Virus record (IMG/VR): IMGVR_UViG_3300028888_000003
Reading direction: 5' to 3' (one strand)
Source of the DNA: a virus
Taxonomy: Duplodnaviria; Heunggongvirae; Uroviricota; Caudoviricetes
DNA length: 64,000 bases
A program made the position numbers and the translations under genes. The notes beneath the pieces are model-generated. The model was not told where the DNA came from. It searched no databases and saw only the letters and a list, made by a program, of their open reading frames with translations. Positions 1 through 64,000 of the stretch are shown one piece after another (positions within the stretch are counted from its first letter, which is position 1; every line of letters starts with the position of its first letter).

Positions 1-445
1 TTGATAATCTGTATTTTGTTGAGAATTTTTTAGGGGATTTTGCGGCTTTTATAGAGAGCAGCGAGTGGTAAAAGAAAGGTTTATAAGAAGAAATTTTTTA
101 AGAAGAGTCTAGTTTTACTAGACTTTTTTTATTTTTGTTTTTTTGGAGGAAAAGAAGATGTTCTGAATTAATTACGGAGTAAAAAATAATTTCGTGGAAC
201 TTTTTTAGCAGGGCGTAATATTCCGATTGTGCAAAATGCACAAATCCCGATAATACACCCGCCTCCCTTTTGTGCGTTTTGCCGAACCTATCCGGTTTTC
301 TATTCATAATTTGTTCATAAACTATTTACAATCTGTTTACAGTTTGTTAATAAAAAATACTTTATTTGTTCACATTTATCCTTTATAATACAGACATACC
401 GCAAGACAAAAGACGGTAAATAATATTAAAGGTAGGTATTACAAA

Positions 446-961
446 ATGAAAAAAACACTTGAACAAGTAAGGCGCGAAAATATCGAAAAAATCCTTGCGC
501 GCCCGAAGGACGACGGGAAAAAGGGAAAAGCGTTTGAGCTTGAAAATGCGCGAAAAGGCAGTAAAAAGGTATATGTTGCAAAAGCGGGCGAGGCGGACGG
601 CGCCGCAAAATTCCGTATTAATGGGAAAATCAAATATGTTAAAACGGAATTTAAAACTAACGGAGGACGGGTTGAGGATATAGCCGATTCAGAGTTTTGC
701 GTTTACCGCCTCGATATTTGCAATTCTTCAACATCAAATAAACGCCGTTATGTTGAACCCGTTATTATCCCTTCAAAAATTTTTCTTGACTTCCTTTATG
801 CTAATAATCTTGTAAAGGCAATCAATAAACACGGTGAGTTTGACGGCTACGGAATACAGGCAAGTAGTAAAAAATTGTATCTTGCCTTGCTCGATTGGTG
901 CATACCGTATGATAAAGATACCGTTTACACTTATGAAGATTTTGAAGGGCTGACCCTTTAA
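446..961 (+). CDS. hypothetical early protein
   Basis: 171-aa ORF, RBS AAAGGTAGG upstream, TAA stop; first gene after AT-rich leader. Confidence 0.6.
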   Translation: MKKTLEQVRRENIEKILARPKDDGKKGKAFELENARKGSKKVYVAKAGEADGAAKFRINGKIKYVKTEFKTNGGRVEDIADSEFCVYRLDICNSSTSNKRRYVEPVIIPSKIFLDFLYANNLVKAINKHGEFDGYGIQASSKKLYLALLDWCIPYDKDTVYTYEDFEGLTL

Positions 962-1017
962 GACAAAATAAAATTAAATAGAGGGAGGCTGAGCCTCCCT
1001 CGGAACGGAGGAAAAAT

Positions 1018-1254
1018 ATGAAAGATATATGTAAGCTTATAACGGTTAAAGTTGATAATGATGAGGATTATGTAAAGGACTATCGCTTTACAGTGTGGTA
1101 CCTCGGTAAAGATGTATTTTATGAGATGAGATACAGCCTCTATAATGAGTGGAGCGAAATAGAGGAGCAGGGACAGGAGTCTTATCAGAGCCTCGAGGAA
1201 TGGCAGGAGGCAGTCAAGCAGGCTACACTTGAATCCCTCAGTCATATCAAATAA
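1018..1254 (+). CDS. hypothetical acidic small protein
   Basis: 78-aa ORF, RBS GGAGGAAAAATATG, flanked by GGGAGGCTGAGCCTCCC hairpins. Confidence 0.6.
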   Translation: MKDICKLITVKVDNDEDYVKDYRFTVWYLGKDVFYEMRYSLYNEWSEIEEQGQESYQSLEEWQEAVKQATLESLSHIK

Positions 1255-1385
1255 ACAAGAAACAAATAAATAAAAGGGAGGGAGGCTGAGCCTCCCTCCA
1301 ACTGTAAAGGCTTTTTACTTTACAAGCCGGTTAGCATAGACTAACTATTTAGACGCCAGATTTTAGTTAGCATAGGCTAACTTTT

Positions 1386-1440
1386 TAGACGTCGGACGTC
1401 TAAAAACCGACTTGACAATCCGGTTTTATTGTGGTATAAT
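1386..1440 (+). promoter_or_regulatory. palindrome TAGACGTCGGACGTCTA + sigma70-like promoter (TTGACA-17-TATAAT)
   Basis: 17-bp palindrome 1386-1402, -35 1412-1417, -10 1435-1440. Confidence 0.6.
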
Positions 1441-1470
1441 ACAGACACAATAAAGAAGGAGGTCATATTT

Positions 1471-1740
1471 ATGACACGTAAATTAAACTCAATGCCCTAC
1501 GCACAGGCTTATGTACGTATAGAAGGCGATACACTCACACTCATCTCATACCGCACCGCTGTTATCATCGTGGACGCTGAAGGCTGGCTCACCTGCACAG
1601 GCACCTATTCGAACACCACTCGCCGTCACATCGGACGCTTTATGCATGAATATGGATATGGTACCTATCAGCTTGCTAAGCGTTGTTATGAAGATAACTT
1701 GAAGTATAACATTTATACAGGAGAAATAATCAATATCTAA
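1471..1740 (+). CDS. hypothetical protein, paralog of 3503..3790
   Basis: RBS AAGGAGG 8 nt before ATG 1471; shares MPYAQA..GWL.CTG.YS.TT.RHIG.FM motif block with 3503 ORF; ORF-track start 1429 lies inside promoter. Confidence 0.65.
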   Translation: MTRKLNSMPYAQAYVRIEGDTLTLISYRTAVIIVDAEGWLTCTGTYSNTTRRHIGRFMHEYGYGTYQLAKRCYEDNLKYNIYTGEIINI

Positions 1741-1772
1741 TTAAAAGACGGGCAACCGTCTTTTTTATTTTT
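1741..1772 (+). terminator. intrinsic terminator
   Basis: AAAGACGGGCAACCGTCTTTTTTATTTTTT hairpin + T-run. Confidence 0.6.
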
Positions 1773-1829
1773 TAGACGTATTACGTCTAAAAACCGACTT
1801 GACAAATTAAATGAATTGTGGTATAATAT
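1773..1829 (+). promoter_or_regulatory. palindrome TAGACGTATTACGTCTA + TTGACA/TATAAT promoter
   Basis: palindrome 1773-1789; -35 1798-1803; TGGTATAAT -10. Confidence 0.6.
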
Positions 1830-1857
1830 AGACACAATAAAGAAGGAGGTTAATCGA

Positions 1858-2169
1858 ATGATTAATATAAGAACACTGCGCAAACTTAACAACAACGACG
1901 GCTTAACACTTAAAAATGGCAAGCCTATTGTATACAAGACCGGCTATCAGGTAGCTACTGAAGGCGTTGAGGTCACAACAATGGAGGAAGCTATGAAGGC
2001 TATCAAAGCCTATGGTGGCAACTGCGGTATCTGGGTAAGCGAGGGGATATGGTATATAGACTCAAGTCATAGGGAAGCTACTAAGAAGGAAGCTCTTCGA
2101 GTAGGGCGCGAACACAAGCAGATTTCAATTCTTAAGTGGACTACTATGGAACTTGTTTATTGTGATTAA
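1858..2169 (+). CDS. hypothetical protein
   Basis: RBS AAGGAGGT then ATG 1858; longer ORF-track start 1816 is within the -10 region. Confidence 0.6.
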   Translation: MINIRTLRKLNNNDGLTLKNGKPIVYKTGYQVATEGVEVTTMEEAMKAIKAYGGNCGIWVSEGIWYIDSSHREATKKEALRVGREHKQISILKWTTMELVYCD

Positions 2170-2217
2170 ATTATAAAAATTATCGTATAGAATACGGTAA
2201 TTTTATTTTCTATAATT

Positions 2218-2274
2218 TAGACGTCATACGTCTAAAAATAATACTTGACAAATTAAATTTTATATGTTATAATA
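2218..2274 (+). promoter_or_regulatory. palindrome TAGACGTCATACGTCTA + promoter
   Basis: palindrome 2218-2234; TTGACA 2245-2250; TGTTATAAT. Confidence 0.6.
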
Positions 2275-2279
2275 TAGTT

Positions 2280-2368
2280 GTAAGAGAACGAGGGACAGTC
2301 CCGAAGGTTATGCGATGAATTACACATCCGCCGACGGGCGTCACACAGACCTCGCTCTTACTTTTTTT
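2280..2368 (+). ncRNA. candidate promoter-driven small RNA (no ORF)
   Basis: transcript from the 2218 promoter lacks RBS/ORF; 5' GTAAGAGAACGAGG pairs with 3' CCTCGCTCTTAC followed by T7; internal GGGACAGTCCC hairpin. Confidence 0.4.
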
Positions 2369-2377
2369 AGAATTTTT

Positions 2378-2442
2378 TAGACGTAATACGTCTAATTTTT
2401 ATAGATTTTTTTATTGACTTTTTTACTTTATTATGTTATACT
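2378..2442 (+). promoter_or_regulatory. palindrome TAGACGTAATACGTCTA + TTGACT/TGTTATACT promoter
   Basis: palindrome 2378-2394; -35 2413-2418. Confidence 0.5.
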
Positions 2443-2474
2443 TTTATTAGAAAAGTTAAGGGAGGAATTTTCAA

Positions 2475-2576
2475 TGAAAATTACAGACTTTATGGCATCT
2501 CATTTTTATCTTATTATAGGGACTTTTTTCGCATTAATAATGGGAAGTTTAACAATTGATGCCCTTATTCATTAAG
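2475..2576 (+). CDS. small hydrophobic peptide (33 aa)
   Basis: strong RBS AAGGGAGGAATTTTCAATG; MKITDFMASHFYLIIGTFFALIMGSLTIDALIH; below ORF-track size cutoff. Confidence 0.45.
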
Positions 2577-2600
2577 GGCATTTTTCTTTTTCTTAATTTT

Positions 2601-2665
2601 TAGACGTAATACGTCTAAAAAATTTTCCCAAAACTATTGACTTCCCAAAATTATTATGATATAAT
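2601..2665 (+). promoter_or_regulatory. palindrome + TTGACT/TGATATAAT promoter
   Basis: palindrome 2601-2617. Confidence 0.6.
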
Positions 2666-2695
2666 ATAGACACAATAAAGAAAGGAAGTAACAAT

Positions 2696-2935
2696 ATGGA
2701 AAGAGTAACTATTTGTTACAAAACAAAAGAACCGGTTTACTATAACAAAGGAACATCGTATGAAAAAACTTGCGATACTTTTCTTAAAACTCAATGTTTT
2801 ATGGAAAAAGAAGAAGTTGAAAAAATTGTTAAATGGATGAATGAAGAGCATCCCGAAAAAGACAGTCTTGGAAATCCGATTGACTGGGATACAATAGATT
2901 ATTTTTTCGTAAATGTTCAAGAAGAACTTTATTAA
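2696..2935 (+). CDS. hypothetical protein
   Basis: 79-aa ORF, RBS AAAGGAAG, TAA stop. Confidence 0.6.
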   Translation: MERVTICYKTKEPVYYNKGTSYEKTCDTFLKTQCFMEKEEVEKIVKWMNEEHPEKDSLGNPIDWDTIDYFFVNVQEELY

Positions 2936-2991
2936 TAACAATTGTCCGAGAATTTCAAAATGAAATTCTTGGATTTTTTATCAATAGTTTT

Positions 2992-3079
2992 TAGACGTAA
3001 TACGTCTAAAAAATTCTATCTGACGTCTAAAAAAATTCTAAAAAATATTTGACTTTTCCAGAAACTTATGATATAATAC
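2992..3079 (+). promoter_or_regulatory. palindrome + extra half-site + TTGACT/TGATATAAT promoter
   Basis: palindrome 2992-3008, additional TGACGTCTAAAAAA half-site 3021-3034. Confidence 0.6.
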
Positions 3080-3135
3080 TATTGCAATCAAGAAAGATTG
3101 CAAAACAATTTACAAAATCAAGGAGGTTAAAACAA

Positions 3136-3348
3136 ATGAGTTTTAACAAAATAACAGAAGAAGACCGTATTCTCTGGGTTAAGTCAATGAATGAAATAAT
3201 CATAGACGAGGGTGACGAAATACTCTGGTATCGCTGGATTTCAATTGTACCTGATGAACCGCAAGAAGACGATTTCGAGTTCATCGCAAACGACGAAGAA
3301 CTTTGGAATGACTGTTGGAACTTTTTTGAAAAATATTTCTTTTGTTAA
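3136..3348 (+). CDS. hypothetical acidic protein
   Basis: RBS AAGGAGGTTAAAACAAATG; ORF-track start 3049 is inside promoter. Confidence 0.6.
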   Translation: MSFNKITEEDRILWVKSMNEIIIDEGDEILWYRWISIVPDEPQEDDFEFIANDEELWNDCWNFFEKYFFC

Positions 3349-3390
3349 AAGGAGGGACGGGAAACCGTCCCAATTTTTCACAATACTTTT

Positions 3391-3456
3391 TAGACGTAAT
3401 ACGTCTAAAAAATTTTCAGAAAAGTATTGACAAATTAATTGATATATGTTAATATA
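3391..3456 (+). promoter_or_regulatory. palindrome + TTGACA promoter
   Basis: palindrome 3391-3407; -35 3427-3432. Confidence 0.55.
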
Positions 3457-3502
3457 TATATGCAATTAAACAAAACTATAATTTAAAAAGTGAGGTAAAA
3501 TT

Positions 3503-3790
3503 ATGTATTGCAAAATTAGACCGTTAAAATTTATGCCCTATGCCCAGGCGCGCGTTCGTGAGTGGAAATGCGGCGATGTTGATTTAATGAGTTATGAAAC
3601 GCTTGTAATTGCGGTTCGTGACGGCTGGCTTGAATGCACTGGGGTGTATTCAAAAACGACAATGCGTCACATCGGTAACTTTATGCGTGAATTCGGTTTC
3701 GGTGATTATTATACTGCCAGGGATTTATATAAGAATGAACTGAAACTGAATGTTAATACGGGCGAAATTAAAAGCATTCGTGAACCGTAA
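3503..3790 (+). CDS. hypothetical protein, paralog of 1471..1740
   Basis: 95 aa; RBS GTGAGGTAAAATTATG; conserved block with 1471 ORF. Confidence 0.65.
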   Translation: MYCKIRPLKFMPYAQARVREWKCGDVDLMSYETLVIAVRDGWLECTGVYSKTTMRHIGNFMREFGFGDYYTARDLYKNELKLNVNTGEIKSIREP

Positions 3791-3845
3791 AATTAGGGCG
3801 AGATTTATAAAAAAATCTCGCCCGTTATTTTATAGAAAAGTTTTT

Positions 3846-3910
3846 TAGACGTAATACGTCTAAAAAACTTTATAGTTTTTGTTGACAAATTAAAAATAGT
3901 ATGATATAAT
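3846..3910 (+). promoter_or_regulatory. palindrome + TTGACA/TGATATAAT promoter
   Basis: palindrome 3846-3862. Confidence 0.6.
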
Positions 3911-3915
3911 ATAGT

Positions 3916-4040
3916 TGTCAAGGGGGGAGAGATAAGTGAGTTGCTCCTATTGGAAATCAGAAACCTTGTGCACGAGGATAAAGACAGAAACAAGCGTAGG
4001 CGACAAAATCTTCGTAAAAAAGTTGCAAATTTTTTACACT
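3916..4040 (+). ncRNA. candidate small RNA (ORF-less transcript)
   Basis: starts TTGTCAAGGGGGGAGAG, 3' end CTTTCCTCTTGACAAG pairs back and contains the -35 of the next promoter. Confidence 0.4.
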
Positions 4041-4046
4041 TTCCTC

Positions 4047-4076
4047 TTGACAAGCCTAAAAAATTATGATATAATA
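4047..4076 (+). promoter_or_regulatory. TTGACA-17-TGATATAAT promoter (no palindrome)
   Basis: consensus -35/-10. Confidence 0.55.
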
Positions 4077-4081
4077 TAGAT

Positions 4082-4165
4082 GTTGAAAGGTTCCGCTAAG
4101 CTCTTGGTGATTGTGGCGTGATTAAAGCATAGGTAGTTAAGGGGCTATCGCCTTTCAATAAAAGA
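4082..4165 (+). ncRNA. candidate small RNA
   Basis: GTTGAAAGG...CCTTTCAAT closing stem, no ORF, followed by next promoter. Confidence 0.4.
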
Positions 4166-4177
4166 CTTAAAAAACTC

Positions 4178-4206
4178 TTGACAAACTAAAAAATTTATGA
4201 TATAAT
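4178..4206 (+). promoter_or_regulatory. ACTCTTGACAA-17-TATAAT promoter
   Basis: consensus elements. Confidence 0.55.
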
Positions 4207-4232
4207 TTATATAGAAAGTGAGGGAAATCAAA

Positions 4233-4415
4233 ATGAAAATTGCAGAAACCTATAAGTTTGAAAAAATGTATGATAATCTTATTCACAAATACGGATATGA
4301 ACACCCTATTGTAATTCAGTTTGGTTCACTCGCAGAGCGATGGGACAATACAAATTGGAATAAGAAATGTATGGAAATACTCTATCGCACACTTATTGAA
4401 CAAGAAATCTCCTAA
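4233..4415 (+). CDS. hypothetical protein
   Basis: RBS AGTGAGGGAAATCAAAATG; 60 aa. Confidence 0.55.
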   Translation: MKIAETYKFEKMYDNLIHKYGYEHPIVIQFGSLAERWDNTNWNKKCMEILYRTLIEQEIS

Positions 4416-4482
4416 TTGTTTTACCTCCTTTATATATTGTGCGTTAGTCTGGGTTTTGCCCAGACTTTCGCATTGGAGTTTT

Positions 4483-4546
4483 TAGACGTAGTACGTCTAA
4501 TTTAATTTAGAAAAATTATTGACTTTTTACTTATTTATGATATAAT
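4483..4546 (+). promoter_or_regulatory. palindrome TAGACGTAGTACGTCTA + TTGACT promoter
   Basis: palindrome 4483-4499. Confidence 0.6.
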
Positions 4547-4551
4547 ATAAT

Positions 4552-4685
4552 TGTCAAGAGGAAATGACGACCATCGCAAGAAATCTTGTCCGAGTTGCAG
4601 TTAGTAACAGGTGTGTTAGCGAGCACGGAAGCCGACTAATACGGAGAGGACATTTGAAAAATTTTTAAAAACTTTTAAAAAACTC
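4552..4685 (+). ncRNA. candidate small RNA
   Basis: 5' TTGTCAAGAG is exact reverse complement of 3' CTCTTGACAA (which is the -35 of the next promoter); no ORF. Confidence 0.4.
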
Positions 4686-4714
4686 TTGACAAATTAAAAA
4701 AATTATGATATAAT
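4686..4714 (+). promoter_or_regulatory. TTGACA-17-TGATATAAT promoter
   Basis: consensus. Confidence 0.55.
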
Positions 4715-4746
4715 AATTACAGAAATTAAGAAAAGGAGATTTTAAA

Positions 4747-4941
4747 ATGAAAACTTATTATTTAAAATGGTACGATAAAAACGAAGAAAAACTAACAACT
4801 ATACTAATTAATGATAGTCAAAAAAAATTAATTGATTTTATGAGAGAGCATTTTCCAATAGATGATATGCTTTATAATGAAAGTATAAATATAACTATTG
4901 ATAGAGATGAGGAACCATTTTACAACCTTGCTGTTGATTAA
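4747..4941 (+). CDS. hypothetical protein
   Basis: RBS AAAAGGAGATTTTAAAATG; 64 aa. Confidence 0.6.
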   Translation: MKTYYLKWYDKNEEKLTTILINDSQKKLIDFMREHFPIDDMLYNESINITIDRDEEPFYNLAVD

Positions 4942-4990
4942 AAATAAAGTGTAAAGGTTAATATCTTTACACTTTTATTATATTGATTTT

Positions 4991-5056
4991 TAGACGTAAT
5001 ACGTCTAAAAATATTCAGTTTTAATACTTGACTTTTCTAAAAAAATATGATATAAT
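4991..5056 (+). promoter_or_regulatory. palindrome + TTGACT/TGATATAAT promoter
   Basis: palindrome 4991-5007. Confidence 0.6.
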
Positions 5057-5086
5057 GAATTTACAAAAAGAAAAGGAATGATAAAA

Positions 5087-5542
5087 ATGACCGAAATTGA
5101 AAAGGTTTTAGTAAAATTTGTAACTGATATTGACGAAGAACTTTCAGTAACTTTTGAAAAAGACGGATATTATTTTTTAAGTGCTGAAAACTGTATCAAT
5201 ATTGACTTAACAGATTTTGATGACTGCGGTTTTATTCGTCATCTTAAAGAATTTCACAATTGTAATTGGGCTGATAAATTTGATTTACACTTATGGTCAA
5301 TTCTTCACGAAATAGGACATTATGAAACTGAAGATTTACTTGACGAAGATACAGGCGAACAAGAAATTCGTTTTTGGTTATCACTTACTAATAAAGATAT
5401 AAGTCATAATATTAATATTCAAAATGAATATTTTAATCTCACAAGTGAGTATTATGCGACAGATTGGGCAAAAGATTGGATAATAAATCATAAAGAAGAA
5501 GCAAATAAAATTAGTAACTTAATTAAAAATGCGAGAAAATAA
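5087..5542 (+). CDS. hypothetical acidic protein
   Basis: ATG 5087 has proper spacing to AAAAGGAA; ORF-track start 5078 too close to RBS. Confidence 0.55.
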   Translation: MTEIEKVLVKFVTDIDEELSVTFEKDGYYFLSAENCINIDLTDFDDCGFIRHLKEFHNCNWADKFDLHLWSILHEIGHYETEDLLDEDTGEQEIRFWLSLTNKDISHNINIQNEYFNLTSEYYATDWAKDWIINHKEEANKISNLIKNARK

Positions 5543-5568
5543 TCTCGCATTTTGGTTTGCGAGATTTT

Positions 5569-5635
5569 TAGACGTATTACGTCTAAAATTATTATAATTT
5601 AACAATTGACTTTTATATAATTATAGTATATAATA
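5569..5635 (+). promoter_or_regulatory. palindrome + TTGACT promoter
   Basis: palindrome 5569-5585. Confidence 0.55.
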
Positions 5636-5668
5636 TGTATGTAAGAAAGAAAAGAAAGGAAGAAAAAA

Positions 5669-6058
5669 ATGATAATCAAAGCATATCGTATGTTTAGCGA
5701 CCCTTGTCTGATTTATGAAGGAACTAATTACAAAGAGGCAAAAAGAAAAGCCTTTGGACCATTAAAGCAAATAGGGCTTACAGAAAAAAATTATAAGACA
5801 CCCATAATAACTACTACTTGCAAAAGTTATCATAAAGTAATAACTTATTATCCTATCCGTAATCACACCATACAAGCAAAAGAAAATCCAAATTTTTTCT
5901 TTCACTCAATTATTTATTTTGATATTTACTTCAAGGATAAACTTGATGATTATGATATAGGATTAAGAGTCAAAAAAGGTGACCCCTTGGCATACAAATT
6001 AAGAGAAAAAAGAGATATAAAAAATGGAATAACACATTATCCTCGCAAATATTATTAA
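5669..6058 (+). CDS. hypothetical protein
   Basis: RBS GAAAGGAAGAAAAAAATG; 129 aa. Confidence 0.6.
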   Translation: MIIKAYRMFSDPCLIYEGTNYKEAKRKAFGPLKQIGLTEKNYKTPIITTTCKSYHKVITYYPIRNHTIQAKENPNFFFHSIIYFDIYFKDKLDDYDIGLRVKKGDPLAYKLREKRDIKNGITHYPRKYY

Positions 6059-6095
6059 AAGTCCGTTAAATCGGACTTTTATTTTTTATTTATTT

Positions 6096-6160
6096 TAGAC
6101 GTTATACGTCTAAAAAGTTTTCTAAAAACTATTGACAGATTGAAATTATTATGCTATAAT
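6096..6160 (+). promoter_or_regulatory. palindrome TAGACGTTATACGTCTA + TTGACA/TGCTATAAT promoter
   Basis: palindrome 6096-6112; terminator hairpin 6061-6090 just upstream. Confidence 0.6.
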
Positions 6161-6174
6161 AAAATCACAATAAA

Positions 6175-6200
6175 GGTTGCGACTTACCGCAGAGAAAGGA
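6175..6200 (+). promoter_or_regulatory. conserved 5' leader hairpin (stem TGCG/CGCA, loop ACTTACC) + purine-rich RBS
   Basis: GGTTGCGACTTACCGCAGAGAAAGG; same element at 7337, 11364, 15621 with compensatory stem changes. Confidence 0.5.
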
Positions 6201-6208
6201 AAAATATT

Positions 6209-7195
6209 ATGAAAATTACAAACACCCTTGACCTCACCAAAAAGAAAACGGGCGATTGGTCAATCAACGGAAAATTAGTTTCTGTATCTGAAGAGGAAGA
6301 CAATATTCTTATGCAGATTCACAACCGCTACCGCAATATGTATGAGAGCAACAGAGAGGCTGATTTTGCTACAATAAGTGGTATTCTTTCAACTGACCAC
6401 CCCTCTGTCGCACAGATACTCGGTATCGTGACCGAAGCTGTTGCCGAAGCCGTTGAAGCCGAAGCACCAAGAGAACTTACCGCAGAGGAAAAGAAAACGG
6501 CTACACTTGAAGCCATTAAGAAACTTATTTCTTTCTTTACAGAATTTGACTTTGAGCCGAACTACCGTTTTGTAAACACCCTTGCTCTGTCCCTTAAACA
6601 GGGTGAGAAAAAAGCAAAAGATTATATCACAAACTACTTTGAACTTACTGATAGTCCATTCAAAAAAGAAGTCGTGCAGAAAATGAAATCGGCAGAATTT
6701 AAGAGTATTCTCAATGATATTGCTCTTACAGAGCCGACCAAGACCATTAACAATCGTTTTAAACTCTACTATGGCTCACAGGGAACAGGCAAAACTACAA
6801 TCGGTATGAAAGAAACCGATAAGAGATGTATCGTATGTAACTCTTCAATGCTCCCTGCCGACCTTATGGAAGATTTTGTGTTCGTTGACGGAAAGGCAAC
6901 CTTTAAACCCTCATCACTTTGGCGGTGTATGACAGAGGGAAAGCCGATTGTCTTGGACGAAATCAATCTTCTGCCCTTTGATAGTCTGCGTTTCTTACAA
7001 GGCGTTCTTGACGGAAAGGCAAGTTTTGAATACAAGGGCAATACAGTTGAAATCAAAGAGGGTTTCAAAATTATCGGTACTATGAACCTTACTGTTAATG
7101 GTATGACTTACGGTTTGCCCGAACCTCTCGTTGATAGATGTGAGGAAACAAAGAAATTCAAACTGACCGCAAATGACCTCGTAAAAGCAATTTAA
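6209..7195 (+). CDS. MoxR-like AAA+ ATPase
   Basis: Walker A GSQGTGKT, Walker B IVLDEIN, sensor region; start at ATG after AGAGAAAGGAAAAATATT (ORF-track start 6140 is in the leader). Confidence 0.7.
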   Translation: MKITNTLDLTKKKTGDWSINGKLVSVSEEEDNILMQIHNRYRNMYESNREADFATISGILSTDHPSVAQILGIVTEAVAEAVEAEAPRELTAEEKKTATLEAIKKLISFFTEFDFEPNYRFVNTLALSLKQGEKKAKDYITNYFELTDSPFKKEVVQKMKSAEFKSILNDIALTEPTKTINNRFKLYYGSQGTGKTTIGMKETDKRCIVCNSSMLPADLMEDFVFVDGKATFKPSSLWRCMTEGKPIVLDEINLLPFDSLRFLQGVLDGKASFEYKGNTVEIKEGFKIIGTMNLTVNGMTYGLPEPLVDRCEETKKFKLTANDLVKAI

Positions 7196-7257
7196 GAAAA
7201 TTATATAACAGAAAAGAGGGGAGCAATCCCCTCCTTTCTCTTTCCCAAAAAAAGAAT

Positions 7258-7322
7258 TAGACGTCATACGTCTAAAAACTTTTCTATAAAATATTGACAA
7301 ACCACAAAACTTATGATATAAT
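7258..7322 (+). promoter_or_regulatory. palindrome TAGACGTCATACGTCTA + TTGACA/TGATATAAT promoter
   Basis: palindrome 7258-7274. Confidence 0.6.
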
Positions 7323-7336
7323 GTAGTTACAAATTA

Positions 7337-7362
7337 AGGGTTGCGACCTACCGCAGAGAAAG
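7337..7362 (+). promoter_or_regulatory. conserved leader hairpin (loop ACCTACC)
   Basis: GGTTGCGACCTACCGCAGAGAAAGGAAA. Confidence 0.5.
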
Positions 7363-7372
7363 GAAACATATT

Positions 7373-8923
7373 ATGGAAATTACAAAAGGTGAAATCAAGG
7401 AAATTCTTGATACACTCCCTATCGGTTACTATGCCGACAGACCTATTGCCGTAAACATAAGTGAAACAGAGCCAACAAGTTTTTATAACCTTGAAAAAGA
7501 CGAAATCACTTTTGCTTATAGCAACATTGAACAAGCACTCGCAAATGTAGAAGATTTTAACAGAGAAACGGCTATAAGAAGTGTTCTCTATCACGAATTA
7601 AGTCACGCAATTCTCACTCCTCAAAATCTCATACTCACCTCTAAAACGGCAGATATGGTCAATATTTTTGAAGATGAAAGAATTGAAACCTTGCTCAAAG
7701 ACTTTTATCACGATACTGACTTTAAAGGTTTAGTAAAAGCCCTTAATGGTGATTTTACTCCGCAAGATAGTATGGATGCTTTTTTTCAAGTAGTTAGACA
7801 GAGAAAAGGCAAGCCCAAATTTCTTAAAAAAGTAAATGAAATCATTTACAAATATGCTATGCTTGGTCATAATTGTGACGGACACGGCTGTTGGCAAGAT
7901 GGCAGATGGACAATCAATCAGTATGTAGAGGATATTGAAACCCTCTATGACGAAATAGCAAAGGACTTTAATGCTAATCCGCAAGACTATAAAAATCCTC
8001 TCTCAATATCTAATAGTGGCAATGAGAATAGCGATTTTCTTGATGAAAAATCGTGGATAAAAAATGCTATGGAATGCGGTTATTCAAAAGAAGAAGCCGA
8101 AAAACTCTTTGAAGAACTCAAAAAGCATATTGACGGAAATGAAAACGACAACGACAATGAGTATTGCGAAGCCAAAGAGGGCGAAGGCGATACCGAGTGC
8201 AATGGTGAGCAAGACAAAGACCACAATGGTTTTGGTAAACTAATTATTAAAAAAGGTTTTGGCGGTGAAACCATTTCAAACTTGACCGATAAACTTTCCG
8301 CAATTATCTCAATATTTAATAAGAAAAATGCAAGCGGTAGTGCTTTCACAAGTTATAGTGGTGTTATCAATCCTAAATTGTGCGGTAATAATGACTATCG
8401 TTTCTTTGAGAGAAAAGCCGAAGCAAGAGGAAACAATCGTTTTGGTAGTTTGCACCTTACACTTTGGATAGATACAAGCGGTAGTTTTTATACCAATAAA
8501 AACAAAACAAATGCTCTCATAAAATCACTTGAACTCATTGAAAAGAAAAACCCCAATTTTTCCCTTGACGTTGTTCATTGTTCTTGCGGTCAAAGGTTAA
8601 TGCCTAAAAACAATAGGTTTATCGACCCCGATGGTGGCAACCGCCTTACAAACGAGGTTTTTGACCTTTACAGACAGTTACAGAAAGGCAACACATACAA
8701 TTATAATATATTCCTCTTTGACGGCGAGGCTATGCCTGACAGGAATAATGACACAAATACTGCCTTTAACAAAGTTGATTTTAATAACTGTCTATTCATT
8801 TCCGATTATGATAACGAGAGATATTTGAAAACTCTCAAATCGGCACAAGTTATTCTCACAAGCAATTATGTAAATGAACTTTATGATAATGTGTTTACCG
8901 CATTACACAAAGCATTTAGATAA
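7373..8923 (+). CDS. VWA-domain protein with N-terminal HExxH metallopeptidase-like motif
   Basis: LYHELSHAIL (HExxH); MIDAS-like WIDTSGSF; 516 aa; genomic partner of the MoxR-like ATPase. Confidence 0.65.
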   Translation: MEITKGEIKEILDTLPIGYYADRPIAVNISETEPTSFYNLEKDEITFAYSNIEQALANVEDFNRETAIRSVLYHELSHAILTPQNLILTSKTADMVNIFEDERIETLLKDFYHDTDFKGLVKALNGDFTPQDSMDAFFQVVRQRKGKPKFLKKVNEIIYKYAMLGHNCDGHGCWQDGRWTINQYVEDIETLYDEIAKDFNANPQDYKNPLSISNSGNENSDFLDEKSWIKNAMECGYSKEEAEKLFEELKKHIDGNENDNDNEYCEAKEGEGDTECNGEQDKDHNGFGKLIIKKGFGGETISNLTDKLSAIISIFNKKNASGSAFTSYSGVINPKLCGNNDYRFFERKAEARGNNRFGSLHLTLWIDTSGSFYTNKNKTNALIKSLELIEKKNPNFSLDVVHCSCGQRLMPKNNRFIDPDGGNRLTNEVFDLYRQLQKGNTYNYNIFLFDGEAMPDRNNDTNTAFNKVDFNNCLFISDYDNERYLKTLKSAQVILTSNYVNELYDNVFTALHKAFR

Positions 8924-8975
8924 CAGAGAAAAGTGTAAAGGGGAAACCCTTTACACTCTTTTTCTATTACAAATT

Positions 8976-9041
8976 TAGACGTAATACGTCTAAAAAATAC
9001 CATAAAAGTATCTTGACAAATACTTTATAATGTGTTATACT
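8976..9041 (+). promoter_or_regulatory. palindrome + TTGACA promoter
   Basis: palindrome 8976-8992. Confidence 0.55.
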
Positions 9042-9084
9042 AATCTTGTAATCAAGGAGATAATAAAAGAAAGGAAAGAATTAA

Positions 9085-9558
9085 ATGAAACTGTTAATAA
9101 TCTTTATTGTCTTAAATGTGGTCAATGTTATAATGCAGACCGTCAAATCAATAGCAACTCTTAAATGTGGTAAGGTAGTAGCAAGTCTTATCAATGCTAT
9201 AACCTACGGACTTTATACTGTTGTAATTGTATATATGGTTTGCGAATTACCTTTATGGCTGAAAGCCCTCATAATCGGCTTAGCCAATCTTTTCGGTGTT
9301 TACTTTGTTAAATTATTTGAAGAAAAAGTAAGAAAAGATAAACTTTGGAAAGTTGAATGTAATATCAATTCCGAAAATTTCACACAATTTTATGATACAA
9401 TTCGAGGAATAGGCATTCCGTTTAATTTTAATCCGACAAACAATGGTTATATTACTGTAAATCTTTTCTGCGAAACACAAAAAGAAAGTCACACAATAAA
9501 AGAAATCTTAAATAAATTTGATATTAAGTATTTTGTTACTGAAACAAAAACTCTTTGA
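9085..9558 (+). CDS. membrane protein (3 predicted TM helices) with soluble C-terminal domain
   Basis: hydrophobic N-terminal 90 aa; RBS AAAGGAAAG. Confidence 0.55.
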   Translation: MKLLIIFIVLNVVNVIMQTVKSIATLKCGKVVASLINAITYGLYTVVIVYMVCELPLWLKALIIGLANLFGVYFVKLFEEKVRKDKLWKVECNINSENFTQFYDTIRGIGIPFNFNPTNNGYITVNLFCETQKESHTIKEILNKFDIKYFVTETKTL

Positions 9559-9605
9559 TTACACAAGAAAGGTCGGGCAACCGACTTTTTCTTGTTATAG
9601 AATTT

Positions 9606-9680
9606 TAGACGTATTACGTCTAAAAATATTTAAAATAAATAGAAAAAAGTATTGACTTTAAAAATATTATATGATATAAT
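9606..9680 (+). promoter_or_regulatory. palindrome + TTGACT/TGATATAAT promoter
   Basis: palindrome 9606-9622. Confidence 0.6.
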
Positions 9681-9717
9681 AAAGATGTTCCAAAGGGGCA
9701 GAAAGGAAGGAAAAAAT

Positions 9718-10053
9718 ATGAAACTTGCAAGTGCAAACAAAATTCGGGAAACCGAAATCCGCAAAATTTTTGAGTTCTACGGCGGTGCTGAGAATGATTG
9801 CGGTATGATTGCCTCAAACTCGTTTAATATTCCTATTGTTGCAGAGAACGGAGAAGAAGGTTGGCTTGAAGTTGTCGCAAAAGTAACTAAAGATAACGGT
9901 GATGACGGCTACCTTAAAAGACAGGCTTATGAAATCAATCTTGCGGACAAGGCAAAAAGGAAAGCCGAAGTCGAAAAAAAGAAAGCTAAAAAAATAGCCG
10001 CCGATGAAAAGCGGAGAGCAGAGCTCAAAGCAAAAGCAGAGCCGACCGCATAA
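9718..10053 (+). CDS. hypothetical protein with K/A/E-rich tail; paralog of 14803..15147
   Basis: shared IxSNSFNxPIVAxNGEEGW block; RBS AGAAAGGAAGGAAAAAATATG. Confidence 0.65.
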   Translation: MKLASANKIRETEIRKIFEFYGGAENDCGMIASNSFNIPIVAENGEEGWLEVVAKVTKDNGDDGYLKRQAYEINLADKAKRKAEVEKKKAKKIAADEKRRAELKAKAEPTA

Positions 10054-10097
10054 GACAAAGAGTGGAGGAAACTCCACTCCATCTTTATCCATAATTT

Positions 10098-10174
10098 TAG
10101 ACGTAGTACGTCTAAAAACCATTAAAAAAATTTTTTTAAAAGGTATTGACAAATAAATAATACTATGATATAAT
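10098..10174 (+). promoter_or_regulatory. palindrome TAGACGTAGTACGTCTA + TTGACA/TGATATAAT promoter
   Basis: palindrome 10098-10114; leader hairpin CTTGTCAAGTAGGGAG...CTCCCTA...GACAAG follows. Confidence 0.6.
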
Positions 10175-10239
10175 TATCTTGTCAAGTAGGGAGAGCGATG
10201 GCAAACTCCCTATAATATAAGACAAGAAAGGAAAATCGT

Positions 10240-11109
10240 ATGAATTACGAAAAAAAGGTTGACCGCAGAAAAAAGTATTATTTAATACTTGATTGCGAAA
10301 CCGCAACACTCCCTTGTGCCGAAAGTTATGGTGCAGAGGAAAAGAAAATAATAGCAATAGCAAAACCCCTTATCTATGATTTAGGTTGGCAGATTATTGA
10401 CCGCAAAGGAAAAGTGTATAGCAGAAAATCTTATTTGATTTCTGAAATATTTTCCGTTCCCTCAATTTTCAATACCGCCTATTACGCAAGCAAAAGACCT
10501 ATCTATCTTGACCGCCTTGCAAAAAACGAAACAGTATTGACCGATTGGAAAACGGCTACGGCAGACCTCGTTACCGATATGGAAAAGGTCGAAAGCATAG
10601 GTGCTTATAATTCTATGTTTGATTTCAAAAAAGCAATACCCTTTACAGAGTTGTATATCAACAAACTGTATTCGCAAGACTATTATGAGTGGGAAAAAAT
10701 GCAAACCGCAATTTGTGAGCATATTGCAAAAGGCAATTACTCCACAAAAAGCAGTAAAAACTTTGAACACGATTTGTTCCGTTTTCGTGGCAAGGAATAC
10801 CCTCTCTTTGATATATGGGGATTGAGTTGTCAGCACATACTTAATAATGACAAGTATAAGCAGACTTGTCTTGACAATTCGTGGCGGACCGCAAGTGGTA
10901 AGTATTTCAAAACCTCTGCTGAAACTTGTTATCGCTTTTTCAAAGGCAACAATGAATTTGAAGAAAGCCACACCGCCATTGACGATAGCACGATTGAAAG
11001 TGAACTGTTCACCGAAATTCTCAAAAGAACAAATAACAATTTTGCTATGGGCATAACTTATTTTCCGTTCCGTATTCTCGGCAAGGTTGAGGAATTTTCC
11101 TCGCCTTGA
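10240..11109 (+). CDS. DnaQ-like 3'-5' exonuclease (DEDDh)
   Basis: Exo I LILDCETA, Exo II YNSMFDF, Exo III HTAIDDS. Confidence 0.7.
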   Translation: MNYEKKVDRRKKYYLILDCETATLPCAESYGAEEKKIIAIAKPLIYDLGWQIIDRKGKVYSRKSYLISEIFSVPSIFNTAYYASKRPIYLDRLAKNETVLTDWKTATADLVTDMEKVESIGAYNSMFDFKKAIPFTELYINKLYSQDYYEWEKMQTAICEHIAKGNYSTKSSKNFEHDLFRFRGKEYPLFDIWGLSCQHILNNDKYKQTCLDNSWRTASGKYFKTSAETCYRFFKGNNEFEESHTAIDDSTIESELFTEILKRTNNNFAMGITYFPFRILGKVEEFSSP

Positions 11110-11161
11110 CCGAAAGGGTGTAAAGGAGAAATCCTTTACACCCATTTTCCTATTATAAATT

Positions 11162-11227
11162 TAGACGTAATACGTCTAAAAAATATTCAAAAAAAGTATT
11201 GACTTTTTAGTCACAATCGTTTATAAT
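11162..11227 (+). promoter_or_regulatory. palindrome + TTGACT promoter
   Basis: palindrome 11162-11178. Confidence 0.55.
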
Positions 11228-11285
11228 AAGGGTGTAATCAAGAGAGAGCAAAAAAACAAAAAATAAAAAAAGTTGAGAAAACCCC

Positions 11286-11314
11286 TTGACAAATTAAAAA
11301 TTGTATGCTATAAT
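11286..11314 (+). promoter_or_regulatory. CCCCTTGACAA-17-TGCTATAAT promoter
   Basis: consensus. Confidence 0.55.
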
Positions 11315-11363
11315 ATAAATGTAATCAAGAGGAACGCAAACCTCTTGTTGCAATAAAAAATAG

Positions 11364-11384
11364 GGTGGTGACCGACACCATAGC
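11364..11384 (+). promoter_or_regulatory. leader hairpin variant (TGGTG ACCGA CACCA)
   Basis: loop ACCGAC resembles ACCTAC elements; followed by AGAAAGGAAAG RBS. Confidence 0.4.
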
Positions 11385-11407
11385 CAAAAGGCAGAAAGGA
11401 AAGCACT

Positions 11408-11800
11408 ATGACAAGAAAAGACTACAATCTCGGAGTAATCGCAATCCTCAACGGCAACGAGGTAGCAGAGGACACTCGCAACGAAATCCTTGCCTATGCT
11501 GAAAGCGATAATCAGAAAATCGCAGACCGCAACGCAAAGAGAGCCTCCACTCCCTCAAAGGCACAGAAAGAAAATGAGCCTCTTTACCCTGCTATCCTTG
11601 CTACCCTCAACGCAGATACTCCCACTCTCTCTACCGCAGTTGCTACTACCACAGGTCTGAAAACGCAGAAAGTTACAGGTCTGCTTGGTAATCTTCTGAA
11701 AGAAGGCAAAGTAACAAAGGTATCTGTGCCTGTCAAGGGCAAGGGTAAACAGACAGGTTGGTTGCTTGTTATGAATGATACTGACTCCCTTGTAGACTAA
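11408..11800 (+). CDS. hypothetical protein; paralog of 15654..15995
   Basis: shared NAKRA../P(L/I)Y(P/D)A(I/L)(L/A)A.L motif and C-terminal VKGKG region. Confidence 0.6.
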   Translation: MTRKDYNLGVIAILNGNEVAEDTRNEILAYAESDNQKIADRNAKRASTPSKAQKENEPLYPAILATLNADTPTLSTAVATTTGLKTQKVTGLLGNLLKEGKVTKVSVPVKGKGKQTGWLLVMNDTDSLVD

Positions 11801-11881
11801 CAGATTTTTATCGGTAAGACTACTAAAGTAACCTTTGGGTGTAAAGGGGAAACCCTTTACACCTTTTACTTAAAATAAATT

Positions 11882-11946
11882 TAGACGTAATACGTCTAAA
11901 AACTTTTATATAAACTATTGACAAATTAAAAACTGTATGCTATAAT
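11882..11946 (+). promoter_or_regulatory. palindrome + TTGACA/TGCTATAAT promoter
   Basis: palindrome 11882-11898. Confidence 0.6.
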
Positions 11947-11966
11947 GTATACAAGAGGTGAAGAAA

Positions 11967-12101
11967 ATGACAAAGAAACGAATGAAAGCCGAAAACAATA
12001 AAAAAAGAAGTTCTTGGTTTGGTGTCAATCCGCAAATGAAAGTTATTCCTAATAAGAAAAAAGAAAACGAAAAAAGAAAATGCAGAAGAAAGGAGTTTTA
12101 A
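11967..12101 (+). CDS. small basic peptide (44 aa)
   Basis: RBS AGAGGTGAAGAAAATG; K/R-rich. Confidence 0.4.
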   Translation: MTKKRMKAENNKKRSSWFGVNPQMKVIPNKKKENEKRKCRRKEF

Positions 12102-12103
12102 TT

Positions 12104-12289
12104 ATGTATTCAATACACTTTATTTATGATGATATTTATGACATAATAAATTTTGCGAATTTTCACGAAATGATGGATTTCGTTGTTGATTTGGCAAAGG
12201 TTGATACTAAATGTCAGTTTATTATCCGTAATGAAATAGGTGAAACAATTTATAAGTATATCAATCTTGAAAAAAGAGAGGAGTATTAA
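12104..12289 (+). CDS. hypothetical protein
   Basis: RBS GAAAGGAGTTTTAATTATG; ORF-track start 12080 overlaps upstream peptide. Confidence 0.55.
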   Translation: MYSIHFIYDDIYDIINFANFHEMMDFVVDLAKVDTKCQFIIRNEIGETIYKYINLEKREEY

Positions 12290-12290
12290 A

Positions 12291-12479
12291 ATGACAGTAA
12301 AAGATTTAATTAAAGTTCTTGAAACCTACCCACAAGAAGCAACTGTTTTTTATGAAGAGGTTAGTAATGAACTTGAAAAAACAGACATTTATGTAGAAAC
12401 CATTGAAGAAATATTAAAAACTATACCTATGGAACTTATTGATAGGAACTGTCGCAACGGCATAGTCATTTTTCCTTAA
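12291..12479 (+). CDS. hypothetical acidic protein
   Basis: RBS AGAGAGGAGTATTAAAATG. Confidence 0.55.
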   Translation: MTVKDLIKVLETYPQEATVFYEEVSNELEKTDIYVETIEEILKTIPMELIDRNCRNGIVIFP

Positions 12480-12512
12480 AATTAAAAGTCCAATAAAATG
12501 GACTTTTACCCC

Positions 12513-12541
12513 TTGACAAATCAAAAATTCTATGGTATAAT
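12513..12541 (+). promoter_or_regulatory. CCCCTTGACAA-17-TGGTATAAT promoter
   Basis: consensus; preceded by terminator hairpin 12482-12510. Confidence 0.55.
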
Positions 12542-12596
12542 AATTACAGAAATTAAGAAATATTGTATACATACCAGAATGAAAGGATGAATATAA

Positions 12597-12971
12597 ATGA
12601 CAGTAGAAACAAAATATATTGCATATGATAGTAAAGTATTTGATGACGATGATAAATGTGCAGAATATGAATGGCATAATATTGTAGTTCCAGATTTATT
12701 TAACAAATATATTGAAATGTATTTTAGAGAAGAATCTAAAAGAGATTTATCTAATTATACTATTGCTGACTTCTATGATGATTTGATTAATTGTGAATAT
12801 ATGGTAATAAAAGAAAATATACCAGATGATAGTATTATTTTAGATTATGTAGTGTCAAGATATGGCATTCGGATACCAGTAAAAAGAGGTAAATATAGAT
12901 ATGATATTTATTCTGCTAATGGTTGGGAGAAATATGAATATGTTGAACCTGTTAAGTGTATATTTAACTAA
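12597..12971 (+). CDS. hypothetical protein
   Basis: 124 aa, RBS GAAAGGATG. Confidence 0.55.
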   Translation: MTVETKYIAYDSKVFDDDDKCAEYEWHNIVVPDLFNKYIEMYFREESKRDLSNYTIADFYDDLINCEYMVIKENIPDDSIILDYVVSRYGIRIPVKRGKYRYDIYSANGWEKYEYVEPVKCIFN

Positions 12972-13040
12972 TGGAGGTGATACTAAATGAATATGCCGAT
13001 TTTTATGAAATTATCGAGGTATTAGAAAGGAAAAAACAAA

Positions 13041-13286
13041 ATGAAAACTATTTTTATTATCTATTGTGTTACAGTAATTATCTCATTACTTAACGAGTGT
13101 ATCGGATTTTTTGCAGTTAGAGAAATGGCAAAAAAGGGTACAGAATTTAAGAGAAGTAAAATGCCGAAAACTATCGCAACATTCAGGTTATTTTTTGTTG
13201 CATTAATCCCCATTTTTAATGTTATAATTACTCTTTTAGTCTTAATCTGCTTTAACAAAGTAATAAACTCTTTTATTGAAAATTAA
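13041..13286 (+). CDS. small membrane protein (2 TM)
   Basis: hydrophobic helices; RBS AGAAAGGAAAAAACAAAATG. Confidence 0.55.
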   Translation: MKTIFIIYCVTVIISLLNECIGFFAVREMAKKGTEFKRSKMPKTIATFRLFFVALIPIFNVIITLLVLICFNKVINSFIEN

Positions 13287-13324
13287 AAGTCCGTTTTAAC
13301 GGGCTTTTATTTTACTATAGTTTT

Positions 13325-13391
13325 AGACGTATTACGTCTAAATTTATTTAAAATAAATACTTGACTTTTTATTAAAATTGATATATAATAT
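13325..13391 (+). promoter_or_regulatory. palindrome + TTGACT/TATATAAT promoter
   Basis: palindrome 13325-13341. Confidence 0.6.
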
Positions 13392-13396
13392 AGATG

Positions 13397-13535
13397 TTGA
13401 AAGGAGAAAATTACCACGGATTCGGTGTGATGACTTTCAACTACCATATCAGACGGAAGGCTTTAAATCCCACCAAAAACCAGCGTGGGTGGTAAGGAAA
13501 TCAAGAGGTAGTAAAATTGAAAAATTTTGAAAAAA
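13397..13535 (+). ncRNA. candidate small RNA
   Basis: GTTGAAAGG...CTTTCAAC stem; CCCACCAAAAACCAGCGTGGGTGG hairpin; no ORF. Confidence 0.4.
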
Positions 13536-13539
13536 AGTA

Positions 13540-13568
13540 TTGACAATCCTTTCGTGGTATGGTATAAT
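13540..13568 (+). promoter_or_regulatory. TTGACA-17-TGGTATAAT promoter
   Basis: consensus. Confidence 0.55.
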
Positions 13569-13573
13569 ATAAG

Positions 13574-13705
13574 TGTCAAGAGAGGTCGGCAGAGTGCGAC
13601 TTTGCTCCCATAGAGGATAGAGTTCTCACAAAGATAAGTCTGCATAACATCGAGTAAGAGGAACTAAAGGACAGTTGAAAATTTTGCAGAGATTTTCAAA
13701 ACTCT
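13574..13705 (+). ncRNA. candidate small RNA
   Basis: 5' GTCAAGAGAG complementary to 3' CTCTCTTGAC (next -35); no ORF. Confidence 0.4.
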
Positions 13706-13706
13706 C

Positions 13707-13735
13707 TTGACATTTATAAAACAATATGATATAAT
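13707..13735 (+). promoter_or_regulatory. TTGACA-17-TGATATAAT promoter
   Basis: consensus. Confidence 0.55.
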
Positions 13736-13767
13736 AATTACAGAAATTAAGAAAAGGAGATTTTAAA

Positions 13768-13977
13768 ATGAAAGTTCATGTATTTAGAAAAAACATTGTA
13801 ACATTTTCAGAAATTGAATCTGGAGAAATTTTTGAATTTGAAGACAATTTTTATATGAAAATAGAAACAAAAGGGTCGAGATATAATGCAGTCAGCATAT
13901 ACACAGGAAGCATTTGTATGTTTGATGATGATGAAGAAGTCACAAGAGTTAAATCAGCACTTAATATTGAAATGTAA
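13768..13977 (+). CDS. hypothetical protein
   Basis: 69 aa; RBS AAAAGGAGATTTTAAAATG (same leader as 4747 gene). Confidence 0.6.
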   Translation: MKVHVFRKNIVTFSEIESGEIFEFEDNFYMKIETKGSRYNAVSIYTGSICMFDDDEEVTRVKSALNIEM

Positions 13978-13995
13978 ATTTTAGGGAGGAATTAA

Positions 13996-14166
13996 AATGC
14001 TTGAATATTTATGGGTAGTTATTTGTGATGAACAAATTATTTTTGTATCGCCAAATATTAAAGATTGCATTCAATATCAAAATGCCTTCTATGAAAATAC
14101 AGGAGAAGATACAGAAATAGAACAATTTTTCTACAAGAAAAAACTTCAATGGTATCTTGAAGATTA
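13996..14166 (+). CDS. hypothetical protein (56 aa)
   Basis: RBS GGGAGGAATTAAAATG; below ORF-track cutoff. Confidence 0.45.
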
Positions 14167-14200
14167 AAAGTCCGATAAATCGGACTTTTTATTTTATATA
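14163..14200. terminator. bidirectional intrinsic terminator
   Basis: AAAAGTCCGATAAATCGGACTTTTTTATTTT (A-run/hairpin/T-run). Confidence 0.6.
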
Positions 14201-14205
14201 TTTTT

Positions 14206-14222
14206 TAGACGTCATACGTCTA
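14206..14222. promoter_or_regulatory. palindrome TAGACGTCATACGTCTA without downstream + promoter; extra half-site 14256-14268
   Basis: sits inside the transcript of the minus-strand promoter at 14288-14316. Confidence 0.5.
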
Positions 14223-14287
14223 ATTCCAAAAAGTCAAATTTTCTCACCAAATTTTTAGACGTCACCAGAAAAAGGTATCCCTTCCCC

Positions 14288-14316
14288 ATTATACCATATT
14301 CAAACAAAAAAGTCAA
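14288..14316 (-). promoter_or_regulatory. minus-strand TTGACT-17-TATAAT promoter
   Basis: rc: CTTGACTTTTTTGTTTGAATATGGTATAATGGGG. Confidence 0.5.
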
Positions 14317-14339
14317 GAGAAAAATTATAAATAAATTGT

Positions 14340-14400
14340 GAACTTTATTACATTACCATACTACCATATTACCACACTATCATATCACCGCATACCACTA
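14340..14400. repeat. seven tandem degenerate 8-mers (CCAYAYTA), iteron-like
   Basis: ccatacta ccatatta ccacacta tcatatca ccgcatac cactacac cacttcac. Confidence 0.6.
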
Positions 14401-14527
14401 CACCACTTCACGCAGGCGACACCACTGTATAGGAAGCTGCGACCTAAGGGAGCTGCGAGCTATGACCCAAGGCGGCTGCAAATTTTAAGACTACGAGCTG
14501 CGCCGCCACGCCCTTACGAATACGGGG

Positions 14528-14552
14528 CTGCGCTGCACTAAAATTTGACAAG
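14528..14552. promoter_or_regulatory. 25-bp perfect palindrome AAAATTTGACAAGCTGTCAAATTTT
   Basis: two inverted TTGACA motifs; operator-like. Confidence 0.5.
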
Positions 14553-14572
14553 CTGTCAAATTTTAAGAAGCT

Positions 14573-14608
14573 GCATATATATACATATATATATATATAT
14601 ATATCCCC
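14573..14608. repeat. (TA)n / AT-only tract
   Basis: atatatacatatatatatatatatatat. Confidence 0.7.
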
Positions 14609-14612
14609 TTTT

Positions 14613-14641
14613 ATTATACCATAAATTTATTTAAAAATCAA
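14613..14641 (-). promoter_or_regulatory. minus-strand class-B promoter (TTGATTTTTAAATAAATTTATGGTATAAT)
   Basis: rc match to late promoter consensus. Confidence 0.5.
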
Positions 14642-14723
14642 ATTTTCGGCGCACACAACTTTTCATATACAAAATTACTAAATAAATTTCTAAAAAAGAA
14701 TTAAAATTTGGTTATTTTACGAA

Positions 14724-14753
14724 TTGATTTTTTTCAAAATTTGTGATATAATA
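14724..14753 (+). promoter_or_regulatory. class-B promoter TTGATTTTTTTCAAAATTTGTGATATAATATAT
   Basis: same consensus as minus-strand late promoters. Confidence 0.6.
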
Positions 14754-14802
14754 TATTTAGAAAATAAAAAAGAAAGAAAATTTGAAAGGGGAATTTTTCT
14801 AT

Positions 14803-15147
14803 ATGGATAACAAAACTAAAGCCAAGATACGCGCAGAGATGGTAGCGAAGCTCTTTGAAATGTGGAAGGCAGAGAACGACGACATCGGCATGATCACCTC
14901 GAACTCTTTTAACTTCCCCATAGTAGCACCCAACGGTGAAGAGGGCTGGGCTAAAATCACTCTCACCATCACCAACGATGAAGATGACATGGGTTACATG
15001 GAGCGCGAGCAGTACGCTGATAAAGTAAAAGAGGCAGCTGCGCGCAAAGCAAAGGCAGAAGCTGATAAAGCAGCCAAGATCAAGCGCGACGAAGAGCGTC
15101 GGGCGCAGAAGCTCGCCAAAGCAAATAAACCGGCAACCGAAAATTGA
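14803..15147 (+). CDS. hypothetical protein with K/A/E-rich tail; paralog of 9718..10053
   Basis: ATG 14803 after GAAAGGGGAATTTTTCTAT; ITSNSFNFPIVAPNGEEGW block. Confidence 0.65.
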   Translation: MDNKTKAKIRAEMVAKLFEMWKAENDDIGMITSNSFNFPIVAPNGEEGWAKITLTITNDEDDMGYMEREQYADKVKEAAARKAKAEADKAAKIKRDEERRAQKLAKANKPATEN

Positions 15148-15172
15148 TTTTTTTATAAATTTATAGTATAAT
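15144..15172 (+). promoter_or_regulatory. class-B promoter
   Basis: TTGATTTTTTTATAAATTTATAGTATAATATATATAG. Confidence 0.6.
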
Positions 15173-15180
15173 ATATATAG

Positions 15181-15325
15181 AAGGTGAGAGAAAAATCCTT
15201 CCTCAAATTGTAAGTATTCGCGCAGTTAGGTGTTGCTTAGAAAGCAATTTGAGAGTGGGCTTAGGGAGCTGGTTCTCCACTATAAATAACTGAACCGCCA
15301 CCTTTTCTTAAAAGTAAGAAATAAA
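15181..15325 (+). ncRNA. candidate class-B-driven non-coding RNA
   Basis: starts AAGGTGAGAGAAAAATCC like other class-B leaders but no ORF; ends before next promoter. Confidence 0.4.
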
Positions 15326-15327
15326 AA

Positions 15328-15357
15328 TTTGAAAAAGTTTTAAATTTCTGATATAAT
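15328..15357 (+). promoter_or_regulatory. class-B promoter
   Basis: TTGAAAAAGTTTTAAATTTCTGATATAATATATATAG. Confidence 0.6.
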
Positions 15358-15365
15358 ATATATAG

Positions 15366-15528
15366 AAAGTGAGAGAGAAATCTAAAACTTTCAAGGTCGC
15401 GCGGAGCGGCCTCCCGAGAAAGCCGGGTAGTTATAGGCTATTCGCCCGCCGTGGTTCCCTGCACTCCGCCCTTCCTTTCCATATATATTATAACAAGCCG
15501 GTTCTTATCAAAGAAATAAGAAAAGAAA
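15366..15528 (+). ncRNA. candidate structured non-coding RNA (GC-rich core)
   Basis: GCGGAG...CTCCGC and CCCG-AGAAAGC-CGGG stems; ORF-track 15369-15605 starts with GTG and has no RBS. Confidence 0.4.
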
Positions 15529-15530
15529 AA

Positions 15531-15560
15531 TTGATTTTTTCTAAAAAGTTTGTTATAATA
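15531..15560 (+). promoter_or_regulatory. class-B promoter
   Basis: TTGATTTTTTCTAAAAAGTTTGTTATAATATATATAG. Confidence 0.6.
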
Positions 15561-15620
15561 TATATAGAAAGTGAGAGAGAAATAAAAAGTAACTCGCACT
15601 TCTAAAAATAAAAAACTTTT

Positions 15621-15645
15621 GGGTCGTGACCTACCACGAGAAAGA
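15621..15645 (+). promoter_or_regulatory. conserved leader hairpin (stem TCGTG/CACGA, loop ACCTAC)
   Basis: compensatory changes relative to 6175 and 7337 copies. Confidence 0.5.
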
Positions 15646-15653
15646 GGAATATT

Positions 15654-15995
15654 ATGACTAACAGAGAATTCTACACCGCAGTTATCAACGCAAACGTAAA
15701 CGCTGAGCTTACCGAGTTCGCGCAGACCGCAATTGAGAAGCTCGACACTGCCAACGCTAAGAAAGCAGAGAAGCTCGCTGCTAAGAGAGCCGAAGAGCAG
15801 CCTATCTATGACGCTCTTGCCGCTGTTCTGACCGAAGAGCCGCAGACCGCTTCTGATCTCGCCGCTCAGGTTCCCGAGATTACTTCTGTTCAGAAAGCAA
15901 GCTCAATGCTTCGCAAGCTTGTTGATCTCGGCGTCGCAGTTTCTACTGACCTTAAGGTAAAGGGTAGAACTGCAAAGGGTTATGCGAAAGCGTAA
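15654..15995 (+). CDS. hypothetical protein; paralog of 11408..11800
   Basis: 113 aa; RBS AGAAAGAGGAATATTATG. Confidence 0.6.
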   Translation: MTNREFYTAVINANVNAELTEFAQTAIEKLDTANAKKAEKLAAKRAEEQPIYDALAAVLTEEPQTASDLAAQVPEITSVQKASSMLRKLVDLGVAVSTDLKVKGRTAKGYAKA

Positions 15996-16045
15996 TCCCT
16001 TCCCTACGGGTTAGCCTTTTTCAACGGAATCACATAAATAGACGA

Positions 16046-16080
16046 GAGAGTACAGCTTCGCTGTACTCTTTTGTCTTATG
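16046..16080. terminator. bidirectional terminator
   Basis: AGAGAGTACAGCTTCGCTGTACTCTTTTGTCTT. Confidence 0.6.
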
Positions 16081-16083
16081 TTG

Positions 16084-16204
16084 TTCTGCGCGACCGTCAT
16101 CTCGAGCGTTCATAAGCGTCACTCTTGTACGTACATAGGCGAGGTCGCCGCACAACTACAAATTTTAAACCCCTATATTTATATTTATATTTCCCCTTTA
16201 ATTA
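16084..16204 (-). ncRNA. candidate minus-strand non-coding RNA
   Basis: from minus class-B promoter 16210-16238 to terminator at 16046-16080; contains GGTCGCGCAGAA motif. Confidence 0.35.
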
Positions 16205-16209
16205 TAACA

Positions 16210-16238
16210 AAAATTTTAAAAAAAATCAAACTTTTTTC
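16210..16238 (-). promoter_or_regulatory. minus-strand class-B promoter
   Basis: rc TTGATTTTTTTTAAAATTTTTGTTATAAT. Confidence 0.5.
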
Positions 16239-16261
16239 GCAATTTTCCAGTAGTTTTTAGA

Positions 16262-16500
16262 AAAATTCTTATATTTTATCTACATATACTCGATTTTAAG
16301 GGCAATTTTTAGAAAATTCGTAGGGTTTTTCTCAAAAAAGTTATAAGTTTTACTAAATTTACCGAAAATTTACCATTTTTTTAGCGGTTTTATTCGGAAT
16401 TTTAGGAATTTTTGCCCGAAATTTTTCAAATTTTATCCGAAATTTTTAGAATTTTAAGAAAAATTTTAGATTTTTAAAATTTGCTTCATAGTGAAAATTT
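16262..16500. repeat. AT-rich degenerate tandem repeats (GAAATTTTT / CCGAAAATTT units)
   Basis: about 10 units; no ORFs. Confidence 0.55.
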
Positions 16501-16688
16501 GGCAGCAACCTAAAACTGCATTAAACGCCATCAATTCCCTTTAAACACCTTAACCCTCGAACGCTACTACCTCTGATAGTTCCAAAATTGACAGAGCCTT
16601 TCCACTCCTACCCAAGACCATTCAGTCGGCGAAACTGACCGTATGGCTCACGACGTTTTTCCCCTTTACGTTATAGTATATACTTATA

Positions 16689-16712
16689 AGTATTACTTAT
16701 ATGTATAATGTA
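16689..16712. repeat. TATACTTATAAGTATTACTTATAT direct repeat (copy 1; copy 2 at 16889-16912; palindromic core TACTTATAAGTA also at 17158)
   Basis: exact 24-bp duplication in gene-free region. Confidence 0.6.
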
Positions 16713-17295
16713 AACGTCTCCGACTCGAAATTCGGGGAGTAAGCCCCGTTTCGAATTAGTATGCTCACTACGTTCGCTTACGTTTATATATATGTATATG
16801 TAGATGTTGTTGTGATACGTTGGACTGCGCGACCACCATCGCCAGAAGTCATAACGGTTAGCTGCGCTGCCCCGTTACGTATATTTTATACTTATAAGTA
16901 TTACTTATATATTATACTTATACGTAATGGACGTATACGGCGCTTTCGGCTATCGCCGAAATCGCGGAGCGGAGCGCCCCGCTCGCTGCGTTCGCTGGAG
17001 AATTTAGACAAAAAAATGGAGCGCTTGAGCGCTCGCATTTTTCTGCAAAATTCACACAGCTCTTCTGCTTTTGGTTGTTAAGTTAGGAAGTGTTACGCTG
17101 TATCTTTACGTATATATTTTATTTATATATAATACGTATATATAATACGTATACGTAATACTTATAAGTTTTCCTTTTTGTATAAATGTGAACTTTTCTA
17201 AAAGGTTCGTATAGATTTTTCCGTCAAAATGGTAAAAATTTTTGGAATTTCTTTTACTTTGTTCTGCGCGACCATGATGGTTGATGGTGATTTAC

Positions 17296-17330
17296 CTAAA
17301 AATATAGGACAGAGTATAACTCTGTCCCGT
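17296..17330. terminator. bidirectional terminator at end of minus-strand late block
   Basis: GGACAGAGTATAACTCTGTCCCGTCTTTT. Confidence 0.6.
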
Positions 17331-17333
17331 CTT

Positions 17334-17567
17334 TTAGAAGTTATTTTCACGCTTTTCTACGACCTCGCGCAGAAGTGATTCCGGCAACTCAATAGGTCCA
17401 TCAACCCAAGCTTCAAGTTCAACACGACCTATTGCCTTTTCACCATAGTATTCACTCAACTGTTCCATAGCATCTCCAAAGCGCTCTGCATAAAGAAAAC
17501 CTGTTTTCACGTGTTGTGCATAATCAACTTCATCATAGTATTCAACTTTATAAGTAAAAGGATACAT
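17334..17567 (-). CDS. hypothetical acidic protein
   Basis: 77 aa, RBS AAGGAGGAATAAGATG. Confidence 0.55.
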   Translation of the reverse strand: MYPFTYKVEYYDEVDYAQHVKTGFLYAERFGDAMEQLSEYYGEKAIGRVELEAWVDGPIELPESLLREVVEKRENNF

Positions 17568-17578
17568 CTTATTCCTCC

Positions 17579-17902
17579 TTAATTATCTACTTCTATAAGT
17601 TCACTATCATACACATCTGTATCATAAATTTCCCAATCAGGGGCTTCAGCATAAATCATATCTCCAACCCAGTCTATAATTATATCAGTGAGACGATAGG
17701 CTTCACCAGTTTCCTTATCATAAATCATACTATCTTCCCAATCTGAAGCATATTGAAGAATATTGGCTATTGTATCATCAGACAAATCTTTAATATCTGA
17801 GTCTACAAAATTTTCTTCAAGGTATTTTCTCAGTTCATTTGTATCAATATTGTGAGTACGATAAGCAGCATATCTACCCCATTCTCTATAAGTAAGTTTC
17901 AT
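17579..17902 (-). CDS. hypothetical acidic protein
   Basis: 107 aa, RBS AGAGGAGAAATAATATG. Confidence 0.55.
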   Translation of the reverse strand: MKLTYREWGRYAAYRTHNIDTNELRKYLEENFVDSDIKDLSDDTIANILQYASDWEDSMIYDKETGEAYRLTDIIIDWVGDMIYAEAPDWEIYDTDVYDSELIEVDN

Positions 17903-17903
17903 A

Positions 17904-18689
17904 TTATTTCTCCTCTTCTTTTCTTGTATATAATATTTTTCTATGAGTATCTAACTGAACTACAATTCCAAAGTCTTTTCTTATTTGACGAATTTGATAA
18001 GGGATGCGGAAAGTACAATTATAATCTTCATCATATGCTTGATGGAAAATATGAAAAGCTATTCCCTCCCAATCCCACAGATAGCGTTCCTCTTTTTCTC
18101 TTTGCCAATTTTCGTAATAATTATATTTTAAAAGAAACTCTAATATCCAATTAGATTCATCTTCTCTATTTTCTTTACAGTAATCCATAAAATCCTTATA
18201 ACGAGAGTACCAAGGACTTAACCTAATTTGTTCTTCAACTCCAAACATCTTATCTTCTAAACCCACACAATATTCGGCACTCATATCACGAATGGCAATC
18301 TGTTTAAAGCCAATAGTAGCGACCTCTTTAAAAATTTTTGATGTATGGTACCTGCCACAATAACTTAACAGTTCATGTATTACAGAAGAGAATACAATTA
18401 CAGTCTTATCATAATCAATATTAAGAGGGTAAAGACCAGCAAGCATATCAACTACTGTAAAACCTTTTTCTGCTCCAAGCTCGCGCATACGAGGGTCATT
18501 ATCAATTCCTATATATCTAAACTGATTAGGATAGTAATATTCTAATGCTCTACCAAGAGCACAGTCGGCGCAACCGAAATCTATTATTGTGTTGATTTCA
18601 GGAAGAAGATTGTCAACAAACCAAAGTTTATCTTTAATACCGGCTTCCATTCGTTCATTATATACTTTATAGTTTTCAATTATAGGCAT
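17904..18689 (-). CDS. SAM-dependent methyltransferase
   Basis: motif I IIDFGCADCALG, motif II IGIDND; RBS AAGAAAGGAAG. Confidence 0.65.
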   Translation of the reverse strand: MPIIENYKVYNERMEAGIKDKLWFVDNLLPEINTIIDFGCADCALGRALEYYYPNQFRYIGIDNDPRMRELGAEKGFTVVDMLAGLYPLNIDYDKTVIVFSSVIHELLSYCGRYHTSKIFKEVATIGFKQIAIRDMSAEYCVGLEDKMFGVEEQIRLSPWYSRYKDFMDYCKENREDESNWILEFLLKYNYYENWQREKEERYLWDWEGIAFHIFHQAYDEDYNCTFRIPYQIRQIRKDFGIVVQLDTHRKILYTRKEEEK

Positions 18690-18722
18690 ATATTTTTACT
18701 TCCTTTCTTATCTTCTATAATT

Positions 18723-18751
18723 ATTATATCAAAATTTTCTAAAAAATTCAA
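18723..18751 (-). promoter_or_regulatory. class-B late promoter
   Basis: rc CTTGAATTTTTTAGAAAATTTTGATATAATAATTATAG. Confidence 0.6.
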
Positions 18752-19012
18752 GTTTTATTAGTTACCGAATTTACTACTGCGCGACCACCAAAGAAAAAGG
18801 TCATCAGACTATTATCTGATGACCACTAATTGGCTTCCACCTCTTTAACTCAGCCCCGTTGAAACTATTTTATCTGAGTGTTCTGTGCACACGGGGGCAC
18901 ATTTTATAGCCCATGCTTTTACGGCTTCGTATTGCCTAATTACGATAGGTTTCTCTTCCCAAAGGCGTCGACTCCTTACGAGGGAAGTAATCCTTGCCAA
19001 TTGTATTCAATT

Positions 19013-19261
19013 TTATTTCCTATCAAGCACTTTCTTAATAGCAACAAGTGCTCTGCCAGTTACATAGATTGCGGCGATTGAAAGGACAACCTCAAATATA
19101 CCAAGAAGGAAATGTCCTACTCCACCCCAAGCTGAAGCACAGGCTCCAACTGCAATAAAGTGTTTAATACCGTTAATTGCGTTTGTTAAATATGCCCAAC
19201 CAAATAGGGCAGTTATAAGTCCAAAGCCAAAATCCTTTAATGTGAGCAACAGTTTCTTCAT
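19013..19261 (-). CDS. small membrane protein (2-3 TM)
   Basis: 82 aa hydrophobic. Confidence 0.5.
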   Translation of the reverse strand: MKKLLLTLKDFGFGLITALFGWAYLTNAINGIKHFIAVGACASAWGGVGHFLLGIFEVVLSIAAIYVTGRALVAIKKVLDRK

Positions 19262-19277
19262 TTTAATCTCCTTTCAA

Positions 19278-19757
19278 TTAAACAATATCATTTACTGTAG
19301 GACTTCCAATTTCAAGACCAAAATAAATATAGTTATCAGCATCATAACCTTTATCTTTTTCATATTCACTATATTTTATTTCGTCTATAATATCATCAAG
19401 AAAAACAAGATAACTATGAGCGTGTTCCCACTCTTCAAGGTCTTCACGAATCTCTTTAATATAAGATTCATACTCATCAATCATTTCAAGTCTCTCTGAA
19501 AGAGAAGCTTCCATTTTCTTGATTTCCTCAATTCTTTTTTCATACTTTGCAATAGTCTGATTATCATAGTCTTTCATTTCTACTATACCATCTATTACAT
19601 TACTAATATCTTTTTTAGTAAGGGGTGAAATTTTTTCCCAAGGCACAGAGAAATGATTTTCACTAAAGGCTCTTGCTATTGCACTATTTCGACTATAAGT
19701 TCCAATAGGTATAAAATCTTCGCCTCTACGAATAAAAAATGAAGTATAGCAACTCAT
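19278..19757 (-). CDS. hypothetical protein with coiled-coil segment
   Basis: 159 aa; RBS AAAGAAAGGGGAATTATAATG. Confidence 0.55.
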   Translation of the reverse strand: MSCYTSFFIRRGEDFIPIGTYSRNSAIARAFSENHFSVPWEKISPLTKKDISNVIDGIVEMKDYDNQTIAKYEKRIEEIKKMEASLSERLEMIDEYESYIKEIREDLEEWEHAHSYLVFLDDIIDEIKYSEYEKDKGYDADNYIYFGLEIGSPTVNDIV

Positions 19758-19801
19758 TATAATTCCCCTTTCTTTTATCTCTTTCTTTATCTTACATATA
19801 T

Positions 19802-19830
19802 ATTATATCAAAATTTTCTGAAAAAATCAA
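19802..19830 (-). promoter_or_regulatory. class-B late promoter
   Basis: rc TTGATTTTTTCAGAAAATTTTGATATAATATATATG. Confidence 0.6.
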
Positions 19831-20240
19831 ATTTTATAATACTATGTAATATGGTTTTTCGTACTTCCGCAGATTTCCATACCTTGTCTTTATCGTTTCG
19901 GCATATGCCATACTGCCGCACGCACCACAAACACTTCTGCTCTAAGGCGGTTTTCTCCTGACTACCGCAAACCATCTTAGGGACTTTATTTTACCTTGTC
20001 GCCCTAAGCTTCAAGGGTACCTCGCCGTATGGCTGGCTAATTTGCTGCCTGCTTTTCAGGTGGCTTTTACCATATTAAAAATATAGTTCAGCAGGAGTCT
20101 TACCACCAAGGCTTACAGACTTCCGAGGGTGTAAAACCATAAAGGTTGCCCGAAGGACTAAAACTGACCTCATTCGTTTGAATAAATAAATTTTAGCATT
20201 ACCCATCTCACGCCACGTGGAGGCAACTTACTTGTGAGAC

Positions 20241-21119
20241 TCTAGGTGGAGAGATTTGAACTCCCGACCCTCTGGTCCAGAAAACAATGTTATACTTTAT
20301 CCCATTCTTCATTTGAATATTTTTTTATATCTGATTTTTTTCTTGGTAAACTATAAGCATCACACCATTTACGAATAGCAGCATCACTCACACTATATAA
20401 TTTACCAATTTCTGTAAAAGGCTTTTGTCTAATTAATTCTTTAAGTTGACTTCTTGAAGGTCTATCAGCAACTTTTCTTTGAAATATGTTGTGACAACTT
20501 ACACATCTTGCGCCTTCTTTATAAACCGGAGCACCACAATCAATACATTGATGAGAAGCTAAAGTACCCAATTTCTTAATTTTTATGGGTAGTTGTTCTT
20601 CAAAATCTGACTCTTGGTATTGAGATAAATGTCCTAAAATTTTTTCAACCAAATAATCTTCTGCCATATTTACATTAGGTGGAGTTTTATTTGTTTTAGG
20701 AGTAATTCGTAAACTTTTTGTAGTACTACATTCTTCAACTGGAATTAAATAAACATTATCTTCCCAACAAGTTGCAAAATAATCAATATCATTTGAAGTG
20801 TAATAATGTCGAGTAGTTTTCTGAGTATTTGTTGTAGAACTACAACAAGAAAACGTAATGGAGTTTCTATCATCGGCCCAATGTGACTTTTTACATTGAA
20901 TACGCAAAATTTCTTTACTCGTATCAACTAAAATATCATATTTAGCTTGATTTCCATATGGAACTGAGCATTCAAATCCCATAGTCATAAACTTCATAAT
21001 ACATTGCAGTTCTACAAGATTACCTTGTATCTGAGTTTTTTCCATTTTTCCTCCTCAGAAAAGGAAAAGTATAATTTGCTTTCCAAACCAGATGCTCTAC
21101 CAAACTGAGCCACACCTAG
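20241..21119 (-). tRNA. tRNA-Pro(UGG) interrupted in anticodon loop by ~805-bp intervening sequence (5' exon 21081-21119, 3' exon 20241-20276)
   Basis: exon1 CTAGGTGTGGCTCAGTTTGGTAGAGCATCTGGTTTGGAA + exon2 CCAGAGGGTCGGGAGTTCAAATCTCTCCACCTAGA fold into perfect cloverleaf (C1-G72 acceptor, anticodon TGG). Confidence 0.7.
20290..21045 (-). CDS. endonuclease-like protein (putative homing endonuclease) inside tRNA-Pro intervening sequence
   Basis: 251 aa; PD-(D/E)XK-like YDILVDTSKEILRIQCKK, CxxC...CxxC zinc ribbon, C-terminal HTH-like; RBS GAGGAGGAAAAATG. Confidence 0.55.
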   Translation of the reverse strand: MEKTQIQGNLVELQCIMKFMTMGFECSVPYGNQAKYDILVDTSKEILRIQCKKSHWADDRNSITFSCCSSTTNTQKTTRHYYTSNDIDYFATCWEDNVYLIPVEECSTTKSLRITPKTNKTPPNVNMAEDYLVEKILGHLSQYQESDFEEQLPIKIKKLGTLASHQCIDCGAPVYKEGARCVSCHNIFQRKVADRPSRSQLKELIRQKPFTEIGKLYSVSDAAIRKWCDAYSLPRKKSDIKKYSNEEWDKV

Positions 21120-21169
21120 ATAAATTGCGGCCGGCGATATTGGACTCATCCTCACGCCGTTAAGCCGCT

Positions 21170-21245
21170 TGGCAGAGGATACCCGACTCGAACGGATACT
21201 GTAACAGTCAAAGTGTTATGTGCTTACCAATTACACCAATCCTCT
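21170..21245 (-). tRNA. tRNA-Gln(UUG)
   Basis: AGAGGATTGGTGTAATTGGTAAGCACATAACACTTTGACTGTTACAGTATCCGTTCGAGTCGGGTATCCTCTGCCA; CCA encoded. Confidence 0.75.
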
Positions 21246-21448
21246 ATACTCGTGCGAGCGACCACCTAAAAGTTTGGACTCTCACCGTGTCTTTCGTTTT
21301 ATCTCGCATTATGGGCAGAATTTGAACCATTAACCCTGGGTCGAAGCAGTTTTATAACGACGCGTACTAAAACTTTTCTCATAAAAATACGCTACGGGAG
21401 GAATTACCGTTATTATACCGCTATTCTTAAACAGGTTTACGGCACCTC

Positions 21449-21522
21449 TGGCACCGGCTAAAGGAATTGCACCCCTATCTTCGCTTTTGGAGAGCGCTGT
21501 TCTACTGTTGAACTAAGCCGAT
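21449..21522 (-). tRNA. tRNA-Trp(CCA)
   Basis: acceptor ATCGGCT/AGCCGGT, anticodon loop CTCCAAA, CCA encoded; T-stem has two G.U pairs. Confidence 0.55.
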
Positions 21523-21634
21523 ATAAGTGGTATGGCTTTTTCAAACACGGTCCGCATTGTTAAGAGGCGCTGCTTGCTTGTCGTACCATACCGAGACACC
21601 TTACTGTATCTACGACCCACTCGCGCGAAGTGGA

Positions 21635-21708
21635 ACTTGGAGCGAGTAATGGGGATTGAACCCACGCCCTCAGTGTGGAAGACTGAAATACTACCATTAT
21701 ACTATACT
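21635..21708 (-). tRNA. tRNA-Gly(UCC)
   Basis: GCGAGTA...TCAGT CTTCCAC ACTGA...GTGGGTTCAATCCCCAT TACTCGC T CCA. Confidence 0.7.
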
Positions 21709-21711
21709 CGC

Positions 21712-21783
21712 GTATGGCGCTCCGGGTAGGACTTGAACCTACAACCATCGGCTTAACAGGCCGCTCCGCCATTGAGCTACCGA
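21712..21783 (-). tRNA. tRNA-Asn(GUU)-like
   Basis: acceptor GCTTCGG/CCGGAGC, loop CTGTTAA, T-arm GTAGGTTCAAGTCCTAC; D/anticodon stem assignment ambiguous. Confidence 0.5.
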
Positions 21784-21857
21784 AGCAAATAAGGTGGGAG
21801 GAATTACCACTATTATCACGCTCGTTTCTGAATTTACAGCCTACGCTTCGCTACCTC

Positions 21858-21933
21858 TGGTGCAAGAGATAGGGATTGAACCTATGCGACCTGGATTTTC
21901 AGTCCAGTGCTCTACCATCTGAGCTACCCTTGC
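21858..21933 (-). tRNA. tRNA-Phe(GAA)
   Basis: GCAAGGGTAGCTCAGATGGTAGAGCACTGGACTGAAAATCCAGGTCGCATAGGTTCAATCCCTATCTCTTGCACCA. Confidence 0.8.
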
Positions 21934-21997
21934 ATTTAATTTAATTGCTATTAGTAAAAACAGGAAGAACCACGTGAAGGTTGCAATTATTCTTCCC

Positions 21998-22069
21998 TGA
22001 CGTCACGGAGAATCGAACTCCGGTTTTAAGAATGAAAATCTTAGGTCCTGACCGCTAGACGATGACGCC
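21998..22069 (-). tRNA. tRNA-Glu(UUC)
   Basis: GGCGTCATCGTCTAGCGGTCAGGACCTAAGATTTTCATTCTTAAAACCGGAGTTCGATTCTCCGTGACGTCA. Confidence 0.7.
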
Positions 22070-22554
22070 ATATTTCTGGAGTGCGGTGTTTTCTATGCAA
22101 CCAGATTATTCCGCACCAGTTAGGTGGTTTTTAGGAAATTTTTCCTTGTGACCGCCAAACACAAAGTTTGTTTAGAAGGCAGTTGCATCTTTGTCGCCTC
22201 GAAGCATAGTCGACTATCAGCGCTTCTATACAGATAAGTTTAACTGACATTCTGCTTGGTCAGCACTACCTATAATCGTCATTATTATTAGTGCTCTGTA
22301 TTTTATTTAACGACTTTGACAGTTCCCAGTCGGGTCCCAACATTTATATAGCGTGTAGTTCCGAATACCGCTTTTCTGAGGTTTAACGACCTTTTCAGAT
22401 ATTGGTCGGACTCAGTCATTTATATAGCGCCTACCAACTACGTCAGCGCTGCAAGTTTACTTTGCCTTCTTTTATAGCGTTTGCCACTTATGCCACATAT
22501 CACGACCGCGCCTCGTGCCGATGGTAGTTGAACTTGCAAATCCATGTTAACGCT

Positions 22555-22629
22555 TGGTTGCAGAGGTGGGAATCGAACCCACGTTGTCCAGTTTATGAGG
22601 CTGGACAGGTAACCAACAACCTCTCTGCC
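22555..22629 (-). tRNA. tRNA-Met/Ile2(CAU)-like
   Basis: T-arm GTGGGTTCGATTCCCAC, 3' CTCTGCA-A-CCA, anticodon loop CTCATAA; 5' acceptor/D-arm pairing imperfect. Confidence 0.45.
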
Positions 22630-22667
22630 ATATAATGGGCGTTTGTTAATTGGGTCGCCCAGCCCAC

Positions 22668-22745
22668 TGGTAGGAGTGGTGGGACTTGAACCCACACACC
22701 TGTGAAGATAACGGATTTTCTTACTACTCTATGTTACCATAGCCG
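22668..22745 (-). tRNA. tRNA-like element (3' T-arm/acceptor/CCA recognisable, 5' half unresolved)
   Basis: GTGGGTTCAAGTCCCAC CACTCCT A CCA; no matching 5' acceptor strand found nearby. Confidence 0.3.
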
Positions 22746-23097
22746 CATCTCTGCGTTGTAGTCTGGACTATGTCTTCACCTTGTATTCATACTCTCTACA
22801 CGCACCCTTTGAACCATCAACTTACAGTCGGCTGGTAGGTGTCGCCTCACCTCAACTCCACAAATTTCCTCAAGAGTATAAATATTTAGGTGGGTGGTAT
22901 ATAGTCTCTACACATTTATGAATATTTGGTAAACGCGCCGAGGTACTGCCCCTCTAATTTTGTATTACCTACTTATGTTTCAGAGCATATGTAAAACACT
23001 TTCAGAGACGTAAGTCTTCCATCTATACTGGACGCGCCATATATTCAATTTAGCTCGGCGTTGTCCCCATAAGGATATTCGCCGAATTAGCCACCAT

Positions 23098-23730
23098 TCA
23101 CTCAGCGCTTTCGCTATTCTGAGTGCTCTTTTTTAAATGCATTATATTATATCGTTCAATTAATTCATATGCTCTATCATAATTTTTCCCCGCTGGAGTT
23201 AAATCTAATAGAATTAATGCTTGTCTAATTGACCGACTTTCTTGTAATGCCTGTACAAAATCTTCTTCTGGAACGGTACAATTTTGATTTTTTCTTGCAA
23301 AAGTAGGAGTATATGAATGACAATTAGGACATAACAACTATAAATTAGATAAATCATTATTACTTCTATTACCATCAATATGATGAACTTCTAAATTAAT
23401 AGGTTGTCCCAACCATTCACTTAATCCACAGTGCTCGCATTTTCTACCACGTAAAGCAATTAAAGGTACTGCTGTACTTTTACCATTTTTCTTTTTTGTA
23501 CCATTAGTAAAAGTATCATAATTATAATTTTCTTTATTCCAACCCTATCCTTTAAAATGTGAAGTATCTAAATTTAATTCTTCATACATTTTCTTTAAAG
23601 AAGCCATTGTGCCACCGCCATCAATGGCATATCCCAATTTTCGGGCAACTTCACGATTAGAATAAGAATCTTTTACAATTTCTGATAATTCTTCCCTTGA
23701 AAAATTTCTCCATTTTGCCTTATTACTCAT
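23098..23730 (-). CDS. HNH endonuclease with two in-frame TAG codons (read as sense)
   Basis: one reading frame: ...TSHFKG-TAG-WNKENY...CEHCGL...EVHHIDGNRSNNDLSNL-TAG-LLCPNCHSY...; canonical HNH motif is NLQLLC, implying TAG=Gln. Confidence 0.7.
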
Positions 23731-23940
23731 AATTAAAACCTCCTTTAGTTTCTAATTATAAGTAACTTTATTAGGCATACACTACAAATTTTTAATGCGT
23801 CTGCCAAAGTCCGTTGCGTCTGCCTATTCCGCCACACTCCCATATGTATAAAAGGTTATTACTACTGTCTAACTACTTACAGGATTCCCTATTATCCAAG
23901 CCTTTTATAAAAGTAATTTCTTTTCTCATTTACTATAATA

Positions 23941-23969
23941 ATTATAGCACAATTTTATAAAAATTTCAA
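23941..23969 (-). promoter_or_regulatory. class-B late promoter
   Basis: rc TTGAAATTTTTATAAAATTGTGCTATAAT. Confidence 0.55.
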
Positions 23970-23975
23970 ATTTTA

Positions 23976-24290
23976 TTAAGGTCTATCTTCTTCAAGCCAA
24001 TTATATGTTTCTTCTATTTCTTCTTGAATATGGTTTATAAGACTCACGCCAAGACAATTTATCATATTATCTCGACCGAAATCAAACCAATCTTCAAATT
24101 CAAAAATATAAGCAATTTCCTTGAGAGAAATGGCGCCGCCGCAACAATTACAAATCACAACATCACCATAAGCAATACCAGTACCCCAATATACTTCTTT
24201 CGGTCCCCGTTCAAGAAGAGCTTCTTCTTCAATAAAAATTACTTGAGTAGGCTGTTCATAATATTCTTTCATTTTTAGTTCTCCTTTCAA
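23976..24290 (-). CDS. hypothetical protein
   Basis: 104 aa. Confidence 0.5.
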   Translation of the reverse strand: MKGELKMKEYYEQPTQVIFIEEEALLERGPKEVYWGTGIAYGDVVICNCCGGAISLKEIAYIFEFEDWFDFGRDNMINCLGVSLINHIQEEIEETYNWLEEDRP

Positions 24291-24646
24291 ATTGACAGTT
24301 CTCTAAGTTCACTCTCATCAAAATCATCAAATATAATAGTAGCCGGAGCATACTGAAATTTTCCATTAAAATAGTATTCTCTCCATATATCATCTCTATC
24401 TTCTCCATTACCTTCAACAGTAAAGACAATTGTGGGGAAAAGTTTGGAAAGCTCTATCATATCTTCAGTATGGTCGTACCATTTCATTACATCCTCTTCA
24501 ATCATATCTTCGATTGTGGAGTTTTCAGTATAGTAGAAATCGCTGTTAATTGCATGGAGTCCGCGTGCAAGATCATAAGAAAGCTTATCTCTATCTTCTC
24601 CTTCGGGAACTTTATAACTAATATTATATGCAGTATAATAACCCAT
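24287..24646 (-). CDS. hypothetical acidic protein
   Basis: 119 aa; RBS AAGAAAGGATAGATATATAAAATG. Confidence 0.5.
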   Translation of the reverse strand: MGYYTAYNISYKVPEGEDRDKLSYDLARGLHAINSDFYYTENSTIEDMIEEDVMKWYDHTEDMIELSKLFPTIVFTVEGNGEDRDDIWREYYFNGKFQYAPATIIFDDFDESELRELSI

Positions 24647-24701
24647 TTTATATATCTATCCTTTCTTTTTCTTTTTCTTTCTTTCTTTATCTTACATATA
24701 T

Positions 24702-24730
24702 ATTATATCAAAATTTTTAAAAAATTTCAA
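24702..24730 (-). promoter_or_regulatory. class-B late promoter
   Basis: rc TTGAAATTTTTTAAAAATTTTGATATAATATATATG. Confidence 0.6.
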
Positions 24731-24784
24731 GTTTTAGTAGAAAAAGAAAAGACAGCAGTTAAACTGCTGTCTAATTCTTTTTTA

Positions 24785-25900
24785 TCATTCAAAATCCCAA
24801 TTAAATAAATTTTTCAAGAAATTATTAAATCCACTCCAAAAATCAGCAAATTTACCCTATAAATATTCATGTAATGAATTTACTTTACTCAATAAAGTAT
24901 CATATTTTTCCTTAATAGGAAAAGCTAATTCTATTTTACCAGTAGTAATTGTACTTATTAAAGCATCTATATTGTCTGGAATATGATTATTATCATCATC
25001 ATTAAAATCAAAAATTTTATTCCATTTTTCCTAATCAAATAATGCACCAAATACACTACCTAAAATACCACCTATTCCTTTAAAGAAATTAACGATCATA
25101 TCCCAAAGTAACTATAATAAGGTTTTATGCTCAACTGCAGCAGCATTACCATCTCCGAGTTCATCTACATAAATTACAGGAATATTATCTCCCCAAAATT
25201 CCAATAATCCCGCTAATTCTTCTGTAGCTAGCCATTTTCCAATTTTTTTACTAAAATAAAATTCACCTACTTTATCTGGAAAATTGATAAGACCATAAAA
25301 TTCTTTAATAACAGCAAGCTCAGTATTTAATTCATCTTTAGAAACAGTATACCATTTAATACCATTACGTGGACGATATACTTCAATAAAATCTATTTTA
25401 TCATATAATTTTTTTAAATTTCTTTTTTTTACATCTCTGTATTTTTCATCTCCGTCTCGCGCGGTGCCTGGAATACATCTACATATTCTTGTTATTAAAA
25501 TATTTTTAGTATAAGTTGTAAAATCTATTGAACTATTTATTCCGAATCGCTCTTTGAATTCAGTAAGATTAGAAACTCCAAACCTATTTTCTAAAGTTTG
25601 CTAACTCATTGATCTTAATTCAGCTGGAGTTAATTCTTCATAATAAAACATATAAAAATTAACAATATGATTTGGAAATTTATGCATCATATTCTATGCT
25701 TTTATATAAGCATCACTTGAATGTGCAAAAAGTTCTGCATCATCCTATATATCTAAATCAGTATAGTATAATTCAAGTTTATTTTGAGTAATATCTGTAT
25801 TATTATTAGGAGTTTGGATAAAATCTGCACCTTTGACATGACTAATTGGATTACCTTTTTCATCTAAAGAAACATCTTTTCTATTAATAGGATCACTCAT
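24785..25900 (-). CDS. hypothetical protein (~371 aa) containing ~7 in-frame TAG codons
   Basis: RBS AAAGAGGTGATTAACTAATG; MSDPINRKDVSLDEKG...DLDI-TAG-DDAELF...IKA-TAG-NMMHKF...; ends TGA at 24785. Confidence 0.5.
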
Positions 25901-26874
25901 TAGTTAATCACCTCTTTAGTTTCAGGTTCAAATTCAATAAATTCCCATTTGTTAGTCTATTTATTATATGCATACCAACCCTCTTCAACAGGTAATTTAA
26001 AACTAAATACTTTATTTACTAATCTTAATGTTCTTCTAAATTCATATGGGGCTATATGCTCATATAATATATTTCCATCTTTATCATGTACTATCTACCC
26101 CTATTCATCTTTTACTGGAATTTTTTGACCATTATTATTTAATTTTTCTGGCCTATAAATTTTACAATATAATGAACAATTATATAAATGCTAATTAATC
26201 ATTGTGGCATCTTTCCATGGCGCACCTTGGGCTTCTGATTGTGATACCCAAAGTTTATATAAATCGTTTAATTGTTTTACATTCATATCAGAATATGATT
26301 TATTATCCATATCTCGACAAGATGCAACATCTTTAATATACGCGCTTTTAGTAGGTAATTTTTCTATTTTTTTGTTATTACCAGTAGCTACTAATGCTTC
26401 AAACTGTTTCTATGTAATATTGGTAAATTTATATTTACTGCCAGTTGTAATAACATTGGGAACTTCTTGTGTACCTATATCAACTTCAAAAGAATAATCT
26501 TGTGGATTTGTATTTATATATTTTGGAATATAAAATTCTATATAGTCTTGAGCTTCTTTTGGTAATACTTGCTCAAAAGAAAAATGATACTCTATTACTT
26601 TTGCATATGCTTGAGCTATATTTCTGTTAGTAATTCTAGTATCATCTACAACCAAAACTCCATTGTCAATATTATCTGGGGTCACACCATCCGTTTTAAA
26701 ATGTATATTGTATGTAAAATGTTCTGTTGGATTATAAGTAGAATAAAAATATCCCTAACTATAAAGCGGGTTTGGAATATTCATAGCGTATTCTATAATT
26801 AATTCGCCAGATTCATCATGTATAGTTCTACTTTCTATACTACTAATTGTAGGACATACTTTAATCTCCGCCAT
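25900..26874 (-). CDS. hypothetical protein (~325 aa) with multiple in-frame TAG codons
   Basis: RBS AAGGAGGGAGAGAAATG; MAEIKVCPTISS...; ORF-track fragment 26410-26685 belongs to it. Confidence 0.45.
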
Positions 26875-26948
26875 TTCTCTCCCTCCTTAAAACAAATATT
26901 TTTCCATAAAAAAGTAAAGAAAAGAGTAGATTACTCTACTCTTCTCGT

Positions 26949-27362
26949 TTATCCTCTATTAAATACTCTTTCACTATAATCGTTTAAAAGAAATAAAAAT
27001 AAGCTCGTTACTTTTTCATAAATCTGTACACAATCACTATATCCATTGTCCATTAAGTTAAACCACTCTGAACAATCAATAGGCAAGTTAGTTATAATAT
27101 CATCCATTTTTTCTATATTAGAATATTTTCGAGCAAAATCATCATTAGTCCTTTGAATAACGTCATCATAATCTTTAGTTTCTACATAATCATCTACCGA
27201 GCCAAAAACTATATAATTTCTATCACCACAAGGTGACCATTCATAGTTCAAAATTATCATCAAATTTTCTTTTGAAAGCATAACAATATAATTATTATCC
27301 ATCAAAACTTTAGCAACAGCCCAAGCCTCTTCAAGAGTATTAAAAACTAATTCATTTTTCAT
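26949..27362 (-). CDS. hypothetical protein; N-terminal domain paralogous to 38197..38391
   Basis: MKNELVFNTLEEAWAVAKVLMDNNYIVMLSKENLMIILNY vs MKNELAFSEMWDATNVAESLIKNNYVVMLSREENLIILNY. Confidence 0.55.
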   Translation of the reverse strand: MKNELVFNTLEEAWAVAKVLMDNNYIVMLSKENLMIILNYEWSPCGDRNYIVFGSVDDYVETKDYDDVIQRTNDDFARKYSNIEKMDDIITNLPIDCSEWFNLMDNGYSDCVQIYEKVTSLFLFLLNDYSERVFNRG

Positions 27363-27583
27363 CTTTTATCCTCCCAAAATCCGAGTTGCTCTCCTATAAT
27401 TCCAATATCATAACCTGCACAATCCATCATAGCTAGTGCCGGCGCAATATCTTGGTCAAGTAAAGCAAGGTCGCTAATTCCACAACTGCCTTCTCTCTGA
27501 AGGTCTTCTCTTACGCAAAACCAGCGCTGACTATCCTCATCAAATTCGATTATGTACTTTTGTGTCCTATCAAGAAAATTCAT
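27359..27583 (-). CDS. hypothetical protein
   Basis: 74 aa. Confidence 0.5.
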   Translation of the reverse strand: MNFLDRTQKYIIEFDEDSQRWFCVREDLQREGSCGISDLALLDQDIAPALAMMDCAGYDIGIIGEQLGFWEDKR

Positions 27584-27604
27584 TTTAACTCTCCTTTATT
27601 CAAT

Positions 27605-27964
27605 TTATAAATTTAATAACCAGCCGCTTCGCTCAGCAATCCAATTATTATATTCTTTTAACCGAGCCTCTTCATTTTCTATTTTAATTATTTCTAAGAA
27701 CTCTTTTCGTGCTTGTTCTGCGGCTGCCACAGTAGGAAAGTAACAAATATTCCATTCTTCTATCGTATGAAAAATATTAAATCTATTAACTTTATAATCT
27801 TGAATTTCAACCCAATCTTCTTGTGGAATTTGTCTTCCAATTAAGGTCTTCTCAGCTTCTTCTTTTGTCCAACAAAATAGATTGTTTATACAATAAACTG
27901 TCATACCAAATTCAAGTCCTGTTTGTAATATAAAACTTGCATACTGCTTAGCTGTCATTTTCAA
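27605..27964 (-). CDS. hypothetical protein
   Basis: 119 aa. Confidence 0.5.
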   Translation of the reverse strand: MKMTAKQYASFILQTGLEFGMTVYCINNLFCWTKEEAEKTLIGRQIPQEDWVEIQDYKVNRFNIFHTIEEWNICYFPTVAAAEQARKEFLEIIKIENEEARLKEYNNWIAERSGWLLNL

Positions 27965-28319
27965 TCTCCTTTTTATTACAAATATAAGGTTTAATTCTTC
28001 CGTCTTCTACTAGCCAATCATATAATTTTGCAGCTGTAGAAAGGTCTATATCTCTTTCATCTATACCTGGATTCCATTTTGCACCATATTCAAGCTCATA
28101 AATAAAATAAGAAAAATCGGAAATATGACGATAGTCTTGATGTTCACAATCCTCTCCATAAAGAGCTAATTCGATAGCGTGAATATATTTATGAAAAATA
28201 ATACTTCCATACCAATTATCGGTAATTCCCATAATTTGTTCAATTTTATAGCACTCATTATCTAATTTTTCAAGCTCATCTATCATTTGAACAAATCTTT
28301 CTTTGCTAATTTCAAGCAT
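27948..28319 (-). CDS. hypothetical protein
   Basis: 123 aa. Confidence 0.5.
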   Translation of the reverse strand: MLEISKERFVQMIDELEKLDNECYKIEQIMGITDNWYGSIIFHKYIHAIELALYGEDCEHQDYRHISDFSYFIYELEYGAKWNPGIDERDIDLSTAAKLYDWLVEDGRIKPYICNKKEIENDS

Positions 28320-28333
28320 CTTTTATTCCTCCA

Positions 28334-28897
28334 TCAAAGAAAGGTTTTACATTCTTCTACTTTTACTTTCATATCTTTGATTGCATCGTCAAGCAATACA
28401 GGGGTACAATTATGAGAATCCATACCTACGTGATATATAAAGGGCATTTCATTATAAAAATTGGTCTTTTGATGGGTATGTCCATACAGATTAATCAAAC
28501 AATTATGTAAAGAATTGCTATCAAAATTCGCAGTCATACTGGGATAATGAGAAAGATAAAAATGATATTTTTTATACTTGATAATTGTAGCATAATTTAC
28601 TTCAACTATATTATCAAGGTCTTCAACATACATTTGTTCTCGAGCGGCGCTGTCATGGTTACCAAGAATCACATGAATATAACCATTCAGTCGTGCGATA
28701 CAACTTTTACCATATTCTTTATCTCCAAGGGTTAAATCACCAAGCAGATAAACATCATCATCTTTATCTACAACTGAGTTCCAACGTTCAATTATTGCCT
28801 CATCGTGTTCTTCAATAGAATTAAAACCGCGAGGCTTATACAGAAATTCACGATCATGACCGAAATGTGTGTCGCTCGTTACGAAGATTCTCCCTGC
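28334..28897 (-). CDS. calcineurin-like metallophosphoesterase
   Basis: DTHFGH, GDLTLGD, GNHD motifs; start at MAGRIFV after AAAGGAGTAATAGT. Confidence 0.65.
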   Translation of the reverse strand, partial: AGRIFVTSDTHFGHDREFLYKPRGFNSIEEHDEAIIERWNSVVDKDDDVYLLGDLTLGDKEYGKSCIARLNGYIHVILGNHDSAAREQMYVEDLDNIVEVNYATIIKYKKYHFYLSHYPSMTANFDSNSLHNCLINLYGHTHQKTNFYNEMPFIYHVGMDSHNCTPVLLDDAIKDMKVKVEECKTFL

Positions 28898-28913
28898 CAT
28901 ACTATTACTCCTT

Positions 28914-29096
28914 TCAATAAGAAATTTTTCCTTGCTTAATTTTAGCAATAGTAATCATTGCTTGTTTTATTTCATTGGCTAATTCTGTATTATTTTCTTC
29001 AATTGCTTTTCTTTTAATTTTCCATAAAACCATATATGCTTCATTTATAACAGTACTATCATCAATATAAACTTCATTATACACTTCAGTTACCAT
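28914..29096 (-). CDS. hypothetical small protein
   Basis: 60 aa. Confidence 0.45.
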   Translation of the reverse strand: MVTEVYNEVYIDDSTVINEAYMVLWKIKRKAIEENNTELANEIKQAMITIAKIKQGKISY

Positions 29097-29128
29097 TTTA
29101 ATACTTCCTTTCTTCTTTTTCTAAATAT

Positions 29129-29157
29129 ATTATACTAAAATTTTTAGAAAAAATCAA
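29129..29157 (-). promoter_or_regulatory. class-B late promoter
   Basis: rc TTGATTTTTTCTAAAAATTTTAGTATAATATATTTAG. Confidence 0.6.
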
Positions 29158-29200
29158 GTTTAGACCACCACAGTATGTACTTCTGCGGCGGTCCGAAATT

Positions 29201-30322
29201 TTATTCCATGAGCTTTAATACTTTGTCTATTGAAATCTTCTTCAAATATTCAAATGCAGTTATTTCCGGATTTTTAAGAGCGGCGAAGCAATAGCCCCGT
29301 GCATCTCCTAACTCTTTCACATATTCTGCGATTGCTTTGCGGTCTTCAAGCTGATATACTCTGATATAATTTTCCATAGCTGCGCGCGCAACTTCAAAGG
29401 CTTGTTCAACGAATTTGAAATCGCGAATGGTTTTCTGAATTTCAGGCATATCACCAAAGAAACCAATCATATCATCTATATACCCGTCAAGAATTGCTTT
29501 TACTACTTTTTTCTGGGTTATTTTATCATTCCCACGAATACGGAATGCTTTAAGATATTCCGCACCTTTAACTTTGATACGATTAAAGTTCTTATCGCAT
29601 ACAACAAATCCTTCATTCAATTTAGAAAGTGAAGCTGCCGCGTCGAGTACGTCGTCGATTGATTTAAATTGATAAGTTCTTGGACGAGGAAAACCAAACT
29701 CTTCATATAACGGATTATAAGCTGTATCCAAATGAAGTTCTTTATCATCGTCTTTACGAACTCCAATCCAATACAAATAAGTTTGTTCATAAGGAACGAC
29801 GAGACGATTGTAAGGAGATACCAATTCAAACATATAGGTATAACCTTCATACATAAATTTAAAAAAGTCATTCATAGCTTTTTTATCTTTAAAACAAGAG
29901 CAAACCAAATCATAGAAGGTCATAGTACCATCATATCCTTCAACTTCTGCTTTTCTTGCATCAATAGTAGAGTTGGTAGATATGTGCCATTCGTCTAAAT
30001 CGTACCAAAATTTTATCAATGAACCGTCTATCTTTTCATAGATAACTGCCGAATCCCAATCTATCTCCGCCGCATTAGCTTCTTGAGCATTAAAAAATTT
30101 ATCGAACGGATGGCATACGCAGATATAACAATCTTTCTCTTTGTCAAATCTAAATATGCAGCCGCGCGCTTCCTGTACAAGGGGGTTCGACATATCAGAA
30201 TTAAGCATATCATACTTTAAGAGAAAGTACGGCTCATCATCTTTAACTATTAAATTGTAAGGTTCTTTGGTAAGAATTTCTCGCCAATCGTTATGTTGAT
30301 TTATAAAGTTTAAGAGTTTCAT
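29201..30322 (-). CDS. ATP-dependent RNA ligase-like nucleotidyltransferase
   Basis: motif I EKIDGSL (KxDG), 373 aa; adjacent phosphoesterase. Confidence 0.55.
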   Translation of the reverse strand: MKLLNFINQHNDWREILTKEPYNLIVKDDEPYFLLKYDMLNSDMSNPLVQEARGCIFRFDKEKDCYICVCHPFDKFFNAQEANAAEIDWDSAVIYEKIDGSLIKFWYDLDEWHISTNSTIDARKAEVEGYDGTMTFYDLVCSCFKDKKAMNDFFKFMYEGYTYMFELVSPYNRLVVPYEQTYLYWIGVRKDDDKELHLDTAYNPLYEEFGFPRPRTYQFKSIDDVLDAAASLSKLNEGFVVCDKNFNRIKVKGAEYLKAFRIRGNDKITQKKVVKAILDGYIDDMIGFFGDMPEIQKTIRDFKFVEQAFEVARAAMENYIRVYQLEDRKAIAEYVKELGDARGYCFAALKNPEITAFEYLKKISIDKVLKLME

Positions 30323-30689
30323 ACTTTCTCCTTTCGACTAATCTATTAGTAGTTAATTCCTAATTTTTGTGCTAATTCAAAAATATCATTTTGACAAATA
30401 TAATCATAATTTGAACTACCTAATGGATAAAAGTATCTTAAAAAATCATCAAATTGTCTAAACAAAATTTCCAATATGAATTTTTCTTTATCTGTTAATT
30501 CAGGCATATACTTTCCCCTTTCCATTTAAATCATCATTCCACCATAATAGGAAGCATATATAAAAGTTAACTCAATAACAAGGCCAAGCAGAATTCGTGC
30601 CGCTTTTTCATTTTCTACTATCCAAGATATCCAAACCAATGTAAATATTATTACCCAAAAAATAAAATGAATTGTACGAGCTTCATTCA

Positions 30690-31232
30690 TTAGTATTCTC
30701 CTTCCTTTTGAATAACTTCAATCTGACAACTCTCCATTACTTTAAGTGCAGCCTCATGAGCATCCGGAGTGGTGCCGGCGCAGCAGTAAGCAAGGCACTT
30801 AATTGGAATATTAGGACAAGCCGCGCGAAGTATAAGTGCGTTTGATACTACACATATATCTGTGCATAAACCAAAAATTACTATCTCATCGGGATTCCAT
30901 CTATCCAAATCCTCACGAAACCAATTATAACCAAAAGTCTTTTTGGGTTCAGGATAGTTATAAACACCCTTAAGAGCTTCGCAAATTGCAGGGTGCATAT
31001 TATAACCATTTGTACCTACAAGACAATGGGGTATCGGAAGTTTCTTTCCTTCTAATGTATCAAGGTAACCATTATCGTGCCAATCGTGTGTCGTTATAAA
31101 GGTAGCCTTTTCTTCTTTATAATGTTCAATCGCGGCGACTGCTTTCGGGACTATCAACTGCGCAGCCTCTGAGCCAAGACAACCATCTATAAAATCATTC
31201 TGCATATCAATTACTATTACAAGTTTACTCAT
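30690..31232 (-). CDS. isochorismatase-family hydrolase (nicotinamidase PncA-like)
   Basis: VIDMQNDF (Asp), Lys, GLCTDICV (Cys) catalytic triad pattern. Confidence 0.6.
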   Translation of the reverse strand: MSKLVIVIDMQNDFIDGCLGSEAAQLIVPKAVAAIEHYKEEKATFITTHDWHDNGYLDTLEGKKLPIPHCLVGTNGYNMHPAICEALKGVYNYPEPKKTFGYNWFREDLDRWNPDEIVIFGLCTDICVVSNALILRAACPNIPIKCLAYCCAGTTPDAHEAALKVMESCQIEVIQKEGEY

Positions 31233-31244
31233 TTTAATTCTCCT

Positions 31245-31442
31245 TTATATTCCCCATAAGTAATCATTAAGTTCATCAGCATACATATCAAATGCAGGAT
31301 TACCGACTCCACATTCTGGGTCATCTAAAAATGCTTCTATATCTTGATCTAAGCCAAAAGCACCAGTTAGAAAGGTTTCTGCTCTCCAATTTCTTTCAAA
31401 CTTTTCAAAATCTCTTTCATTATCAATTATTTCTATACTCAT
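31245..31442 (-). CDS. hypothetical acidic protein
   Basis: 65 aa. Confidence 0.45.
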   Translation of the reverse strand: MSIEIIDNERDFEKFERNWRAETFLTGAFGLDQDIEAFLDDPECGVGNPAFDMYADELNDYLWGI

Positions 31443-31474
31443 TTTAATTCTCCTTTTATTCTTTTTCTAATAAT

Positions 31475-31503
31475 ATTATACTATAAATTTATAAAAAAAT
31501 CAA
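31475..31503 (-). promoter_or_regulatory. class-B late promoter
   Basis: rc TTGATTTTTTTATAAATTTATAGTATAATATTATTAG. Confidence 0.6.
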
Positions 31504-31540
31504 ATTTAAAAATAGGTAGCCTTCACTACCTCTTTAATAC

Positions 31541-32434
31541 TTATTTATTTGTTTTAATTTCTCCAGCGGGAATCATAATAGCAGCATCTTCACCCGCGAC
31601 CACCTGCGGTAATTCACCATTCCACTTCTCAATATACTGCTCTCTCAAAATTTTATCAGTAAGAGATTTTTCAAGAAGTTCATTAGCTTTTGCTTCAGCT
31701 TCGGCAGATACAATTTTTGCCTTTGCATCAGCTTCAGCTTTGGCAATCTTAGCTTTATTCTCATAGTCGGCTTTTAATTGTTTCTGCTCTGCTACCATCT
31801 TATCTTCAACAGCTTTTTCAAAAGCATCAGAAAAATCAATATTAGTAAGTACAACTGTTGTTACATTAACAAAATATTCTTTACCAATAGCATCTTTAAT
31901 TGCACTTTCTACTTTAGGCGACATAGCTGCGCGGTCGGCAATTATATTCATAGCTTTATAGGAAGAAAGAATTGCTTTTGTTTTTTCGATTGCAACAGAC
32001 TCAATTCGATTTTCAAGAGCTTCAAGTGAACCATACTGATTGGCAATTGAGATTGCTTTATCGCTCATAATTTGATACTGAAGCGTCATCTGAACATCCA
32101 TTGTCTGCGCGTCGCTTGAATAAGCCGCAGTAGTAATATCTACATTCTGCACCTTTGCATCATATTTCTGGTACTGATTAATAACCCAAAAGTCAAAATA
32201 GGTGCCGGCAGGACGAGTGTTCTTTGCTTTACCAAGCTGTTTTACTACTGCAATTTCACCAGTATTTACTGTATGAAAACTCGGCGCAATCAAAAAACCT
32301 AAAAGTAAAATTAGTATCCCAATCACAACAAAATGAGCAAATTGTTTGTCGTCTTCATATTTGAGAAAAGAAAGCACAAACATACCAATTGCTATTGCTA
32401 CAAACATAATTCCTAAAATAATTCCGATAACCAT
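31541..32434 (-). CDS. SPFH/band-7 (prohibitin/flotillin-like) membrane protein
   Basis: N-terminal TM helix, SPFH core, C-terminal A/E/K coiled coil. Confidence 0.65.
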   Translation of the reverse strand: MVIGIILGIMFVAIAIGMFVLSFLKYEDDKQFAHFVVIGILILLLGFLIAPSFHTVNTGEIAVVKQLGKAKNTRPAGTYFDFWVINQYQKYDAKVQNVDITTAAYSSDAQTMDVQMTLQYQIMSDKAISIANQYGSLEALENRIESVAIEKTKAILSSYKAMNIIADRAAMSPKVESAIKDAIGKEYFVNVTTVVLTNIDFSDAFEKAVEDKMVAEQKQLKADYENKAKIAKAEADAKAKIVSAEAEAKANELLEKSLTDKILREQYIEKWNGELPQVVAGEDAAIMIPAGEIKTNK

Positions 32435-32539
32435 TTTAAATCTCCTTTTATTTAATTTTTAATCTATTTCCATTAAATATGATAATGGGTCAACCGCGCC
32501 ACAACGCATGGCGGCTGTCTAATATCTTCTATGCTCTGA

Positions 32540-32833
32540 CTAAAATCTTTCTTGTGCTTCTCGTTTTCTTTCTTCTTCATCTTCATTATATATTTCTGCT
32601 GATATAATATAGATTTTATCTATTGTATATTCGGTGAATCTATTATATAATTTAATTGCACCCTGTATGGATTTCATTTCTTTTGCACAAGTATAGAACA
32701 AATCTATATCATCAATTTCAATCCTAGGACCTTCTGTTTCTTGATAAAGTTTATATATAGCTTCATTTATATTAGAAGCCTCTATTACATAGTCTTGGCA
32801 AATTGATTTATTTAGTAGAATAAGATATTTCAT
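32540..32833 (-). CDS. hypothetical protein
   Basis: 97 aa. Confidence 0.5.
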   Translation of the reverse strand: MKYLILLNKSICQDYVIEASNINEAIYKLYQETEGPRIEIDDIDLFYTCAKEMKSIQGAIKLYNRFTEYTIDKIYIISAEIYNEDEEERKREAQERF

Positions 32834-32839
32834 TTTTAT

Positions 32840-33100
32840 TTACTCCCCAATTAAAATACAATTAACTGAATTAACTCGATATTTTGTTCCGTCTTTACTT
32901 ATTATTACTACTCCGTCATTATGTACGTTGGGCATCCAGTTTTCGATTTCAACTTCAGTCGTACTTCCGTCTGGAAGTCTAATGATTGCTTTATTATACT
33001 CATCATTACTAATATATTTTCTATTAGTAGATGAGGATGAACAACTCGTAAATGCTAATAGGGTAACTATAATAAGTATGATACTAATTACCTTTTTCAT
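32840..33100 (-). CDS. putative lipoprotein
   Basis: signal peptide + lipobox LAFTSC. Confidence 0.55.
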   Translation of the reverse strand: MKKVISIILIIVTLLAFTSCSSSSTNRKYISNDEYNKAIIRLPDGSTTEVEIENWMPNVHNDGVVIISKDGTKYRVNSVNCILIGE

Positions 33101-33102
33101 TT

Positions 33103-33315
33103 TTATTCCTCCTTTGAAGTCCTACATAATTCAATAAAGTCGTCATATGTAGCAAGTCGAATTTTTTCACAAATGCTATTATCAGCCAATTCATGAGTAT
33201 ATACTGGTCTTCCGAGTTTTTCTTCAACATATTCATAAAAATATTTTCGCTTATCACCAGTAAGCATGCATATACCGGTAAAGGCTTCAACAATTGCACA
33301 TTCTCTTACAGTCAT
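33103..33315 (-). CDS. hypothetical protein
   Basis: 70 aa. Confidence 0.45.
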   Translation of the reverse strand: MTVRECAIVEAFTGICMLTGDKRKYFYEYVEEKLGRPVYTHELADNSICEKIRLATYDDFIELCRTSKEE

Positions 33316-33497
33316 TCTTCTTGCTCCTTTACAACAACATAACCTTCATCTTTAATCCATATATCAAAATCTTCCGTACAAATAGGACACAAATCATAAT
33401 ATTTATTTGGATGATTAGGGGTATCAAGACCAACCACTGAGCGTTTATCATCCAATTCATAAAAACTGCCACATCTATCACATTTTCCTGCTATCAT
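33312..33497 (-). CDS. zinc-ribbon small protein
   Basis: CDRCG...CPICTEDF. Confidence 0.5.
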   Translation of the reverse strand: MIAGKCDRCGSFYELDDKRSVVGLDTPNHPNKYYDLCPICTEDFDIWIKDEGYVVVKEQEE

Positions 33498-34073
33498 TTA
33501 TTTTTCCTCCGAATTATTAAACATTAATAATTTAAACCATTTATCAACGAATTTTTTAATATCAGATTTTTCATAATCATTCCCGTTTTTAAAATCTTCA
33601 TTGAACGCATAGTGACCTATATCTTGCTTATACATCCAAGCAAGGTTATCTGATATGACTTTGAATTTATAATCACCTATTTCAAAAGTATCTCCGATTT
33701 TAAAATTAGAAGATTTAAGATTTGAGATTTGCAAAGCTGGGCGTACACAGTGACGATCAACAACGCTTTGAGCGCAATAGGAATTACAGCTAGGTGAGCG
33801 CACCCACCAGAAATCACTGTATTCTCTTTCACTTTCTGTTAAATATTTTTCTACTTCTTCAATCGAAAGAAGTGTTGCTCCTGTAATTTCAAGCTCTTCT
33901 TCAACCGTTGATTTGATTATTTTATTTACTTTCATTTTTCCTCTTCCTCTATATATTGATTCCCTTTTAGGACAATTATCACAATCACCAGGGCAATAGT
34001 CTCCGTCGCATTTCTTTGGCTCATAGGCCCATTTACTCACGCTCATTTGTATCTCTCCTATCTCCATCGGCAC
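33498..34073 (-). CDS. hypothetical Cys-rich protein
   Basis: 191 aa; CDGDYCPGDCDNCPKRE. Confidence 0.5.
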   Translation of the reverse strand: MPMEIGEIQMSVSKWAYEPKKCDGDYCPGDCDNCPKRESIYRGRGKMKVNKIIKSTVEEELEITGATLLSIEEVEKYLTESEREYSDFWWVRSPSCNSYCAQSVVDRHCVRPALQISNLKSSNFKIGDTFEIGDYKFKVISDNLAWMYKQDIGHYAFNEDFKNGNDYEKSDIKKFVDKWFKLLMFNNSEEK

Positions 34074-34338
34074 AAAAGTAATCAGCCTCGTGCTCTTCTA
34101 AATGAGTAACGGTTGATTTAAGGATACAAAGATATTCGTATGATGCAGGTACATCATAATCTTTCTTAATTGAATGCTTACAATCCTTACACCTGACTAC
34201 CTTAACATAGTCGCTATTGGTATCACTTGTAATTATTGTATTTACATCCTGTGCAGGACACCAAGTTATTCCACAATCTTCACCTGTATAATGGTCACAC
34301 CATACAACATTACATATCATTCTGTTTCCCTCTTTCAT
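34033..34338 (-). CDS. hypothetical Cys-rich protein
   Basis: 101 aa. Confidence 0.45.
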   Translation of the reverse strand: MKEGNRMICNVVWCDHYTGEDCGITWCPAQDVNTIITSDTNSDYVKVVRCKDCKHSIKKDYDVPASYEYLCILKSTVTHLEEHEADYFCADGDRRDTNERE

Positions 34339-34442
34339 CTTTTTTCTTTTTTATACGGTCAAATATTTCTCTACCAATTATTATTAATATAAAAGAAATA
34401 TTAGTAACACACATAATTTTAAGTAAAGTAAACAATATTAAC

Positions 34443-34805
34443 TTAACCATTAATCTTACCTCTCATATCTGCCCCACAATGTAAACAAAATCTTGCATAA
34501 GAATGTTGTTCATTCGGAATCCAAGATTGACATAAAGAGCAAGAGTATGTTCCATTATTATTTTTTACCCACTCTCCATGTATATTCTCTCGTATATCAG
34601 TAACAGGTTTAAGCCAAAGAGGCTTACCTTCATAATATAATCTTCGCTGTGTTTCAAGTTGTGATACAAGACTATCAATTAAAATTTTATTATACATATA
34701 ATCAACATATAATCCTGTTTCAATTTCACCAAAACAAATTTGATATTTCATTCTGTTTCTCCTCTTTTTCGCATAGGATTTCCGCAATGAGGACAGAAAT
34801 CCCAC
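34443..34805 (-). CDS. zinc-ribbon protein
   Basis: CSLCQS...CLHCGADM. Confidence 0.5.
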   Translation of the reverse strand: MGFLSSLRKSYAKKRRNRMKYQICFGEIETGLYVDYMYNKILIDSLVSQLETQRRLYYEGKPLWLKPVTDIRENIHGEWVKNNNGTYSCSLCQSWIPNEQHSYARFCLHCGADMRGKING

Positions 34806-35088
34806 GGAATATCATCTGGCGCGTCTTCTTCACAGATAGAACACATCAATGAGCCATAATCTTCACAAGAGAAAAATTCTCCAGTAGGACTTATCCAACC
34901 ATCGGCGGATAATTTATTATAATTCATTTTGTTTTTCCTCTTTCTTCATCAAACAGATTATCTAATCTTTCTTTTAATTCAGTGATAGAATGTTGTGCAC
35001 TATAAAAGTTGCCATTCATTATATCTTCTAATATTCTTAATAGTTCCAAATTATAATAATATTGTTGTACTGTCATTCTAATTCCTCC

Positions 35089-35529
35089 TTAGTCTTCAGA
35101 AGATAATGATTTAAGAATTTTCTCATAATCATCATTTATAACTGCTTTGAAATAATGCGTACAATATGTTGAGTCAAAAGTATCTGTTATATGCTCTAAA
35201 AATAAACTGCTAAATCTTTCTTCCCAATCTTTTGCACCACAATATACATAGTTGGAACCTTCATCTTCATATCCCATACCACAATCACCACACCTTGTAT
35301 GAATATAAATAACATCTTGTCCAGCATATTTATTGAACACTTCAAATTCTTCATTATAATATTCATCTTGTTCTACAGGTGATTCAATTTTCATAAATCT
35401 TGCGCCACGAAGTCTTGGTATTTCACCATAGTTTTCTGCTAAATATTTACCTATCATTTCATCTGTTGACTGTAAATAAGCATATAAATCCATATTATTT
35501 CTCCTTTCGTACTTCTGCGCGACCACCAT
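35089..35529 (-). CDS. hypothetical protein
   Basis: 146 aa; RBS AAAGGAGAAATAATATG; GGTCGCGCAGAAGTACG motif in its 5' UTR. Confidence 0.55.
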   Translation of the reverse strand: MVVAQKYERRNNMDLYAYLQSTDEMIGKYLAENYGEIPRLRGARFMKIESPVEQDEYYNEEFEVFNKYAGQDVIYIHTRCGDCGMGYEDEGSNYVYCGAKDWEERFSSLFLEHITDTFDSTYCTHYFKAVINDDYEKILKSLSSED

Positions 35530-35628
35530 CGGGGATGGTCATCAGCCATATTTTCCAGACCTGATGACCATCAGGCATCGCAGTCGCGCACTACAACATA
35601 TTAAACTTCTTCCTTAATCTCTAATATA

Positions 35629-35657
35629 ATTATACTATAAATTTATAAAAAAATCAA
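35629..35657 (-). promoter_or_regulatory. class-B late promoter
   Basis: rc TTGATTTTTTTATAAATTTATAGTATAATTATATTAG. Confidence 0.6.
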
Positions 35658-35691
35658 ATTTGAGAGGCATTTGTAAATACCTCTCAAACTC

Positions 35692-36459
35692 TTATTCTCT
35701 ATAACCACAAAAATCAACAATTTTAATTACTCCATTAGGAAGCATACCGTAATTGGCTTGATGTAAGTCATTAATACAATGTGCATAAATGAAATCTTCA
35801 ACATCACTATCGTGAATCAGACAAACAAGCACATCATCCCACTCAAGCCAAGAATCTTCATAGTCAGCGAGTCTACACTCATAGTCATCATCATCTTCAT
35901 CGTCATTCTGAGTAATACCGACTTCTTCAATTAAGTATTCTCTAATTTTGCTACTTGAATATGAATCATATTCGTCGCCGCAGTCAAGCCTTTCCTGAAT
36001 ATAGAAGTCAATTCCATCAATTTTACAAAGAAAATATGTTGCGGCAAAGGCCCAATCAACACCTTCATTAACTGCTTCAGCAAAGAAATTAGCTTCTCTC
36101 TTGCAGTAATTATAAGAGTTACTTTTGAAGTCGACTTTAATAACCCAATTATCAAGCTCTCCATCGTCTCTCATAAAAACACCACGAGTTGAGCCAGAAG
36201 CTACGGTAGTATCATAAGGAAGAGATTTAAGATTACTATAAAAAGCACGACGCTTTTCACTACGCTTGTCAAAATATTCCTGAGCGTCATCAGAAGCGGT
36301 AAGATGATAGGTGTTATCTATATAATTATAGACGCCACAATCTACGAGGTCGTGCGCGAACTCGATTGCGATTTCTTTTTCATGGTTAGTATATTTTATC
36401 ACTATTCTCTTCCTTTCTTTTTTAGAAATGAAAATGAGGAAGAAATCCCGCGGGGTCAA
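35692..36459 (-). CDS. hypothetical protein
   Basis: 255 aa. Confidence 0.55.
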   Translation of the reverse strand: MTPRDFFLIFISKKERKRIVIKYTNHEKEIAIEFAHDLVDCGVYNYIDNTYHLTASDDAQEYFDKRSEKRRAFYSNLKSLPYDTTVASGSTRGVFMRDDGELDNWVIKVDFKSNSYNYCKREANFFAEAVNEGVDWAFAATYFLCKIDGIDFYIQERLDCGDEYDSYSSSKIREYLIEEVGITQNDDEDDDDYECRLADYEDSWLEWDDVLVCLIHDSDVEDFIYAHCINDLHQANYGMLPNGVIKIVDFCGYRE

Positions 36460-36498
36460 TTATATAATTGCCATCGTTCGGTTCATTCTTCCTTCACT

Positions 36499-36527
36499 TT
36501 CTATATATATTATATCAAAATTTTTTT
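36499..36527 (-). promoter_or_regulatory. class-B late promoter (TTGCAA -35)
   Basis: rc TTGCAAAATTAAAAAAATTTTGATATAATATATATAG. Confidence 0.55.
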
Positions 36528-36540
36528 AATTTTGCAAATT

Positions 36541-37030
36541 TTAAATTGTCTTTCTTAATAATGCTCTTAAAGAGTTTGCAAAATTAAAAATAGTTTTATA
36601 ATCAAAAGCTATTTTAACCCATGTTTTTTCTGCCATTAAGTTTTTTACTTCATTCCAAATTGGCTCAGTCGGATACGTAGTATTCGTTTTAATAGAAGAT
36701 TTCTCTTTTCTTTTAGTTTCCCATACTTCTCTTCCACCTAACCAAGGCTCTACTTCTATATTAACTAAGCCACTACCACGAGTAGCTGAAAAAATTGTAT
36801 TCGATGCCTCTAATAATAAATCTGATAATAGCATATAATATCCATTTATATTATATATATGTATAGTGCCATCTGTACCATTAGCACGAAACATCTGTTC
36901 AATATCATCGAACATCCAAGCTGCCGCAATCTAAGCCAACTATTCTTTAGCAGCCTCTAATTGTCCTGTTTCTACTCCATTGGCTATATTAAAAATAATT
37001 GCATTTAAATTACCAGAACTAATACCCATT
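36541..37030 (-). CDS. hypothetical protein with 2 in-frame TAG
   Basis: MGISSGNLNAIIFNIANGVETGQLEAAKE-TAG-LA-TAG-IAAAWMFDDIEQ... Confidence 0.4.
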
Positions 37031-37461
37031 TTTTCAATATTTTTCTATAATCTCTAATCTATTAAACGTAAATTACCGCTACCTATTTGAATATTATTTA
37101 AGCTACCATAGTCTTTTGCACTAATAGCTAATAACCAACCATTTGGACCAACTGCAGTCTATAACTAGTCTGCTTCAATTTTCATCTTCTTCATTAGATT
37201 ATCTATTGCTTCTATATCCATTTCATCGGATATAGTAATTGTTGCTCTTGCGCGATCTATTACTTCTACGTCTGCTTTTCCTTCTTTTATACCAACTGCT
37301 GCAACGTCTTGCTTTTTTATGTGTAGTTTTGTATCCATAAATTCTCCAGCTATATTATATTCCAATGGAATACCCAATAAAACATTATTGATTATACTAT
37401 CAATTTGCTATCTTACGGTTTTTCCACTTCCATGATTATTAATAGTAGTTTGTAAAAGCTA

Positions 37462-38121
37462 CTAATTTATTGGAGCAAAAAGTCCCGTATTTTCATCATA
37501 CCAACCTTTTGGAGCATTCTTTTGAAAGGAACTTTTTAAACGATTAAAAATTTCTTTGTATAGATTCCATTTTTTATTAACAGTGGTATTATTAAAAACT
37601 TTTTCTTCTAAGAAAGCATTAATATAATCGTCTATTGTTTTTGTTATTCCAAGATTAGACCAGCCGCCGCCTCTTTTATTTTCAACAAAATCTTTTTTTA
37701 GTTGCTCTGCTAAATAATCGCCAAATTTACGACCATAAACTCCACTACTTTTTAAGGCTCCTCGATCTTTATCATAATTTTTAACAAGTTCTTCTAATGC
37801 TTGTTTTCTTTTAATTAGCAAATTTATAATAGCTGATAGTTTACCGCTACCATCTTGATTTAATATTGTTATAATTTGCGATTGTAAGTCTGAGTCTTCT
37901 GGTAAGAGAGCTAATTTATTTATTATATAATTAGTTTCTTTAGTGCGTTCTGCATTAGCTAATTTAGAAAGTACTGAACTTAATTCTGCTAATTCTTTGT
38001 TCAGTTGATTTTCATTTCCCATACGAGCACTTACTTTGTTTGCATAAGGGTTGGTTGTATCAGAAAAGATTACGTATTTATCAGAAACCCACTTGGCAGT
38101 ATTAAAATATTTAGTACCCAT
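37462..38121 (-). CDS. hypothetical protein
   Basis: 219 aa. Confidence 0.5.
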   Translation of the reverse strand: MGTKYFNTAKWVSDKYVIFSDTTNPYANKVSARMGNENQLNKELAELSSVLSKLANAERTKETNYIINKLALLPEDSDLQSQIITILNQDGSGKLSAIINLLIKRKQALEELVKNYDKDRGALKSSGVYGRKFGDYLAEQLKKDFVENKRGGGWSNLGITKTIDDYINAFLEEKVFNNTTVNKKWNLYKEIFNRLKSSFQKNAPKGWYDENTGLFAPIN

Positions 38122-38196
38122 AAGTATACCTCCAAAAATCTATTTCTCCAATTAAAAGTAAAAAAGAGCAGACAACTGTCTACTCTTTCAACTATT

Positions 38197-38391
38197 TTAC
38201 TTCTCTATCGGCTTAAACTCTTCATAATCCCCAAAAGCCACATTCCGCCTATCCGAGTTCTGCGCCCATACATAGTTTAAAATTATAAGATTTTCTTCTC
38301 GTGAGAGCATTACTACGTAGTTATTTTTAATTAGGCTTTCAGCTACGTTCGTAGCGTCCCACATTTCGCTAAAAGCAAGTTCGTTTTTCAT
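38197..38391 (-). CDS. small protein paralogous to N-terminus of 26949..27362
   Basis: 64 aa. Confidence 0.5.
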   Translation of the reverse strand: MKNELAFSEMWDATNVAESLIKNNYVVMLSREENLIILNYVWAQNSDRRNVAFGDYEEFKPIEK

Positions 38392-38423
38392 TTTTATTCT
38401 CCTCTCTTTTTTATTTTATTATA

Positions 38424-38453
38424 ATTATAGCAGATTTTTTAGAATTTTTCAAA
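38424..38453 (-). promoter_or_regulatory. class-B late promoter
   Basis: rc TTGAAAAATTCTAAAAAATCTGCTATAATTATAAT. Confidence 0.55.
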
Positions 38454-38488
38454 TTTTAAAAGAGCAGATTTCTCTGCTCTTTTATTTT

Positions 38489-38995
38489 TTATTCAAATAC
38501 AACGCTCAAAGTAAGTGTTGCTATATAATTGTTCTCAGCGTTTAAAGTAATAGGTGAATCAAGAATGTAGGCATATAAGAGATGCTCTTTTGCGTTCGCA
38601 CCACCGCCTGACCCTGTATATACATTCCGAACAAGCAGAAGTGAATTTACTGTTTCGTCTTGCAATTCTGATCCTGTAATTGTTATATTAGCAATCCACC
38701 CTGTATTGTCAGCATTAGCGGTATAAGTCACAACACAATTGCCCACTTGATTGGTGATAGTTGATTTGTCAAACGCAGCACTTGAATCGCTCGATGCGTA
38801 AGGAAACAAATAATTTTGACCACTCGTTGAATAAGCCGTTCCCCAAGTGGCAGTAAAACACAAGGTTGGGTATTGAGTATAATTATTTGCTACTGCTAAT
38901 GTTTCTCCGTTCGTTGATGTGATTTGCAAATATTTCTTTATGTTTACAGCAATATCTACCTTCGCCGCATTTTGCAACTGTATAAGCTGTCCCAT
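38489..38995 (-). CDS. fibre-tip module protein B (copy 1); paralog of 44304..44810
   Basis: 168 aa, shared ...PYASS...NQVGNC...GW.ANITI.G......NS.L....Y.....YILD.PI.LNAENNY.A.LT.SV.F. Confidence 0.55.
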   Translation of the reverse strand: MGQLIQLQNAAKVDIAVNIKKYLQITSTNGETLAVANNYTQYPTLCFTATWGTAYSTSGQNYLFPYASSDSSAAFDKSTITNQVGNCVVTYTANADNTGWIANITITGSELQDETVNSLLLVRNVYTGSGGGANAKEHLLYAYILDSPITLNAENNYIATLTLSVVFE

Positions 38996-39222
38996 TATAT
39001 AGCACCTCCGTTATATTCTGCTGTAACTGTTATGAACGGATAAATCTTAATCGGATAAAACACACCATCTGTTCCGCCTCCAGTTGCCGCAGTACCTGTA
39101 ACAACCGTGCCATCATTCAAATGCCCAACCTTCCCACTCGCAATATCGTTCGCAGAAACCACAGTATCAGTACTCAAATCAATCAAAGTAGCACTATCAA
39201 AAGTAACTTTATTAACCGCCAT
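38995..39222 (-). CDS. fibre-tip module protein A (copy 1); paralog of 44807..45046
   Basis: 75 aa; V.FDS.TLIDL..DTV.S.NDIASGKVGHLNDG.VVTGTA.TGGGTDG. Confidence 0.55.
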   Translation of the reverse strand: MAVNKVTFDSATLIDLSTDTVVSANDIASGKVGHLNDGTVVTGTAATGGGTDGVFYPIKIYPFITVTAEYNGGAI

Positions 39223-39244
39223 TTCCCGGTACCTCCGCTACTAA

Positions 39245-41026
39245 TACGTTATAGGTTGTGGTTACACCACTGTCGGTTATTACGAGGGGTTTTAGTACGA
39301 CATTATATTCAACGCCGTTAATTGTTGCCTTTCCTTTTGATTCTTTCGTGGTATCAGGCATACTTACGATTTCTTCTATTGCGAAGCATTGGCGACTATT
39401 TAAATTTATACATCTCGCTTTAACAAGAGCACCTTTAGGAATTGTTTGTGCTAATGGATTGTATAACCAACCAGTACCATTTATACCATTCTATTCAAAT
39501 ACTACAATTGAGTTATTTGTTCTGTCAAAAGTTGTAATACCGTTATCTGTAGATATATCAACATTTTTACTCGATCCTAATTCAGCAGGAGTATAAAACT
39601 ATACATAGTGATAATTATATTGTAAATCATTAACCTAAGAACTATCTATAATATTGTTGCTATTAAGGTCATATACATAGACAGTTTCATTATTATAGGT
39701 AGTTGTATTTACAAAACTTAGCTGAATAGGATGGTCTTTATAATAATCTACTAAGTGTCCAATATTAGTATGATTATAGCTATATGCTATCGGAGTTCTA
39801 TTCTGGAGAATTACATACTCATTATTTCCAATAGAATAGTCGTAGTCAAAAATCCTATAAATGGCATTGTTATCTGGATAGCTAAATGTTGATGTTGCTG
39901 CGCCAGTGTGGTTAATTAATACTACTCTATTTTTAATAGGAACACAAACATTTCCATTAGGTTTATTGGTCCGTTCATAGGACCAGCTATCTTTCCAACC
40001 AGAACTCGTATTTGTTAATTCAAAACTTGGCTTCCAACTATTTAAATATCTAGAACCATTTGGAGTTAACTCTATAACGATATCATTGTCATCGTATTCT
40101 GGTGCGTCAATATCATCATAATCATTTACCTTTTCCCAACAGAAATCTTCTTCTCTAATTAGTTGGACTGTTATATAGCGTTTAGTAGAATTTAATCGAT
40201 CTGTTACTGTAAAAGGTTCTGATAACACTTTAAAATAATATGTATTACCTGATTCTAAATAATTGTAAGTAGCCACACTAAAGGCAGACTCTTCAATAGT
40301 ATTATACATTCTTTTTGATAAATTTTTAATAAAATCTATTCCCAAATGCTGGCTATTCAATTCTTCTTCAGTAAATTGAGTTAAAAGACAAGTTGTAGTA
40401 GTACCATTCACTTTACAGTCTATTGTAGGACTATAGCTAAGATGAATATTATCAAGAATAGATATTACGCCATCTTCATGACAAGATATATAATCCATAC
40501 GTTTATTGGTTCCATTGCCAATGGGAATGGTAATATATTTATTTACTAAAGCAGATCCAGTATAACTACTAATATAAGAATTTGCAATTAATCCAACAGT
40601 ATTGGCTAAAGTTTGTAAACTACGACCAGTTTTTAGGCTATCGTTATATTTATATAATGTACCTTTCCCTAAATAGTTTTGCTTAAAATATAAATCACCA
40701 TCTTTAGGAACTTCGCGAATAAATTCACTATCCGAAAATACTCTTGGTGTATATTTAGCTTCTGCTTTGAGTGCTAAATTTTTATCAATTTCTGCTTTAT
40801 TTTGTAATAATTCTACTTTTTTACTTAATTCTAATCTTTTATAATTTTCATCTGTTGATAAAGAAATAGCAGAAATTTGAAAAGCACTATCTAATCTATG
40901 TATCTGACATGAAGTATCAATTGGTAAATTAATACAAATATGAACAGAAAAAGTTGTTTCAGTAGATAAATCAATTTCAGCAACGAATGATTCTTCAACG
41001 TTTTCATCATTATAATTTATACTCAT
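39245..41026 (-). CDS. large structural protein; TAG at 39635 read through (3' end approximate)
   Basis: 463-aa ORF-track piece 39635-41026 ends in TAG and the frame continues. Confidence 0.4.
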
Positions 41027-41039
41027 TCTGTGCCTTATA

Positions 41040-41737
41040 AGCCCTATAGTCTAGTTTTCTTTTTTGAGACTGCGGTATGCATTAAAAGATTCAAAATTCT
41101 TATCTATATGATATGAAATCAATTTTTGTGAAAACCAATCAGTTATCTCTTCAAAAGAAGGTATAAAAACAGCGCGATCAATTTCTTCAGTAATAATTTC
41201 ATTGCTCTCAATCGTCTAAACTAATATAGTTTTATTTTCAAGAGTGCTAAAATATGAGCTGGTCCAATTACTAATAGTCTAATCTAATTCGCCATTTTTA
41301 TAACCAGTAGAAGCAAAACCGTGTCCATTCATAGTAAATTCAAGCTAATCCAATGAAAGTAAAGTAATGCTATTTTTATTATCTACTATCATAAAATGAG
41401 TATCTTGTCCGTTAAAATCTGCTGTTAAACAAGTACCTAAAGGTAATAATTTTAAATAAACGCCGTCTGAAGAATAGGGTGAATCATTATGAGAATTAAC
41501 GACTGCTAATTTTACAGAAGAATCAATCGTAGGGTTTTTATACGTATTGTAAAAATCAATTTCATTTGGTACATCATTAATTGTAATTTTTGTATTGAGT
41601 ACGTTACGTATAGTATTTAATTTGCTATTTACAGATGAAGATAACTGCTCCATCTTATTGTCGCTTTCTGTTTTTGTATATATATTTCTTTTTAATGCAT
41701 CTATAATCGTTTTAAAATTATCTTTTAAGGTTGCCAT
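41040..41737 (-). CDS. hypothetical structural protein (TAG at 41345 read through; end approximate)
   Basis: ORF-track 41345-41737 ends in TAG. Confidence 0.35.
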
Positions 41738-41759
41738 TTAAGCTCACCTCCATTAATGA

Positions 41760-42658
41760 AGTGAAAATTCTTCAATAAATGCTATACCTAATTCTGATTC
41801 TTCTGAAGTTCCATTTTCAAATAATATAAGAGCTGGTGTAGACTAAGGGGTAAATGTTGCTATTTCTGATTTACCAGTACTTTCATTTTCTCGTTCATGA
41901 GTTCCTAATAAAGATAATGCTAATATTATTGCACCATTTTTAATTGCAGGAGGAAAACCCATTGCTTCTAATTCTTCATCCGTATTTTGAGCAAGCATAG
42001 CACTAAAAGCACTATAATCTGATATAACGTAATAATATCCAGAAAGCACTCCATCACCAAATACACCGGGTTTTTCAAACAATACACTAATTGGTCTTTC
42101 CTATTTAATTGCATTTAATTCTGCAAAGGTTATATTTGAAGTTGTCTATATAGTATCTGTAATGGTAAAAATAGAATCAAAATTGTCTCCTACTTCTCCA
42201 ACACTAGGTATAGCAAAAGCCCACTCACTATTATCATCATCATAATATCCAAATACTTCATAAGTGGTTCCAGCGAGAAAGCTGTTTCTTTTATATAAAT
42301 TATTAGGATCATAACCGCCATCAGGCGCGTCTGCGACTGGGAAAAACACATCAAACGAAATTTCAAATTCCGCTCCTTGTTCAGGCATTGGTATCACATT
42401 ATCCGCAAGTCTAACAGTATCTCTACCTTCAATACTATAAACAGTTGCCTTTCTGCAGATTAAATCGAATCCTGCACCAGTACCGCCGCCAGATCCACCG
42501 CTAGATCCGCCGCCAGAAAAATTGCTAGACGGAAGTCTTTTTAAAAGTCCATTAGATTCAACAAGTAAATTCTCTTCACCCGATGCGGTTTCAATTACAT
42601 CAACATCAACGATATTTTTCATTTCAAGATTACTCATTGTTTTCGCCCTCCTCTTCAA
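41760..42658 (-). CDS. hypothetical structural protein with G/S-rich linker (3 in-frame TAGs; end approximate)
   Basis: ORF pieces 42146-42658 and 41843-42082 are in the same frame joined by TAG codons at 42146 and ~42098. Confidence 0.4.
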
Positions 42659-42800
42659 TTACTTCTTTAGCAGGTTTATTTATTTTACTTCTAAGATTAA
42701 ATATATCTCTTTTTTCAGCTAATGACTGATTTAATTTAGCTTGTTGTTCTTTATTAAGAACAATAGAAAAAACTTTATTCTGTGCCATAATAACTCCTCC

Positions 42801-43100
42801 TTAATAATATAAAATATAAGCGTCTCCTAATGAATGGGTGCCTGTTTCACCATCACCTGCAAGTCGCCACTCACCGAGCTCTTCGTCGTATAAATATGTT
42901 CCATTTGGATCTTCTACATAGTCTTGATAAATAAGCACATAGGTTTCGGCTCTGTGAGTACCTGTTTCGTTCTCACCCGCAAGCCTCCACTCACCAAGCT
43001 CATCATCATACAAATAATCTCCATTTGGATCTTCAATATAGTCCGTATATTCTACGCCTGGAGTTTCAATTAAACCTGTTTCAGCAAGTACTTCAAGCAT
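42801..43100 (-). CDS. tandem-repeat protein
   Basis: two copies of YxxDYVEDPNG.YLYD.ELGEWRLAG..ETGTH. Confidence 0.5.
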   Translation of the reverse strand: MLEVLAETGLIETPGVEYTDYIEDPNGDYLYDDELGEWRLAGENETGTHRAETYVLIYQDYVEDPNGTYLYDEELGEWRLAGDGETGTHSLGDAYILYY

Positions 43101-43175
43101 TTCTTCAGCCTCTAATGAAGATTCAGGGGCTGGTGCATTCTCAAGAACGGTTACTCTACCGTCAAGACTAAGAAT

Positions 43176-43745
43176 CTATGAGTCAGTAGCAAGATGAAGA
43201 TCGGCCGCTGATGCCAGTTCCCAAGCACCCAGTTCATCAACCGCAAGAACCTTGCCAGTATCTAAATTTGTATGTCGTGGAAAACTATTTACAACTATTT
43301 TTTCTTCATTAGTATAATCATTGGTACTAAATCCTTTATCTATCGTTATCGTACTTAAGTGTTTACCACCATCAATTGAATAGCAATGCAAAGATATATC
43401 TACTGGATTAGAAGTTGCATCTTCTATTATAGTAATTAATTTTAATAATCCGCCACCTTTATCAATACTTATAACAACGTCTCCAAAAATACTAAAAAGT
43501 GCTCCTTCAGCCCATAAATCCTCTATTTGTTTTATAGTATATACCGAATAATCACTATTAGTACTATCTGCAATTTCGAGTCTAGTTTTATTAGTATCTA
43601 CAATTTTTATATAATTACTACCAGACCATCTATATGTGGTATTATGCTCTAAATCAACATAAATTTTCCCTGTCTCACCAGTAATTTTAGTTGTTAATGC
43701 ATTAGTTGTGTAAAAGGCATTATTACTATAGTACCCTTCAATCAC
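43176..43745 (-). CDS. hypothetical structural protein
   Basis: 189 aa. Confidence 0.5.
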   Translation of the reverse strand: MIEGYYSNNAFYTTNALTTKITGETGKIYVDLEHNTTYRWSGSNYIKIVDTNKTRLEIADSTNSDYSVYTIKQIEDLWAEGALFSIFGDVVISIDKGGGLLKLITIIEDATSNPVDISLHCYSIDGGKHLSTITIDKGFSTNDYTNEEKIVVNSFPRHTNLDTGKVLAVDELGAWELASAADLHLATDS

Positions 43746-43766
43746 ATCGTCTACATACGAAGGTAA

Positions 43767-44168
43767 CTAAGCGGCGGGAACTTTACCATTAATCAAATCA
43801 GCTTTTGCACTTGCTACTGTGACTTCGTCCCATTTAGTGTCATCAAAATCTCCAGCTGGTGAAGTGATATTAGCTTTAGCACGATACATTTTATCATCGT
43901 AAATTGCTAATTCATTTACATCATATCCACTTTCTGGATTATAGACTGGAGCAATCATTTCTGTAGAAGCTCCGCCGCCTCCACCACCTGTTGGATAGAC
44001 GAACCACTCATTTTCTGAATTTAATATATAGGTAATTCCATCTTCAATAACTAAGCATAAGTCGCCAAAGTATGCTTTTAAATTATCTCGTTCTTCTGCT
44101 GTATTACATATATAGGTTTTTTGCGGTACATTAAAGGAATTACCTACTTTAATTAGTTTTGTAGACAT
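43767..44168 (-). CDS. hypothetical protein with poly-Gly segment
   Basis: 133 aa; RBS AAAAGGGAGGCGATAAAATG. Confidence 0.5.
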   Translation of the reverse strand: MSTKLIKVGNSFNVPQKTYICNTAEERDNLKAYFGDLCLVIEDGITYILNSENEWFVYPTGGGGGGASTEMIAPVYNPESGYDVNELAIYDDKMYRAKANITSPAGDFDDTKWDEVTVASAKADLINGKVPAA

Positions 44169-44303
44169 TTTATCGCCTCCCTTTTAGTTTTTATATTGTA
44201 CGTTGTTCTGCGCGACCGCCATCGAGAATGGTTATCAGATTTTTTTGAAAAATCTTATGAGCGTCGTCCATCGAAGTCGCGCGGAAGTACGTATTTAAGA
44301 TTT

Positions 44304-44810
44304 TTATCCAAATGATACGCTCATAGTGAGGTTTGCTGTATAGTTGTTTTCTGCATTTAATTCAATCGGTGCATCGAGAATGTAGGCGAAAAGAAGACAT
44401 TCATAATAGTTGCTACTCGCATACAGTTTTTTTGTAAACAGAATCGAGTTCACCGTTGCATCTTGATTTCCAATAATTGTAATGTTTGCATCCCATCCCT
44501 TGTTATCACCCGTTCTTGTGAACGCTATTGTACAGTTGCCGACTTGATTCGGAATTGATGTTTGGGAATAAGGAATGGAAGTGTTAGAGGAAGCATAAGG
44601 AAAAGGATTACCATCACTTGCACTTGTCTTTGTTGTTCCTGTTTGGTATACATAAAACGCTCCTGCAACCGTTACTTGTTTTCCGCTTATAGCATCTTGA
44701 AGATTTCGTTGCGTTCCATTAAGATCAAGTACAGTAATATTACTGCTTCCCAAGTTTGAGATATTAACCTTATCAAAATTAATAAATTTTTGAAACTGTC
44801 CCATAATCAC
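44304..44810 (-). CDS. fibre-tip module protein B (copy 2)
   Basis: paralog of 38489..38995. Confidence 0.55.
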   Translation of the reverse strand: MIMGQFQKFINFDKVNISNLGSSNITVLDLNGTQRNLQDAISGKQVTVAGAFYVYQTGTTKTSASDGNPFPYASSNTSIPYSQTSIPNQVGNCTIAFTRTGDNKGWDANITIIGNQDATVNSILFTKKLYASSNYYECLLFAYILDAPIELNAENNYTANLTMSVSFG

Positions 44811-45046
44811 ACCTCATTACCATTGTATGTCATTGTTATTGTCGGCATAATCAACGCCGTAGGATTCATCGGGAAAAACTGCCCATCTGTTCCGCCGCCT
44901 GTTTGAGCAGTACCCGTCACAACACTACCATCATTCAAATGCCCAACCTTCCCACTCGCAATATCATTAGTAGAAGCAACAGTATCGCCCGTCAAATCTA
45001 TAAGCGTTGTACTATCAAAAGCGACTTTACTAATCGCCATTTTCAC
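44807..45046 (-). CDS. fibre-tip module protein A (copy 2)
   Basis: paralog of 38995..39222. Confidence 0.55.
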   Translation of the reverse strand: MKMAISKVAFDSTTLIDLTGDTVASTNDIASGKVGHLNDGSVVTGTAQTGGGTDGQFFPMNPTALIMPTITMTYNGNEV

Positions 45047-45184
45047 ACCCCCTAAAAATAAAATAGCAAATAATAAATGATATATTTACCTAATCTTATG
45101 TAATTTTTTAAACTTTGTACTATACAATTTCCATACACATAACAGCGCGACCGCCATCAAAAGTAATGATGACGGTCGTAAAAA

Positions 45185-45628
45185 TCATTCAAAAAAGTAG
45201 ATTTCATCCCAGCCTTCTTCTTCAGTCGGCTCGCAAAAATTCTTAAACATGCGTTCAAGCACGTCTTCTGGAACTACTCTTTCTCTATTCTGATTTCTCT
45301 TCTTAGCCTCTTCTAACGGAGTTTTTAAAACCAAAGCTATTTTAAATCCACGATTAAACGGTTCAATAAATCTCAACAAATTAATACGATTTTTTCTTGA
45401 AATATTAGTTGCATCAAATATTACATTTCTATGATAATACAAAGCGTCCTTAATTCTATCATAAGCAACTTCAAATACTTCTTTATTCTTAACCTGTATT
45501 GTCTCATCTCCAAATAATTCTTTCCGTATCTCGTCAGTAGAAACAATTACAGCATTATATCTTTTAGCATACTCTTTAGCAAGAACTGACTTGCCGGATC
45601 CGGGTATACCAACCATACAAATAAACAA
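45185..45628 (-). CDS. P-loop kinase (polynucleotide-kinase-like)
   Basis: Walker A GIPGSGKS, 147 aa. Confidence 0.55.
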   Translation of the reverse strand: MFICMVGIPGSGKSVLAKEYAKRYNAVIVSTDEIRKELFGDETIQVKNKEVFEVAYDRIKDALYYHRNVIFDATNISRKNRINLLRFIEPFNRGFKIALVLKTPLEEAKKRNQNRERVVPEDVLERMFKNFCEPTEEEGWDEIYFFE

Positions 45629-45643
45629 GTTAATTCTCCTTTC

Positions 45644-46036
45644 TTAATCCCATAAACTATTCCAATTATTCTTAAACCAATCAAATACAGCTTCTCTCGC
45701 AATACTAGCCTCTTCATCAGCATCTTCCCAAGCGGCGCGACCAATATCTTTATCCCAATCTATACAATTATCAGGATTAAACTTCTCAATTAAATCAGCA
45801 ATATTGTTCAACTGTACTTGCCAATTTTCAAATGTATCAAAACCACCGGGATACCCAGAGGCATTTTTAGCAAAGTCTCTTAACCCTTTACTTAAAACTT
45901 TTTCTAAATAAGTATCAAAATTCCAAAGGTCGCAATCTGCATAGCCACGTTTGCCTCTCTGAATAAACCATTTAATTTTACGAGGAATATATTTAATTTC
46001 ATAAAAGAATTCTCTAATTTTATACCATTTAATCAT
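45644..46036 (-). CDS. hypothetical protein
   Basis: 130 aa. Confidence 0.5.
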   Translation of the reverse strand: MIKWYKIREFFYEIKYIPRKIKWFIQRGKRGYADCDLWNFDTYLEKVLSKGLRDFAKNASGYPGGFDTFENWQVQLNNIADLIEKFNPDNCIDWDKDIGRAAWEDADEEASIAREAVFDWFKNNWNSLWD

Positions 46037-46066
46037 AGCAATTTCTCCTTTTTATTTTCTAATAAA

Positions 46067-46095
46067 ATTATACTAAAAATTTCTAAAAATTTCAA
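46067..46095 (-). promoter_or_regulatory. class-B late promoter preceded by terminator + GGTCGCGCAGAAGTACG motif
   Basis: rc TTGAAATTTTTAGAAATTTTTAGTATAAT. Confidence 0.55.
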
Positions 46096-46167
46096 GTTTT
46101 ACGTACTTCTGCGCGACCGCCAAAAAAATCGCTCATGGCAGACACCATGAGCGACTCAAATTATTTC

Positions 46168-46475
46168 TGTTTTCTTTTTGTTGCGATATAACCCGCACCA
46201 AGCGCGCCACTAAGTGCCGCAAAGGCTCCGATTGCGCCAACAGAACCGGTATCAGGTACGGTATTATAATAATTAGTATTACCTCCCTAATTAGTATCTG
46301 TTGCGGTTGCATCAGCCACAGTAGCAGTTGCATCAGTCTTAGTTGCATCAGTTACAGTTGCATCAGTAATTGTTGCTGCCGCTGTATCTGTTGGAGTAGC
46401 ACCAATCGCATAGACCGTGTAACTAAAACTAAGTATAAAAGCAACTACTAATAATATTTTTAAAAAGGTCTTCAT
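46168..46475 (-). CDS. secreted/membrane-anchored Thr/Ala/Asp-rich protein (1 in-frame TAG)
   Basis: signal peptide, TDAT repeats, TAG at 46287, C-terminal hydrophobic segment + KRKQK. Confidence 0.4.
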
Positions 46476-46487
46476 ACTGTCACCTCC

Positions 46488-47321
46488 TTAATCTAGTAAG
46501 TCGGCATATGCGCTTGCCCGAGACCTCTCCGATCTTGGCAAATACACATATGCAAATAATTCCTTTCCACTCAATCTATCAACCATTTTCTCCATACCGC
46601 TATCTTTTTCAAAAATGGTCTTATCTGTTTGTCTACGGTCGCCCGCAAACCACAGTTGTGAGTCTTCACCAATTCTACCAATTAATAACTGGCACTGATG
46701 TGTCGTTAAATTCTCTGCTTCATCGCAAAATATAATCGACCTTCTAAAATCGCGTCCTCTCAAATAACCAAGCGGCGCAATTTCAAGTTCGTTTTTCTCA
46801 ATTAAAGTCCTAACTGCATCCATACTACCCAAATGATCCCCGATATTACCAGCCCAAGGTAACATTTTTTCAGTAGCAGTTCCTGGAAGACTACCAAGTG
46901 GAGTCGTATCTTTTAACTCAATATTATTTCTAACAAAAATTATCTTATCAATTCTATTCTTTTCAAGTGCTTCAAGCGCGTGCGCAATCATCAATAAGCT
47001 TTTACCACTACCATAGTTGCCCGCAAGTAACTTAATATCAACCGATTGATTTTGCAGCATATCAAAAGCAAATTCTTGCTCTAAATTTTTACTACGTAAT
47101 ACACCTAAGTGATATGTCTCAATTGGGCGCGACCGCAAGTGTCTAAATTCTCCGTCTTCCCAACATCTTTTATCAACAATATTTCCTTCAATATCTTCAA
47201 CTACAAAGTACTCGTTCTCGCGCGGTTCACGCACGATTGGCAGTTTCCCTTCTTGATAAAAGGTACTTAGTTCTTGGTCAGTACATTTAACAATACTATA
47301 ACCTTTGTACTCTTCCAACAC
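46488..47321 (-). CDS. PhoH-like ATPase
   Basis: Walker A GNYGSGKS; IFCDEAENLT; 277 aa. Confidence 0.65.
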   Translation of the reverse strand: MLEEYKGYSIVKCTDQELSTFYQEGKLPIVREPRENEYFVVEDIEGNIVDKRCWEDGEFRHLRSRPIETYHLGVLRSKNLEQEFAFDMLQNQSVDIKLLAGNYGSGKSLLMIAHALEALEKNRIDKIIFVRNNIELKDTTPLGSLPGTATEKMLPWAGNIGDHLGSMDAVRTLIEKNELEIAPLGYLRGRDFRRSIIFCDEAENLTTHQCQLLIGRIGEDSQLWFAGDRRQTDKTIFEKDSGMEKMVDRLSGKELFAYVYLPRSERSRASAYADLLD

Positions 47322-47332
47322 ACACCAACTCC

Positions 47333-47953
47333 TTAAAGCAAGACATCAATATCAGTAATAATCTCATCAACAACTCCGTTCTCCAGAGCTTCTGAAATTT
47401 TTACATACCAATCTCCTTGATTTAATTTTTCTTCAATTATTTCAGGTGAATAGTTAGTATTCTTCTTATAAAAACTAACTAATTCTTGAATTTGCTGTTC
47501 ATAGTCCTTCATAAAACTTTGAACTTGCTGGAAGTCACCGCCTACTCCCGATACGCTTCCCTTATGAAATACAAAAGTAGTATTCGGTAACGCGAATTTT
47601 TTGCTTCCGGCTATGAAAATCATTGACGCCGCCGAGGCGCAAGTCCCAAACGCATATGTATAAATAGGTGTCTTAGAAATATTAAATATTTCAATTAAAG
47701 TTTTCGCAACATCAAGCGAACCGCCGGGCGAGTCAATAAAAATTTTAATCGGTTTTCTTTCTTCTTTGTCTCTGTCTTCTCTATTCCAAGCTATAATATA
47801 CTGAACTAATTCAAGTGTATCATCAGTAATCTCAGAATCAATCCAATATGTGCGGTTTTCTAAATCCTTATAAAAGTTTACAAGGACTGGATCGGCCAAT
47901 TGAAGATTAGCTTCGCTGCTATCTCCAAGTAAAAATAAAAGGTCATTATCCAT
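47333..47953 (-). CDS. ClpP-like serine protease
   Basis: GxSxxS... ASAASMIF (Ser), FVFHKG (His) arrangement, 206 aa. Confidence 0.55.
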   Translation of the reverse strand: MDNDLLFLLGDSSEANLQLADPVLVNFYKDLENRTYWIDSEITDDTLELVQYIIAWNREDRDKEERKPIKIFIDSPGGSLDVAKTLIEIFNISKTPIYTYAFGTCASAASMIFIAGSKKFALPNTTFVFHKGSVSGVGGDFQQVQSFMKDYEQQIQELVSFYKKNTNYSPEIIEEKLNQGDWYVKISEALENGVVDEIITDIDVLL

Positions 47954-48067
47954 TTATTTGTCCTCCAATCTATTTTAGGAATTACTTCCTTATATAAGTA
48001 AAAAAATTACTTTTACTCTCTAATTAAAAAAGGCAGACTTTAAAGCCGTCTGCTGGGGCTTTTTGAC

Positions 48068-48400
48068 TTAAAAGATTCTATGCCAATCAAAAAGTTCATC
48101 GACAAGCTTTTTAATGTCGTAATCCTTTAGGTCTTCCGAAGTAGAATACGTAGCATGGAAGTAACCATAGTCTTTAATAAAATCATTTCTCAATGATTTA
48201 TAAGTCTTCTCCGCTTCAATCCAAGCTGTGTAAGCATCTTGGACTTCTTTCGCGCGGGCGGTCTTCTCTTCTTTCAACTTGAGTTGCTTATTTTTTGCAT
48301 CTTCAAGTTTCTGCAGATAAACCTTCTCTGCAGTGACACACTCTTCTTCTGTGTCGAAAGTCTTTTTGAGTTCTTCGGAATAGTACTTCATTTTCAACAT
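48068..48400 (-). CDS. hypothetical coiled-coil protein
   Basis: 110 aa. Confidence 0.5.
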   Translation of the reverse strand: MLKMKYYSEELKKTFDTEEECVTAEKVYLQKLEDAKNKQLKLKEEKTARAKEVQDAYTAWIEAEKTYKSLRNDFIKDYGYFHATYSTSEDLKDYDIKKLVDELFDWHRIF

Positions 48401-48610
48401 CTCCTATTATGTGAAAAATTTTTTTAATTAGCATTCCTTTCTGCTAATCTGGTACGGGAGACAAGACTCAAACTTGCACTATTACGGGTCTAAACCGTAT
48501 ATCTCTGTCAATTGGATTACTCCCGCATAAAAAAGTATGGCAGCCCCTGTGAGTGCTGCCCTCACTCCTGCGGTTTTAGAGACCGCCGTCCTAGCTGTTA
48601 GACGAAGGGG

Positions 48611-48810
48611 CATTATGTTTAATCCTCTATAAAAGCAAATTCTTGCGAGTCTTTTAACTGCTTATACTTATCTAAAGGAACTAATAACAAATTTCCCGTA
48701 TCAGCCATTACTACTTTAAAATTGTCTTCCCAATTCTACTCGTAGTTAATGTAAATACAAGTATGTGAATCGGCATATTTGCCGAGTTGTTGGATTAAAT
48801 CTATAACCTT
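48611..48810 (-). CDS. small protein with one in-frame TAG
   Basis: MKVIDLIQQLGKYADSHTCIYINYE-TAG-NWEDNF... Confidence 0.35.
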
Positions 48811-49110
48811 CATTCTGATACCCCAAAAATAAAAATAAAGCGGGATTTGTGTATAAAGTTTGGGAGGTGAAACTTTTACGGTGTCGTACCCGCACGAGGC
48901 TAGCCCTCACGACCTTTCACTATGGTAGAAAGTACCCTATATACGAGTGGGACTTCCTCTTGCTCAAGGAGTTATTCCACACTAATTACGATTTTAATTT
49001 TCTTAACAAGAAGGAGAAAACCGCATAAAACTCCAAAAGAACAAAATTGAGCAGATAATGTTCTAAAAGATAGTAAATAGAATAATTTCCTTTTCCTATT
49101 TACTATAATA

Positions 49111-49139
49111 ATTATACCAAAAATTTTGAAAAAAGTCAA
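49111..49139 (-). promoter_or_regulatory. class-B late promoter (TTGACT -35)
   Basis: rc TTGACTTTTTTCAAAATTTTTGGTATAATTATTATAG. Confidence 0.55.
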
Positions 49140-49858
49140 ATTCTAACTATTCCATCAATGCTAAGCGAAGTAATTTTTTTACCACCAGTTTCAATTTCGC
49201 AAGATTTATGAACGTGTCCACAAAACCACTCTTTAAAAGTAGCAATTTCTAAAATCTCATCTAATCTTTTCTCGCTATCTGCATAAATTGGATTGGGGTA
49301 GAGATTAGATTTTGCAATAAAGGTTGCGGGCGGGCAGTGAGTTAATATATAATCAACTTTGAAGTCGCGCACCTCTAAGTTTTTCTTTGCATTTTCAATT
49401 TCAGCATCACTTATAGTCTCTTCAGCCCACCAAATTGCCTCGCCATAATCTGCTTCATACTGCATACGCCATTCTTTATCGTGAGAATCAGCGCCACCAA
49501 TACAAAGAAAAGATTTTTCTTCTAACTGAACAATCTCGCCAGGCTGGATAACATAGATGCAGTCGCGCAGCTTCCACGTTTTAAAATCCCAGTCATTGCA
49601 AGTCTCAAGGTGATAATAACGCGGCCAGCAGTCATGATTACCAAGTATTGTAAAAAGGACTTTATCATTCTGTTTTAAAACCTCGTTTATATAATCAAGA
49701 GTACTTTCTTCAAATTTATCAGTTTTATTAGAAAACCATAAACCAAAATCTCCCAACTGAATACAGTATTTCTCTTGACTAAATTTAAAGAAATCAGATG
49801 GGTGCGCCCAATTTAATATCATATCAGTCTCAGCATGGATATCCGATAAAATCAGCAT
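49136..49858 (-). CDS. calcineurin-like metallophosphoesterase (second copy, distinct)
   Basis: LILSDIHAE, GDFG, GNHD motifs. Confidence 0.6.
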   Translation of the reverse strand: MLILSDIHAETDMILNWAHPSDFFKFSQEKYCIQLGDFGLWFSNKTDKFEESTLDYINEVLKQNDKVLFTILGNHDCWPRYYHLETCNDWDFKTWKLRDCIYVIQPGEIVQLEEKSFLCIGGADSHDKEWRMQYEADYGEAIWWAEETISDAEIENAKKNLEVRDFKVDYILTHCPPATFIAKSNLYPNPIYADSEKRLDEILEIATFKEWFCGHVHKSCEIETGGKKITSLSIDGIVRI

Positions 49859-50226
49859 TTAAACTCGCTCCTTTCTGTTTCTGTCTGATCGGTTTGACTA
49901 ATTATTAAATTACCAATTTTTGCAAGGACTTTAACTTGGTCAAATTCTTCTTGCGTGTCAATTTCTTTAAAAAGACGGTCGTCACAAGACACTATTTCCC
50001 CATCTTTATTAAATGAAGCAATTACAAAGCAATATTCTCTATTATTATTGGTATTAAGATAGAATTTAACTATATCAATTTCATGGGTGTTATAAGTGTG
50101 CTCACCCAAAAAAGTAGCAGTTTCAAGACCAAATTTTCCTTTTCTTGCTATTAACATATTAATCCTCCTCCCAATCAGTTTGCTTATATTCTTGTCTTTC
50201 GCGCCAGCCCGTATTATAAGGAACAA
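49852..50226 (-). CDS. hypothetical protein
   Basis: 124 aa. Confidence 0.5.
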   Translation of the reverse strand: MFLIIRAGAKDKNISKLIGRRINMLIARKGKFGLETATFLGEHTYNTHEIDIVKFYLNTNNNREYCFVIASFNKDGEIVSCDDRLFKEIDTQEEFDQVKVLAKIGNLIISQTDQTETERSEFKC

Positions 50227-50647
50227 TCATATTATTAACCATATCACAGCTTAACTTCATTAAATCTTTAATTGCTTGCTCTTTATCTGCTTCGGTTTCA
50301 GCAAAATCATAATCTGCCTGAATTGATGTAAGTATATCACATACATTACAGGAACCATAACCTATATAAGTAAGTAAATAATCATATTCCGCAGGCTGAT
50401 ATCTATTTGCTCTTGGAATTAAAAACATTAAAGTTCCTTGATATTCCCCATCATCAATTTTATGAATTTTTAAATAATCCCAGCCGCGATCAAAAGGGGT
50501 GGGATACTCACCATCATCAAGTATATACTTAACAGTATACATTAATATATCTTCATAACTATACTCGTATAAATGTTCGATAGTTCTAAAAAACTGTTCA
50601 AGTTTATCACAGTTTTGTCCCCATTTATCTCTACAATACTTAATCAT
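50159..50647 (-). CDS. hypothetical protein
   Basis: 162 aa. Confidence 0.5.
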   Translation of the reverse strand: MIKYCRDKWGQNCDKLEQFFRTIEHLYEYSYEDILMYTVKYILDDGEYPTPFDRGWDYLKIHKIDDGEYQGTLMFLIPRANRYQPAEYDYLLTYIGYGSCNVCDILTSIQADYDFAETEADKEQAIKDLMKLSCDMVNNMIVPYNTGWRERQEYKQTDWEED

Positions 50648-50677
50648 ACATATATACTCCTTTTATTTTCTATAATA

Positions 50678-50706
50678 ATTATACCATAAATTTTAAAAAA
50701 AGTCAA
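50678..50706 (-). promoter_or_regulatory. class-B late promoter
   Basis: rc TTGACTTTTTTTAAAATTTATGGTATAATTATTATAG. Confidence 0.55.
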
Positions 50707-50962
50707 ATTTAAAAAACAAAAGCCCAGAACATATAATGCTCTGGACTCCCGTTCAATTATTAGTGAGTAAGTAGCCAAATCGCATCTTTTAACGGACCAG
50801 CCATTTGATCGACCCACTGAACGCAGACATCAATGGCTTTATTAACAACTCCGTTATTAATTAACTTTTCGGCATATCCTAATAAGAGATCAAGAACAAT
50901 ACTTAAATCGCCCATTGGAATCACCCCTATATAATTATGTTCGGTTCCTTAACCTACTATAA

Positions 50963-50991
50963 ATAGTATAACAGAAATTTTTAAAAAAGTC
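50963..50991 (-). promoter_or_regulatory. class-B late promoter
   Basis: rc TTGACTTTTTTAAAAATTTCTGTTATACT. Confidence 0.5.
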
Positions 50992-51330
50992 AAATTTTAA
51001 GATTCAAATTTTCTCAGATTCCTGACCGCTTTTGCAATAAGTCTGCGATTTTCAACCGGCTTCTGCATTAATTTTGCAATTCTGTTTTCCCAATAAAGTT
51101 TGTCTCTTGTCATATCTCTTTTCTCCTTTTAATTTTTATATAAATTCTTTAAATTTTAACTGACCATTTATTTCGTTATCGGAAAATCCTATTTTAATAT
51201 AAGGTGTTTGCCCTTCTGACGCGGCTTCGAGCGCGAAGTCTACTGCCGCTTCAATTTCGTCTTCATTTAGCAACTCATCAACCTGAAGTTCACACATAAA
51301 ATTATCCATTTTAATTCTCCTTCTTATAAA

Positions 51331-51876
51331 TTAAAGTTTTAAGGCAAATTTTATAATTGGACTATCATAAGCATTTGTGCCACAATACCAAACTGGTCCA
51401 TCATTATCATCTCCATCACACATATGAATTGGACCGCCGCCATTTTTTTCATACCAATGACCATTTTCATAAAAGCGGAAATGGAAGTCTGAATGGATAT
51501 AATCATAACTATCTTCAGTACCGGCCCAATTGTCATCAAAATCACTTATAAGTTCAAAAAAGTAACGAAAATAAATTAAACGCTCTCCCTCTTTTAATTC
51601 TGATTTATCTCTAATTGTACGAAGATTTTTAAAGTCTTTTAAAATATGTTTGACAAATTTGTTTAAAAGGATATTATAAATTTGTTCCTTTAAATACCCA
51701 AGGTCAATATATCGTGCAATACTATCTTCAATCTCATCAACATCAACGCTATAAGGTTCATACCAAGAAAAGGTATTTAAAGCATAGCCGCCGCAATTGT
51801 ATTCAAAATCATCAGTATTATCGGAGTTGCGAGTTCCCTTGATATTATAATAATCTTGAGTTTCTGTAAGTGGCAT
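51331..51876 (-). CDS. hypothetical protein
   Basis: 181 aa. Confidence 0.5.
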   Translation of the reverse strand: MPLTETQDYYNIKGTRNSDNTDDFEYNCGGYALNTFSWYEPYSVDVDEIEDSIARYIDLGYLKEQIYNILLNKFVKHILKDFKNLRTIRDKSELKEGERLIYFRYFFELISDFDDNWAGTEDSYDYIHSDFHFRFYENGHWYEKNGGGPIHMCDGDDNDGPVWYCGTNAYDSPIIKFALKL

Positions 51877-51910
51877 CTTATCATTCCTTTCTCATTCATT
51901 TCTATAATAA

Positions 51911-51939
51911 TTATAGCAAAATTTTTAGAAAAATGCAAA
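51911..51939 (-). promoter_or_regulatory. class-B late promoter
   Basis: rc TTGCATTTTTCTAAAAATTTTGCTATAATTATTATAG. Confidence 0.55.
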
Positions 51940-51983
51940 TTTTAACCGCCTACGACATTACGTTGTAGGCGGCGTTCCGAAAT

Positions 51984-52400
51984 TTATTTCGATGCAGTCA
52001 GCATTTTATTTGTTTTAATTGTTGCTTCAATTATAGTGGTTAACCATTCGGTAATATCACCATAGTTAGCCATAATAAATTCTTTTGCTTCTTCACTAAG
52101 CATCTCTTCTGTCTTTTCAAGAGCCATTTGAAGAGCCGCAGTTTGCTCTTCGGGAGTAAATTCATTTCTATTCTTCAGCGTGTCAACAAAAGTTTGGCTT
52201 ACGTAGTTAACTACAGTCTCAACTGTCTTTTGTATCGAATCAAGTATTCTTTTCTCATTATCAGATTGAGCCTTGTCTTTCGCCAAAGTAGTTTTAATAT
52301 TGATAAATTTAATTAACTTGGTAGTTAAAACTGGAATTACTCCAATTAATACAATACTAAGTAAATCTAAAACTGTTTTTAAAACTAATGAACCAGTCAT
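51984..52400 (-). CDS. membrane protein (possible holin/lysis-associated)
   Basis: N-terminal TM helices; adjacent to endolysin. Confidence 0.4.
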   Translation of the reverse strand: MTGSLVLKTVLDLLSIVLIGVIPVLTTKLIKFINIKTTLAKDKAQSDNEKRILDSIQKTVETVVNYVSQTFVDTLKNRNEFTPEEQTAALQMALEKTEEMLSEEAKEFIMANYGDITEWLTTIIEATIKTNKMLTASK

Positions 52401-52413
52401 TTCCTTTTCCTCC

Positions 52414-53187
52414 TTATTTAATTAAATAATTCATACTAACCCAACCACTTGGGCAATAACCCCATTTGCCATCAGTACTTAATTTAGTAATTGAAATTTT
52501 CATTCCTTTGGGGAAATAATTAACTGCTTTACCTTTAATTTTAAGTATCTGACTTTTAGCATTTGAGGTAAATTGATTATATTTAACTTTTGCATATTTT
52601 GTTCCAGCGCCCGCGCGCACATTAACGTCTGCTTTTACAGTATAATTTCCCGTCTTTTTCGTGGTCGTCGATGGCGCCGCCGCTGTAGACGTACTACCAG
52701 CCCTTAAAAAAGCCTTAGGATCAAAGTAAGTACGGTTCTAACTTGATACATAATAACCGCCTGAAAGCTTGCCTGGCTTACTAACATCAACGTGAAGATG
52801 GCGGCCTGTTGAATTACCCGTATTACCAAGATAACCAATTACTTGACCTTTTTTAACAGTATCACCAGTTTTAACAGTAACAGAGCCTTTAGTCATATGC
52901 TAATAGCGCCAACGGTATCCATCTGCGGTTTCGATATATACATAGTTGCCCATACCTTTTGTACCAGTATCTTTGATTACACCAGAAATTGAGTTTTGAT
53001 ATGATGTAACCTTGCCACCCTCAATAGCTACAATATAATCATATCCATTATTTACATTAGGATTGCCAATAACGTCAATTCCTTTATGAAGAGATCCATT
53101 GCTATAAGTATAGCCAAAATCAAGCGTCATATAATGCTCTCCCTTTTGCAATACATTCGTTTTGATTCCAGAAAGTTTCGTAGACAT
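52414..53187 (-). CDS. endolysin: M23 peptidase + SH3b cell-wall-binding domain (in-frame TAGs)
   Basis: [15 protein letters not shown] (M23 HxH) in region after TAG at 52900; C-terminal SH3b-like [13 protein letters not shown]...GWVSMNYL. Confidence 0.55.
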
Positions 53188-53191
53188 TTTA

Positions 53192-53539
53192 TCACCCCAT
53201 TAATTCAGTATTATCGTCCTCGTCGTATATAGGGTCGTCGTGAACAAAGTAGTCTGTTGATTCGTGCAAGTCAAAATCTGATTCTTTTAGTTGAAATCCC
53301 TTTTCTTCTTTTAACTTAATTCGGTCTTGAACGCGCCAGATTGAAGTTACGCGCTTTACTATATAAATTAGTGTTGTTCCCGCAATTTCAATTCCGAATA
53401 CTTCATACCATTTCTCTGTTAAAGTGGGCGAAAGCTCGGTTCCAGTAATCCATTGGAACAAGTATGCGCCCACTCCATAGAGAATACAAAGAAGTAAAGA
53501 AGCAACTACCATTACCGAAAGGAAATTAGGTTTCTTCAT
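53192..53539 (-). CDS. membrane protein (holin candidate)
   Basis: two TM helices, charged C-terminus. Confidence 0.45.
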   Translation of the reverse strand: MKKPNFLSVMVVASLLLCILYGVGAYLFQWITGTELSPTLTEKWYEVFGIEIAGTTLIYIVKRVTSIWRVQDRIKLKEEKGFQLKESDFDLHESTDYFVHDDPIYDEDDNTELMG

Positions 53540-53557
53540 TTCTTCACTTCCTTACGT

Positions 53558-53749
53558 TTAATAGATACAAGAATTTCTTTTTTTACATCTAGGACATTGT
53601 AATTTATATTCTCCACCTTTTACATTAGGAAAAGTACATGTCCATATATTGCCGCAAGAGCGACATTCAACTCGTTCTGTGCGCCAGTTCTTTTTATTGA
53701 TTTTTTTAATACCGTCTGAAAATGCTTCAAATAATTTGTCAAGTATCAT
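53558..53749 (-). CDS. zinc-ribbon small protein
   Basis: CRSCG...CPRCKKRNSC. Confidence 0.5.
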   Translation of the reverse strand: MILDKLFEAFSDGIKKINKKNWRTERVECRSCGNIWTCTFPNVKGGEYKLQCPRCKKRNSCIY

Positions 53750-53769
53750 TTAAATCAACTCCTTTAGGT

Positions 53770-55077
53770 TTGTAATACCCATTCATATGTGAGTGTTTTG
53801 TATGTATCGCCAGATACCGTTCCTACTAAAGCATATGTGCCATTAGTAGTCTTAGGAAGTTCAGGTACTAACATGTATCTAGGCCCTATGTTCCATATAC
53901 AATAGTTCTCATCTTCTGGGAAAGCAAAAGTCATTTCATCAACTGTGTCTTCCTTAAATATTTTGCATACTAAAATTATTGAAGTTTTATTTTGTTCTGT
54001 ATGATATTGTACAGTCGTAACATTTAATACCGCTAAGCCTTCTGTGTTTGAAGGTAAATCAATCTCTTCGTTTTGTCCCCATACAACGCGCAGAGCCTAG
54101 CCTTTAGCTAATGCTGCTTCAATGCTTGCATATGTTGCAGTTGAAGGACAGCGCGCCTCGCCATCAACCACTTCTCCCGCTGTAGTCAATACTTGTACTA
54201 CATATGGAGGAACTTCAAGCGAACTTTCGATAGAATTTATTTTTCTAATTAATCTATCAGGTAAGCAATTGTATTCTATTTTTTTCGTAACTGCAGCATA
54301 GAATGGTATTGTAAAGTATCCTTGATTTTCATCTAAAATCAAGAAATACATACCCCTATCAAGCTCTAATGATACGGAATCAGCTTCTGTTGATTGCTCG
54401 CCAGATTTTCCACCCGAGGCGCCGGGGAACAAATCAACAAAAGGAAGAAATGTCCCCGCAGCAGTTATATAAAAAGCGTTAATATTAAATGCTAACTCTG
54501 GACTACCATAAGACTAAAAATAACCTTCACCATTATTGTCAGCCACACTATTGTCTAAGTCTAGTGCAACTAGAGCAGATTTTTGTAGGGTTTGAGAAAG
54601 ACCAGCTAATATTTCTGTACCATCAGAACCAGGTATATAGTCTTCAATAAAGGCAGTTGCTATTTCAAGTAAGTTACCTTTATAATCAAAATATGCTGGC
54701 GGCTCGCCTTCTTCATTATTATTATCAGAAGCCGCGAAACATTTTACTTCGGCTAGATCTTGCACAAACTCTAAAGTGCCATTAACATCGGTAGTACTGA
54801 CATTATTGCTGGCTTTATATAGCATGAATCTGCAATGTTTTGAGTCTTCGTTATTTTCTAAAATATCATTATAAATTAAAGTAGGATGTTGCGGATGATA
54901 TTGATCTGTAAAAGCCTTTGTTAAGCTAACTTTTGATTGAATATTAAGTACGGTTTTTCTTGATAATTTTTCAGCCCATTCTCTACTTATTAAGCTATCT
55001 TCAGGAAAATCTCCAAATCTCTTATCAAAGATTGTTAATTCTGTACCATCAATTGCATATAAATTAGAAATTATCAT
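53770..55077 (-). CDS. tail/baseplate-associated protein (~435 aa; TAGs at 54514 and 54097 read through; 3' end approximate)
   Basis: ORF-track pieces 54514-55077 and 54097-54432 share a frame across TAG codons. Confidence 0.45.
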
Positions 55078-58000
55078 TAATTACCGCCTCCTTGAGAATT
55101 TATAAAAGCAACATTACCTACATTACCTTTTATCCAATTATATTCTGGTGCGCCATTTGTTACGGTTAATTGTAAGATATATGAACCATCTGTAGTCGGC
55201 GGATCGGGAATTGGAACTGAGGACAACTTTGTTCCACCAGTAGAGTTTGCCTCACAACCTACGTATACATCTCCCATAAAGTATGCGTTACCATTATAAT
55301 CAAGTGAATAAGCGTTTGAACGCTTGTTGTTTGCAAAACCATTACCTACCACAACTAAAGAAGAATTGGCAGCATTATAGAAACGAAAGTAAACCGAATT
55401 CCATCCGTCTACCGGTTCTTCTGGTAGATTAATAAAAGTTAACTCCTTTGTGGTATCATTATACAGACTTCTTGAAGAAATTATTGTATCATTGCCATTA
55501 ACTGGATGAAATACAATTTCTCCTGTCCATAATTCTTCTCTATGCGCATCATCATCAAAGAAGTTTGATAAATCATAAGTATTGGTAGAGGAATCAAAAT
55601 TTGAAAGAACTTTTGTAATATAAGGGTTGGTATCATCATATAATCCAGTTTTGATAGTGTTATATTGTCCGGCAGCATGCTGAATACTATTTGCTATTGT
55701 ACCACGACCTTCCGCATGTGAATATTTTCCACTTGCTGCGGTTTCCAAACCTTCTGCATGAGAATATGCCCCTTGCGCATTTGTGCGGGCTCCCTCTGCA
55801 TGGGAAAAATCTCCATATGCATAAGTTGTACTACCTTCCGCATGACCATTTTCTCCGTCAGCATGAGTAAAAGCACCTTCTACATGAGAATAATTGCCAT
55901 TAGCATAAGTCTGAGAACCTTCTGCATGAGAACTTTCTCCATTGGCCTCAGTAAAGTAGCCTTCTGCATGAGAATAGCTACCATATGCTTGAGTATTGCC
56001 GCCTTCTGCATGAGAACATTCCCCTTCTGTCTAAGTCCATCCGCCTTCAGAATGCGAATAATAACCATTTGCTATTGTTCCATTGCCTTCAGCATGAGAA
56101 ATATGACCATTAGCTTCAGTCCGCGCTCCTTCTGCATGAGAAGCATTACCTTGCGCTGTAGTGCTACCGCCTTCTGCATGAGATTCTGGCCCGATAGCAT
56201 AACTACTACCACCTTCTGCATGGGAATAATCTCCAATTGCCATTGTATTATTTCCTTCAGCATGGGCGCCCCTTATTGGATCCGCAGATTCAATATATGG
56301 ACGTCCTTGAATAGCACCACCAGTATATCTATAAAAACCAGAAGGATATTCATGGTTATTATCATATTCATCAATCCAACTATTTTCAACATAATATAAT
56401 TGACCTACTTCAGCTTCATCTGCATCCAAGTTCATTAAATCTTCATATGACGATATAATTTCATAGTCTTCGCCAAGTTTATTATTACATCCTTCAATAG
56501 ATGAATATTCAACAAAACTAGTTATAGTATTGGATTCGCCAAAAACGGCACAATTCTTTCCATCATTTACATTATTGGCTCCAACAACAATTGAACCACT
56601 ACCAGTTGGATTAACCTTGTCCATTTTATTATTTAAATTAGCAATTGTAGCATAGGTATTACTAACTAATGTCTTATAAGCATTTAAAGTATCAGTAGAT
56701 TCTGTTTTATAGGAATTTAATTCATCTAATGCAGTATTAATATTTGCCCATTGGTCTTCATTAAATACTGTAGTTGAACCCATGTCGTCTCCAATATTTT
56801 CAACAAAATTCCAAGTAAAATTATTATTACCATCTGAACTATATACATATTTTTTTAATATAGGTTTGGTATTATTATTCCAAGGATCAATAATAAAAGC
56901 ATAATCATTTACTTGAATATTATTAGTTGGCAATAAATTAGACAATTCATATTGCAATCTATAAATAACACCTTCAGAATAACCTTCTGTCAAAGTCTAT
57001 TCCTTAATAGGATTAAATGATATATCTTCAATTATATCTTCATTAAGAGCTTCTTCTACCTCTTCTGAAGTTAAATATATTTGTTCCCATGCATTATCTT
57101 GTACCTTAAAATAGTAAGGATAATCATCTATTTTTGTTGTAAAAGTACCTATATAACGATCATGGCCAAAAGCATTGCCACTTACATCAAGCGCGCCATC
57201 AATATAATCTTTTACGCCATTTGGCATACCAGCACCGATTAATAAGCCAGTTGCATTTATATTACCAGTAACATTTAGATTGCCGGTTATTGTTTCGGGA
57301 TTTGTCTATGAAAGTTTTGTATTATCTGCGGCAATTCGCGCAGCAATTTCATCATCTAAATCTGAAGCTAAATCGGTTACTGAAGCTTTAGTAGCCAATT
57401 CATTTGAATTAGAATAAACCTTGCCTGAGAAATAAGCATCACCAGTAAAATTTAATGTGCCACTTCCTTCAGGATTTGTTTTATTCATTTTTAAATCTAA
57501 GTCATCATTTAAAGCACTAGTTGCAGTTTCTAAAGCAATAATTCGATCAACTTCTGCCTAAATATATTTAGGATTTAACTATTCTACTTTTTCTTCACCA
57601 AACATGGGCCAAAGAATTACCAATGATTGATTAGATGTAAATGTCCCAGATTGCTCTGCTCTACTATCATAAATACTGTATACGCCCTTTTCAAGTGTAA
57701 TTGTTTTTTCTTTAATAGTAACAGTTGCAGGTTCTGTGCTATCAATTACTACAAATTCAACATAAGTATTATTATCTATACCATATGTATATATAGAACC
57801 GACATTATTATTTAAGAGATCTGTCTGTAATAGAGAAGCAGTCTCATTCTCAAATAATGAACTAAAAGAGCCTTGTTCTCCACCATTGATGCTTTCTTTA
57901 TGAATGGTTAAATTATTATAAATATCCTCATCAAATTCATTCTAATTCTAAGGATCTCGCGCAATATCTGATAATTTATATAATTTATAATAGCTATCAT

Positions 58001-58262
58001 CTAAATCAATTAACTTTGGCTCGTACTCATTTGTACCTTTAAAATTGCCTTCCCATAAAGGATGCACTAATTCAAAACGATTTGTAGTATAATGAGTACG
58101 ATTTTTAATATAATCAATCAAATTGCTATTATTTTGAAACCAATCTTTTTCGGTATATCCAGCCAAAGATTCTGGATCAACACTCGCGCGCAGATCATAG
58201 CGTTTATTTGCAGTATTTTTAACTCGTTTAATATAACCAACGCTTTCTATTAGATCGCTCAT
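55077..58262 (-). CDS. tail fibre protein with ~15 YadA/Hep_Hag-like SHAEG repeats (~1060 aa, at least 6 in-frame TAGs)
   Basis: RBS AAAAAGGAGG before ATG 58262; pieces 57948-58262, 57306-57488, 56997-57227, 56031-56993, 55077-55748 all in one frame; repeat phase preserved across TAG (..SEGGWT-TAG-TEGECSHAEGG..). Confidence 0.6.
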
Positions 58263-58289
58263 ACTCTAACCTCCTTTTTGATTATTTTC

Positions 58290-58330
58290 CAATTATAAGT
58301 AGAAATCCCAACTTAGTATCTCTACTAAGT
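58290..58330 (-). terminator. intrinsic terminator
   Basis: TCCCAACTTAGTAGAGATACTAAGTTGGGATTTCTACTT. Confidence 0.55.
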
Positions 58331-58342
58331 TGGGAATACTAT

Positions 58343-61300
58343 TATTTTAATGTAAATTGCACTTTAAAGTAAACTGAAATACATTCGTCTAATATGTCGG
58401 TTCCTCTTACATAGAAATCGTTGTAATTGTTACCCCATTTTGGTCCGCCTCCATTTTCACTAGTTGCTATACCACTATTATTTGGACCTGTTGCATGCTA
58501 TGTATCTGAACAGAATTTAGAATCTAAAATTTTAAATGATGCAAGTAATCCATTATATTGTAAATCACTTGAGTTTTTTGATTTGAGATGATACTATATT
58601 CTATTATCATTCCAAGCATAATGACTATTTTTATACATATTAAAATAACAATAACCTATGTATACATCTTTATCTTTATTAGCAACTATATAAGTTTTTA
58701 TAGTATCATGTCTATCTCCATTATTATTACCATTTTTCCGAGTCCCTGTTTCAAATTCTAATGGATATATTACAGTAGCTTTATTATTAACATAATCTTC
58801 TGAAGCATAATTATAACTATTTAAGTCATTATTTGTTACATAATTACTATGAGTATGCTCTTTTAATGCAAGTTCACCAGAACCACTAGTAGGTAACCAA
58901 AATACTGCATTAGCACCACTTTTAAGCTAAGATACATTATTACTAGTACTATCAGATTTAATCTTAATACCATTTGAATTTGTAAAAGTTTTACATCCAG
59001 AAATTGTCTAATCAATTTTTGTTAGGTATTCGGTATAGGTCTTTGATTTATTATCAGTATCATTAGGATCAATATAAGTATTCCAATTTTTAAGAATTTG
59101 ATTTTTCAATGTGGTAATATCAGACTATAATGCTAATGTATGTGTTCCATTCTACTTTATTGGAAACTAAAAGAAAGCATAACAACCTTCTTGAGCTTTT
59201 AAATATGAAGCTTTCCTATCAGTTGATATAAATTCAATACCTTTTGCATGTGAAAAAGATTTTAAACCCGTAATTTCTTGATCGGTATCTGTAGTAACAT
59301 AATTCTTTGGTATCATTTTTGTTATGTATTCAGTATAAGTTTTTGGTTTATCATCAGTACCATCAGGATCAATATAAGTATTCCAATTTTTAAGAATTGA
59401 TGATTTTAAATTTGTGTTTAAATTTGTAATGTCAGATTGTAATGCTAATACATTATTTATACCGCCAACCTCGGGGAAAAGAAATACAGCATTAGTGTTT
59501 GCTTGAGGTCTTAAATAGGAAACCAAAGTAGAATTTTGTGGCATAAATTGAATACCATCGGGGTGTCTAAAACATTTTTTACCAGTAATTGCTTGATAAG
59601 TTTCTTCACCATTCTCTTTATAAGTTTTTCCTGTAGTAACATAATTAGTTGATAAAGACATGAGACTGGCTATATCTGACTTCTTTATTCCGCTACGCTT
59701 TATAGAATTATCTTTATATATAGCTAAATACTCTGTATTATCATTAGTGCCTTGTTCTATATTCGCTTGTAAGTAATGACTACACTATGCAAATGCATAA
59801 GTGTTTGGATTACTTCCTGTTTGTTCTATATAGATAGGATAAAATTCAGTACCTACAGCTTGAGTAAACCGTATGCATTTATCTAATTTTTCACGAATAT
59901 CTCGATCTGCCCTATCTCTTACTGTCTCTTCATCACTAATTCTCTTCTCAATAGTATGCATCCAATATTTAGAAATACCACTATTAATTGTATCCCACTG
60001 CGCTTGAGTAAAGCTACTATTATTTAACTAATATTCAAAGCGCCAAGTCTCTTCAATTACTTCTTCAGTAGTTGGATGAGTGATTTGTACGAATTTATAA
60101 CGATGACATATAATTTTCTTTCTTTCTTCATCAGTAGTCTTTGCGTTCGTATCGGGCCTTATATTATTATCTTCAAAATCATAAATATCAGAGAACAATA
60201 CATAGTCAAGTTCAGTATCCGGTTCCCAAATTTGCACATAGCAATAGTCATTTTTATCTGGAACCGCGCTGACTTCTACGTATTCCCAAGGCGAACCTTC
60301 TGCGGCAATATTTTGAATCCATTGATAATATTTATCTTCATCGTTATTTTTTACATGGTAAATTCTATTTTCAGAAGCGGCAATTAATTCGGGAATTGGT
60401 AATTTAGTCCAGTCTGCTATATCTACCACATCATTATCAAGAGGATTATTTGAACCTTCTTCTCGTGCTGGCCAGTGATCGTTAACCCAATCATATTGAT
60501 AATATTTGTCATCATCTATAGTATGATAACAACGATTTTTATTGGTGGTCTTTGGTAAACCATTATATGAACCAGCAGTAACAGTGTTACTATCAGCATA
60601 TTTAAGCACATGAGTATTTAACCATGTGGACATTTGATCCCAATCGTTTGGATTAATTTCTTGACCGCCATTATCTTCAAAAGTATACCACACATAAATA
60701 GTATCATTTTCTTGTATACCTTTTTCTTCTATAATAGTCTCATTAATAGGAATGTTTTCGCTATATGTTACTTTATATATTTTTTTAACATCTTGATCCA
60801 AATAATATAACGGAAAACTTTCAGTTGTATTTGGATCGGTTAAATCTACTTCCTCTAATTCTAATTCAGGATCTGTTTTCGCGACATTAACTGTCTTTGG
60901 ATTATAATCTTCAGGAGTAACTACACCACGATAAGTCGCTGTAGCAGTAGCAATTGAAGAATTTACGAAAAATTTATCAGCAAATTCATTCGGAACTACT
61001 TCATTATTAATTACAGCTGAAGTATATAAATTTTCAGGTATGCGCTCATTATGAATTTCACCATGAACATATAAACCATTAAAGGTAGAAAGAGAGCCAT
61101 TCCAGTTACCCCAGAATGTACCGCCTGTTCTGTTTACGTCATTTCCTTGGCTTCCAATAGTAAGAGTATCGCCAAATAATGATTCTCCTTTAACTGCAAG
61201 ACTAATATTGTCAGTTGGCCAAGTCATACCTAAATTTGCAGTTGGTTGACCATCACGCTCAATTGTAACTTTTTCTCTAAACCTTGAATGTTTAAGTACG

Positions 61301-64000
61301 TCAAGTGCGGGATTTGCATCACTATGATCGTCAACTGAATCACCAATTGTTACACGATCACTTAAATCAGAAGTACCGTCAATTTCTAAGTGACCGGCCG
61401 CATATGTATCGCCGTCTTCGGTTATTGCAAAGAGATTTCCCTTTGAGTAGTTTTTACCATCTTCCCTTGTTCCATCTCTATTTGCTTTAATACTGCCACT
61501 ACCAATACCAATATTTTTATTTCTTGTAGCGCTTAACTAACTATCACCATCACCAATTGCAAATATAATTGGTTTATCCTCTTCTTTTATTTCTGTATCT
61601 CCACCGTAATATTTATCAACAGTATGAGTAGTTTTTGCAAGTACACCTTCTAAATGCTAGTATCTTCTGTTGGCAATATTACCTGCACCTTCTACATGCA
61701 CACTTTCTACGCTTGAGTTTGCTGTCTAAGCAACAATATTATTTTTGCCCTCGACATGAGAGAAATTAGCGTCTTCTTTAATTGTATTTTCTGAACCTTC
61801 TGCGTGAGCAGCAGTGGTAGAACTTCCTTCAATTTTATTTAACTCGCCTTCAGCATGATTATAATGTCCAGCTACCGTCTAAGCATAGCCTTCTGCATGT
61901 GAAGCTATACCGCTTACTTCAGATGGTTTTCCGCCAACTTCGCCAAAAAAGTCATTTTCACCATCAAAATATTCAACAAGTTCGGAATAATCACCAAGAC
62001 CTTCAATATGTGATAAAAGACCAGTAGAAGTAACTTTTGTACCAAGTCCTTCTGCGTGGGAGTTAAGAGCGGCCGCAGTAGTGGATTCGCCTTTGGCGTT
62101 AGCATTATTGCCAGAAGCAGTCGTGTTTTTTCCTTCTGCATGGGCATTTGTTCCTTCAGCAATAGTAGATTCGCCTTCTGCATGAGAATTTGTACCAGAA
62201 GCTGTCGTATCTTTACCTTCTGCATGAGCATTTGTTCCACCAGTATATGTTGTTACTCCGCCTGAAGTAGTAATTATTCCTGTTTTTGTGCCGTTACCTT
62301 CAGTATGAGAAGAAGCACCTATTGCGATACTATTTGTACCTTCTGCATGAGCGGCTTGTTTTCTAGCTGTAGTTCCATGACCTTCTGCATGGGAACCTTT
62401 TCCTAAAGCAGTGGTGCTCTAACCTTCTGCATGCGCAGAAGCACCAGAAGCCTCATTATGAGCATCAATAACATTATTACTAGCGTTGAGATCACAGCCA
62501 CCTTCTGCATGGGAAGCCTGACCAGAAGCTACATTTTTATAACCCTCTACATGTGAAATATAACCAGAAGCAATCGCTTGTCTACCTTCTGCATGTGCAT
62601 AGAAATTATTAGCTTCAGTATAATAGCCTTCTGCATGAGAGCTAGTTCCTAGTGCTATAGTTCCTTCGCCTTCTGTATGCGACTAGTTACCTTTTGCTTT
62701 AGTTGAACTACCAGTCGCAACAGCGTTATTACCAGTAGCTTCTACATCAGTACCAACTTCAAGAGAATGTCTACCAATTGTATCATCATCTTGAATACCA
62801 TTTGCGCGAGTACCAACTGTGAGTGAACCATAATCTTGTTTTGAATTATAAATTTCTTCATTATTGTCATTGTATCTATCTGTAATTGGCCTAAATTTAA
62901 CACCATCCCAATAGAAATATGTTCCACCATCATATTCCCCATTTGCTTTAGCAGGATTAGGATCTACAAGTCTATACAAATCAGTAGAAGGCGTATAACT
63001 TTTATCCTCACCAAGCTAATAAACCTTGCCTGTTTTAGGAATTACTCTTATATTCTCTCTATAAGTACAGCTCGACTATCCCGTTGTAATTTGTAAACCA
63101 GATATAAATTGAATATTCCCGTCTGGATTTGCCCTAGCCCTACAATTGGTATATTCACCTTCAAAGGTCTATAGTGTTTCTTCTCCATGTCTATAGTATA
63201 CATCTTGTTCGTTTATATTTCGGTAGATATCTCCAATCTAAAGTTTGTCATTAATTTTAATTTGTTTAAATTTATTATCTTCATAATAAAACTCGGTATA
63301 GTTTGAAGTAATATCATCAGGATCTGTATAAATCCTATATTTCCATCCTTTTATACCTTCAAGCTCTTTATCAGCTTCATAATATAAATGTCCATACCAT
63401 TTATCAACAATTGGTTCTATTCTATTATCAGCTTTCATACAAAAATGACGATACTAAGAATCATTAGAGGCCGGAGTATTATCATTACAGAACCAACAAT
63501 CTTTTAATATTTGAGAATCATCAATTGTAGTAAAATTAGTGAGATTGTCATTTTCATCTCTTTCTGTGCTAGAAGCATTAACTCTATAAATTTGATCATC
63601 GACTTTAAAGAATTTATTTGCTATTTCTTCATCTTGCACATAAGTATGACCTTGTATTTTCGCGCCGTCATGATGTATAGAAAGTGCAAAACCGTGGGTT
63701 TGATGAGTAAGGTTACTACTAAGAGCAGGATCAAAATAATTCTTGTTATCTATAACAGTCTTTTTGATCTCTCTATCGGTGTAGTCTCCAACACCATCTT
63801 CAATAATCATACCTCTATCAGCATTAACTGTAGTATGAGATACAATTTCTTTATACGCTTCAATTGTACCAAAACCAGTACCATAATAAGGATGATCAGG
63901 ATCTTCGGTTTCATCCCAGTCTTCACCGTTATATCTATCTTCACCACGATTAATATAAACTTTAGGATACTATCCGTGATTTGGAATTAAATGGCCGAAA
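58343..64000 (-). CDS. giant tail fibre/adhesin-like protein with Hep_Hag-like repeats (>1880 aa, many in-frame TAGs; 5' end beyond window)
   Basis: 63456/63240/62685/61227/60030/59169 codon positions all congruent mod 3; 59661-60030 checked codon by codon: only TAG interruptions, no TAA/TGA; EATGNNAVATGSSTKAKGN and SHAEG repeats. Confidence 0.5.

Follow-up and report, generated by a model that had tools for sequence, protein, structure and literature searches.

The window analysed here, a 64,000-nucleotide (64-kb) stretch of DNA, belongs to the 139-kb genome of an uncultured gut/rumen phage that is distantly SPbeta-like. Within it, the end of the last plus-strand gene at 14167 faces that of the first minus-strand gene at 17334, bearing out the convergent junction proposed in a preliminary description of this DNA. 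The same description placed about 3 kb without credible ORFs between these genes, which is wrong, as two conserved ORFs with substitutions at third codon positions, ORF-A and ORF-B, lie there. The truly ORF-less stretches of this region, hereafter the hub, are two, 14190-14720 and 16080-17330. Between them lies a row of short units, each with its own promoter and with predicted hairpin terminators as borders: ORF-A, one or two small structured RNAs and ORF-B. A predicted strong sigma-70-type promoter with a common leader is present in four copies, at ORF-A, two ORF-less units and ORF-B, and recurs throughout the minus-strand block; the hub promoters are of the same class (class M) as those of that block. 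All hub promoters and terminators are sequence predictions, high-scoring and among the best-conserved blocks of the hub.

ORF-A (14803-15147, plus strand; 114 aa) follows a predicted class-M promoter at 14724-14752 (plus strand; repeat family D2, 90-94% conserved). Its 18 homologues show 40-91% identity and share the invariant motif GMI.SNSFNFPIV; a fold search with its structure model (pLDDT 72) gave no match. ORF-B (15654-15995, plus strand; 113 aa) is preceded by a predicted promoter and conserved 5' UTR (15531-15653, plus strand), in which a hairpin at 15624-15639 abuts the ribosome-binding site. As judged by eye, the stem of this UTR covaries across paralogues and relatives. The ORF-B model (pLDDT 89) consists of a long helix and a winged helix-turn-helix, with fold matches to wHTH, PadR and MarR-like domains, suggesting a putative dimeric DNA-binding protein. 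We found 90 ORF-B homologues; in separate counts, loci number 22 in viral and 80 in metagenome sequences. ORF-A and ORF-B are real, conserved genes.

Two ORF-less units on the plus strand, each with a predicted promoter, lie between these genes. Unit 1 (15144-15322, about 125 nt) is a swappable cassette: it is present in L237 and L238 at 89% identity with its stems retained, and unrelated sequence takes its place in L104 and L108. Unit 2 (15329-15500, core 15393-15475) is, on the strength of its paired changes, a structured small RNA. Eight of its 25 pairs change on both sides, a count reached in none of 500 shuffles, with 0-2 in slid controls, and the fold is specific to the plus strand because of G-U pairs. 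Across the clade, 24 of the 26 distinct tandem-promoter units contain no ORF longer than 27 codons, and the leader of such units pairs with a covarying 3' anti-leader.

The left ORF-free stretch is bordered by a bidirectional terminator hairpin at 14166-14189 (10-bp stem with flanking T runs on either side; kept in L103, L104 and L108), predicted to close both the plus-strand gene block and minus-strand ORF-less RNAs. Beside it lies an element (14206-14266) with the last TTTAGACGTCATACGTCTAA 20-bp putative operator palindrome (14206-14226) and a half site at 14256. This palindrome, TTTAGACGT..ACGTCTAAA, occurs 20 times from 1386 to 14206 and has zero copies in the minus block; each of the other 19 copies lies about 10-35 bp upstream of the -35 box of a TTGACA-17-TATAAT promoter. 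A predicted minus-strand promoter (14316-14288, TTGACT-17-TATAAT with TG; 87% conserved) has the transcript start GGGGAAGGGA; the RNA expected from it, with its end at 14166, would be about 115 nt long and ORF-less. Upstream of it, the repeat scan found degenerate 8-bp repeats (TACCAYAY) at 14346-14400, previously described as seven tandem 8-mers; with a period of 8, the repeat runs for 3.9 copies across 14354-14384 (78% matches). An array of seven (R)AGCTGC(G) motifs with irregular spacing follows at 14431-14575. GCTGC occurs seven times on the plus strand in 14436-14570, rather than as eight GCAGC, compared with 0.42 per kb in the window, and similar arrays stand at the equivalent place in L003, L006, L106 and many loci. 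TACC (GGTA on the minus strand) is present in four copies instead of the eight counted before. A 25-bp palindrome, AAAATTTGACA-AGC-TGTCAAATTTT, lies at 14540-14564 and not at 14528; it had been called perfect, and its 11-nt arms enclose a non-palindromic AGC centre. It is 96% conserved and equivalent to two class-M -35 boxes placed back-to-back, and AAATTTGAC palindromes and the GCTGC array occur together in relatives.

From a second predicted minus-strand promoter (14641-14613), transcription would pass AAAAGGGGA(TA)n and enter the GCTGC array. The (TA)n tract just after this promoter, earlier given as 36 AT-only bases at 14573-14608, spans 32 nt (14575-14606) with a C at 14584. The tract differs in length between relatives and ranks second in instability among the window's 40-bp segments. 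The promoter module at 14613-14641 is common to 16174-16241 at 79% identity (repeat D6), and is retained with its TA tract in L106. That second promoter-plus-TA-rich module (16174-16229; minus strand, promoter 16229-16201) continues into AAAGGGGAAATATAAATATAAATATA. The three minus-strand promoters (14316-14288, 14641-14613 and 16229-16201) coincide with those proposed at 14288, 14613 and 16210. They score 10-11 of 12 with an extended -10, their transcripts would begin AAAGGGGA, and a TA-rich tract follows in two of the three. The term antisense is misplaced for their RNAs, which are antisense to no gene and overlap terminators only.

The right ORF-free stretch lies between two predicted bidirectional terminators, at 16040-16076 (17-bp stem; conserved) and, for the first minus-strand gene, at 17306-17328. 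With the hairpin at 14166-14189, these correspond to the terminators proposed at 14163, 16046 and 17296. A further terminator-like GC hairpin at 17019-17034, with T runs on each strand and 98% conserved in L104, was absent from the earlier list. A bipartite motif, ATGAA-N14-GTCGCGCAGAAC, occurs three times on the minus strand (16075-16115, 16812-16853 and 17251-17292), the last copy just 3' of the first minus gene's terminator and 90-96% conserved. Three copies of TTCTGCGCGACC had been reported; two are exact (16084 and 17262), and the third reads GACTGCGCGACC (16823). The core GGTCGCGCAG occurs seven times in the window, every time on the minus strand, and allowing at most one mismatch gives 13 matches against 0.44 expected. 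The bipartite motif keeps a fixed 19-nt offset and its orientation follows the downstream gene; elsewhere this promoter-like motif stands after terminators and before genes.

The predicted minus-strand RNA from 16194 to 16046 has a folding z of -4.8, yet 16114-16173 is absent from L108. Upstream of promoter 16229 lies an AAATTT-rich stretch (16236-16500) with 21-bp periodicity and counterparts in L003, L006 and L106; the degenerate repeats described at 16262-16500 are AAATTT repeats, of period 21 at 16388-16476. Because its A/T tracts are in phase, the stretch is possibly curved. The ORF-free block X (16565-16655) is nearly invariant in four close genomes on the aligned stretch, its figure being only 78-80% because relatives carry an 11-nt insertion at the right edge. 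The covariation check found no clear strand-specific covariation in block X or in the minus-strand ORF-less RNAs, and the product of the latter may therefore not matter. Three AT-palindrome clusters follow. Among the window's 40-bp segments ranked by instability, cluster 1 (TACTTATAAGTA ...; 16673-16712) comes ninth and cluster 2 (16875-16930), an imperfect 59-bp palindrome (I13) matched in 3-4 far loci, first. The 24-bp exact direct repeat exists at 16679 and 16887, not 16689 and 16889. Cluster 3 (17104-17172, TACGTATACGTA type) contains the TACGTA clusters noted before and is, promoters aside, the main non-coding element at the DNA level in distant relatives. Overall, most features of the preliminary description exist, with several coordinates off by 2-12 bases.

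The element order is conserved: array, palindromes, promoter-RNA-promoter, ORF-B-like gene, AAATTT stretch, AT palindromes and motif. L003, L006 and L106 show this order too, as do many further relatives, with a single occurrence per locus; within the window its elements occur only at the hub, the bipartite-motif core aside. The repeats too are conserved in relatives, on which the earlier idea of an origin had been made to depend; the 8-mer is the least conserved block, at only 61-64% identity in close relatives.

We consider it about an even chance that the meeting point of the two convergent gene blocks is a conserved hub of regulation and small RNAs, dense in transcription. With its two small protein genes, one or more structured small RNAs and conserved clusters of repeats resembling binding sites, this is a real control region, which may or may not contain a replication origin as well. 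The left stretch would be read leftward from two promoters, one through the (TA)n tract into the GCTGC array. Leftward transcripts from one sigma-70-type promoter and three bipartite, phage-specific promoter-like motifs would cross the three AT-rich palindrome clusters of the right stretch. The palindromes, AAATTTGAC boxes and GCTGC array are putative binding sites for phage regulators, with ORF-B or its many paralogues as obvious candidates. The hub may thereby coordinate expression of the operator-controlled plus block with that of the minus block and also yield small non-coding RNAs. Conserved promoters, terminators, small genes, structured RNA and palindromes, in an architecture found once per locus, thus support the regulatory hub first proposed. 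That label is broad and by itself leaves the AT-rich palindromes and TA tracts directly 3' of promoters unexplained, an arrangement typical of transcription-activated origins.

An origin of that kind within the hub, unlike the iteron/initiator kind, seems to us possible but rather doubtful. A non-coding RNA from a strong promoter would invade an adjacent, easily melted AT-rich tract or palindrome and prime leading-strand synthesis, the mechanism of the Lactococcus phage c2 origin. Tandem strong promoters flank the ORF-less units, two conserved modules combine a promoter, AAAGGGGA and a TA-rich tract, and AT palindromes come after each bipartite motif copy. The hub is also conserved and single-copy, holds five of the window's 12 least stable 40-bp segments and encodes a putative DNA-binding protein, ORF-B; unit 1 is swapped between relatives, comparable with c2-like phages, whose three ori types are unrelated (PMC7150918). 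Against this, other promoters have equally unstable AT-rich segments, and none of the 30 largest ORFs of the window was recognisable as a Rep, O or DnaA-type initiator, a polymerase, a helicase or a primase. DnaA boxes were not found either, and the repeats, with 6-9-bp cores irregularly spaced by 5-38 bp, are too short and irregular for iterons, so that the classic architecture of iterons next to an AT-rich element is unsupported as stated. Cumulative GC skew, suggested as a check, peaks at the hub, which is terminus polarity, confounded by gene orientation. Both blocks are transcribed towards the hub, and forks leaving it would meet transcription head-on.

It is quite improbable that the hub is a cis-acting DNA-handling signal, for injection stop/entry or for packaging or a terminus, instead of a transcriptional region. 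It adjoins a group of small, strongly promoted early genes and superficially gives the same picture as the untranslated repeat region of T5-like phages, without the paired DnaA boxes conserved there. In SPbeta, packaging starts in the divergent yonP-yonR region beside the late operon; the corresponding junction here, of only some 160 bp, lies about 0.8 kb beyond the left end of the window. A 603-aa gene that gene order alone equates with the SPbeta terminase gene yonF, and that has no terminase match of its own, is about 18-20 kb from the hub, and long contigs of relatives do not end consistently at it. Marginally less probable, in our judgement, is that the ORF-free stretches are functionless in themselves and combine promoters, terminators and AT-rich spacer with decaying small-gene remnants. 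Several spacers and the 8-mer repeat are indeed poorly conserved (43-65%), and indels and cassette swaps are frequent at the hub (a deletion in L108, an additional 73-aa gene in L106). In close relatives, however, non-coding blocks are retained about as well as genes (65-98% identity for ORF-free blocks, 77-94% for genes). Block X, the palindromes, the GCTGC array and cluster 3 match or exceed genes in conservation, and element order is maintained across the clade. In about 12 distant loci with unalignable flanks, cluster 3 survives, as do the roughly 100 nt on its right.

The T7 primary origin and T4 oriF/oriG consist of a promoter and a downstream AT-rich unwinding element, with priming similar to that of phage c2. 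Host-type and phage-specific-looking hub promoters are likewise followed by TA-rich tracts or AT palindromes and no ORF; the bipartite motif is itself only promoter-like. In T5-like phages, untranslated repeat region 3, or injection stop signal (iss), has paired DnaA boxes as its conserved hallmark (bioRxiv 10.1101/866236); the hub, in an SPbeta-like rather than T5-like phage, lacks such pairs and carries genes and many promoters. The SPBRE operator of the SPbeta MrpR repressor regulon is a short element repeated about ten times in the promoter regions of numerous phage genes (PMC10516654). The 20 TTTAGACGT..ACGTCTAAA copies look like the same kind of device, with a different sequence and a likeness that touches only the hub's left edge, where the last copy lies. 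The origin of Lactococcus phage c2 comprises the non-coding PE1-T transcript between two early promoters (PMC7150918). It spans a few hundred bp between divergently transcribed blocks, whereas the slot here shows no sequence similarity to it and lies inside a 3.2-kb hub between convergent ones, which weighs against an origin. As at the hub, neither an ORF nor a ribosome-binding site follows the first c2 promoter, the acting element is believed to be a structured non-coding transcript, and unrelated cassette types occupy one slot across related phages, in that case of the genus Ceduovirus (PMC7150918).

The window is phage-like, with + strand genes up to 14167 and minus-strand genes from 17334 onwards, and the convergent junction reported in the preliminary description is real. 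The hub at this junction had also been called gene-free, which we could not uphold: it holds two small + strand genes, ORF-A (14803-15147), which has 18 homologues in the databases (40-91% identical), and ORF-B (15654-15995), which has 90 (31-96% identical). Both families show conserved motifs, and in comparison with ~82% identical genomes the substitutions in both genes fall at third codon positions. The structural model of ORF-B, a protein of 113 amino acids, reached a pLDDT of 89 and consists of a long helix followed by a winged helix-turn-helix, and its fold matches were wHTH, PadR and MarR-type domains. Neither a family search nor a fold search returned any match for ORF-A, and no similarity was found between SPbeta (1-85 kb) and ORF-A, ORF-B or the hub. 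Genes of the ORF-B family have 182 distinct upstream regions in the loci collected, with several paralogues per genome. A conserved 5' UTR (15566-15653 in the window) is common to many of these loci, with a hairpin, its covariation judged by eye, that abuts the ribosome-binding site GAGAAAGAGG.

Two promoter classes are present in the window: a TTGACA-type in the + block and a second class, class M, in the minus block and the hub. Four copies of one predicted promoter, starting at 14724, 15144, 15329 and 15531 on the + strand, serve in turn ORF-A, unit 1, unit 2 and ORF-B, units 1 and 2 being ORF-less stretches between the two genes. Their sequence is TTGAtt/TTGAAA-17-TATAAT, with an extended TG in three of the four copies; the leader ATATATAGAA(A/G)GTGAGAG is common to three, and the ORF-A copy reads ATATTTAGAAAATAAAAAAG. 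Second-class promoters combine AAAATTTGA(A/T)TTTTT with TGnTATAAT, mostly with a (T/A)ATTATAGAAA-type leader next, and lie at 14744, 15349 and 15551 on the + strand and at 18731, 19810, 23949, 24710, 36517, 38432, 49119, 50686 and 51918 on the minus strand. At least 80 IMG/VR viral contigs, mostly of 60-150 kb, contain the exact promoter-plus-leader 26-mer TATAATATATATAGAAAGTGAGAGAG, which there stands before proteins, tRNAs and ORF-less RNAs. The 26-mer precedes tRNA genes in three of the related loci compared (L025, L035 and L083) and long, structured-looking ORF-less sequences (such as ...GGTTTCAACAGGTAAACC...) in six others (L026, L037, L077, L080, L044 and L087).

The ~20 TTGACA-type promoters of the + block each lie just 3' of the palindrome TTTAGACGT..ACGTCTAAA. 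This 20-bp palindrome, TTTAGACGT(N2)TACGTCTAAA, was found at 20 sites between 1386 and 14226 (for example, 1386, 1773, 2218, 13324 and 14206) and at none in the minus block. Nineteen of these sites are ~10-35 bp upstream of the -35 element of a near-consensus TTGACA-17-TGnTATAAT + block promoter, the exception being the copy at 14206, within the hub, which has no + strand promoter downstream. The palindrome resembles an operator controlling a regulon of early genes. Another palindrome, CGAAC-N4-GTTCG, matches the Gram-positive LexA-box consensus. The window has no copy of it; L001, L003, L006, L034, L082, L086 and others have 10-14 per ~10-kb locus, and in that branch of relatives it apparently stands in for the window's operator. 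A host LexA/SOS site in the hub was rejected on this absence and on the reading of the relatives' boxes as their version of the operator.

Most of the hub features listed in the preliminary description exist, although their coordinates were slightly off. The three listed terminator hairpins lie at 14166-14189, 16040-16076 and 17306-17328, and a fourth, at 17019-17034, had been missed. All three predicted minus-strand promoters (14316-14288, 14641-14613 and 16229-16201) are present, and the three GGGGA-starting promoters of the whole window are all within the hub. Transcription would begin at ~14759, 15179, 15364 and 15566 on the + strand and at ~14282, 14606 and 16194 on the minus strand, with additional minus-strand starts just 3' of GTCGCGCA at ~16085, 16823 and 17262, and would stop at 14166, 16040/16076, 17019 and 17306. 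The left ORF-free stretch (14190-14720, 0.53 kb) contains the final 20-bp operator palindrome, promoter 14316-14288, a poorly conserved 8-mer repeat, a GCTGC array, a AAATTTGAC palindrome, a (TA)n tract and promoter 14641-14613, whose predicted transcript begins with AAAAGGGGA(UA)n and then crosses the array. GCTGC occurs seven times, not eight as first counted, in 14436-14570, with spacings of 16, 23, 22, 30, 5 and 38 bp, compared with 0.42 per kb window-wide; GGTA, also put at eight copies, numbers four on the minus strand. The palindrome sits at 14540-14564, shifted from its reported position, with 11-nt arms around AGC, and the tract reported as AT-only (14575-14606) includes one C and is the second least stable 40-bp segment in the window.

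The right ORF-free stretch (16080-17330, 1.25 kb) carries a second module of the form 'promoter - AAAGGGGA - TA-rich' (79% identity to the first; repeat family D6), an AAATTT-rich part with 21-bp periodicity, three AT-palindrome clusters (TACTTATAAGTA, TACGTATACGTA), three copies of a longer bipartite motif and the 24-bp exact repeat, whose true positions are 16679 and 16887. The aligned part of a further element, block X (16565-16655), is nearly invariant in close relatives, with 78-80% identity if an 11-nt insertion bordering it is included. The hub palindromes TACGTATACGTA, TACTTATAAGTA and AAAATTTGACA-N3-TGTCAAATTTT, the AGCTGC array and the TTTAGACGT..ACGTCTAAA operator are candidate targets of ORF-B or its paralogues. 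In L106, a ~75% identical relative, an additional 73-aa gene with its own class-M promoter (10818-11039) lies inside the hub, with the AAATTT stretch on one side and the AT palindromes on the other, and L108 lacks the equivalent of 16114-16173.

We analyzed the conservation of the hub among cultured and uncultured phages. At the DNA level, blastn of the hub region against cultured phages gave no match, as did tblastn of two large window proteins, and PhoH and RNA ligase were only distantly related to their counterparts in large Firmicutes siphoviruses; uncultured relatives of the hub were plentiful. Across four ~82% identical genomes, non-coding blocks are 65-98% identical and ORF-A and ORF-B 77-94%, the best-kept non-coding parts being promoters, palindromes, motif copies and terminators. 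In the more distant L106, L003 and L006, the order of the elements is intact despite sequence drift: the AGCTGC array with AAATTTGAC palindromes; a promoter, a short ORF-less unit and another promoter; an ORF-B-like gene with a terminator; an AAATTT-rich stretch; GC-richer segments split by TATACGTATA; an AT-palindrome cluster; and a motif variant. These elements co-localise once per locus in ~25 loci, and in the window at 14-17.3 kb only. In far relatives, DNA-level conservation is confined to the promoters, the beginning of ORF-B and AT cluster 3, which in ~12 far loci is kept together with the ~100 nt on its right. The preliminary description was to be abandoned if the repeats proved unconserved in relatives; element order and non-coding identity are kept, and it therefore does not fail on that ground. 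Its proposal of a regulatory hub is supported. On this sequence evidence the hub is functional: it is a genuine control hub, conserved and unusually elaborate, that has genes within it and tolerates the gain or loss of whole units.

Compared over 10,961 bases, the window matches contig k141_6637418 of ENA ERZ27257205 (L315; 139,084 bp) with 100% identity. Positions 1-9555 of the L315 locus hold minus-strand late genes left of the window start, with YonB, YonD_N and YonG_N domains in SPbeta gene order. Since its late genes are of the YonB/YonD/YonG kind, the phage is distantly SPbeta-like, and these flanking domains point to an SPbeta-like rather than a T5-like phage. A divergent junction of ~160 bp beside the yon-like late genes lies ~0.8 kb left of the window start; the distances from the hub to the left and right ends of the window are 14 and 47 kb. 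The 30 largest window ORFs are accessory (AAA ATPase, PD-(D/E)XK nuclease, phosphoesterases, ClpP, PhoH, RNA ligase and an SPFH protein), and none of them was recognisable as a polymerase, helicase, primase, initiator, terminase or integrase. A prophage or host context was rejected, the matches in genome collections being phage-like contigs binned into MAGs with inconsistent taxonomy, as was a physical genome end at the hub, the contig ends of relatives being scattered. Elsewhere on the minus strand, the window encodes a cluster of seven tRNA genes (21170-22629; Gln, Trp, Gly, Asn, Phe, Glu and Met) and, apart from it, tRNA-Leu(tag) at 48450-48526. At 6140-8923, the gene of an AAA_5 (MoxR/dynein-like) ATPase precedes that of a 516-aa protein with a faint metallopeptidase match only, a pair kept in the relatives L315, L103 and L108.

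Read on the minus strand, the TTCTGCGCGACC element has the bipartite form ATGAC/ATCAC, 14 nt, GTCGCGCA(GAAC), and the 19-nt offset is constant in the window and in L103, L108, L237 and L106. Seven cores occur in the window (16086, 16825, 17264, 18777, 35515, 44208 and 46109), every one in minus-gene orientation, and with at most one mismatch allowed 13 matches were observed in the window against 0.44 expected. L315 has a copy at ~9150 on the + strand, and the direction of the motif is always that of the downstream genes. Outside the hub, copies lie 3' of terminators and 5' of genes or sigma-70-type promoters. We infer that the motif is a candidate phage-specific promoter, which would be recognised by a phage-encoded sigma factor or polymerase. 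A Chi-like reading of the GGTGGTCGCGCAG motif was rejected on account of its length, bipartite form, intergenic position and agreement with gene orientation, and a 15-mer scan of viral contigs with this motif was non-specific. The 11-mer TTGTACGTAAA just upstream of SPbeta yonK equals the 3' part of the L315 copy; other copies have GTACGTAAAA or less in common with it. The sole match within 9153-10833 of the SPbeta locus L326 (SPbeta 59,153-60,833, minus strand) was a 64-nt DUF3800-VIII Rfam motif.

Unit 2 folds with 25 predicted pairs, 96% paired across six variants. Both sides have changed in 8 of the 25 pairs, a count matched by none of 500 shuffles and compared with 0-2 in slid controls, the covariation of unit 1, unit 2 and block X being drawn from three lineages at most. 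Because several of its pairs are G-U, the fold is impossible on the opposite strand, and unit 2 is predicted to be a structured + strand RNA. Covariation favours a two-hairpin fold, which superseded a cloverleaf, and neither ARAGORN nor a tRNA model detected anything tRNA-like in unit 2. Folded as single sequences, units 1 and 2 were no better than shuffles (z = -1.2 and -0.9). Unit 1 is 89% identical in L237 and L238, with its stems retained, and its slot in L104 and L108 holds unrelated sequence beneath a similar promoter. Alifold energies and numbers of compensatory changes for the ORF-less RNAs of the minus strand were nearly equal on both strands. An Rfam scan of the window returned tRNAs only, with the best hit in the hub (E-value 0.098) scoring well below gathering cut-offs. 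Across all loci, 26 distinct units lie between two class-M promoters at most 260 nt apart (for example, L001 9073, L003 10803, L006 9849, L070 3206 and, on the minus strand, L090 9951), and 24 of them have no ORF longer than 27 codons. The 5' leader of these tandem units, GAAAGUGAGAG, forms base pairs with a 3' anti-leader, and the two covary (GUGAAGG/CCUUCAC; GAGGGAAGGAG/CUCCUCCCUC).

It is conceivable, though improbable, that the promoter-flanked ORF-less cassettes form a new class of phage small RNAs, either swappable origin-priming RNAs or trans-acting anti-leaders. In such RNAs the shared leader and the covarying anti-leader would enclose a variable core. The cassettes would then prime, interchangeably, the replication origin of the 139-kb phage, or pair in trans with the identical leader on many phage mRNAs, and the GCTGC-array RNA and the AT palindromes would act in the same control circuit.

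The other half of the preliminary interpretation, a classic iteron origin, is not supported. Origins of this type (lambda, SPP1, theta plasmids) have at least three regular, helically phased direct repeats of ~17-22 bp, whereas the hub repeats have cores of 6-9 bp (AGCTGC; TACCAYAY) and GCTGC is irregularly spaced. Searches of ORF-A, ORF-B, neighbouring ORFs and the 30 largest window ORFs yielded no initiator family (Rep, O, gp38 or DnaA-like), and none of the 13 DnaA boxes (TTWTNCACA) in the window, against 9.4 expected, falls within 14163-17333. An adjacent AT-rich unwinding element is present in the (TA)n tract at 14575-14606. It is possible, if doubtful, that the hub instead holds an RNA-primed, transcription-activated origin of the kind known from c2, T7 and T4. 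It has ORF-less sequence at strong promoters (units 1 and 2, promoters 14641 and 16229), a structured transcript as suggested by the covariation of unit 2, and TA tracts after the AAAGGGGA starts. T7 and T4 origins combine a promoter with a downstream AT-rich element, and hub promoters that lead into TA-rich tracts or AT palindromes are reminiscent of them. In c2-type lactococcal phages, replication is believed to be primed by a non-coding transcript from between two early promoters, and the origin cassettes of relatives are unrelated (PMC7150918). The promoter-flanked, cassette-like units of the hub closely resemble this arrangement, the hub contains five of the window's 12 least stable 40-bp segments, and it is conserved and single-copy. 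However, the non-iteron repeats and the missing initiator and DnaA box weigh against this origin as well. Cumulative GC skew does have its extremum at the hub, but as a maximum with the polarity of a terminus, confounded by gene orientation. Moreover, transcription of both blocks runs towards the hub, AT-richness is equal at other promoters, and no replication gene is recognised among the 30 largest ORFs.

The closest described look-alike is the T5 injection-stop region, a conserved stretch without translated genes in which repeats and palindromes form a maze, with DnaA-box pairs as its hallmark (bioRxiv 10.1101/866236). A T5-like region of this kind would be expected within a long terminal repeat beside the A1/A2 pre-early genes. 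The ORF-free stretch at 16080-17330 resembles it in having more than 1 kb of order-conserved repeats and palindromes (14190-14720 alone falls short), but the DnaA-box pairs are absent from the hub, and the YonB, YonD and YonG domains of the late genes are SPbeta-like. An SPbeta-type pac or genome opening region does not fit either: SPbeta packaging starts in the divergent yonP-yonR region, and such a site should be divergent, at the head of a late operon and near the terminase gene, whereas the hub is convergent and the matching junction lies elsewhere. That the ORF-free stretches are pure spacer is unlikely because of their conservation.

The hub belongs to a clade of uncultured, ~60-150-kb gut and rumen phages, of which it is the most elaborate conserved non-coding region. 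It offers testable handles in its promoter classes, operator regulon, candidate phage-specific promoter, winged-helix family and putative new small RNAs. The regulon of the 20-bp palindrome is comparable to the SPBRE/MrpR system of SPbeta (PMC10516654). If the origin lies elsewhere, the hub would be a compact model of a large phage separating and timing two convergent transcription programmes. If it lies at the hub, RNA-primed cassette-type origins would extend from small lactococcal to large SPbeta-like phages.

Follow-up and report, generated by a model that had tools for sequence, protein, structure and literature searches.

In SPO1 (Herelleviridae), many short operons each carry a strong sigma-A promoter and a terminator, and the middle/late switch is made by the phage's own sigma factors gp28 and gp33/34, whose promoters are unlike the TTGA-17-TATAAT arrangement. 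The 'extended' sigma-A promoters of Gram-positive bacteria (Bacillus, Clostridium) are marked by a TRTG -16 region, upstream A-tracts and A+T-rich flanks. In phage T5, the three temporal promoter classes (pre-early, early and late) are all read by the sigma-70 holoenzyme, and ATATT is common to the discriminators of the early promoters (PMC7472727). The 64,000-nt window analyzed here is part of a 139-kb phage, some of whose genes read TAG as sense. An initial annotation of its sequence had described two promoter classes, the second of which, class B, was assigned to late genes and to a dedicated recognition factor. We lean towards reading class B as a general early/middle promoter of this phage and its gut and rumen relatives that would be recognized by a primary-type sigma.

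All 20 promoter sites listed initially are present in the sequence, and the minus-strand coordinates given then denote the low (-10) ends and are off by 0-2 nt, except for 36499, a real promoter whose -10 end is found 10 nt higher, at 36509. Eighteen of the 20 sites form a tight class-B family of about 60 nt. The 60-nt PWM derived from them holds 45 bits and scores its own sites at 47-66, as compared with a best score of 10.2 in 20 random Markov windows, and the only other scores above 30 in the window come from three class-A sites (35-38). The hexamer-plus-TG pattern has 43 matches in the window versus 1.7 expected. The 24-mer originally put forward is correct as a consensus, but single sites depart from it, and with up to three mismatches it matches only eight class-B sites and one class-A site.

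In all 18 sites the -35 element has TTG, followed at a 17-bp spacing by a -10 element that reads TATAAT in 17 cases and TATACT in one; TTGA is present in 16, with TTGC at 36537 and 51938. A G at -14 is invariant, and TG is complete in 13 of the 18. Judged by its sequence, this combination of TTGA, 17-bp spacer, G at -14 and TATAAT would be a canonical primary-sigma promoter. It is embedded in an A-tract at about -41 to -37, often merged with the T-tail of an upstream terminator, a T5-6 run directly after TTGA, an A4T4 block within the spacer and a discriminator that consists of A and T only and ends in TAG. The transcript has a purine start and a short, unstructured, purine-rich leader with a Shine-Dalgarno sequence. 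This leader had been taken as a hallmark of class B; it is indeed present, but it is not class-specific, with purine fractions of 0.74 in class A and 0.81 in class B. As the distance from -10 to start codon is only 30-33 nt, the purine-rich start simply contains the Shine-Dalgarno sequence in seven sites, and the exact AGAAAGTGAGAGAGAAA leader is found in only four class-B sites and one class-A site.

Each class-B copy stands at the head of either a terminator-bounded set of standard-code genes with nucleic-acid and auxiliary functions, a tRNA array or a short unit lacking ORFs, and half of the sites adjoin a terminator. On the plus strand the window has four sites (given from -35 to -10, as throughout) instead of the three units counted before, and a fifth is located 797 bp to the left of the window. 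The site at 14724-14752 (PWM score 56.8) drives gene 14803-15147; 15144-15172 (58.1), where TAG replaces TG and the G at -14 is retained, precedes an ORF-less unit of about 150 nt (fold z=-1.7), and 15329-15357 (54.9) a G+C-rich one of about 170 nt (z=-1.6), also ORF-less. At 15531-15559 (57.6), a 94-nt leader with a conserved hairpin is followed by the winged-helix-like gene 15654-15995.

The remaining 14 sites are on the minus strand. The highest-scoring one, 18723-18751 (66.2), serves genes 18689-17904, 17902-17579 and 17567-17334, which have no in-frame TAG, and 19802-19830 (60.4) serves genes 19757-19278 and 19261-19013. The promoter at 23941-23969 (61.0) heads a tRNA array whose first member, tRNA-Leu(UAA), and last member, tRNA-Ser(GGA), are both intron-split, with Met, Glu, Phe, Asn, Gly, Trp and Gln in this order between them. 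Directly past terminator 24772-24750, site 24702-24730 (60.8) precedes genes 24646-24287 and 24272-23976. Six TAG-free genes, among them metallophosphatase gene 28900-28334, follow 29129-29157 (57.8); an isochorismatase-like gene and RNA ligase gene 30322-29201 follow 31475-31503 (55.2; past terminator 31531-31514), and a TAG-free unit of 12 genes, the last being SPFH gene 32434-31541, follows 35629-35657 (52.1; past terminator 35691-35656). The site at 36509-36537 (58.5), a hybrid with a class-A-like spacer, drives gene 36402-35692. At 38424-38452 (47.1), also past a terminator, the promoter drives a 64-aa gene, 38391-38197, after which terminator 38189-38162 intervenes before gene 38121-36541, which is rich in TAG. 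Behind 46067-46095 (56.0) lie gene 46036-45644 and an AAA_33 kinase-like gene, 45628-45185, and small ORFs, tRNA-Leu(UAG) 48450-48526 and gene 48391-48068 behind 49111-49139 (58.3). Past terminator 50754-50714, 50678-50706 (63.0) opens a unit of three TAG-free genes including metallophosphatase 49858-49136, while 50965-50993 (55.3), the site with TATACT, has what seems to be a short downstream unit. The most upstream minus-strand copy, 51910-51938 (55.0; -35 TTGCAT), drives gene 51876-51331 and small genes; beyond it, from 52.4 to 64 kb, there are only TAG-recoded tail-fibre-like and endolysin genes.

For comparison we used 24 class-A promoters on the plus strand (1412-13735) with the consensus TTGAC(A/T)aattaaaaa..TATGaTATAAT, most of which are preceded, at a distance of 11-32 nt, by the palindrome TTAGACGTnnnACGTCTAA. 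When promoters were labelled by location and only columns outside the hexamers were used, leave-one-out classification assigned 42 of 42 correctly (null mean 20.9, maximum 30), and each sub-region also separated the classes by itself: the upstream 10 nt in 40 cases, -35 positions 5-6 and the spacer in 39 each, and the downstream 25 nt in 35 of the 42. The two classes are thus real, and conservation does extend past the hexamers into the upstream flank, spacer, discriminator and start region. Class A is confined to the plus strand at 1.4-13.7 kb, in what looks like a host-takeover-type block, with class B elsewhere. Besides the spacer hybrid at 36537, a second hybrid at 4178 joins a class-A core to a class-B start.

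The proposal that two class-B genes are paralogs of class-A genes was borne out. Gene 14803-15147 pairs with 9718-10053 (48% identity, E=4e-25) and the winged-helix-like gene 15654-15995 with 11408-11800 (28% identity, E=6e-9). The two listed sites outside the family, 14613-14641 and 16201-16229, both on the minus strand, share with class B the upstream half of the motif, i.e. -35 and spacer, but have a different start region (AAAGGGGATATATA at 14613-14641); their transcripts begin AAAGGGGA (fold z=-3.1 and -4.8, respectively), and the full PWM score is below 30. The sites exist, but the antisense RNAs ascribed to them are not confirmed, the DNA opposite being non-coding and iteron-like with no evident gene. 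The former points into non-coding, repeat-rich DNA, and the transcript of the latter reaches the bidirectional terminator 16040-16076, downstream of the stop codon (15993-15995) of gene 15654-15995.

The assignment of class B to late genes did not hold, and a late-gene switch is not supported by TAG distribution and gene content. Not one in-frame TAG is present in the 5118 codons of the 42 genes in class-B units, versus 68 TAGs, in 12 genes, among the other 21 minus-strand genes (Fisher p=1e-7). Class-B units encode early or auxiliary functions – RNA ligase, metallophosphatases, isochorismatase, SPFH, AAA_33 kinase and the tRNA array – with PhoH and a ClpP-like gene in an adjacent unit that has no class-B promoter. 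The TAG-rich genes encode tail-fibre-like proteins and an M23/SH3 endolysin and are not part of class-B units but follow terminators and another short motif, in agreement with the published proposal that recoded genes are late (10.1101/2021.08.26.457843). Note that a structural operon rich in TAG, immediately to the left of the window, has a sigma-A-like promoter too, so that promoter type alone may not set timing. In relatives, TAG frequency after class-B-like promoters is only mildly lower, at 1.79 versus 2.82 per 1000 codons elsewhere.

Other phage contigs, from uncultured gut and rumen phages, yielded 221 distinct class-B-like copies in 92 loci, and of 374 hits that had no part in ascertainment, 190 show the same extended consensus. 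With some 220 distinct copies in other phages, the family is conserved and not the product of recent duplication. In 596 Gb of bacterial genomes the exact extended motif is nearly absent: only 20 loci were found, all on MAG contigs, many with several class-B-like promoters or of 163-184 kb, and with inconsistent taxa, which suggests mis-binned phage. The class-B flanks are therefore phage-specific and not simply a host optimum. Class-A-like clusters recur as well, and the two consensus types persist in phages with only 25-65% protein identity to the window and, promoters aside, almost no identity in DNA. As both classes recur at such distances, the difference between them is probably functional, and the discriminator and start region are more strongly conserved among widely diverged phages than sigma-A alone would require.

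As to what reads class B, the extended conservation that had been put down to a dedicated factor is real, but the core is that of a textbook primary-sigma promoter, and the search for sigma-like or AsiA-like genes suggested by the initial annotation came up empty for the window and for 9.5 kb on its left side, where no RNA polymerase gene was found either. A phage alternative sigma and T4-type appropriation are not supported, the class-B core looking unlike what either would use. On the reading we favour, bacterial core RNA polymerase with a primary-type sigma, the host sigma-A, would recognize class B, its flanks would set strength and/or timing relative to class A, and small phage proteins acting on this one holoenzyme would bring about any temporal switch, as in T5. 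We consider it unlikely, if less so than the other alternatives, that class B is a middle class in which sigma-A still reads the hexamers but a phage co-factor from the class-A units is needed, be it an activator or a small RNA-polymerase-binding protein, acting on the AAAAT/T-run around -35, the A4T4 spacer or the ATATATAG discriminator. Four independent non-hexamer sub-regions separate the classes, their phage-specific features are kept in distant relatives, and gpT5.026 of T5 targets the RNA polymerase-discriminator contact; yet the near-consensus -35, TG and -10 should fire unaided, and class B has no evident binding-site symmetry. Possible candidates for a class-specific co-factor are the primary-like sigma of some relatives and the conserved, putative winged-helix pair, 11408-11800 behind class A and 15654-15995 behind class B. 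Homologues of the latter, the most widely shared early gene family in the sampled relatives, are found in 15 loci, usually behind a class-B-like promoter, but the winged-helix assignment comes from a two-sequence AlphaFold model and weak Foldseek and Pfam scores, and nothing ties the protein to class-B sites.

That a phage primary-like sigma replaces host sigma-A after host shut-off and reads class B seems improbable. Such a protein – compact, 286 aa, without region 1.1 – was detected in relatives with class-B-like promoters when the C-terminal portion of RpoD served as tblastn query, in two lineages with contigs of 156-196 kb, at 49-53% identity to RpoD regions 2-4 over the full query, and it presumably keeps the residues that read -35, -10 and TG. 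The gene is present in neither the window nor L115, however, and class-B-like promoters are missing from most other phage loci with a sigma gene. A primary-like sigma would also read class A, leaving the two classes unexplained, and the relatives' sigma gene is itself downstream of a class-B-like promoter, which the host enzyme must thus be able to fire first. Slightly less credible still is functional equality of A and B, which would then be two lineages of terminator-promoter cassettes, multiplied by duplication or by exchange of modules, with the class-A block an acquired one. The spatial segregation of the classes and the two hybrids would fit, and since half of the class-B sites abut a terminator the copies do look like cassettes, but both consensus types persist in phages with 25-65% protein identity, which argues for selection on each.

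T4 middle promoters (MotA/AsiA), like class B, have an extended -10 and a conserved upstream element, but there the MotA box at -30 replaces the -35, whereas class B retains TTGA at the canonical position with a 17-bp spacer. The class-A block and the cassette-like arrangement of class B are reminiscent of the SPO1 operons (the phage's host-takeover module is named in PMC6873191), although no sigma factors like those of SPO1 are seen here. Class B shares G at -14, TG at -15/-14, the A-tract upstream of -35 and the A+T-rich spacer with Gram-positive extended promoters, but its full 60-nt pattern occurs in phage contigs and not in bacterial chromosomes. As in code 15 gut phages, in-frame TAG is concentrated in genes for virion proteins and lysis as well as in an intron endonuclease, and early-type genes have none, a pattern proposed in 10.1101/2021.08.26.457843, where the word 'promoter' does not occur; the split between class-B and recoded units we show for this genome only. 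The window has no suppressor tRNA, and Phass-1 (PMC10607447), a distant relative with 29.5% identity in the head protein, has no class-B promoters in its first 50 kb. By analogy, the closest counterpart of class B would be phage T5. In contrast to T5 and its E. coli host, the promoter and Shine-Dalgarno style here points to a Bacillota-type host, no gpT5.026 homologue was identified and TAG is recoded. The likeness lies in very strong promoters that have canonical hexamers and, beyond these, conservation specific to each class, in discriminators – where the T5 classes mainly differ – of A and T only (ATATT in T5 early, ATATAT or TATTAT in class B), and in a genome layout where numerous short units with individual promoters form one block, beside a long block with tRNA genes.

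All 20 promoter sites listed in the initial annotation are present at their positions, and 18 of them (four on the + strand, 14 on the minus strand), which form the class-B family, fit the consensus tTaAAAt-TTGA-n-tTTTTt-aa-AAAtTTtTG-n-TATAAT-attTaTAGAAa, followed by purines. A -35 TTG with a 17-bp spacer is found in every one of the 18; it reads TTGA in 16 cases and TTGC at 36537 and 51938. The -10 element is TATAAT in 17 sites and TATACT in one, preceded by TG at -15/-14 in 13 sites and by AG in the other five, with G at -14 invariant (18/18). If a sigma-70 promoter is described by a TTGACA-like -35, a TATAAT-like -10 and 17 ± 1 bp between them, class B has the sequence of a primary-sigma (sigma-70/sigma-A) promoter with an extended -10, and on these grounds its core reads as a textbook representative of the type. 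A position weight matrix (PWM) of 60 nt carries 45 bits and gives the class-B sites scores of 47-66 (n=18), compared with at most 10.2 in 20 random first-order Markov windows; scanning the whole window with it revealed no additional, hidden class-B site. Note that about half of the sites directly adjoin a terminator-like hairpin, and part of the upstream T/A conservation is therefore terminator tail. Likewise, only 30-33 nt separate the -10 from the start codon in seven sites, so that the conservation of the 'leader' there is largely Shine-Dalgarno sequence. The purine-rich start ascribed to class-B transcripts is indeed present (0.81), but it is not class-specific, as class A comes nearly equal (0.74). 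Two + strand class-B units without an ORF were also considered as structured RNAs, which was unconvincing with fold z-scores of -1.7 and -1.6.

The promoters of the comparison group, class A, are 24 strong sites on the + strand at 1412-13707 with the consensus TTGAC(A/T)aattaaaaa..TATGaTATAAT. Class labels were assigned by genome location, independently of sequence, and a leave-one-out PWM classification on the non-hexamer columns placed 42 of 42 sites correctly (null mean 20.9, maximum 30). Each sub-region separates the two classes by itself, be it the 10 nt upstream of the -35, -35 positions 5-6, the spacer or the 25 nt downstream of the -10; the latter classify 35/42 sites and the other flanks 39-40/42. 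Two sites are hybrids, 4178 having a class-A core with a class-B start and 36537 a class-A-like spacer. Both classes share the host-type TTGA(C)-17-TGnTATAAT, and the difference lies in the discriminator and the flanks. The proposal of two conserved promoter classes with information outside the hexamers is thus statistically solid, and both claims of paralogy between class-A and class-B genes are correct as well. A perfect palindrome, TTAGACGTnnnACGTCTAA, is located 11-32 nt upstream of most class-A -35 elements, with 20 copies in 1387-14221 (e.g. 1387, 1774, 2219 and 14207), none in the rest of the window and 12 in loci of relatives. The T-run before it and the A-run after it rule out an intrinsic terminator on either strand, and the palindrome resembles an operator bound by a dimeric protein.

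The minus-strand sites 14641 and 16229 have in common with class B only the -35 and the spacer half. Their transcripts begin AAAGGGGA, and a third promoter of this kind is found at 14316. Antisense RNAs were proposed to arise from the pair, a suggestion that finds no support, since the transcripts cross non-coding repeats or head to a shared terminator. The convergence zone of the + and minus blocks (14340-14610 and 16230-17170) is non-coding and holds many short tandem repeats with periods of 8/16, 13, 21 and 26 nt along with an (AT)15 run; it is bordered by promoters facing outward and inward, and looks like a replication origin or packaging region. A separate repeat element, GGTCGCGCAGAAGTACG, occurs in seven copies in the window (16079-16095, 17257-17273, 18770-18786, 35508-35524, 44201-44217, 44275-44291 and 46102-46118), where 0.02 are expected, and it is also present at ~9070-9150 of L115, the ~9.5 kb just left of the window. 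It constitutes the 3' arm of long imperfect intergenic hairpins, which in some cases immediately precede class-B promoters and in others ribosome-binding sites.

The window has a G+C content of 34% and lies in the 139,084-bp metagenomic contig ena:ERZ27257205:k141_6637418 (record position = 79373 - x for window position x). About 27 short genes occupy 1-14.2 kb on the + strand, followed by a mostly non-coding stretch with iteron-like repeats (14.3-17.3 kb) and a block transcribed from the minus strand (17.3-64 kb). The deposited phages of INPHARED include no near-identical one, megablast of 10 kb and tblastn of a 463-aa ORF both returning nothing. Among cultured phages, large siphoviruses of Bacillus, Lactococcus and Enterococcus come closest, at 27-36% protein identity. 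Phass-1, a TAG-recoded gut phage, is a further, distant relative and the nearest published recoded one; its annotation is fragmentary, and its first 50 kb contain no class-B promoters.

Many apparent intergenic gaps turn out to be coding once in-frame TAG is allowed. With TAG taken as sense, the minus strand shows ORFs of at least 1886, 1061, 841, 526, 455, 437, 371 and 324 aa with 2-20 TAGs each, as long ORFs of a TAG-recoded (code 15-like) phage would be; the public gene calls of the source contig have the same lengths, and PHROG matches to tail and endolysin families extend across the in-frame TAGs. This reading applies to a subset of genes in 23098-63999 on the minus strand and in L115 2759-8662, among them three tail-fibre-like ORFs on the minus strand (at least 1886, 1061 and 455 aa), an M23/SH3 endolysin (52414-53130, minus strand), an intron HNH gene and a head operon left of the window. 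No suppressor tRNA with the anticodon CUA is found among the eight standard and two intron-containing tRNAs of the window.

Class-B units, the terminator-bounded gene sets opened by a class-B promoter, are of a different kind. In the 42 genes of the 12 protein-coding units, 5118 codons contain no in-frame TAG, compared with 68 TAGs, in 12 genes, among the other 21 minus-strand genes (Fisher p=1e-7). The class-B units encode, along with many small proteins, an RNA ligase, two metallophosphatases, an isochorismatase-like protein, an SPFH protein and an AAA_33 kinase, and the promoter at 23969 heads a tRNA array that includes two intron-split tRNAs; the tail-fibre-like and endolysin genes are located outside these units. 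The assignment of class B to late genes is thereby contradicted, as its first genes and whole units are of auxiliary or early type and the virion and lysis genes lie elsewhere, and classes A and B are not an early/late pair. Recoded genes have been proposed to be the late ones (10.1101/2021.08.26.457843), and class B would therefore represent the early/middle, standard-code part of the programme. Relatives show this depletion only weakly, TAG density being 1.79 per 1000 codons behind class-B-like promoters versus 2.82 elsewhere; the loci sampled are short, concentrate on early regions and come from recoded and non-recoded phages alike.

The two split tRNA genes are both on the minus strand: tRNA-Ser(GGA) at 20240-21120, with an 803-nt intron carrying a PD-(D/E)XK gene, and tRNA-Leu(UAA) at 22668-23841, with a 1087-nt intron in the classical anticodon position carrying the HNH gene with two TAGs. 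The segment 22713-22780, which lies in the 3' part of the latter intron and in the exon, shows 88-91% identity in many relatives. At gathering scores Rfam matched only tRNAs, and in E-value mode it returned no match to a group I intron model and a single sub-threshold HDV-like ribozyme match (RF02682, 31 bits, E=0.01) at 20184-20240 on the minus strand. Spacers of the form GAGG...GGTAATTCCTCCC lie directly 3' of tRNA genes, with similar ones at ~21787-21857 and 21380-21448, and together with the HDV-like match they recall the theta ribozymes that adjoin tRNAs in recoded gut phages (PMC10879173). Downstream of PhoH, a small gene (46161-46475, minus strand) reads through one TAG into a C-terminal segment which, with PDTG, a hydrophobic stretch and KRKQK, looks like a putative cell-wall sorting signal.

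Recoded units begin behind terminators, and five or six of them carry a third motif, (T)TACTTATAATT(G/A)G(G/A)A, with a few to ~35 nt between it and the downstream Shine-Dalgarno sequence (58288-58302, ~47987-48001, 38147-38161, ~26903-26917, 23751-23765 and ~45080, all on the minus strand). Its degenerate form has 10 matches in relatives, each just before a Shine-Dalgarno sequence and ATG, as compared with a column-shuffled mean of 0.27. The motif is a candidate late signal that may serve as a promoter of another polymerase, as an RNA element or in connection with read-through. It may also be a 'late promoter' consisting of a -10 only, but in some relatives it is so close to the Shine-Dalgarno sequence that transcripts starting 7 nt downstream would be nearly leaderless. 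The TAG-rich head operon (10-13 TAGs per gene, YonG/YonD/YonB-like), whose genes with Pfam YonB, YonD_N and YonG_N matches adjoin the window in L115, has a sigma-A-like promoter of neither class, TTGACT-17-TGaTATAAT, on the minus strand at L115 8713-8741. This promoter, ~815-843 bp to the left of the window, and a + strand class-B promoter at L115 8760 are arranged back to back. The operon's late timing may thus be a matter of translation control through recoding, not of promoter type.

Recognition of class B by a dedicated factor (a phage sigma factor, an appropriator or an activator) was the explanation first offered for its extended conservation. The sequence gives no reason to postulate a new sigma. 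The hexamers are canonical, and no sigma, AsiA/MotA-like or polymerase gene was found in the window or the 9.5 kb to its left. Pfam and PHROG scans of the window proteins gave no MotA/AsiA-type match; small uncharacterised proteins abound. For a YonO-like polymerase, the DxDGD motif is present in no long window ORF, and its only match in L115 falls within a 603-aa gene that belongs to the TAG-rich structural operon and looks fortuitous. In a tblastn search whose query was the C-terminal half of E. coli RpoD, two lineages of relatives with class-B-like promoters did prove to encode a 286-aa primary-like sigma that the window lacks (L039 3690-4550; also L007, L021, L080, L083 and L118-L124, with contigs of 156-196 kb in IMG/VR). 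Identity to RpoD regions 2-4 is 49-53%, and as the residues that contact the -35, -10 and TG are retained, this sigma would not tell the two classes apart. A class-B-like promoter precedes its gene, so that the host enzyme would have to fire that promoter first, an indirect hint that host holoenzyme may initiate there unaided.

A better candidate for class-specific control would be a predicted winged-helix family, hypothetically linked to the promoters and represented by a paralog pair at 11408-11800 (behind class A) and 15654-15995 (behind class B). The structural model consists of a long helix and a winged helix (pLDDT 90), PDB matches are winged-helix domains with weak scores, and 15 loci of relatives carry homologues, for the most part preceded by a class-B-like promoter, which makes this the most widely shared early gene family sampled. 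As candidate regulators, the two proteins might act on the promoter classes or on the AGACGT palindrome. One could go further and regard class B as the dedicated signal of a standard-code 'pre-suppression' programme, its flanks recognised by a phage factor, either the winged-helix paralogs or the compact primary-like sigma, and timing set jointly by promoter class and genetic code, from class A through class B to the recoded genes behind the third motif; taken as a whole, we consider this improbable. A conserved 5'-UTR hairpin, GGGT-stem-(A/G)CC(T/G/A)AC-stem'-AGAAAGRRG, is found directly 5' of the Shine-Dalgarno sequence of the winged-helix-like family and of two class-A genes (15624-15650, 6168-6195 and 7332-7358; in relatives L042, L043, L013, L026 and L071). 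Its stems covary (TCGTG/CACGA, TTGCG/CGCAG, TGACG/CGTCA, TGGTG/CACCA), and its possible roles are those of a translational operator or of a processing site.

The exact degenerate class-B pattern recurs at 92 loci in IMG/VR, on contigs of up to 196 kb and with many recurring sample ids, which we judge to come from rumen and gut metagenomes. DNA similarity to the window is limited to the promoters, apart from a few genes of ~69% identity. The flanks of these loci hold 221 distinct class-B-like promoters, the full extended consensus is kept in 190 of 374 hexamer-only matches outside the ascertainment set, and class-A-like clusters recur too, e.g. at least nine sites in the relative L002. In 596 Gb of bacterial and archaeal genomes the same pattern is found at only 20 loci, all on MAG contigs. 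Their inconsistent taxonomy (Ruminococcus, Erysipelotrichaceae, Methanobrevibacter, Melainabacteria), the length of several contigs (163-184 kb) and the presence of several class-B-like promoters at many loci suggest mis-binned phages. Recurrence in IMG/VR and near-absence from bacterial genomes thus mark the class-B signature as conserved and phage-specific, not as a recent duplication.

As far as sequence can tell, the initial interpretation is half right: the classes are real, and an early/late pair read by a new sigma is not supported. The 60-nt signature, common to many large, uncultured phages of Bacillota in gut and rumen, offers a means of annotating their early regions. Among the by-products the most useful is the neat separation, in this genome, of class-B units from TAG-recoded ones, which gives independent access, from sequence alone, to the proposed order of 'standard code early, recoded code late' and supplies concrete promoters for in vitro tests.

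A phage late promoter class would lie upstream of virion and lysis genes and have a consensus unlike that of the host, read by a phage sigma or polymerase, as with T4 gp55, SPO1 gp33/34 or SPbeta YonO. Class B differs on both counts, with canonical hexamers and no virion or lysis genes in its units. Nor does it resemble sigma appropriation by T4 MotA/AsiA, where an activator box near -30 replaces the -35 and an anti-sigma acts as co-activator, as TTGA sits at the canonical -35. In layout, the class-A block resembles the host-takeover module of SPO1. Strong host-type promoter families with extended conservation are already well known from T5, T4 early and SPO1 early genes, and class B as a promoter type is therefore ordinary. 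The closest analogue is T5, where all three temporal classes use the sigma-70 holoenzyme and differ mainly in the discriminator, the early ones sharing ATATT, and where a small phage-encoded protein modulates how the polymerase contacts the discriminator (PMC7472727). Like those of T5, classes A and B combine host-type hexamers with differences in the discriminator and flanks.

Follow-up and report, generated by a model that had tools for sequence, protein, structure and literature searches.

In the polycistronic mRNAs of phage T7 (R0.3-R18.5) and the early RNA of Bacillus phage SP82, about ten sequence-related interrupted stem-loops lie in intergenic positions in the sense of transcription, one of them ahead of the first gene and after the early promoters, the others between cistrons; as RNase III sites they separate cistrons, define 5′ ends, and leave a protective 3′ hairpin. 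Bacterial miniature inverted-repeat elements of the Correia/NEMIS and ERIC families, once co-transcribed, are cleaved by RNase III or RNase E. T4-type phages carry PeSLs (promoter-early stem-loops), which are short repeated composite regulatory cassettes at the edges of indels that separate close relatives (PMC2839356, PMC4122927), and Cluster K mycobacteriophages carry SAS/ESAS elements, asymmetric motifs near gene starts that have no known function and include imperfect inverted repeats in about half of the cases (PMC3203893). In SPbeta, SPBRE is the operator of the master repressor MrpR (PMC10516654).

The 64,000-nucleotide stretch of phage DNA analysed here (the window) contains the 12-mer TTCTGCGCGACC five times, against 0.00 expected in shuffles, always on the plus strand (16084, 17262, 35513, 44206, and 46107); there are 14 matches with two or fewer mismatches (1.4 expected) and ten of the 8-mer TGCGCGAC (0.34 expected). 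Inexact copies were assigned to the family by their flanks (GATGGYGGTCGCGC...), giving eight homologous copies in the window, exact and near-variant together, and one just beyond it. All eight are in non-coding DNA, which makes up ~15% of the window (P about 2e-7), and family copies have 42-58% G+C, compared with 34% in the genome. The recurring 12-bp intergenic element reported in a sequence-only reading of this DNA is thus real, with three of its positions (16822, 35512, and 44205) off by 1 and a fourth (18768) off by 7.

What had been seen was one arm of a larger structure: the 12-mer forms the invariant core of one arm, the downstream one, in an imperfect palindrome ~97 nt long (arms ATACGTACTTCTGCGCGAC... 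upstream and ...GTCGCGCAGAAGTACGTAT downstream; Table 1). The ~25-nt arms have the consensus 5′-ATACGTAC(TT)CTGCGCGAC[YK]CGATG upstream and CGATGG[YG]GTCGCGCAG(AA)GTACGTAT-3′ downstream, and enclose an inner hairpin. The canonical core spacing of 59 nt is constant at four independent loci, deletion derivatives have 49 and 40 nt between cores, and the spacing shows no helical phasing. When reverse-complemented, the upstream arm consistently departs from the downstream one (CATCGMRGTC vs GATGGYGGTC), so there is one good site per element.

Table 1. Copies of the palindrome family, and the separate hairpin near 29181
Feature	Position	Strand	Form and sequence	Surroundings
Extra full copy	L332:9066-9150	+	Full	~420 nt left of window; plus-transcribed operon; kept in L460
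Copy 16084	16075..16162	-	Full but divergent; 5′ arm GTAGTTGTGCGGCGACC, 3′ arm GATGACGGTCGCGCAGAACAACATAAG	
Copy 16823	16815..16885	-	Core GACTGCGCGACC, 2 mismatches; 3′ arm intact, GATGGTGGTCGCGCAGTCCAACGTAT (16815-16840); 5′ arm degenerate, ACGTAACGGGGCAGCGCAGC	
Copy 17262	17253..17376	-	3′ arm ATCATGGTCGCGCAGAACAAAGTAAA (17253-17278); 5′ partner ACTTCTGCGCGAGG (17363-17376)	
Copy 18775	18769..18790	-	Solo 3′ arm TGGTGGTCGCGCAGTAGTAAAT; core TACTGCGCGACC, 1 mismatch	Terminator hairpin 18799-18824 ends 9 nt before arm; promoter 18723-18751 next
Separate hairpin	29162..29194	-	GGACCGCCGCAG-AAGTACATA-CTGTGGTGGTC	After RNA ligase gene; upstream of promoter 29127-29161
Copy 35513	35504..35601	-	Canonical full; 5′ arm core TGCGCGAC (35583-35590); 13-bp inner hairpin GGTCATCAG.../...CTGATGACC; 3′ arm GATGGTGGTCGCGCAGAAGTACG (35504-35530)	Flanked by sigma-A-type promoter (35627-35661) and RBS of gene starting 35487
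Copy 44206	44197..44294	-	Canonical full; 59 nt core to core; inner stem degenerate	Between stop codon of gene 44304-44810 and RBS of tail-fibre-like gene 42801-44168
Copy 45143	45133..45182	-	Short form; 3 mismatches; 12-bp hairpin ACGACCGTCATCA/TGATGGCGGTCG, then CGCTGTTATG	Immediately 3′ of stop codon of AAA_33 kinase-like gene 45185-45628
Copy 46107	46098..46123	-	Solo 3′ arm TTGGCGGTCGCGCAGAAGTACGTAAA	After U-run of intrinsic terminator 46122-46157; -35 hexamer (promoter 46065-46099) ~8 nt downstream

Some copies consist of the downstream arm alone, adjoining an intrinsic terminator that probably arose from the inner hairpin. The succession of terminator, motif, and promoter described earlier holds at 18775 and 46107; it had been missed that these terminator-adjoining copies are truncated elements. 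Both terminator stems are homologous to the palindrome's inner stem, the one next to 18775 being identical to that of copy 35513, and the 9-nt linker length is retained at 18775. No upstream pairing partner was found for 18775, and no significant one for 46107. All five truncated copies keep the downstream arm. A supposed variant copy at 29181 proved to be a non-member: it is a distinct hairpin of 11-12 bp that has only GCAGAAGTACATA (stem end and loop) in common with the family, matches the 3′-arm profile at E = 4.5 only, and covaries in its own right, two of its pairs being replaced with full compensation in the related contig L208.

Every copy (12/12) is co-oriented with transcription on both transcription arms, lying on the minus strand throughout the minus-transcribed region and on the plus strand in the plus-transcribed operon, and the GATGGYGGTC arm is always the transcription-downstream one. 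That the orientation flips with the direction of transcription had been missed earlier. Palindromes occur only in transcribed non-coding spacers: ~35 nt after sigma-A-type promoters, directly after stop codons, and 8-70 nt upstream of RBSs. In three independent copies (35513, 16084, and L208:401) a promoter precedes the element by 35-45 nt and an RBS or terminator follows; others lie between cistrons. Copy 16084, ~35 nt 3′ of promoter 16201-16229 and followed by a hairpin (16040-16076), is part of an sRNA-like unit with no ORF. At 17262 the 5′ partner lies inside the end of a coding sequence (17334-17567), and the pair encloses the stop codon and a terminator (17306-17328); the arm duplex (-19.1 kcal/mol) is equalled by 5% of shuffles, and the copy is identical in L334. 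A partner within a coding sequence argues for selected pairing rather than a by-product of insertion.

Each full copy can be folded into a long interrupted stem of ~30 bp, and the hairpins beat shuffled sequences (z = -2.7 to -7.6). The long hairpins proposed at 35513 (minimum free energy -43.6 kcal/mol, z = -5.6) and 44206 (z = -4.8; 70% identity to copy 35513) are borne out, although the inner stem assigned to both is perfect only at the former; at 45143 a hairpin built from the inner part of the arms gives z = -5.9, and at 16084 the value is -2.7. Among orthologues, eight to nine one-sided substitutions keep the sense-strand pair via G-U and one breaks it, a count subject to ascertainment bias; three such changes with pairs retained separate copy 16084 from its counterpart in L334, and the inner hairpin shows one compensatory change, C-G to U-A, between L332 and L460. 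Paralogues keep their structure through sequence identity, without compensation: in an alifold alignment of seven canonical copies 1/29 pairs covaries (covariation term +2.1) and several inner-stem pairs are broken. A strand-neutral mirror test found no sense excess (18 sense-type vs 27 antisense-type G-U mismatches), and four independent copies fold better in antisense. The lack of compensation and of a sense excess both count against a hairpin acting in mRNA.

The family is confined to one clade of SPbeta-related phages from the rumen, all uncultured (YonB, YonD, and YonG domains are present), with no match in more distant relatives, Rfam, GenBank phages, IMG/VR, or GTDB. Comparison with related phages, which had been suggested as a check, showed the motif kept at orthologous sites in at least seven metagenomic phage contigs. 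Copy 35513 has hardly a base changed in L205, L208, and L211 although the flanking genes differ, is better conserved than its own flanks, and in L205 and L211 is an island with unrelated genes on either side. Copy 18775 is kept in L205, L208/L334, and L336 (as GATCGCGCAC) with a varying spacer after the arm, and the L189 orthologue of copy 45143 (4583-4631) is nearer the consensus (GATGGCGGTCGCGCAGTTGTACGTAC). Variants are genome-specific and common to two sites per genome: L336 has GATCGCGCAC and AATCGCGCAC, and L461 has two copies of ACCATCTCGCGC. L189 lacks copy 44206 together with the two genes upstream of it (44304-45046), and lacks copy 46107 and the small LPXTG-like gene 46161-46475. 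Non-orthologous copies are found at L208:401, L211:1012, and L211:3431; the near-perfect arms of the two in L211 are as expected if they are young. Three copies, including 16823 (3′ arm kept in L334), lie in a 1.3-kb non-coding zone with iteron-type short tandem repeats that is 90% identical to L334, above the neighbouring genes; here transcription converges, cumulative GC skew peaks, and the orientation of the copies flips. The ends of the element (ATACGTA) resemble TACGTA repeats enriched in this zone and in its L461 counterpart. In the 84 kb of readable sequence we saw no RNase III gene, an observation that counts against a processing signal, and no transposase or recombinase gene.

Most likely, the family is an example of an already known kind of element and involves no new mechanism. 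Our tentative preference, which we hold at appreciably less than an even chance, is that the palindrome is a co-transcribed hairpin punctuating mRNAs, a putative double-stranded RNA processing or 3′-end signal like those at which RNase III acts in T7 and SP82 RNA. A double-strand-specific endonuclease, the host RNase III, could take such hairpins within the mRNA as substrate, and cleavage would separate cistrons, set 5′ ends, and leave a protective 3′ hairpin. In some copies the upstream arm may have been lost, the inner hairpin and linker becoming an intrinsic terminator, and duplication and recombination along with gene modules may have dispersed the family. Of the functions suggested before, a processing or RNase site fits best, given long, interrupted, co-oriented hairpins that lie in 5′ UTRs or between cistrons, with weak structural covariation as its poorer side. 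Two further features fit less well: the sequence of the 7-8 bp cores never varies, a stricter constraint than a structural signal needs, and a hairpin model by itself leaves unexplained why truncated copies keep a downstream arm that is conserved with no partner. Copies directly after terminators would rarely be transcribed.

These features suggest a serious, if less probable, rival reading, in which a putative phage-specific trans-acting factor recognises the downstream arm (GGYGGTCGCGCAGAAGTACGTA) as an asymmetric site and the upstream arm is merely a partner or modulator. As DNA it would be an orientation-dependent roadblock or repressor site, comparable to mycobacteriophage stoperators; as RNA, a hairpin with a linear box, comparable to nut sites or SAS/ESAS elements. 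An invariant core, orientation tied to transcription on both arms, a single good site per element, and retention of the downstream arm in all truncated copies, with 18775 kept partnerless while the adjacent spacer drifts, are all consistent with a factor site. So are the genome-specific variants in L336 and L461, since stoperators and ESAS repeats likewise co-vary with phage subcluster (PMC6550527, PMC3203893); this concerted change, however, is seen in just two short contigs, at two sites per contig. There is also no candidate binding protein, the arm spacing is unphased with the helix, and the long inverted partner and inner hairpin present in most copies would be superfluous for a double-stranded DNA site.

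In a second serious rival reading, slightly less probable again, the palindrome is a selfish or neutral MITE-like repeat spreading within and between mosaic phage genomes with no dedicated function, or a short conserved linker for homologous recombination like the PeSLs of T4. The small mobile repeat suggested earlier gains from the 25-nt terminal inverted repeats, the fixed canonical length with 49- and 40-nt deletion derivatives, the non-orthologous copies in relatives, the uncompensated decay of paralogues with mismatches free of strand bias, and the restriction to a narrow clade. Copies also border indels and mosaic junctions (44206 and 46107 relative to L189; 35513 in L205 and L211), but such junctions are ubiquitous in these genomes and the association is weak evidence. 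It loses on orientation, whose strictness is not transposon-like, and on the retention of downstream arms only, which is unexpected under neutral decay. Nor did we detect a consistent target-site duplication among copies, a presence/absence polymorphism of the element by itself, or a transposase or recombinase in the 84 kb read, and conservation of orthologous copies equals or exceeds that of neighbouring genes.

A DNA hairpin for replication or packaging, such as an origin-linked single-strand initiation signal whose orientation follows the fork rather than transcription, would suit the three copies in the iteron-rich zone, the TACGTA-like ends, the orientation flip, and hairpins as good on one strand as on the other, but is very improbable: converging transcription and the GC-skew peak make the zone terminus-like rather than origin-like, copies elsewhere are bound to gene boundaries, RBSs, and terminators, and no replication protein is linked to the element. 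We give equally little credence to a DNA transcription signal, either an activator site for sigma-A-type promoters or the promoter of a YonO-type phage RNA polymerase, to which an asymmetric, co-oriented ~25 bp motif upstream of genes in an SPbeta-like phage, with two copies directly upstream of promoters, might point (as of 2017 it was not known which promoter YonO recognises; PMC5467207): a promoter follows only 2/8 copies, at unequal distances to the -35 hexamer (about 8 nt vs about 22 nt), so that the late-promoter activator proposed earlier is not supported, other copies lie downstream of promoters or between genes with no promoter, three have no downstream gene, YonO in SPbeta uses a single late promoter (PMC5467207), SPbeta has no similar motif, and we saw no gene for an RNA polymerase in the window.

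Returning to the punctuating hairpin, its nearest counterparts are the T7 and SP82 sites, which the palindromes resemble as a family of about ten related, sense-oriented intergenic stem-loops in promoter-proximal and intercistronic positions; they differ in having no sequence or Rfam relationship to those sites, a stem that is a near-perfect ~97-nt palindrome with an invariant GCGCGAC core, half-copies that persist beside terminators, and a cleavage that is only predicted. Like Correia/NEMIS and ERIC elements they are ~100 bp long and gene-adjoining, with ~25-nt inverted arms, an mRNA hairpin, deletion variants, and a patchy distribution among close relatives, but they are phage-borne and strictly oriented, with no TA target duplication or cognate transposase detected. 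Copies 18775 and 46107 recall PeSLs in joining a stem-loop terminator, a motif, and a conserved early-type promoter, whereas most copies are promoterless, the repeated unit is the palindrome itself, and the conserved promoters here are a separate, larger repeat family (D1, D2). As with SAS/ESAS, there is an asymmetric motif near gene starts, joined in about half of the cases by imperfect inverted repeats, a single orientation, conservation at orthologous genes, a consensus that differs by sub-lineage, and a variable spacer; ESAS, however, is 17 bp with spacers of 4-13 bp, against arms of ~25 nt and a spacer of 40-59 nt, and SAS contains the RBS, from which our motif stands apart. Cluster A stoperators (PMC9283540, PMC6550527) are similarly asymmetric, lineage-variable, and in one orientation on both arms in short intergenic regions, but they are 13 bp long, number ~25-35 per genome, and have no inverted partner or hairpin (PMC9283540), and the palindrome has no known repressor. 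SPBRE is likewise repeated, intergenic, and transcription-oriented in an SPbeta-type phage; re-derived from the SPbeta genome, it is AT-rich (ACAAATACAAATAATATGTATA) and embedded in a promoter, and what corresponds to it in the window is the family of conserved promoters rather than the GC-rich motif.

The 12-bp motif that recurs across the window is not free-standing but forms part of the downstream (3′) arm of a larger palindromic element, and copies of this element (named by 12-mer position) make up a real and well-delimited repeat family. The motif TTCTGCGCGACC has five exact matches, on the plus strand only and all non-coding, where none is expected, and its 8-mer core has 10 against 0.34 expected, bearing out the recurrence seen in the sequence-only reading. 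Flank alignment and a profile search identify eight homologous copies in the window, with four of the positions in that reading off by 1 to 7 nt, together with a ninth copy left of the window, and none was found beyond these nine in the 73.5 kb of sequence read. A supposed variant at 29181 is not among them; the hairpin there is a separate one, in which two pairs have changed in a fully compensatory way among relatives. All eight window copies lie within the non-coding ~15% of the sequence (P about 2e-7), where they form G+C-rich islands. They occupy transcribed spacers between genes or 5′ UTRs and, on either transcription arm (plus strand to about 16 kb, minus strand from 17.3 kb on), point the same way as the genes beside them. 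The GATGGYGGTC arm is downstream relative to transcription in every copy, full or truncated, and the plus-strand copy in the plus-strand operon left of the window and its orthologue in the metagenome contig L460 obey the same orientation.

Along the transcribed strand, the 5′ arm is ATACGTAC(TT)CTGCGCGAC[YK]CGATG and the 3′ arm CGATGG[YG]GTCGCGCAG(AA)GTACGTAT, each about 25 nt long, and the center is in itself a hairpin, whose best-kept form is TGATGGTCATCAG...CTGATGACCATC. Neither core, GCGCGAC or GTCGCGC, varies. The core-to-core distance is 59 nt in the 35513 group and at 44206, L211:3431, and L211:1012, which are four independent loci; it is shorter in the ninth copy, left of the window (49 nt), and in L208:401 (40 nt). 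The arms are non-equivalent (CATCGMRGTCGCGC for the reverse-complemented 5′ arm, GATGGYGGTCGCGC for the 3′ arm), and the element therefore has a defined orientation. The long hairpins proposed at 35513 and 44206 are borne out. Full copies have a lower stem of 11–17 bp and an upper stem of 9–13 bp, and are folded far more stably than shuffles (z = −2.7 to −7.6).

Two copies, 18775 and 46107, have the 3′ arm alone; no significant upstream pairing partner was found for either, with distant partners also searched, and they are without the two-helical-turn double-stranded RNA seen in full copies. At both, an intrinsic terminator is followed by the motif and then a conserved promoter, an order that had been described as usual and that does not hold at the four window copies lacking a promoter within the repeat. 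The 18775 terminator stem GGTCATCAG/CTGATGACC is identical to the 35513 inner stem, its 9-nt U-rich linker has the exact length of the element linker ATCCCCGAT, and GCTCATG is common to the 46107 terminator stem and the inner stems of other copies. Because the terminator stems, and at 18775 the linker length, match the element interior, these two copies appear to be elements that have lost their 5′ arm and whose inner hairpin has turned terminator; such conversion would tie the family to RNA 3′ end formation. At 17262 the 5′ partner lies within the end of a coding sequence, with the paired arms surrounding the stop codon and terminator, and 45143 is a short 12-bp hairpin built of inner arm parts. 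Beside copy 18775, ~180 nt of non-coding sequence run from a stop codon to the terminator and are near-invariant in four phages, varying only in predicted loops; a long-range stem, AATTGGC/GCCAATT, closes the fold predicted for them, and the segment, which has no Rfam match, may be a structured non-coding RNA.

Table. Repeat-element copies and neighboring features (window coordinates unless a contig is named)
Feature	Position	Strand	Remark
Element	~420 nt left of window	+	no promoter inside repeat
Element	16084
Element	16823		no promoter inside repeat
Element	17262
Element	18775		3′ arm alone
Element	35513		no promoter inside repeat
Element	44206		no promoter inside repeat
Element	45143		no promoter inside repeat
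Element	46107		3′ arm alone
Extra copies in relatives	L208:401, L211:1012, L211:3431
Convergence zone	16000-17330		non-coding, 1.3 kb
Counterparts of convergence zone	L334:11340-12720, L336:3817-4180, L461:10314-10830
Tandem repeats	15117-15588	+	three of ~85 nt
Candidate structured RNA	18826-19005	−
Sigma-A-type promoters	16199-16233, 18721-18755, 19800-19834, 23939-23973, 24700-24734, 29127-29161, 31473-31507, 35627-35661, 36474-36542, 38389-38457, 46065-46099, 49109-49143
Putative TAG-read genes	24785-26874, 36541-38151, 39212-41737, 42801-44168, 46161-46475, 53764-63810	−
Duplicated two-gene module	38486-39224, 44301-45042	−	78-80% identity
Secreted-type protein gene	46161-46475	−
RNA-repair-like gene set	28334-30322, 45185-45628, 46488-47321, 49136-49858
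tRNA genes (8)	21170-22629, 48450-48526

The window (34% G+C, with a tRNA cluster) is contained at 100% identity in a 139,084-bp ENA metagenome contig, ERZ27257205 k141_6637418, and has no near relative among GenBank phages. DNA just left of it codes for YonB-, YonD-, and YonG-type virion proteins, which identifies an SPbeta-like phage, and related contigs, retrieved via RNA ligase, a methyltransferase-like protein, PhoH, and a small early protein, originate from sheep-rumen-type metagenomes. The phage is one of an uncultured clade of SPbeta-like phages from the rumen, ~139 kb in size, that seem to recode TAG. In some long genes of the minus-strand region, structural-looking for the most part, TAG is seemingly read as an amino acid, probably Gln; ORFs of 324–1822 aa, each with 2–20 in-frame TAGs, exist only with TAG readthrough and agree with the stored gene calls. 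In a tail-fiber-like gene, the TAG falls in GKVPAA*LPSYVDDV, at a position presumably occupied by Gln in related fiber proteins. In-frame TAG is absent from genes like those for PhoH and RNA ligase, and there is no suppressor among the window tRNAs. We also note an RNA-repair-like gene set, with a T4 Rnl1-type RNA ligase, metallophosphoesterases, an AAA_33 kinase-like protein, and PhoH. In L461, which is more distantly related, RtcB is carried instead.

Comparison with related phages, proposed earlier as a check on the motif, finds copies kept at orthologous sites in at least seven contigs, L460 included. The 35513 element is near-invariant in L205, L208, and L211, with the genes on both sides diverged or unrelated; copy 18775 is kept in L205, L208, and L336, with drift in the spacer that follows; the three copies of the convergence zone are kept in L334; and 45143 is kept in L189. 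Extra copies occur at other sites in relatives. Contig L189 is without genes 44304-45046 and, together with them, element 44206, and is also without the small gene 46161-46475 along with its terminator and motif 46107; no observed presence/absence difference is confined to the element, and each takes in neighboring genes. Motif variants are genome-specific, with GATCGCGCAC and AATCGCGCAC at two sites in L336, and ACCATCTCGCGC at two sites in L461. No copy was found in homologous regions of more distant relatives (PhoH 63% or 54% identical), and a search of more distant relatives including L066 found no analogous palindrome family. Motif or both-arm scans of IMG/VR and of GTDB genomes gave, among the matches listed, only single chance matches in G+C-rich contigs or coding sequence, with no host or foreign copy, though low-GC matches may be missing from these listings; GenBank phages have no match to the element. 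In Rfam, only tRNAs pass the gathering score, with nothing relevant around the elements at E <= 5. The family is accordingly without a counterpart in Rfam or any sequence collection searched.

Several neighboring regions have features of their own. The zone where the transcription arms converge, which holds three motif copies, is 90% identical to its counterpart in L334, exceeding neighboring genes; it is rich in short repeats (TATAAGTAnTACTTATA palindromes, TACGTA/ACGTATACGTA units, and AAAATTTCGG/AAAATTCC units) of a type that varies among relatives, and could be an origin, packaging site, or partition-type site. Each of three tandem repeats nearby carries a strong promoter and the leader AGAAAGTGAGAGAGAAAT, and short non-coding sequences rich in G+C follow the first two; one of these has GGTCGCGCGGAG (15395), also present in L334, and they may be small RNAs. 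One copy of a duplicated two-gene module is followed by a terminator and promoter and the other, missing in L189, by element 44206. The gene at 46161-46475, absent from L189, codes for a small secreted-type protein with TDAT-type repeats and a VPDTG sorting-signal-like C-terminus, and has one in-frame TAG.

Strand signals that bear on an RNA or a DNA role, namely sense versus antisense folding and mismatch type, are mixed. Among orthologues, one-sided changes at predicted pairs keep the sense pair through G-U in 8–9 cases and break it in one, and one inner-stem pair changes from C-G to U-A; a rerun on the antisense strand likewise recovers changes that preserve antisense pairs, so this count carries ascertainment bias. 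When the arms are compared in a strand-neutral mirror test, G-U mismatches number 18 of sense type and 27 of antisense type, the antisense strand folds better in four independent copies, and one of 29 consensus pairs covaries among seven canonical copies. Given the mixed strand signals and the single covarying pair, the hairpin is a legacy of a palindromic ancestor, without demonstrable upkeep through compensatory change.

The family falls within an established class, the intergenic hairpin repeats of phages, which in several model phages punctuate, stabilize, or silence long transcripts and also take part in module exchange in mosaic genomes; here the element marks transcription-unit boundaries and gene-module junctions. 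As the best single reading we tentatively propose that the elements are co-transcribed hairpins which punctuate transcripts in the manner of the T7/SP82 RNase III sites, because location, orientation, and shape fit, with promoter-proximal and intercistronic copies. A promoter-proximal copy and intercistronic copies would then punctuate transcripts as RNase III-type hairpins, and the family would offer a handle on transcript punctuation in these uncultured TAG-recoding phages. Like the T7/SP82 hairpins, the elements sit in transcribed spacers or 5′ UTRs in the gene sense, and full copies have at least about two helical turns of (interrupted) double-stranded RNA.

It is possible, if rather doubtful, that the element is instead a site recognized by a specific factor, akin to stoperators, nut, or SAS/ESAS sites, a reading that three facts fit better: the core sequences are invariant, the downstream arm is the sole arm ever retained alone, and the motif variants are genome-specific. 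Under this reading the variants would suggest an immunity-like system of specificity in these phages. We consider it improbable that a phage-encoded factor recognizes the downstream arm and co-evolves with it, with one variant per genome and orientation locked to transcription; if true, it would mean stoperator- or nut-like genome-wide transcription control in TAG-recoding SPbeta-like rumen phages. Stoperators share the asymmetric site, the single orientation relative to transcription, and the short intergenic location, but are stand-alone, repressor-bound 13-bp sites without a dyad partner, whereas most copies here have an inverted partner and inner hairpin. Less likely, the downstream arm would serve a YonO-class single-subunit RNA polymerase as its type of promoter.

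An unlikely reading is that of a MITE-like repeat or PeSL-like recombination linker, with which the palindromic arms, canonical length, decay without compensation, copies at non-orthologous sites in relatives, and association with insertions and deletions agree, and to which the strict orientation and the failure to find target duplication or transposase are opposed. A small non-coding unit of defined length with ~25-nt terminal inverted repeats is shared with Correia-like MITEs; however, the flanks of seven copies have no consistent direct repeat, the ends merging with palindromic TACGTA and being unscorable, and no transposase with matching inverted repeats was found in 84 kb read of the 139-kb contig. 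PeSL cassettes have an early promoter and stem-loop terminator in each repeat, found here only at 18775 and 46107; repeats in both border insertions or deletions (window versus L189), with mosaic junctions ubiquitous in these genomes.

The earlier suggestion of an activator site for late promoters is not supported, spacing and position being variable. An integron attC-like site was rejected: such sites carry RYYYAAC/GTTRRRY cores at cassette 3′ ends next to intI/attI, and the cores here are GCGCGAC/GTCGCGC; the 44304-45046 insertion has its left junction ~75 nt outside the neighboring element, and no integrase was seen in the same 84 kb. A YonO promoter or a counterpart of the SPbeta yonK leader was also considered and rejected: SPbeta has neither a GGTCGCGCAG-like repeat nor a related GC motif, and the shared TTGTACGTAAA is not significant because GTACGTAA occurs four times in SPbeta. 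The SPBRE operator of the SPbeta master repressor MrpR, re-derived from NC_001884, is 15 bp, AT-rich, and overlaps the promoter spacer, in contrast to the GC-rich motif of variable position described here. Its counterpart here would be the conserved promoters and not the GC-rich motif: a sigma-A-type family of at least 12 members with the conserved spacer AAACTTGAWTTTTTTAGAAAATTTTGATATAAT is likely the equivalent of the promoter-embedded SPBRE operator of SPbeta.
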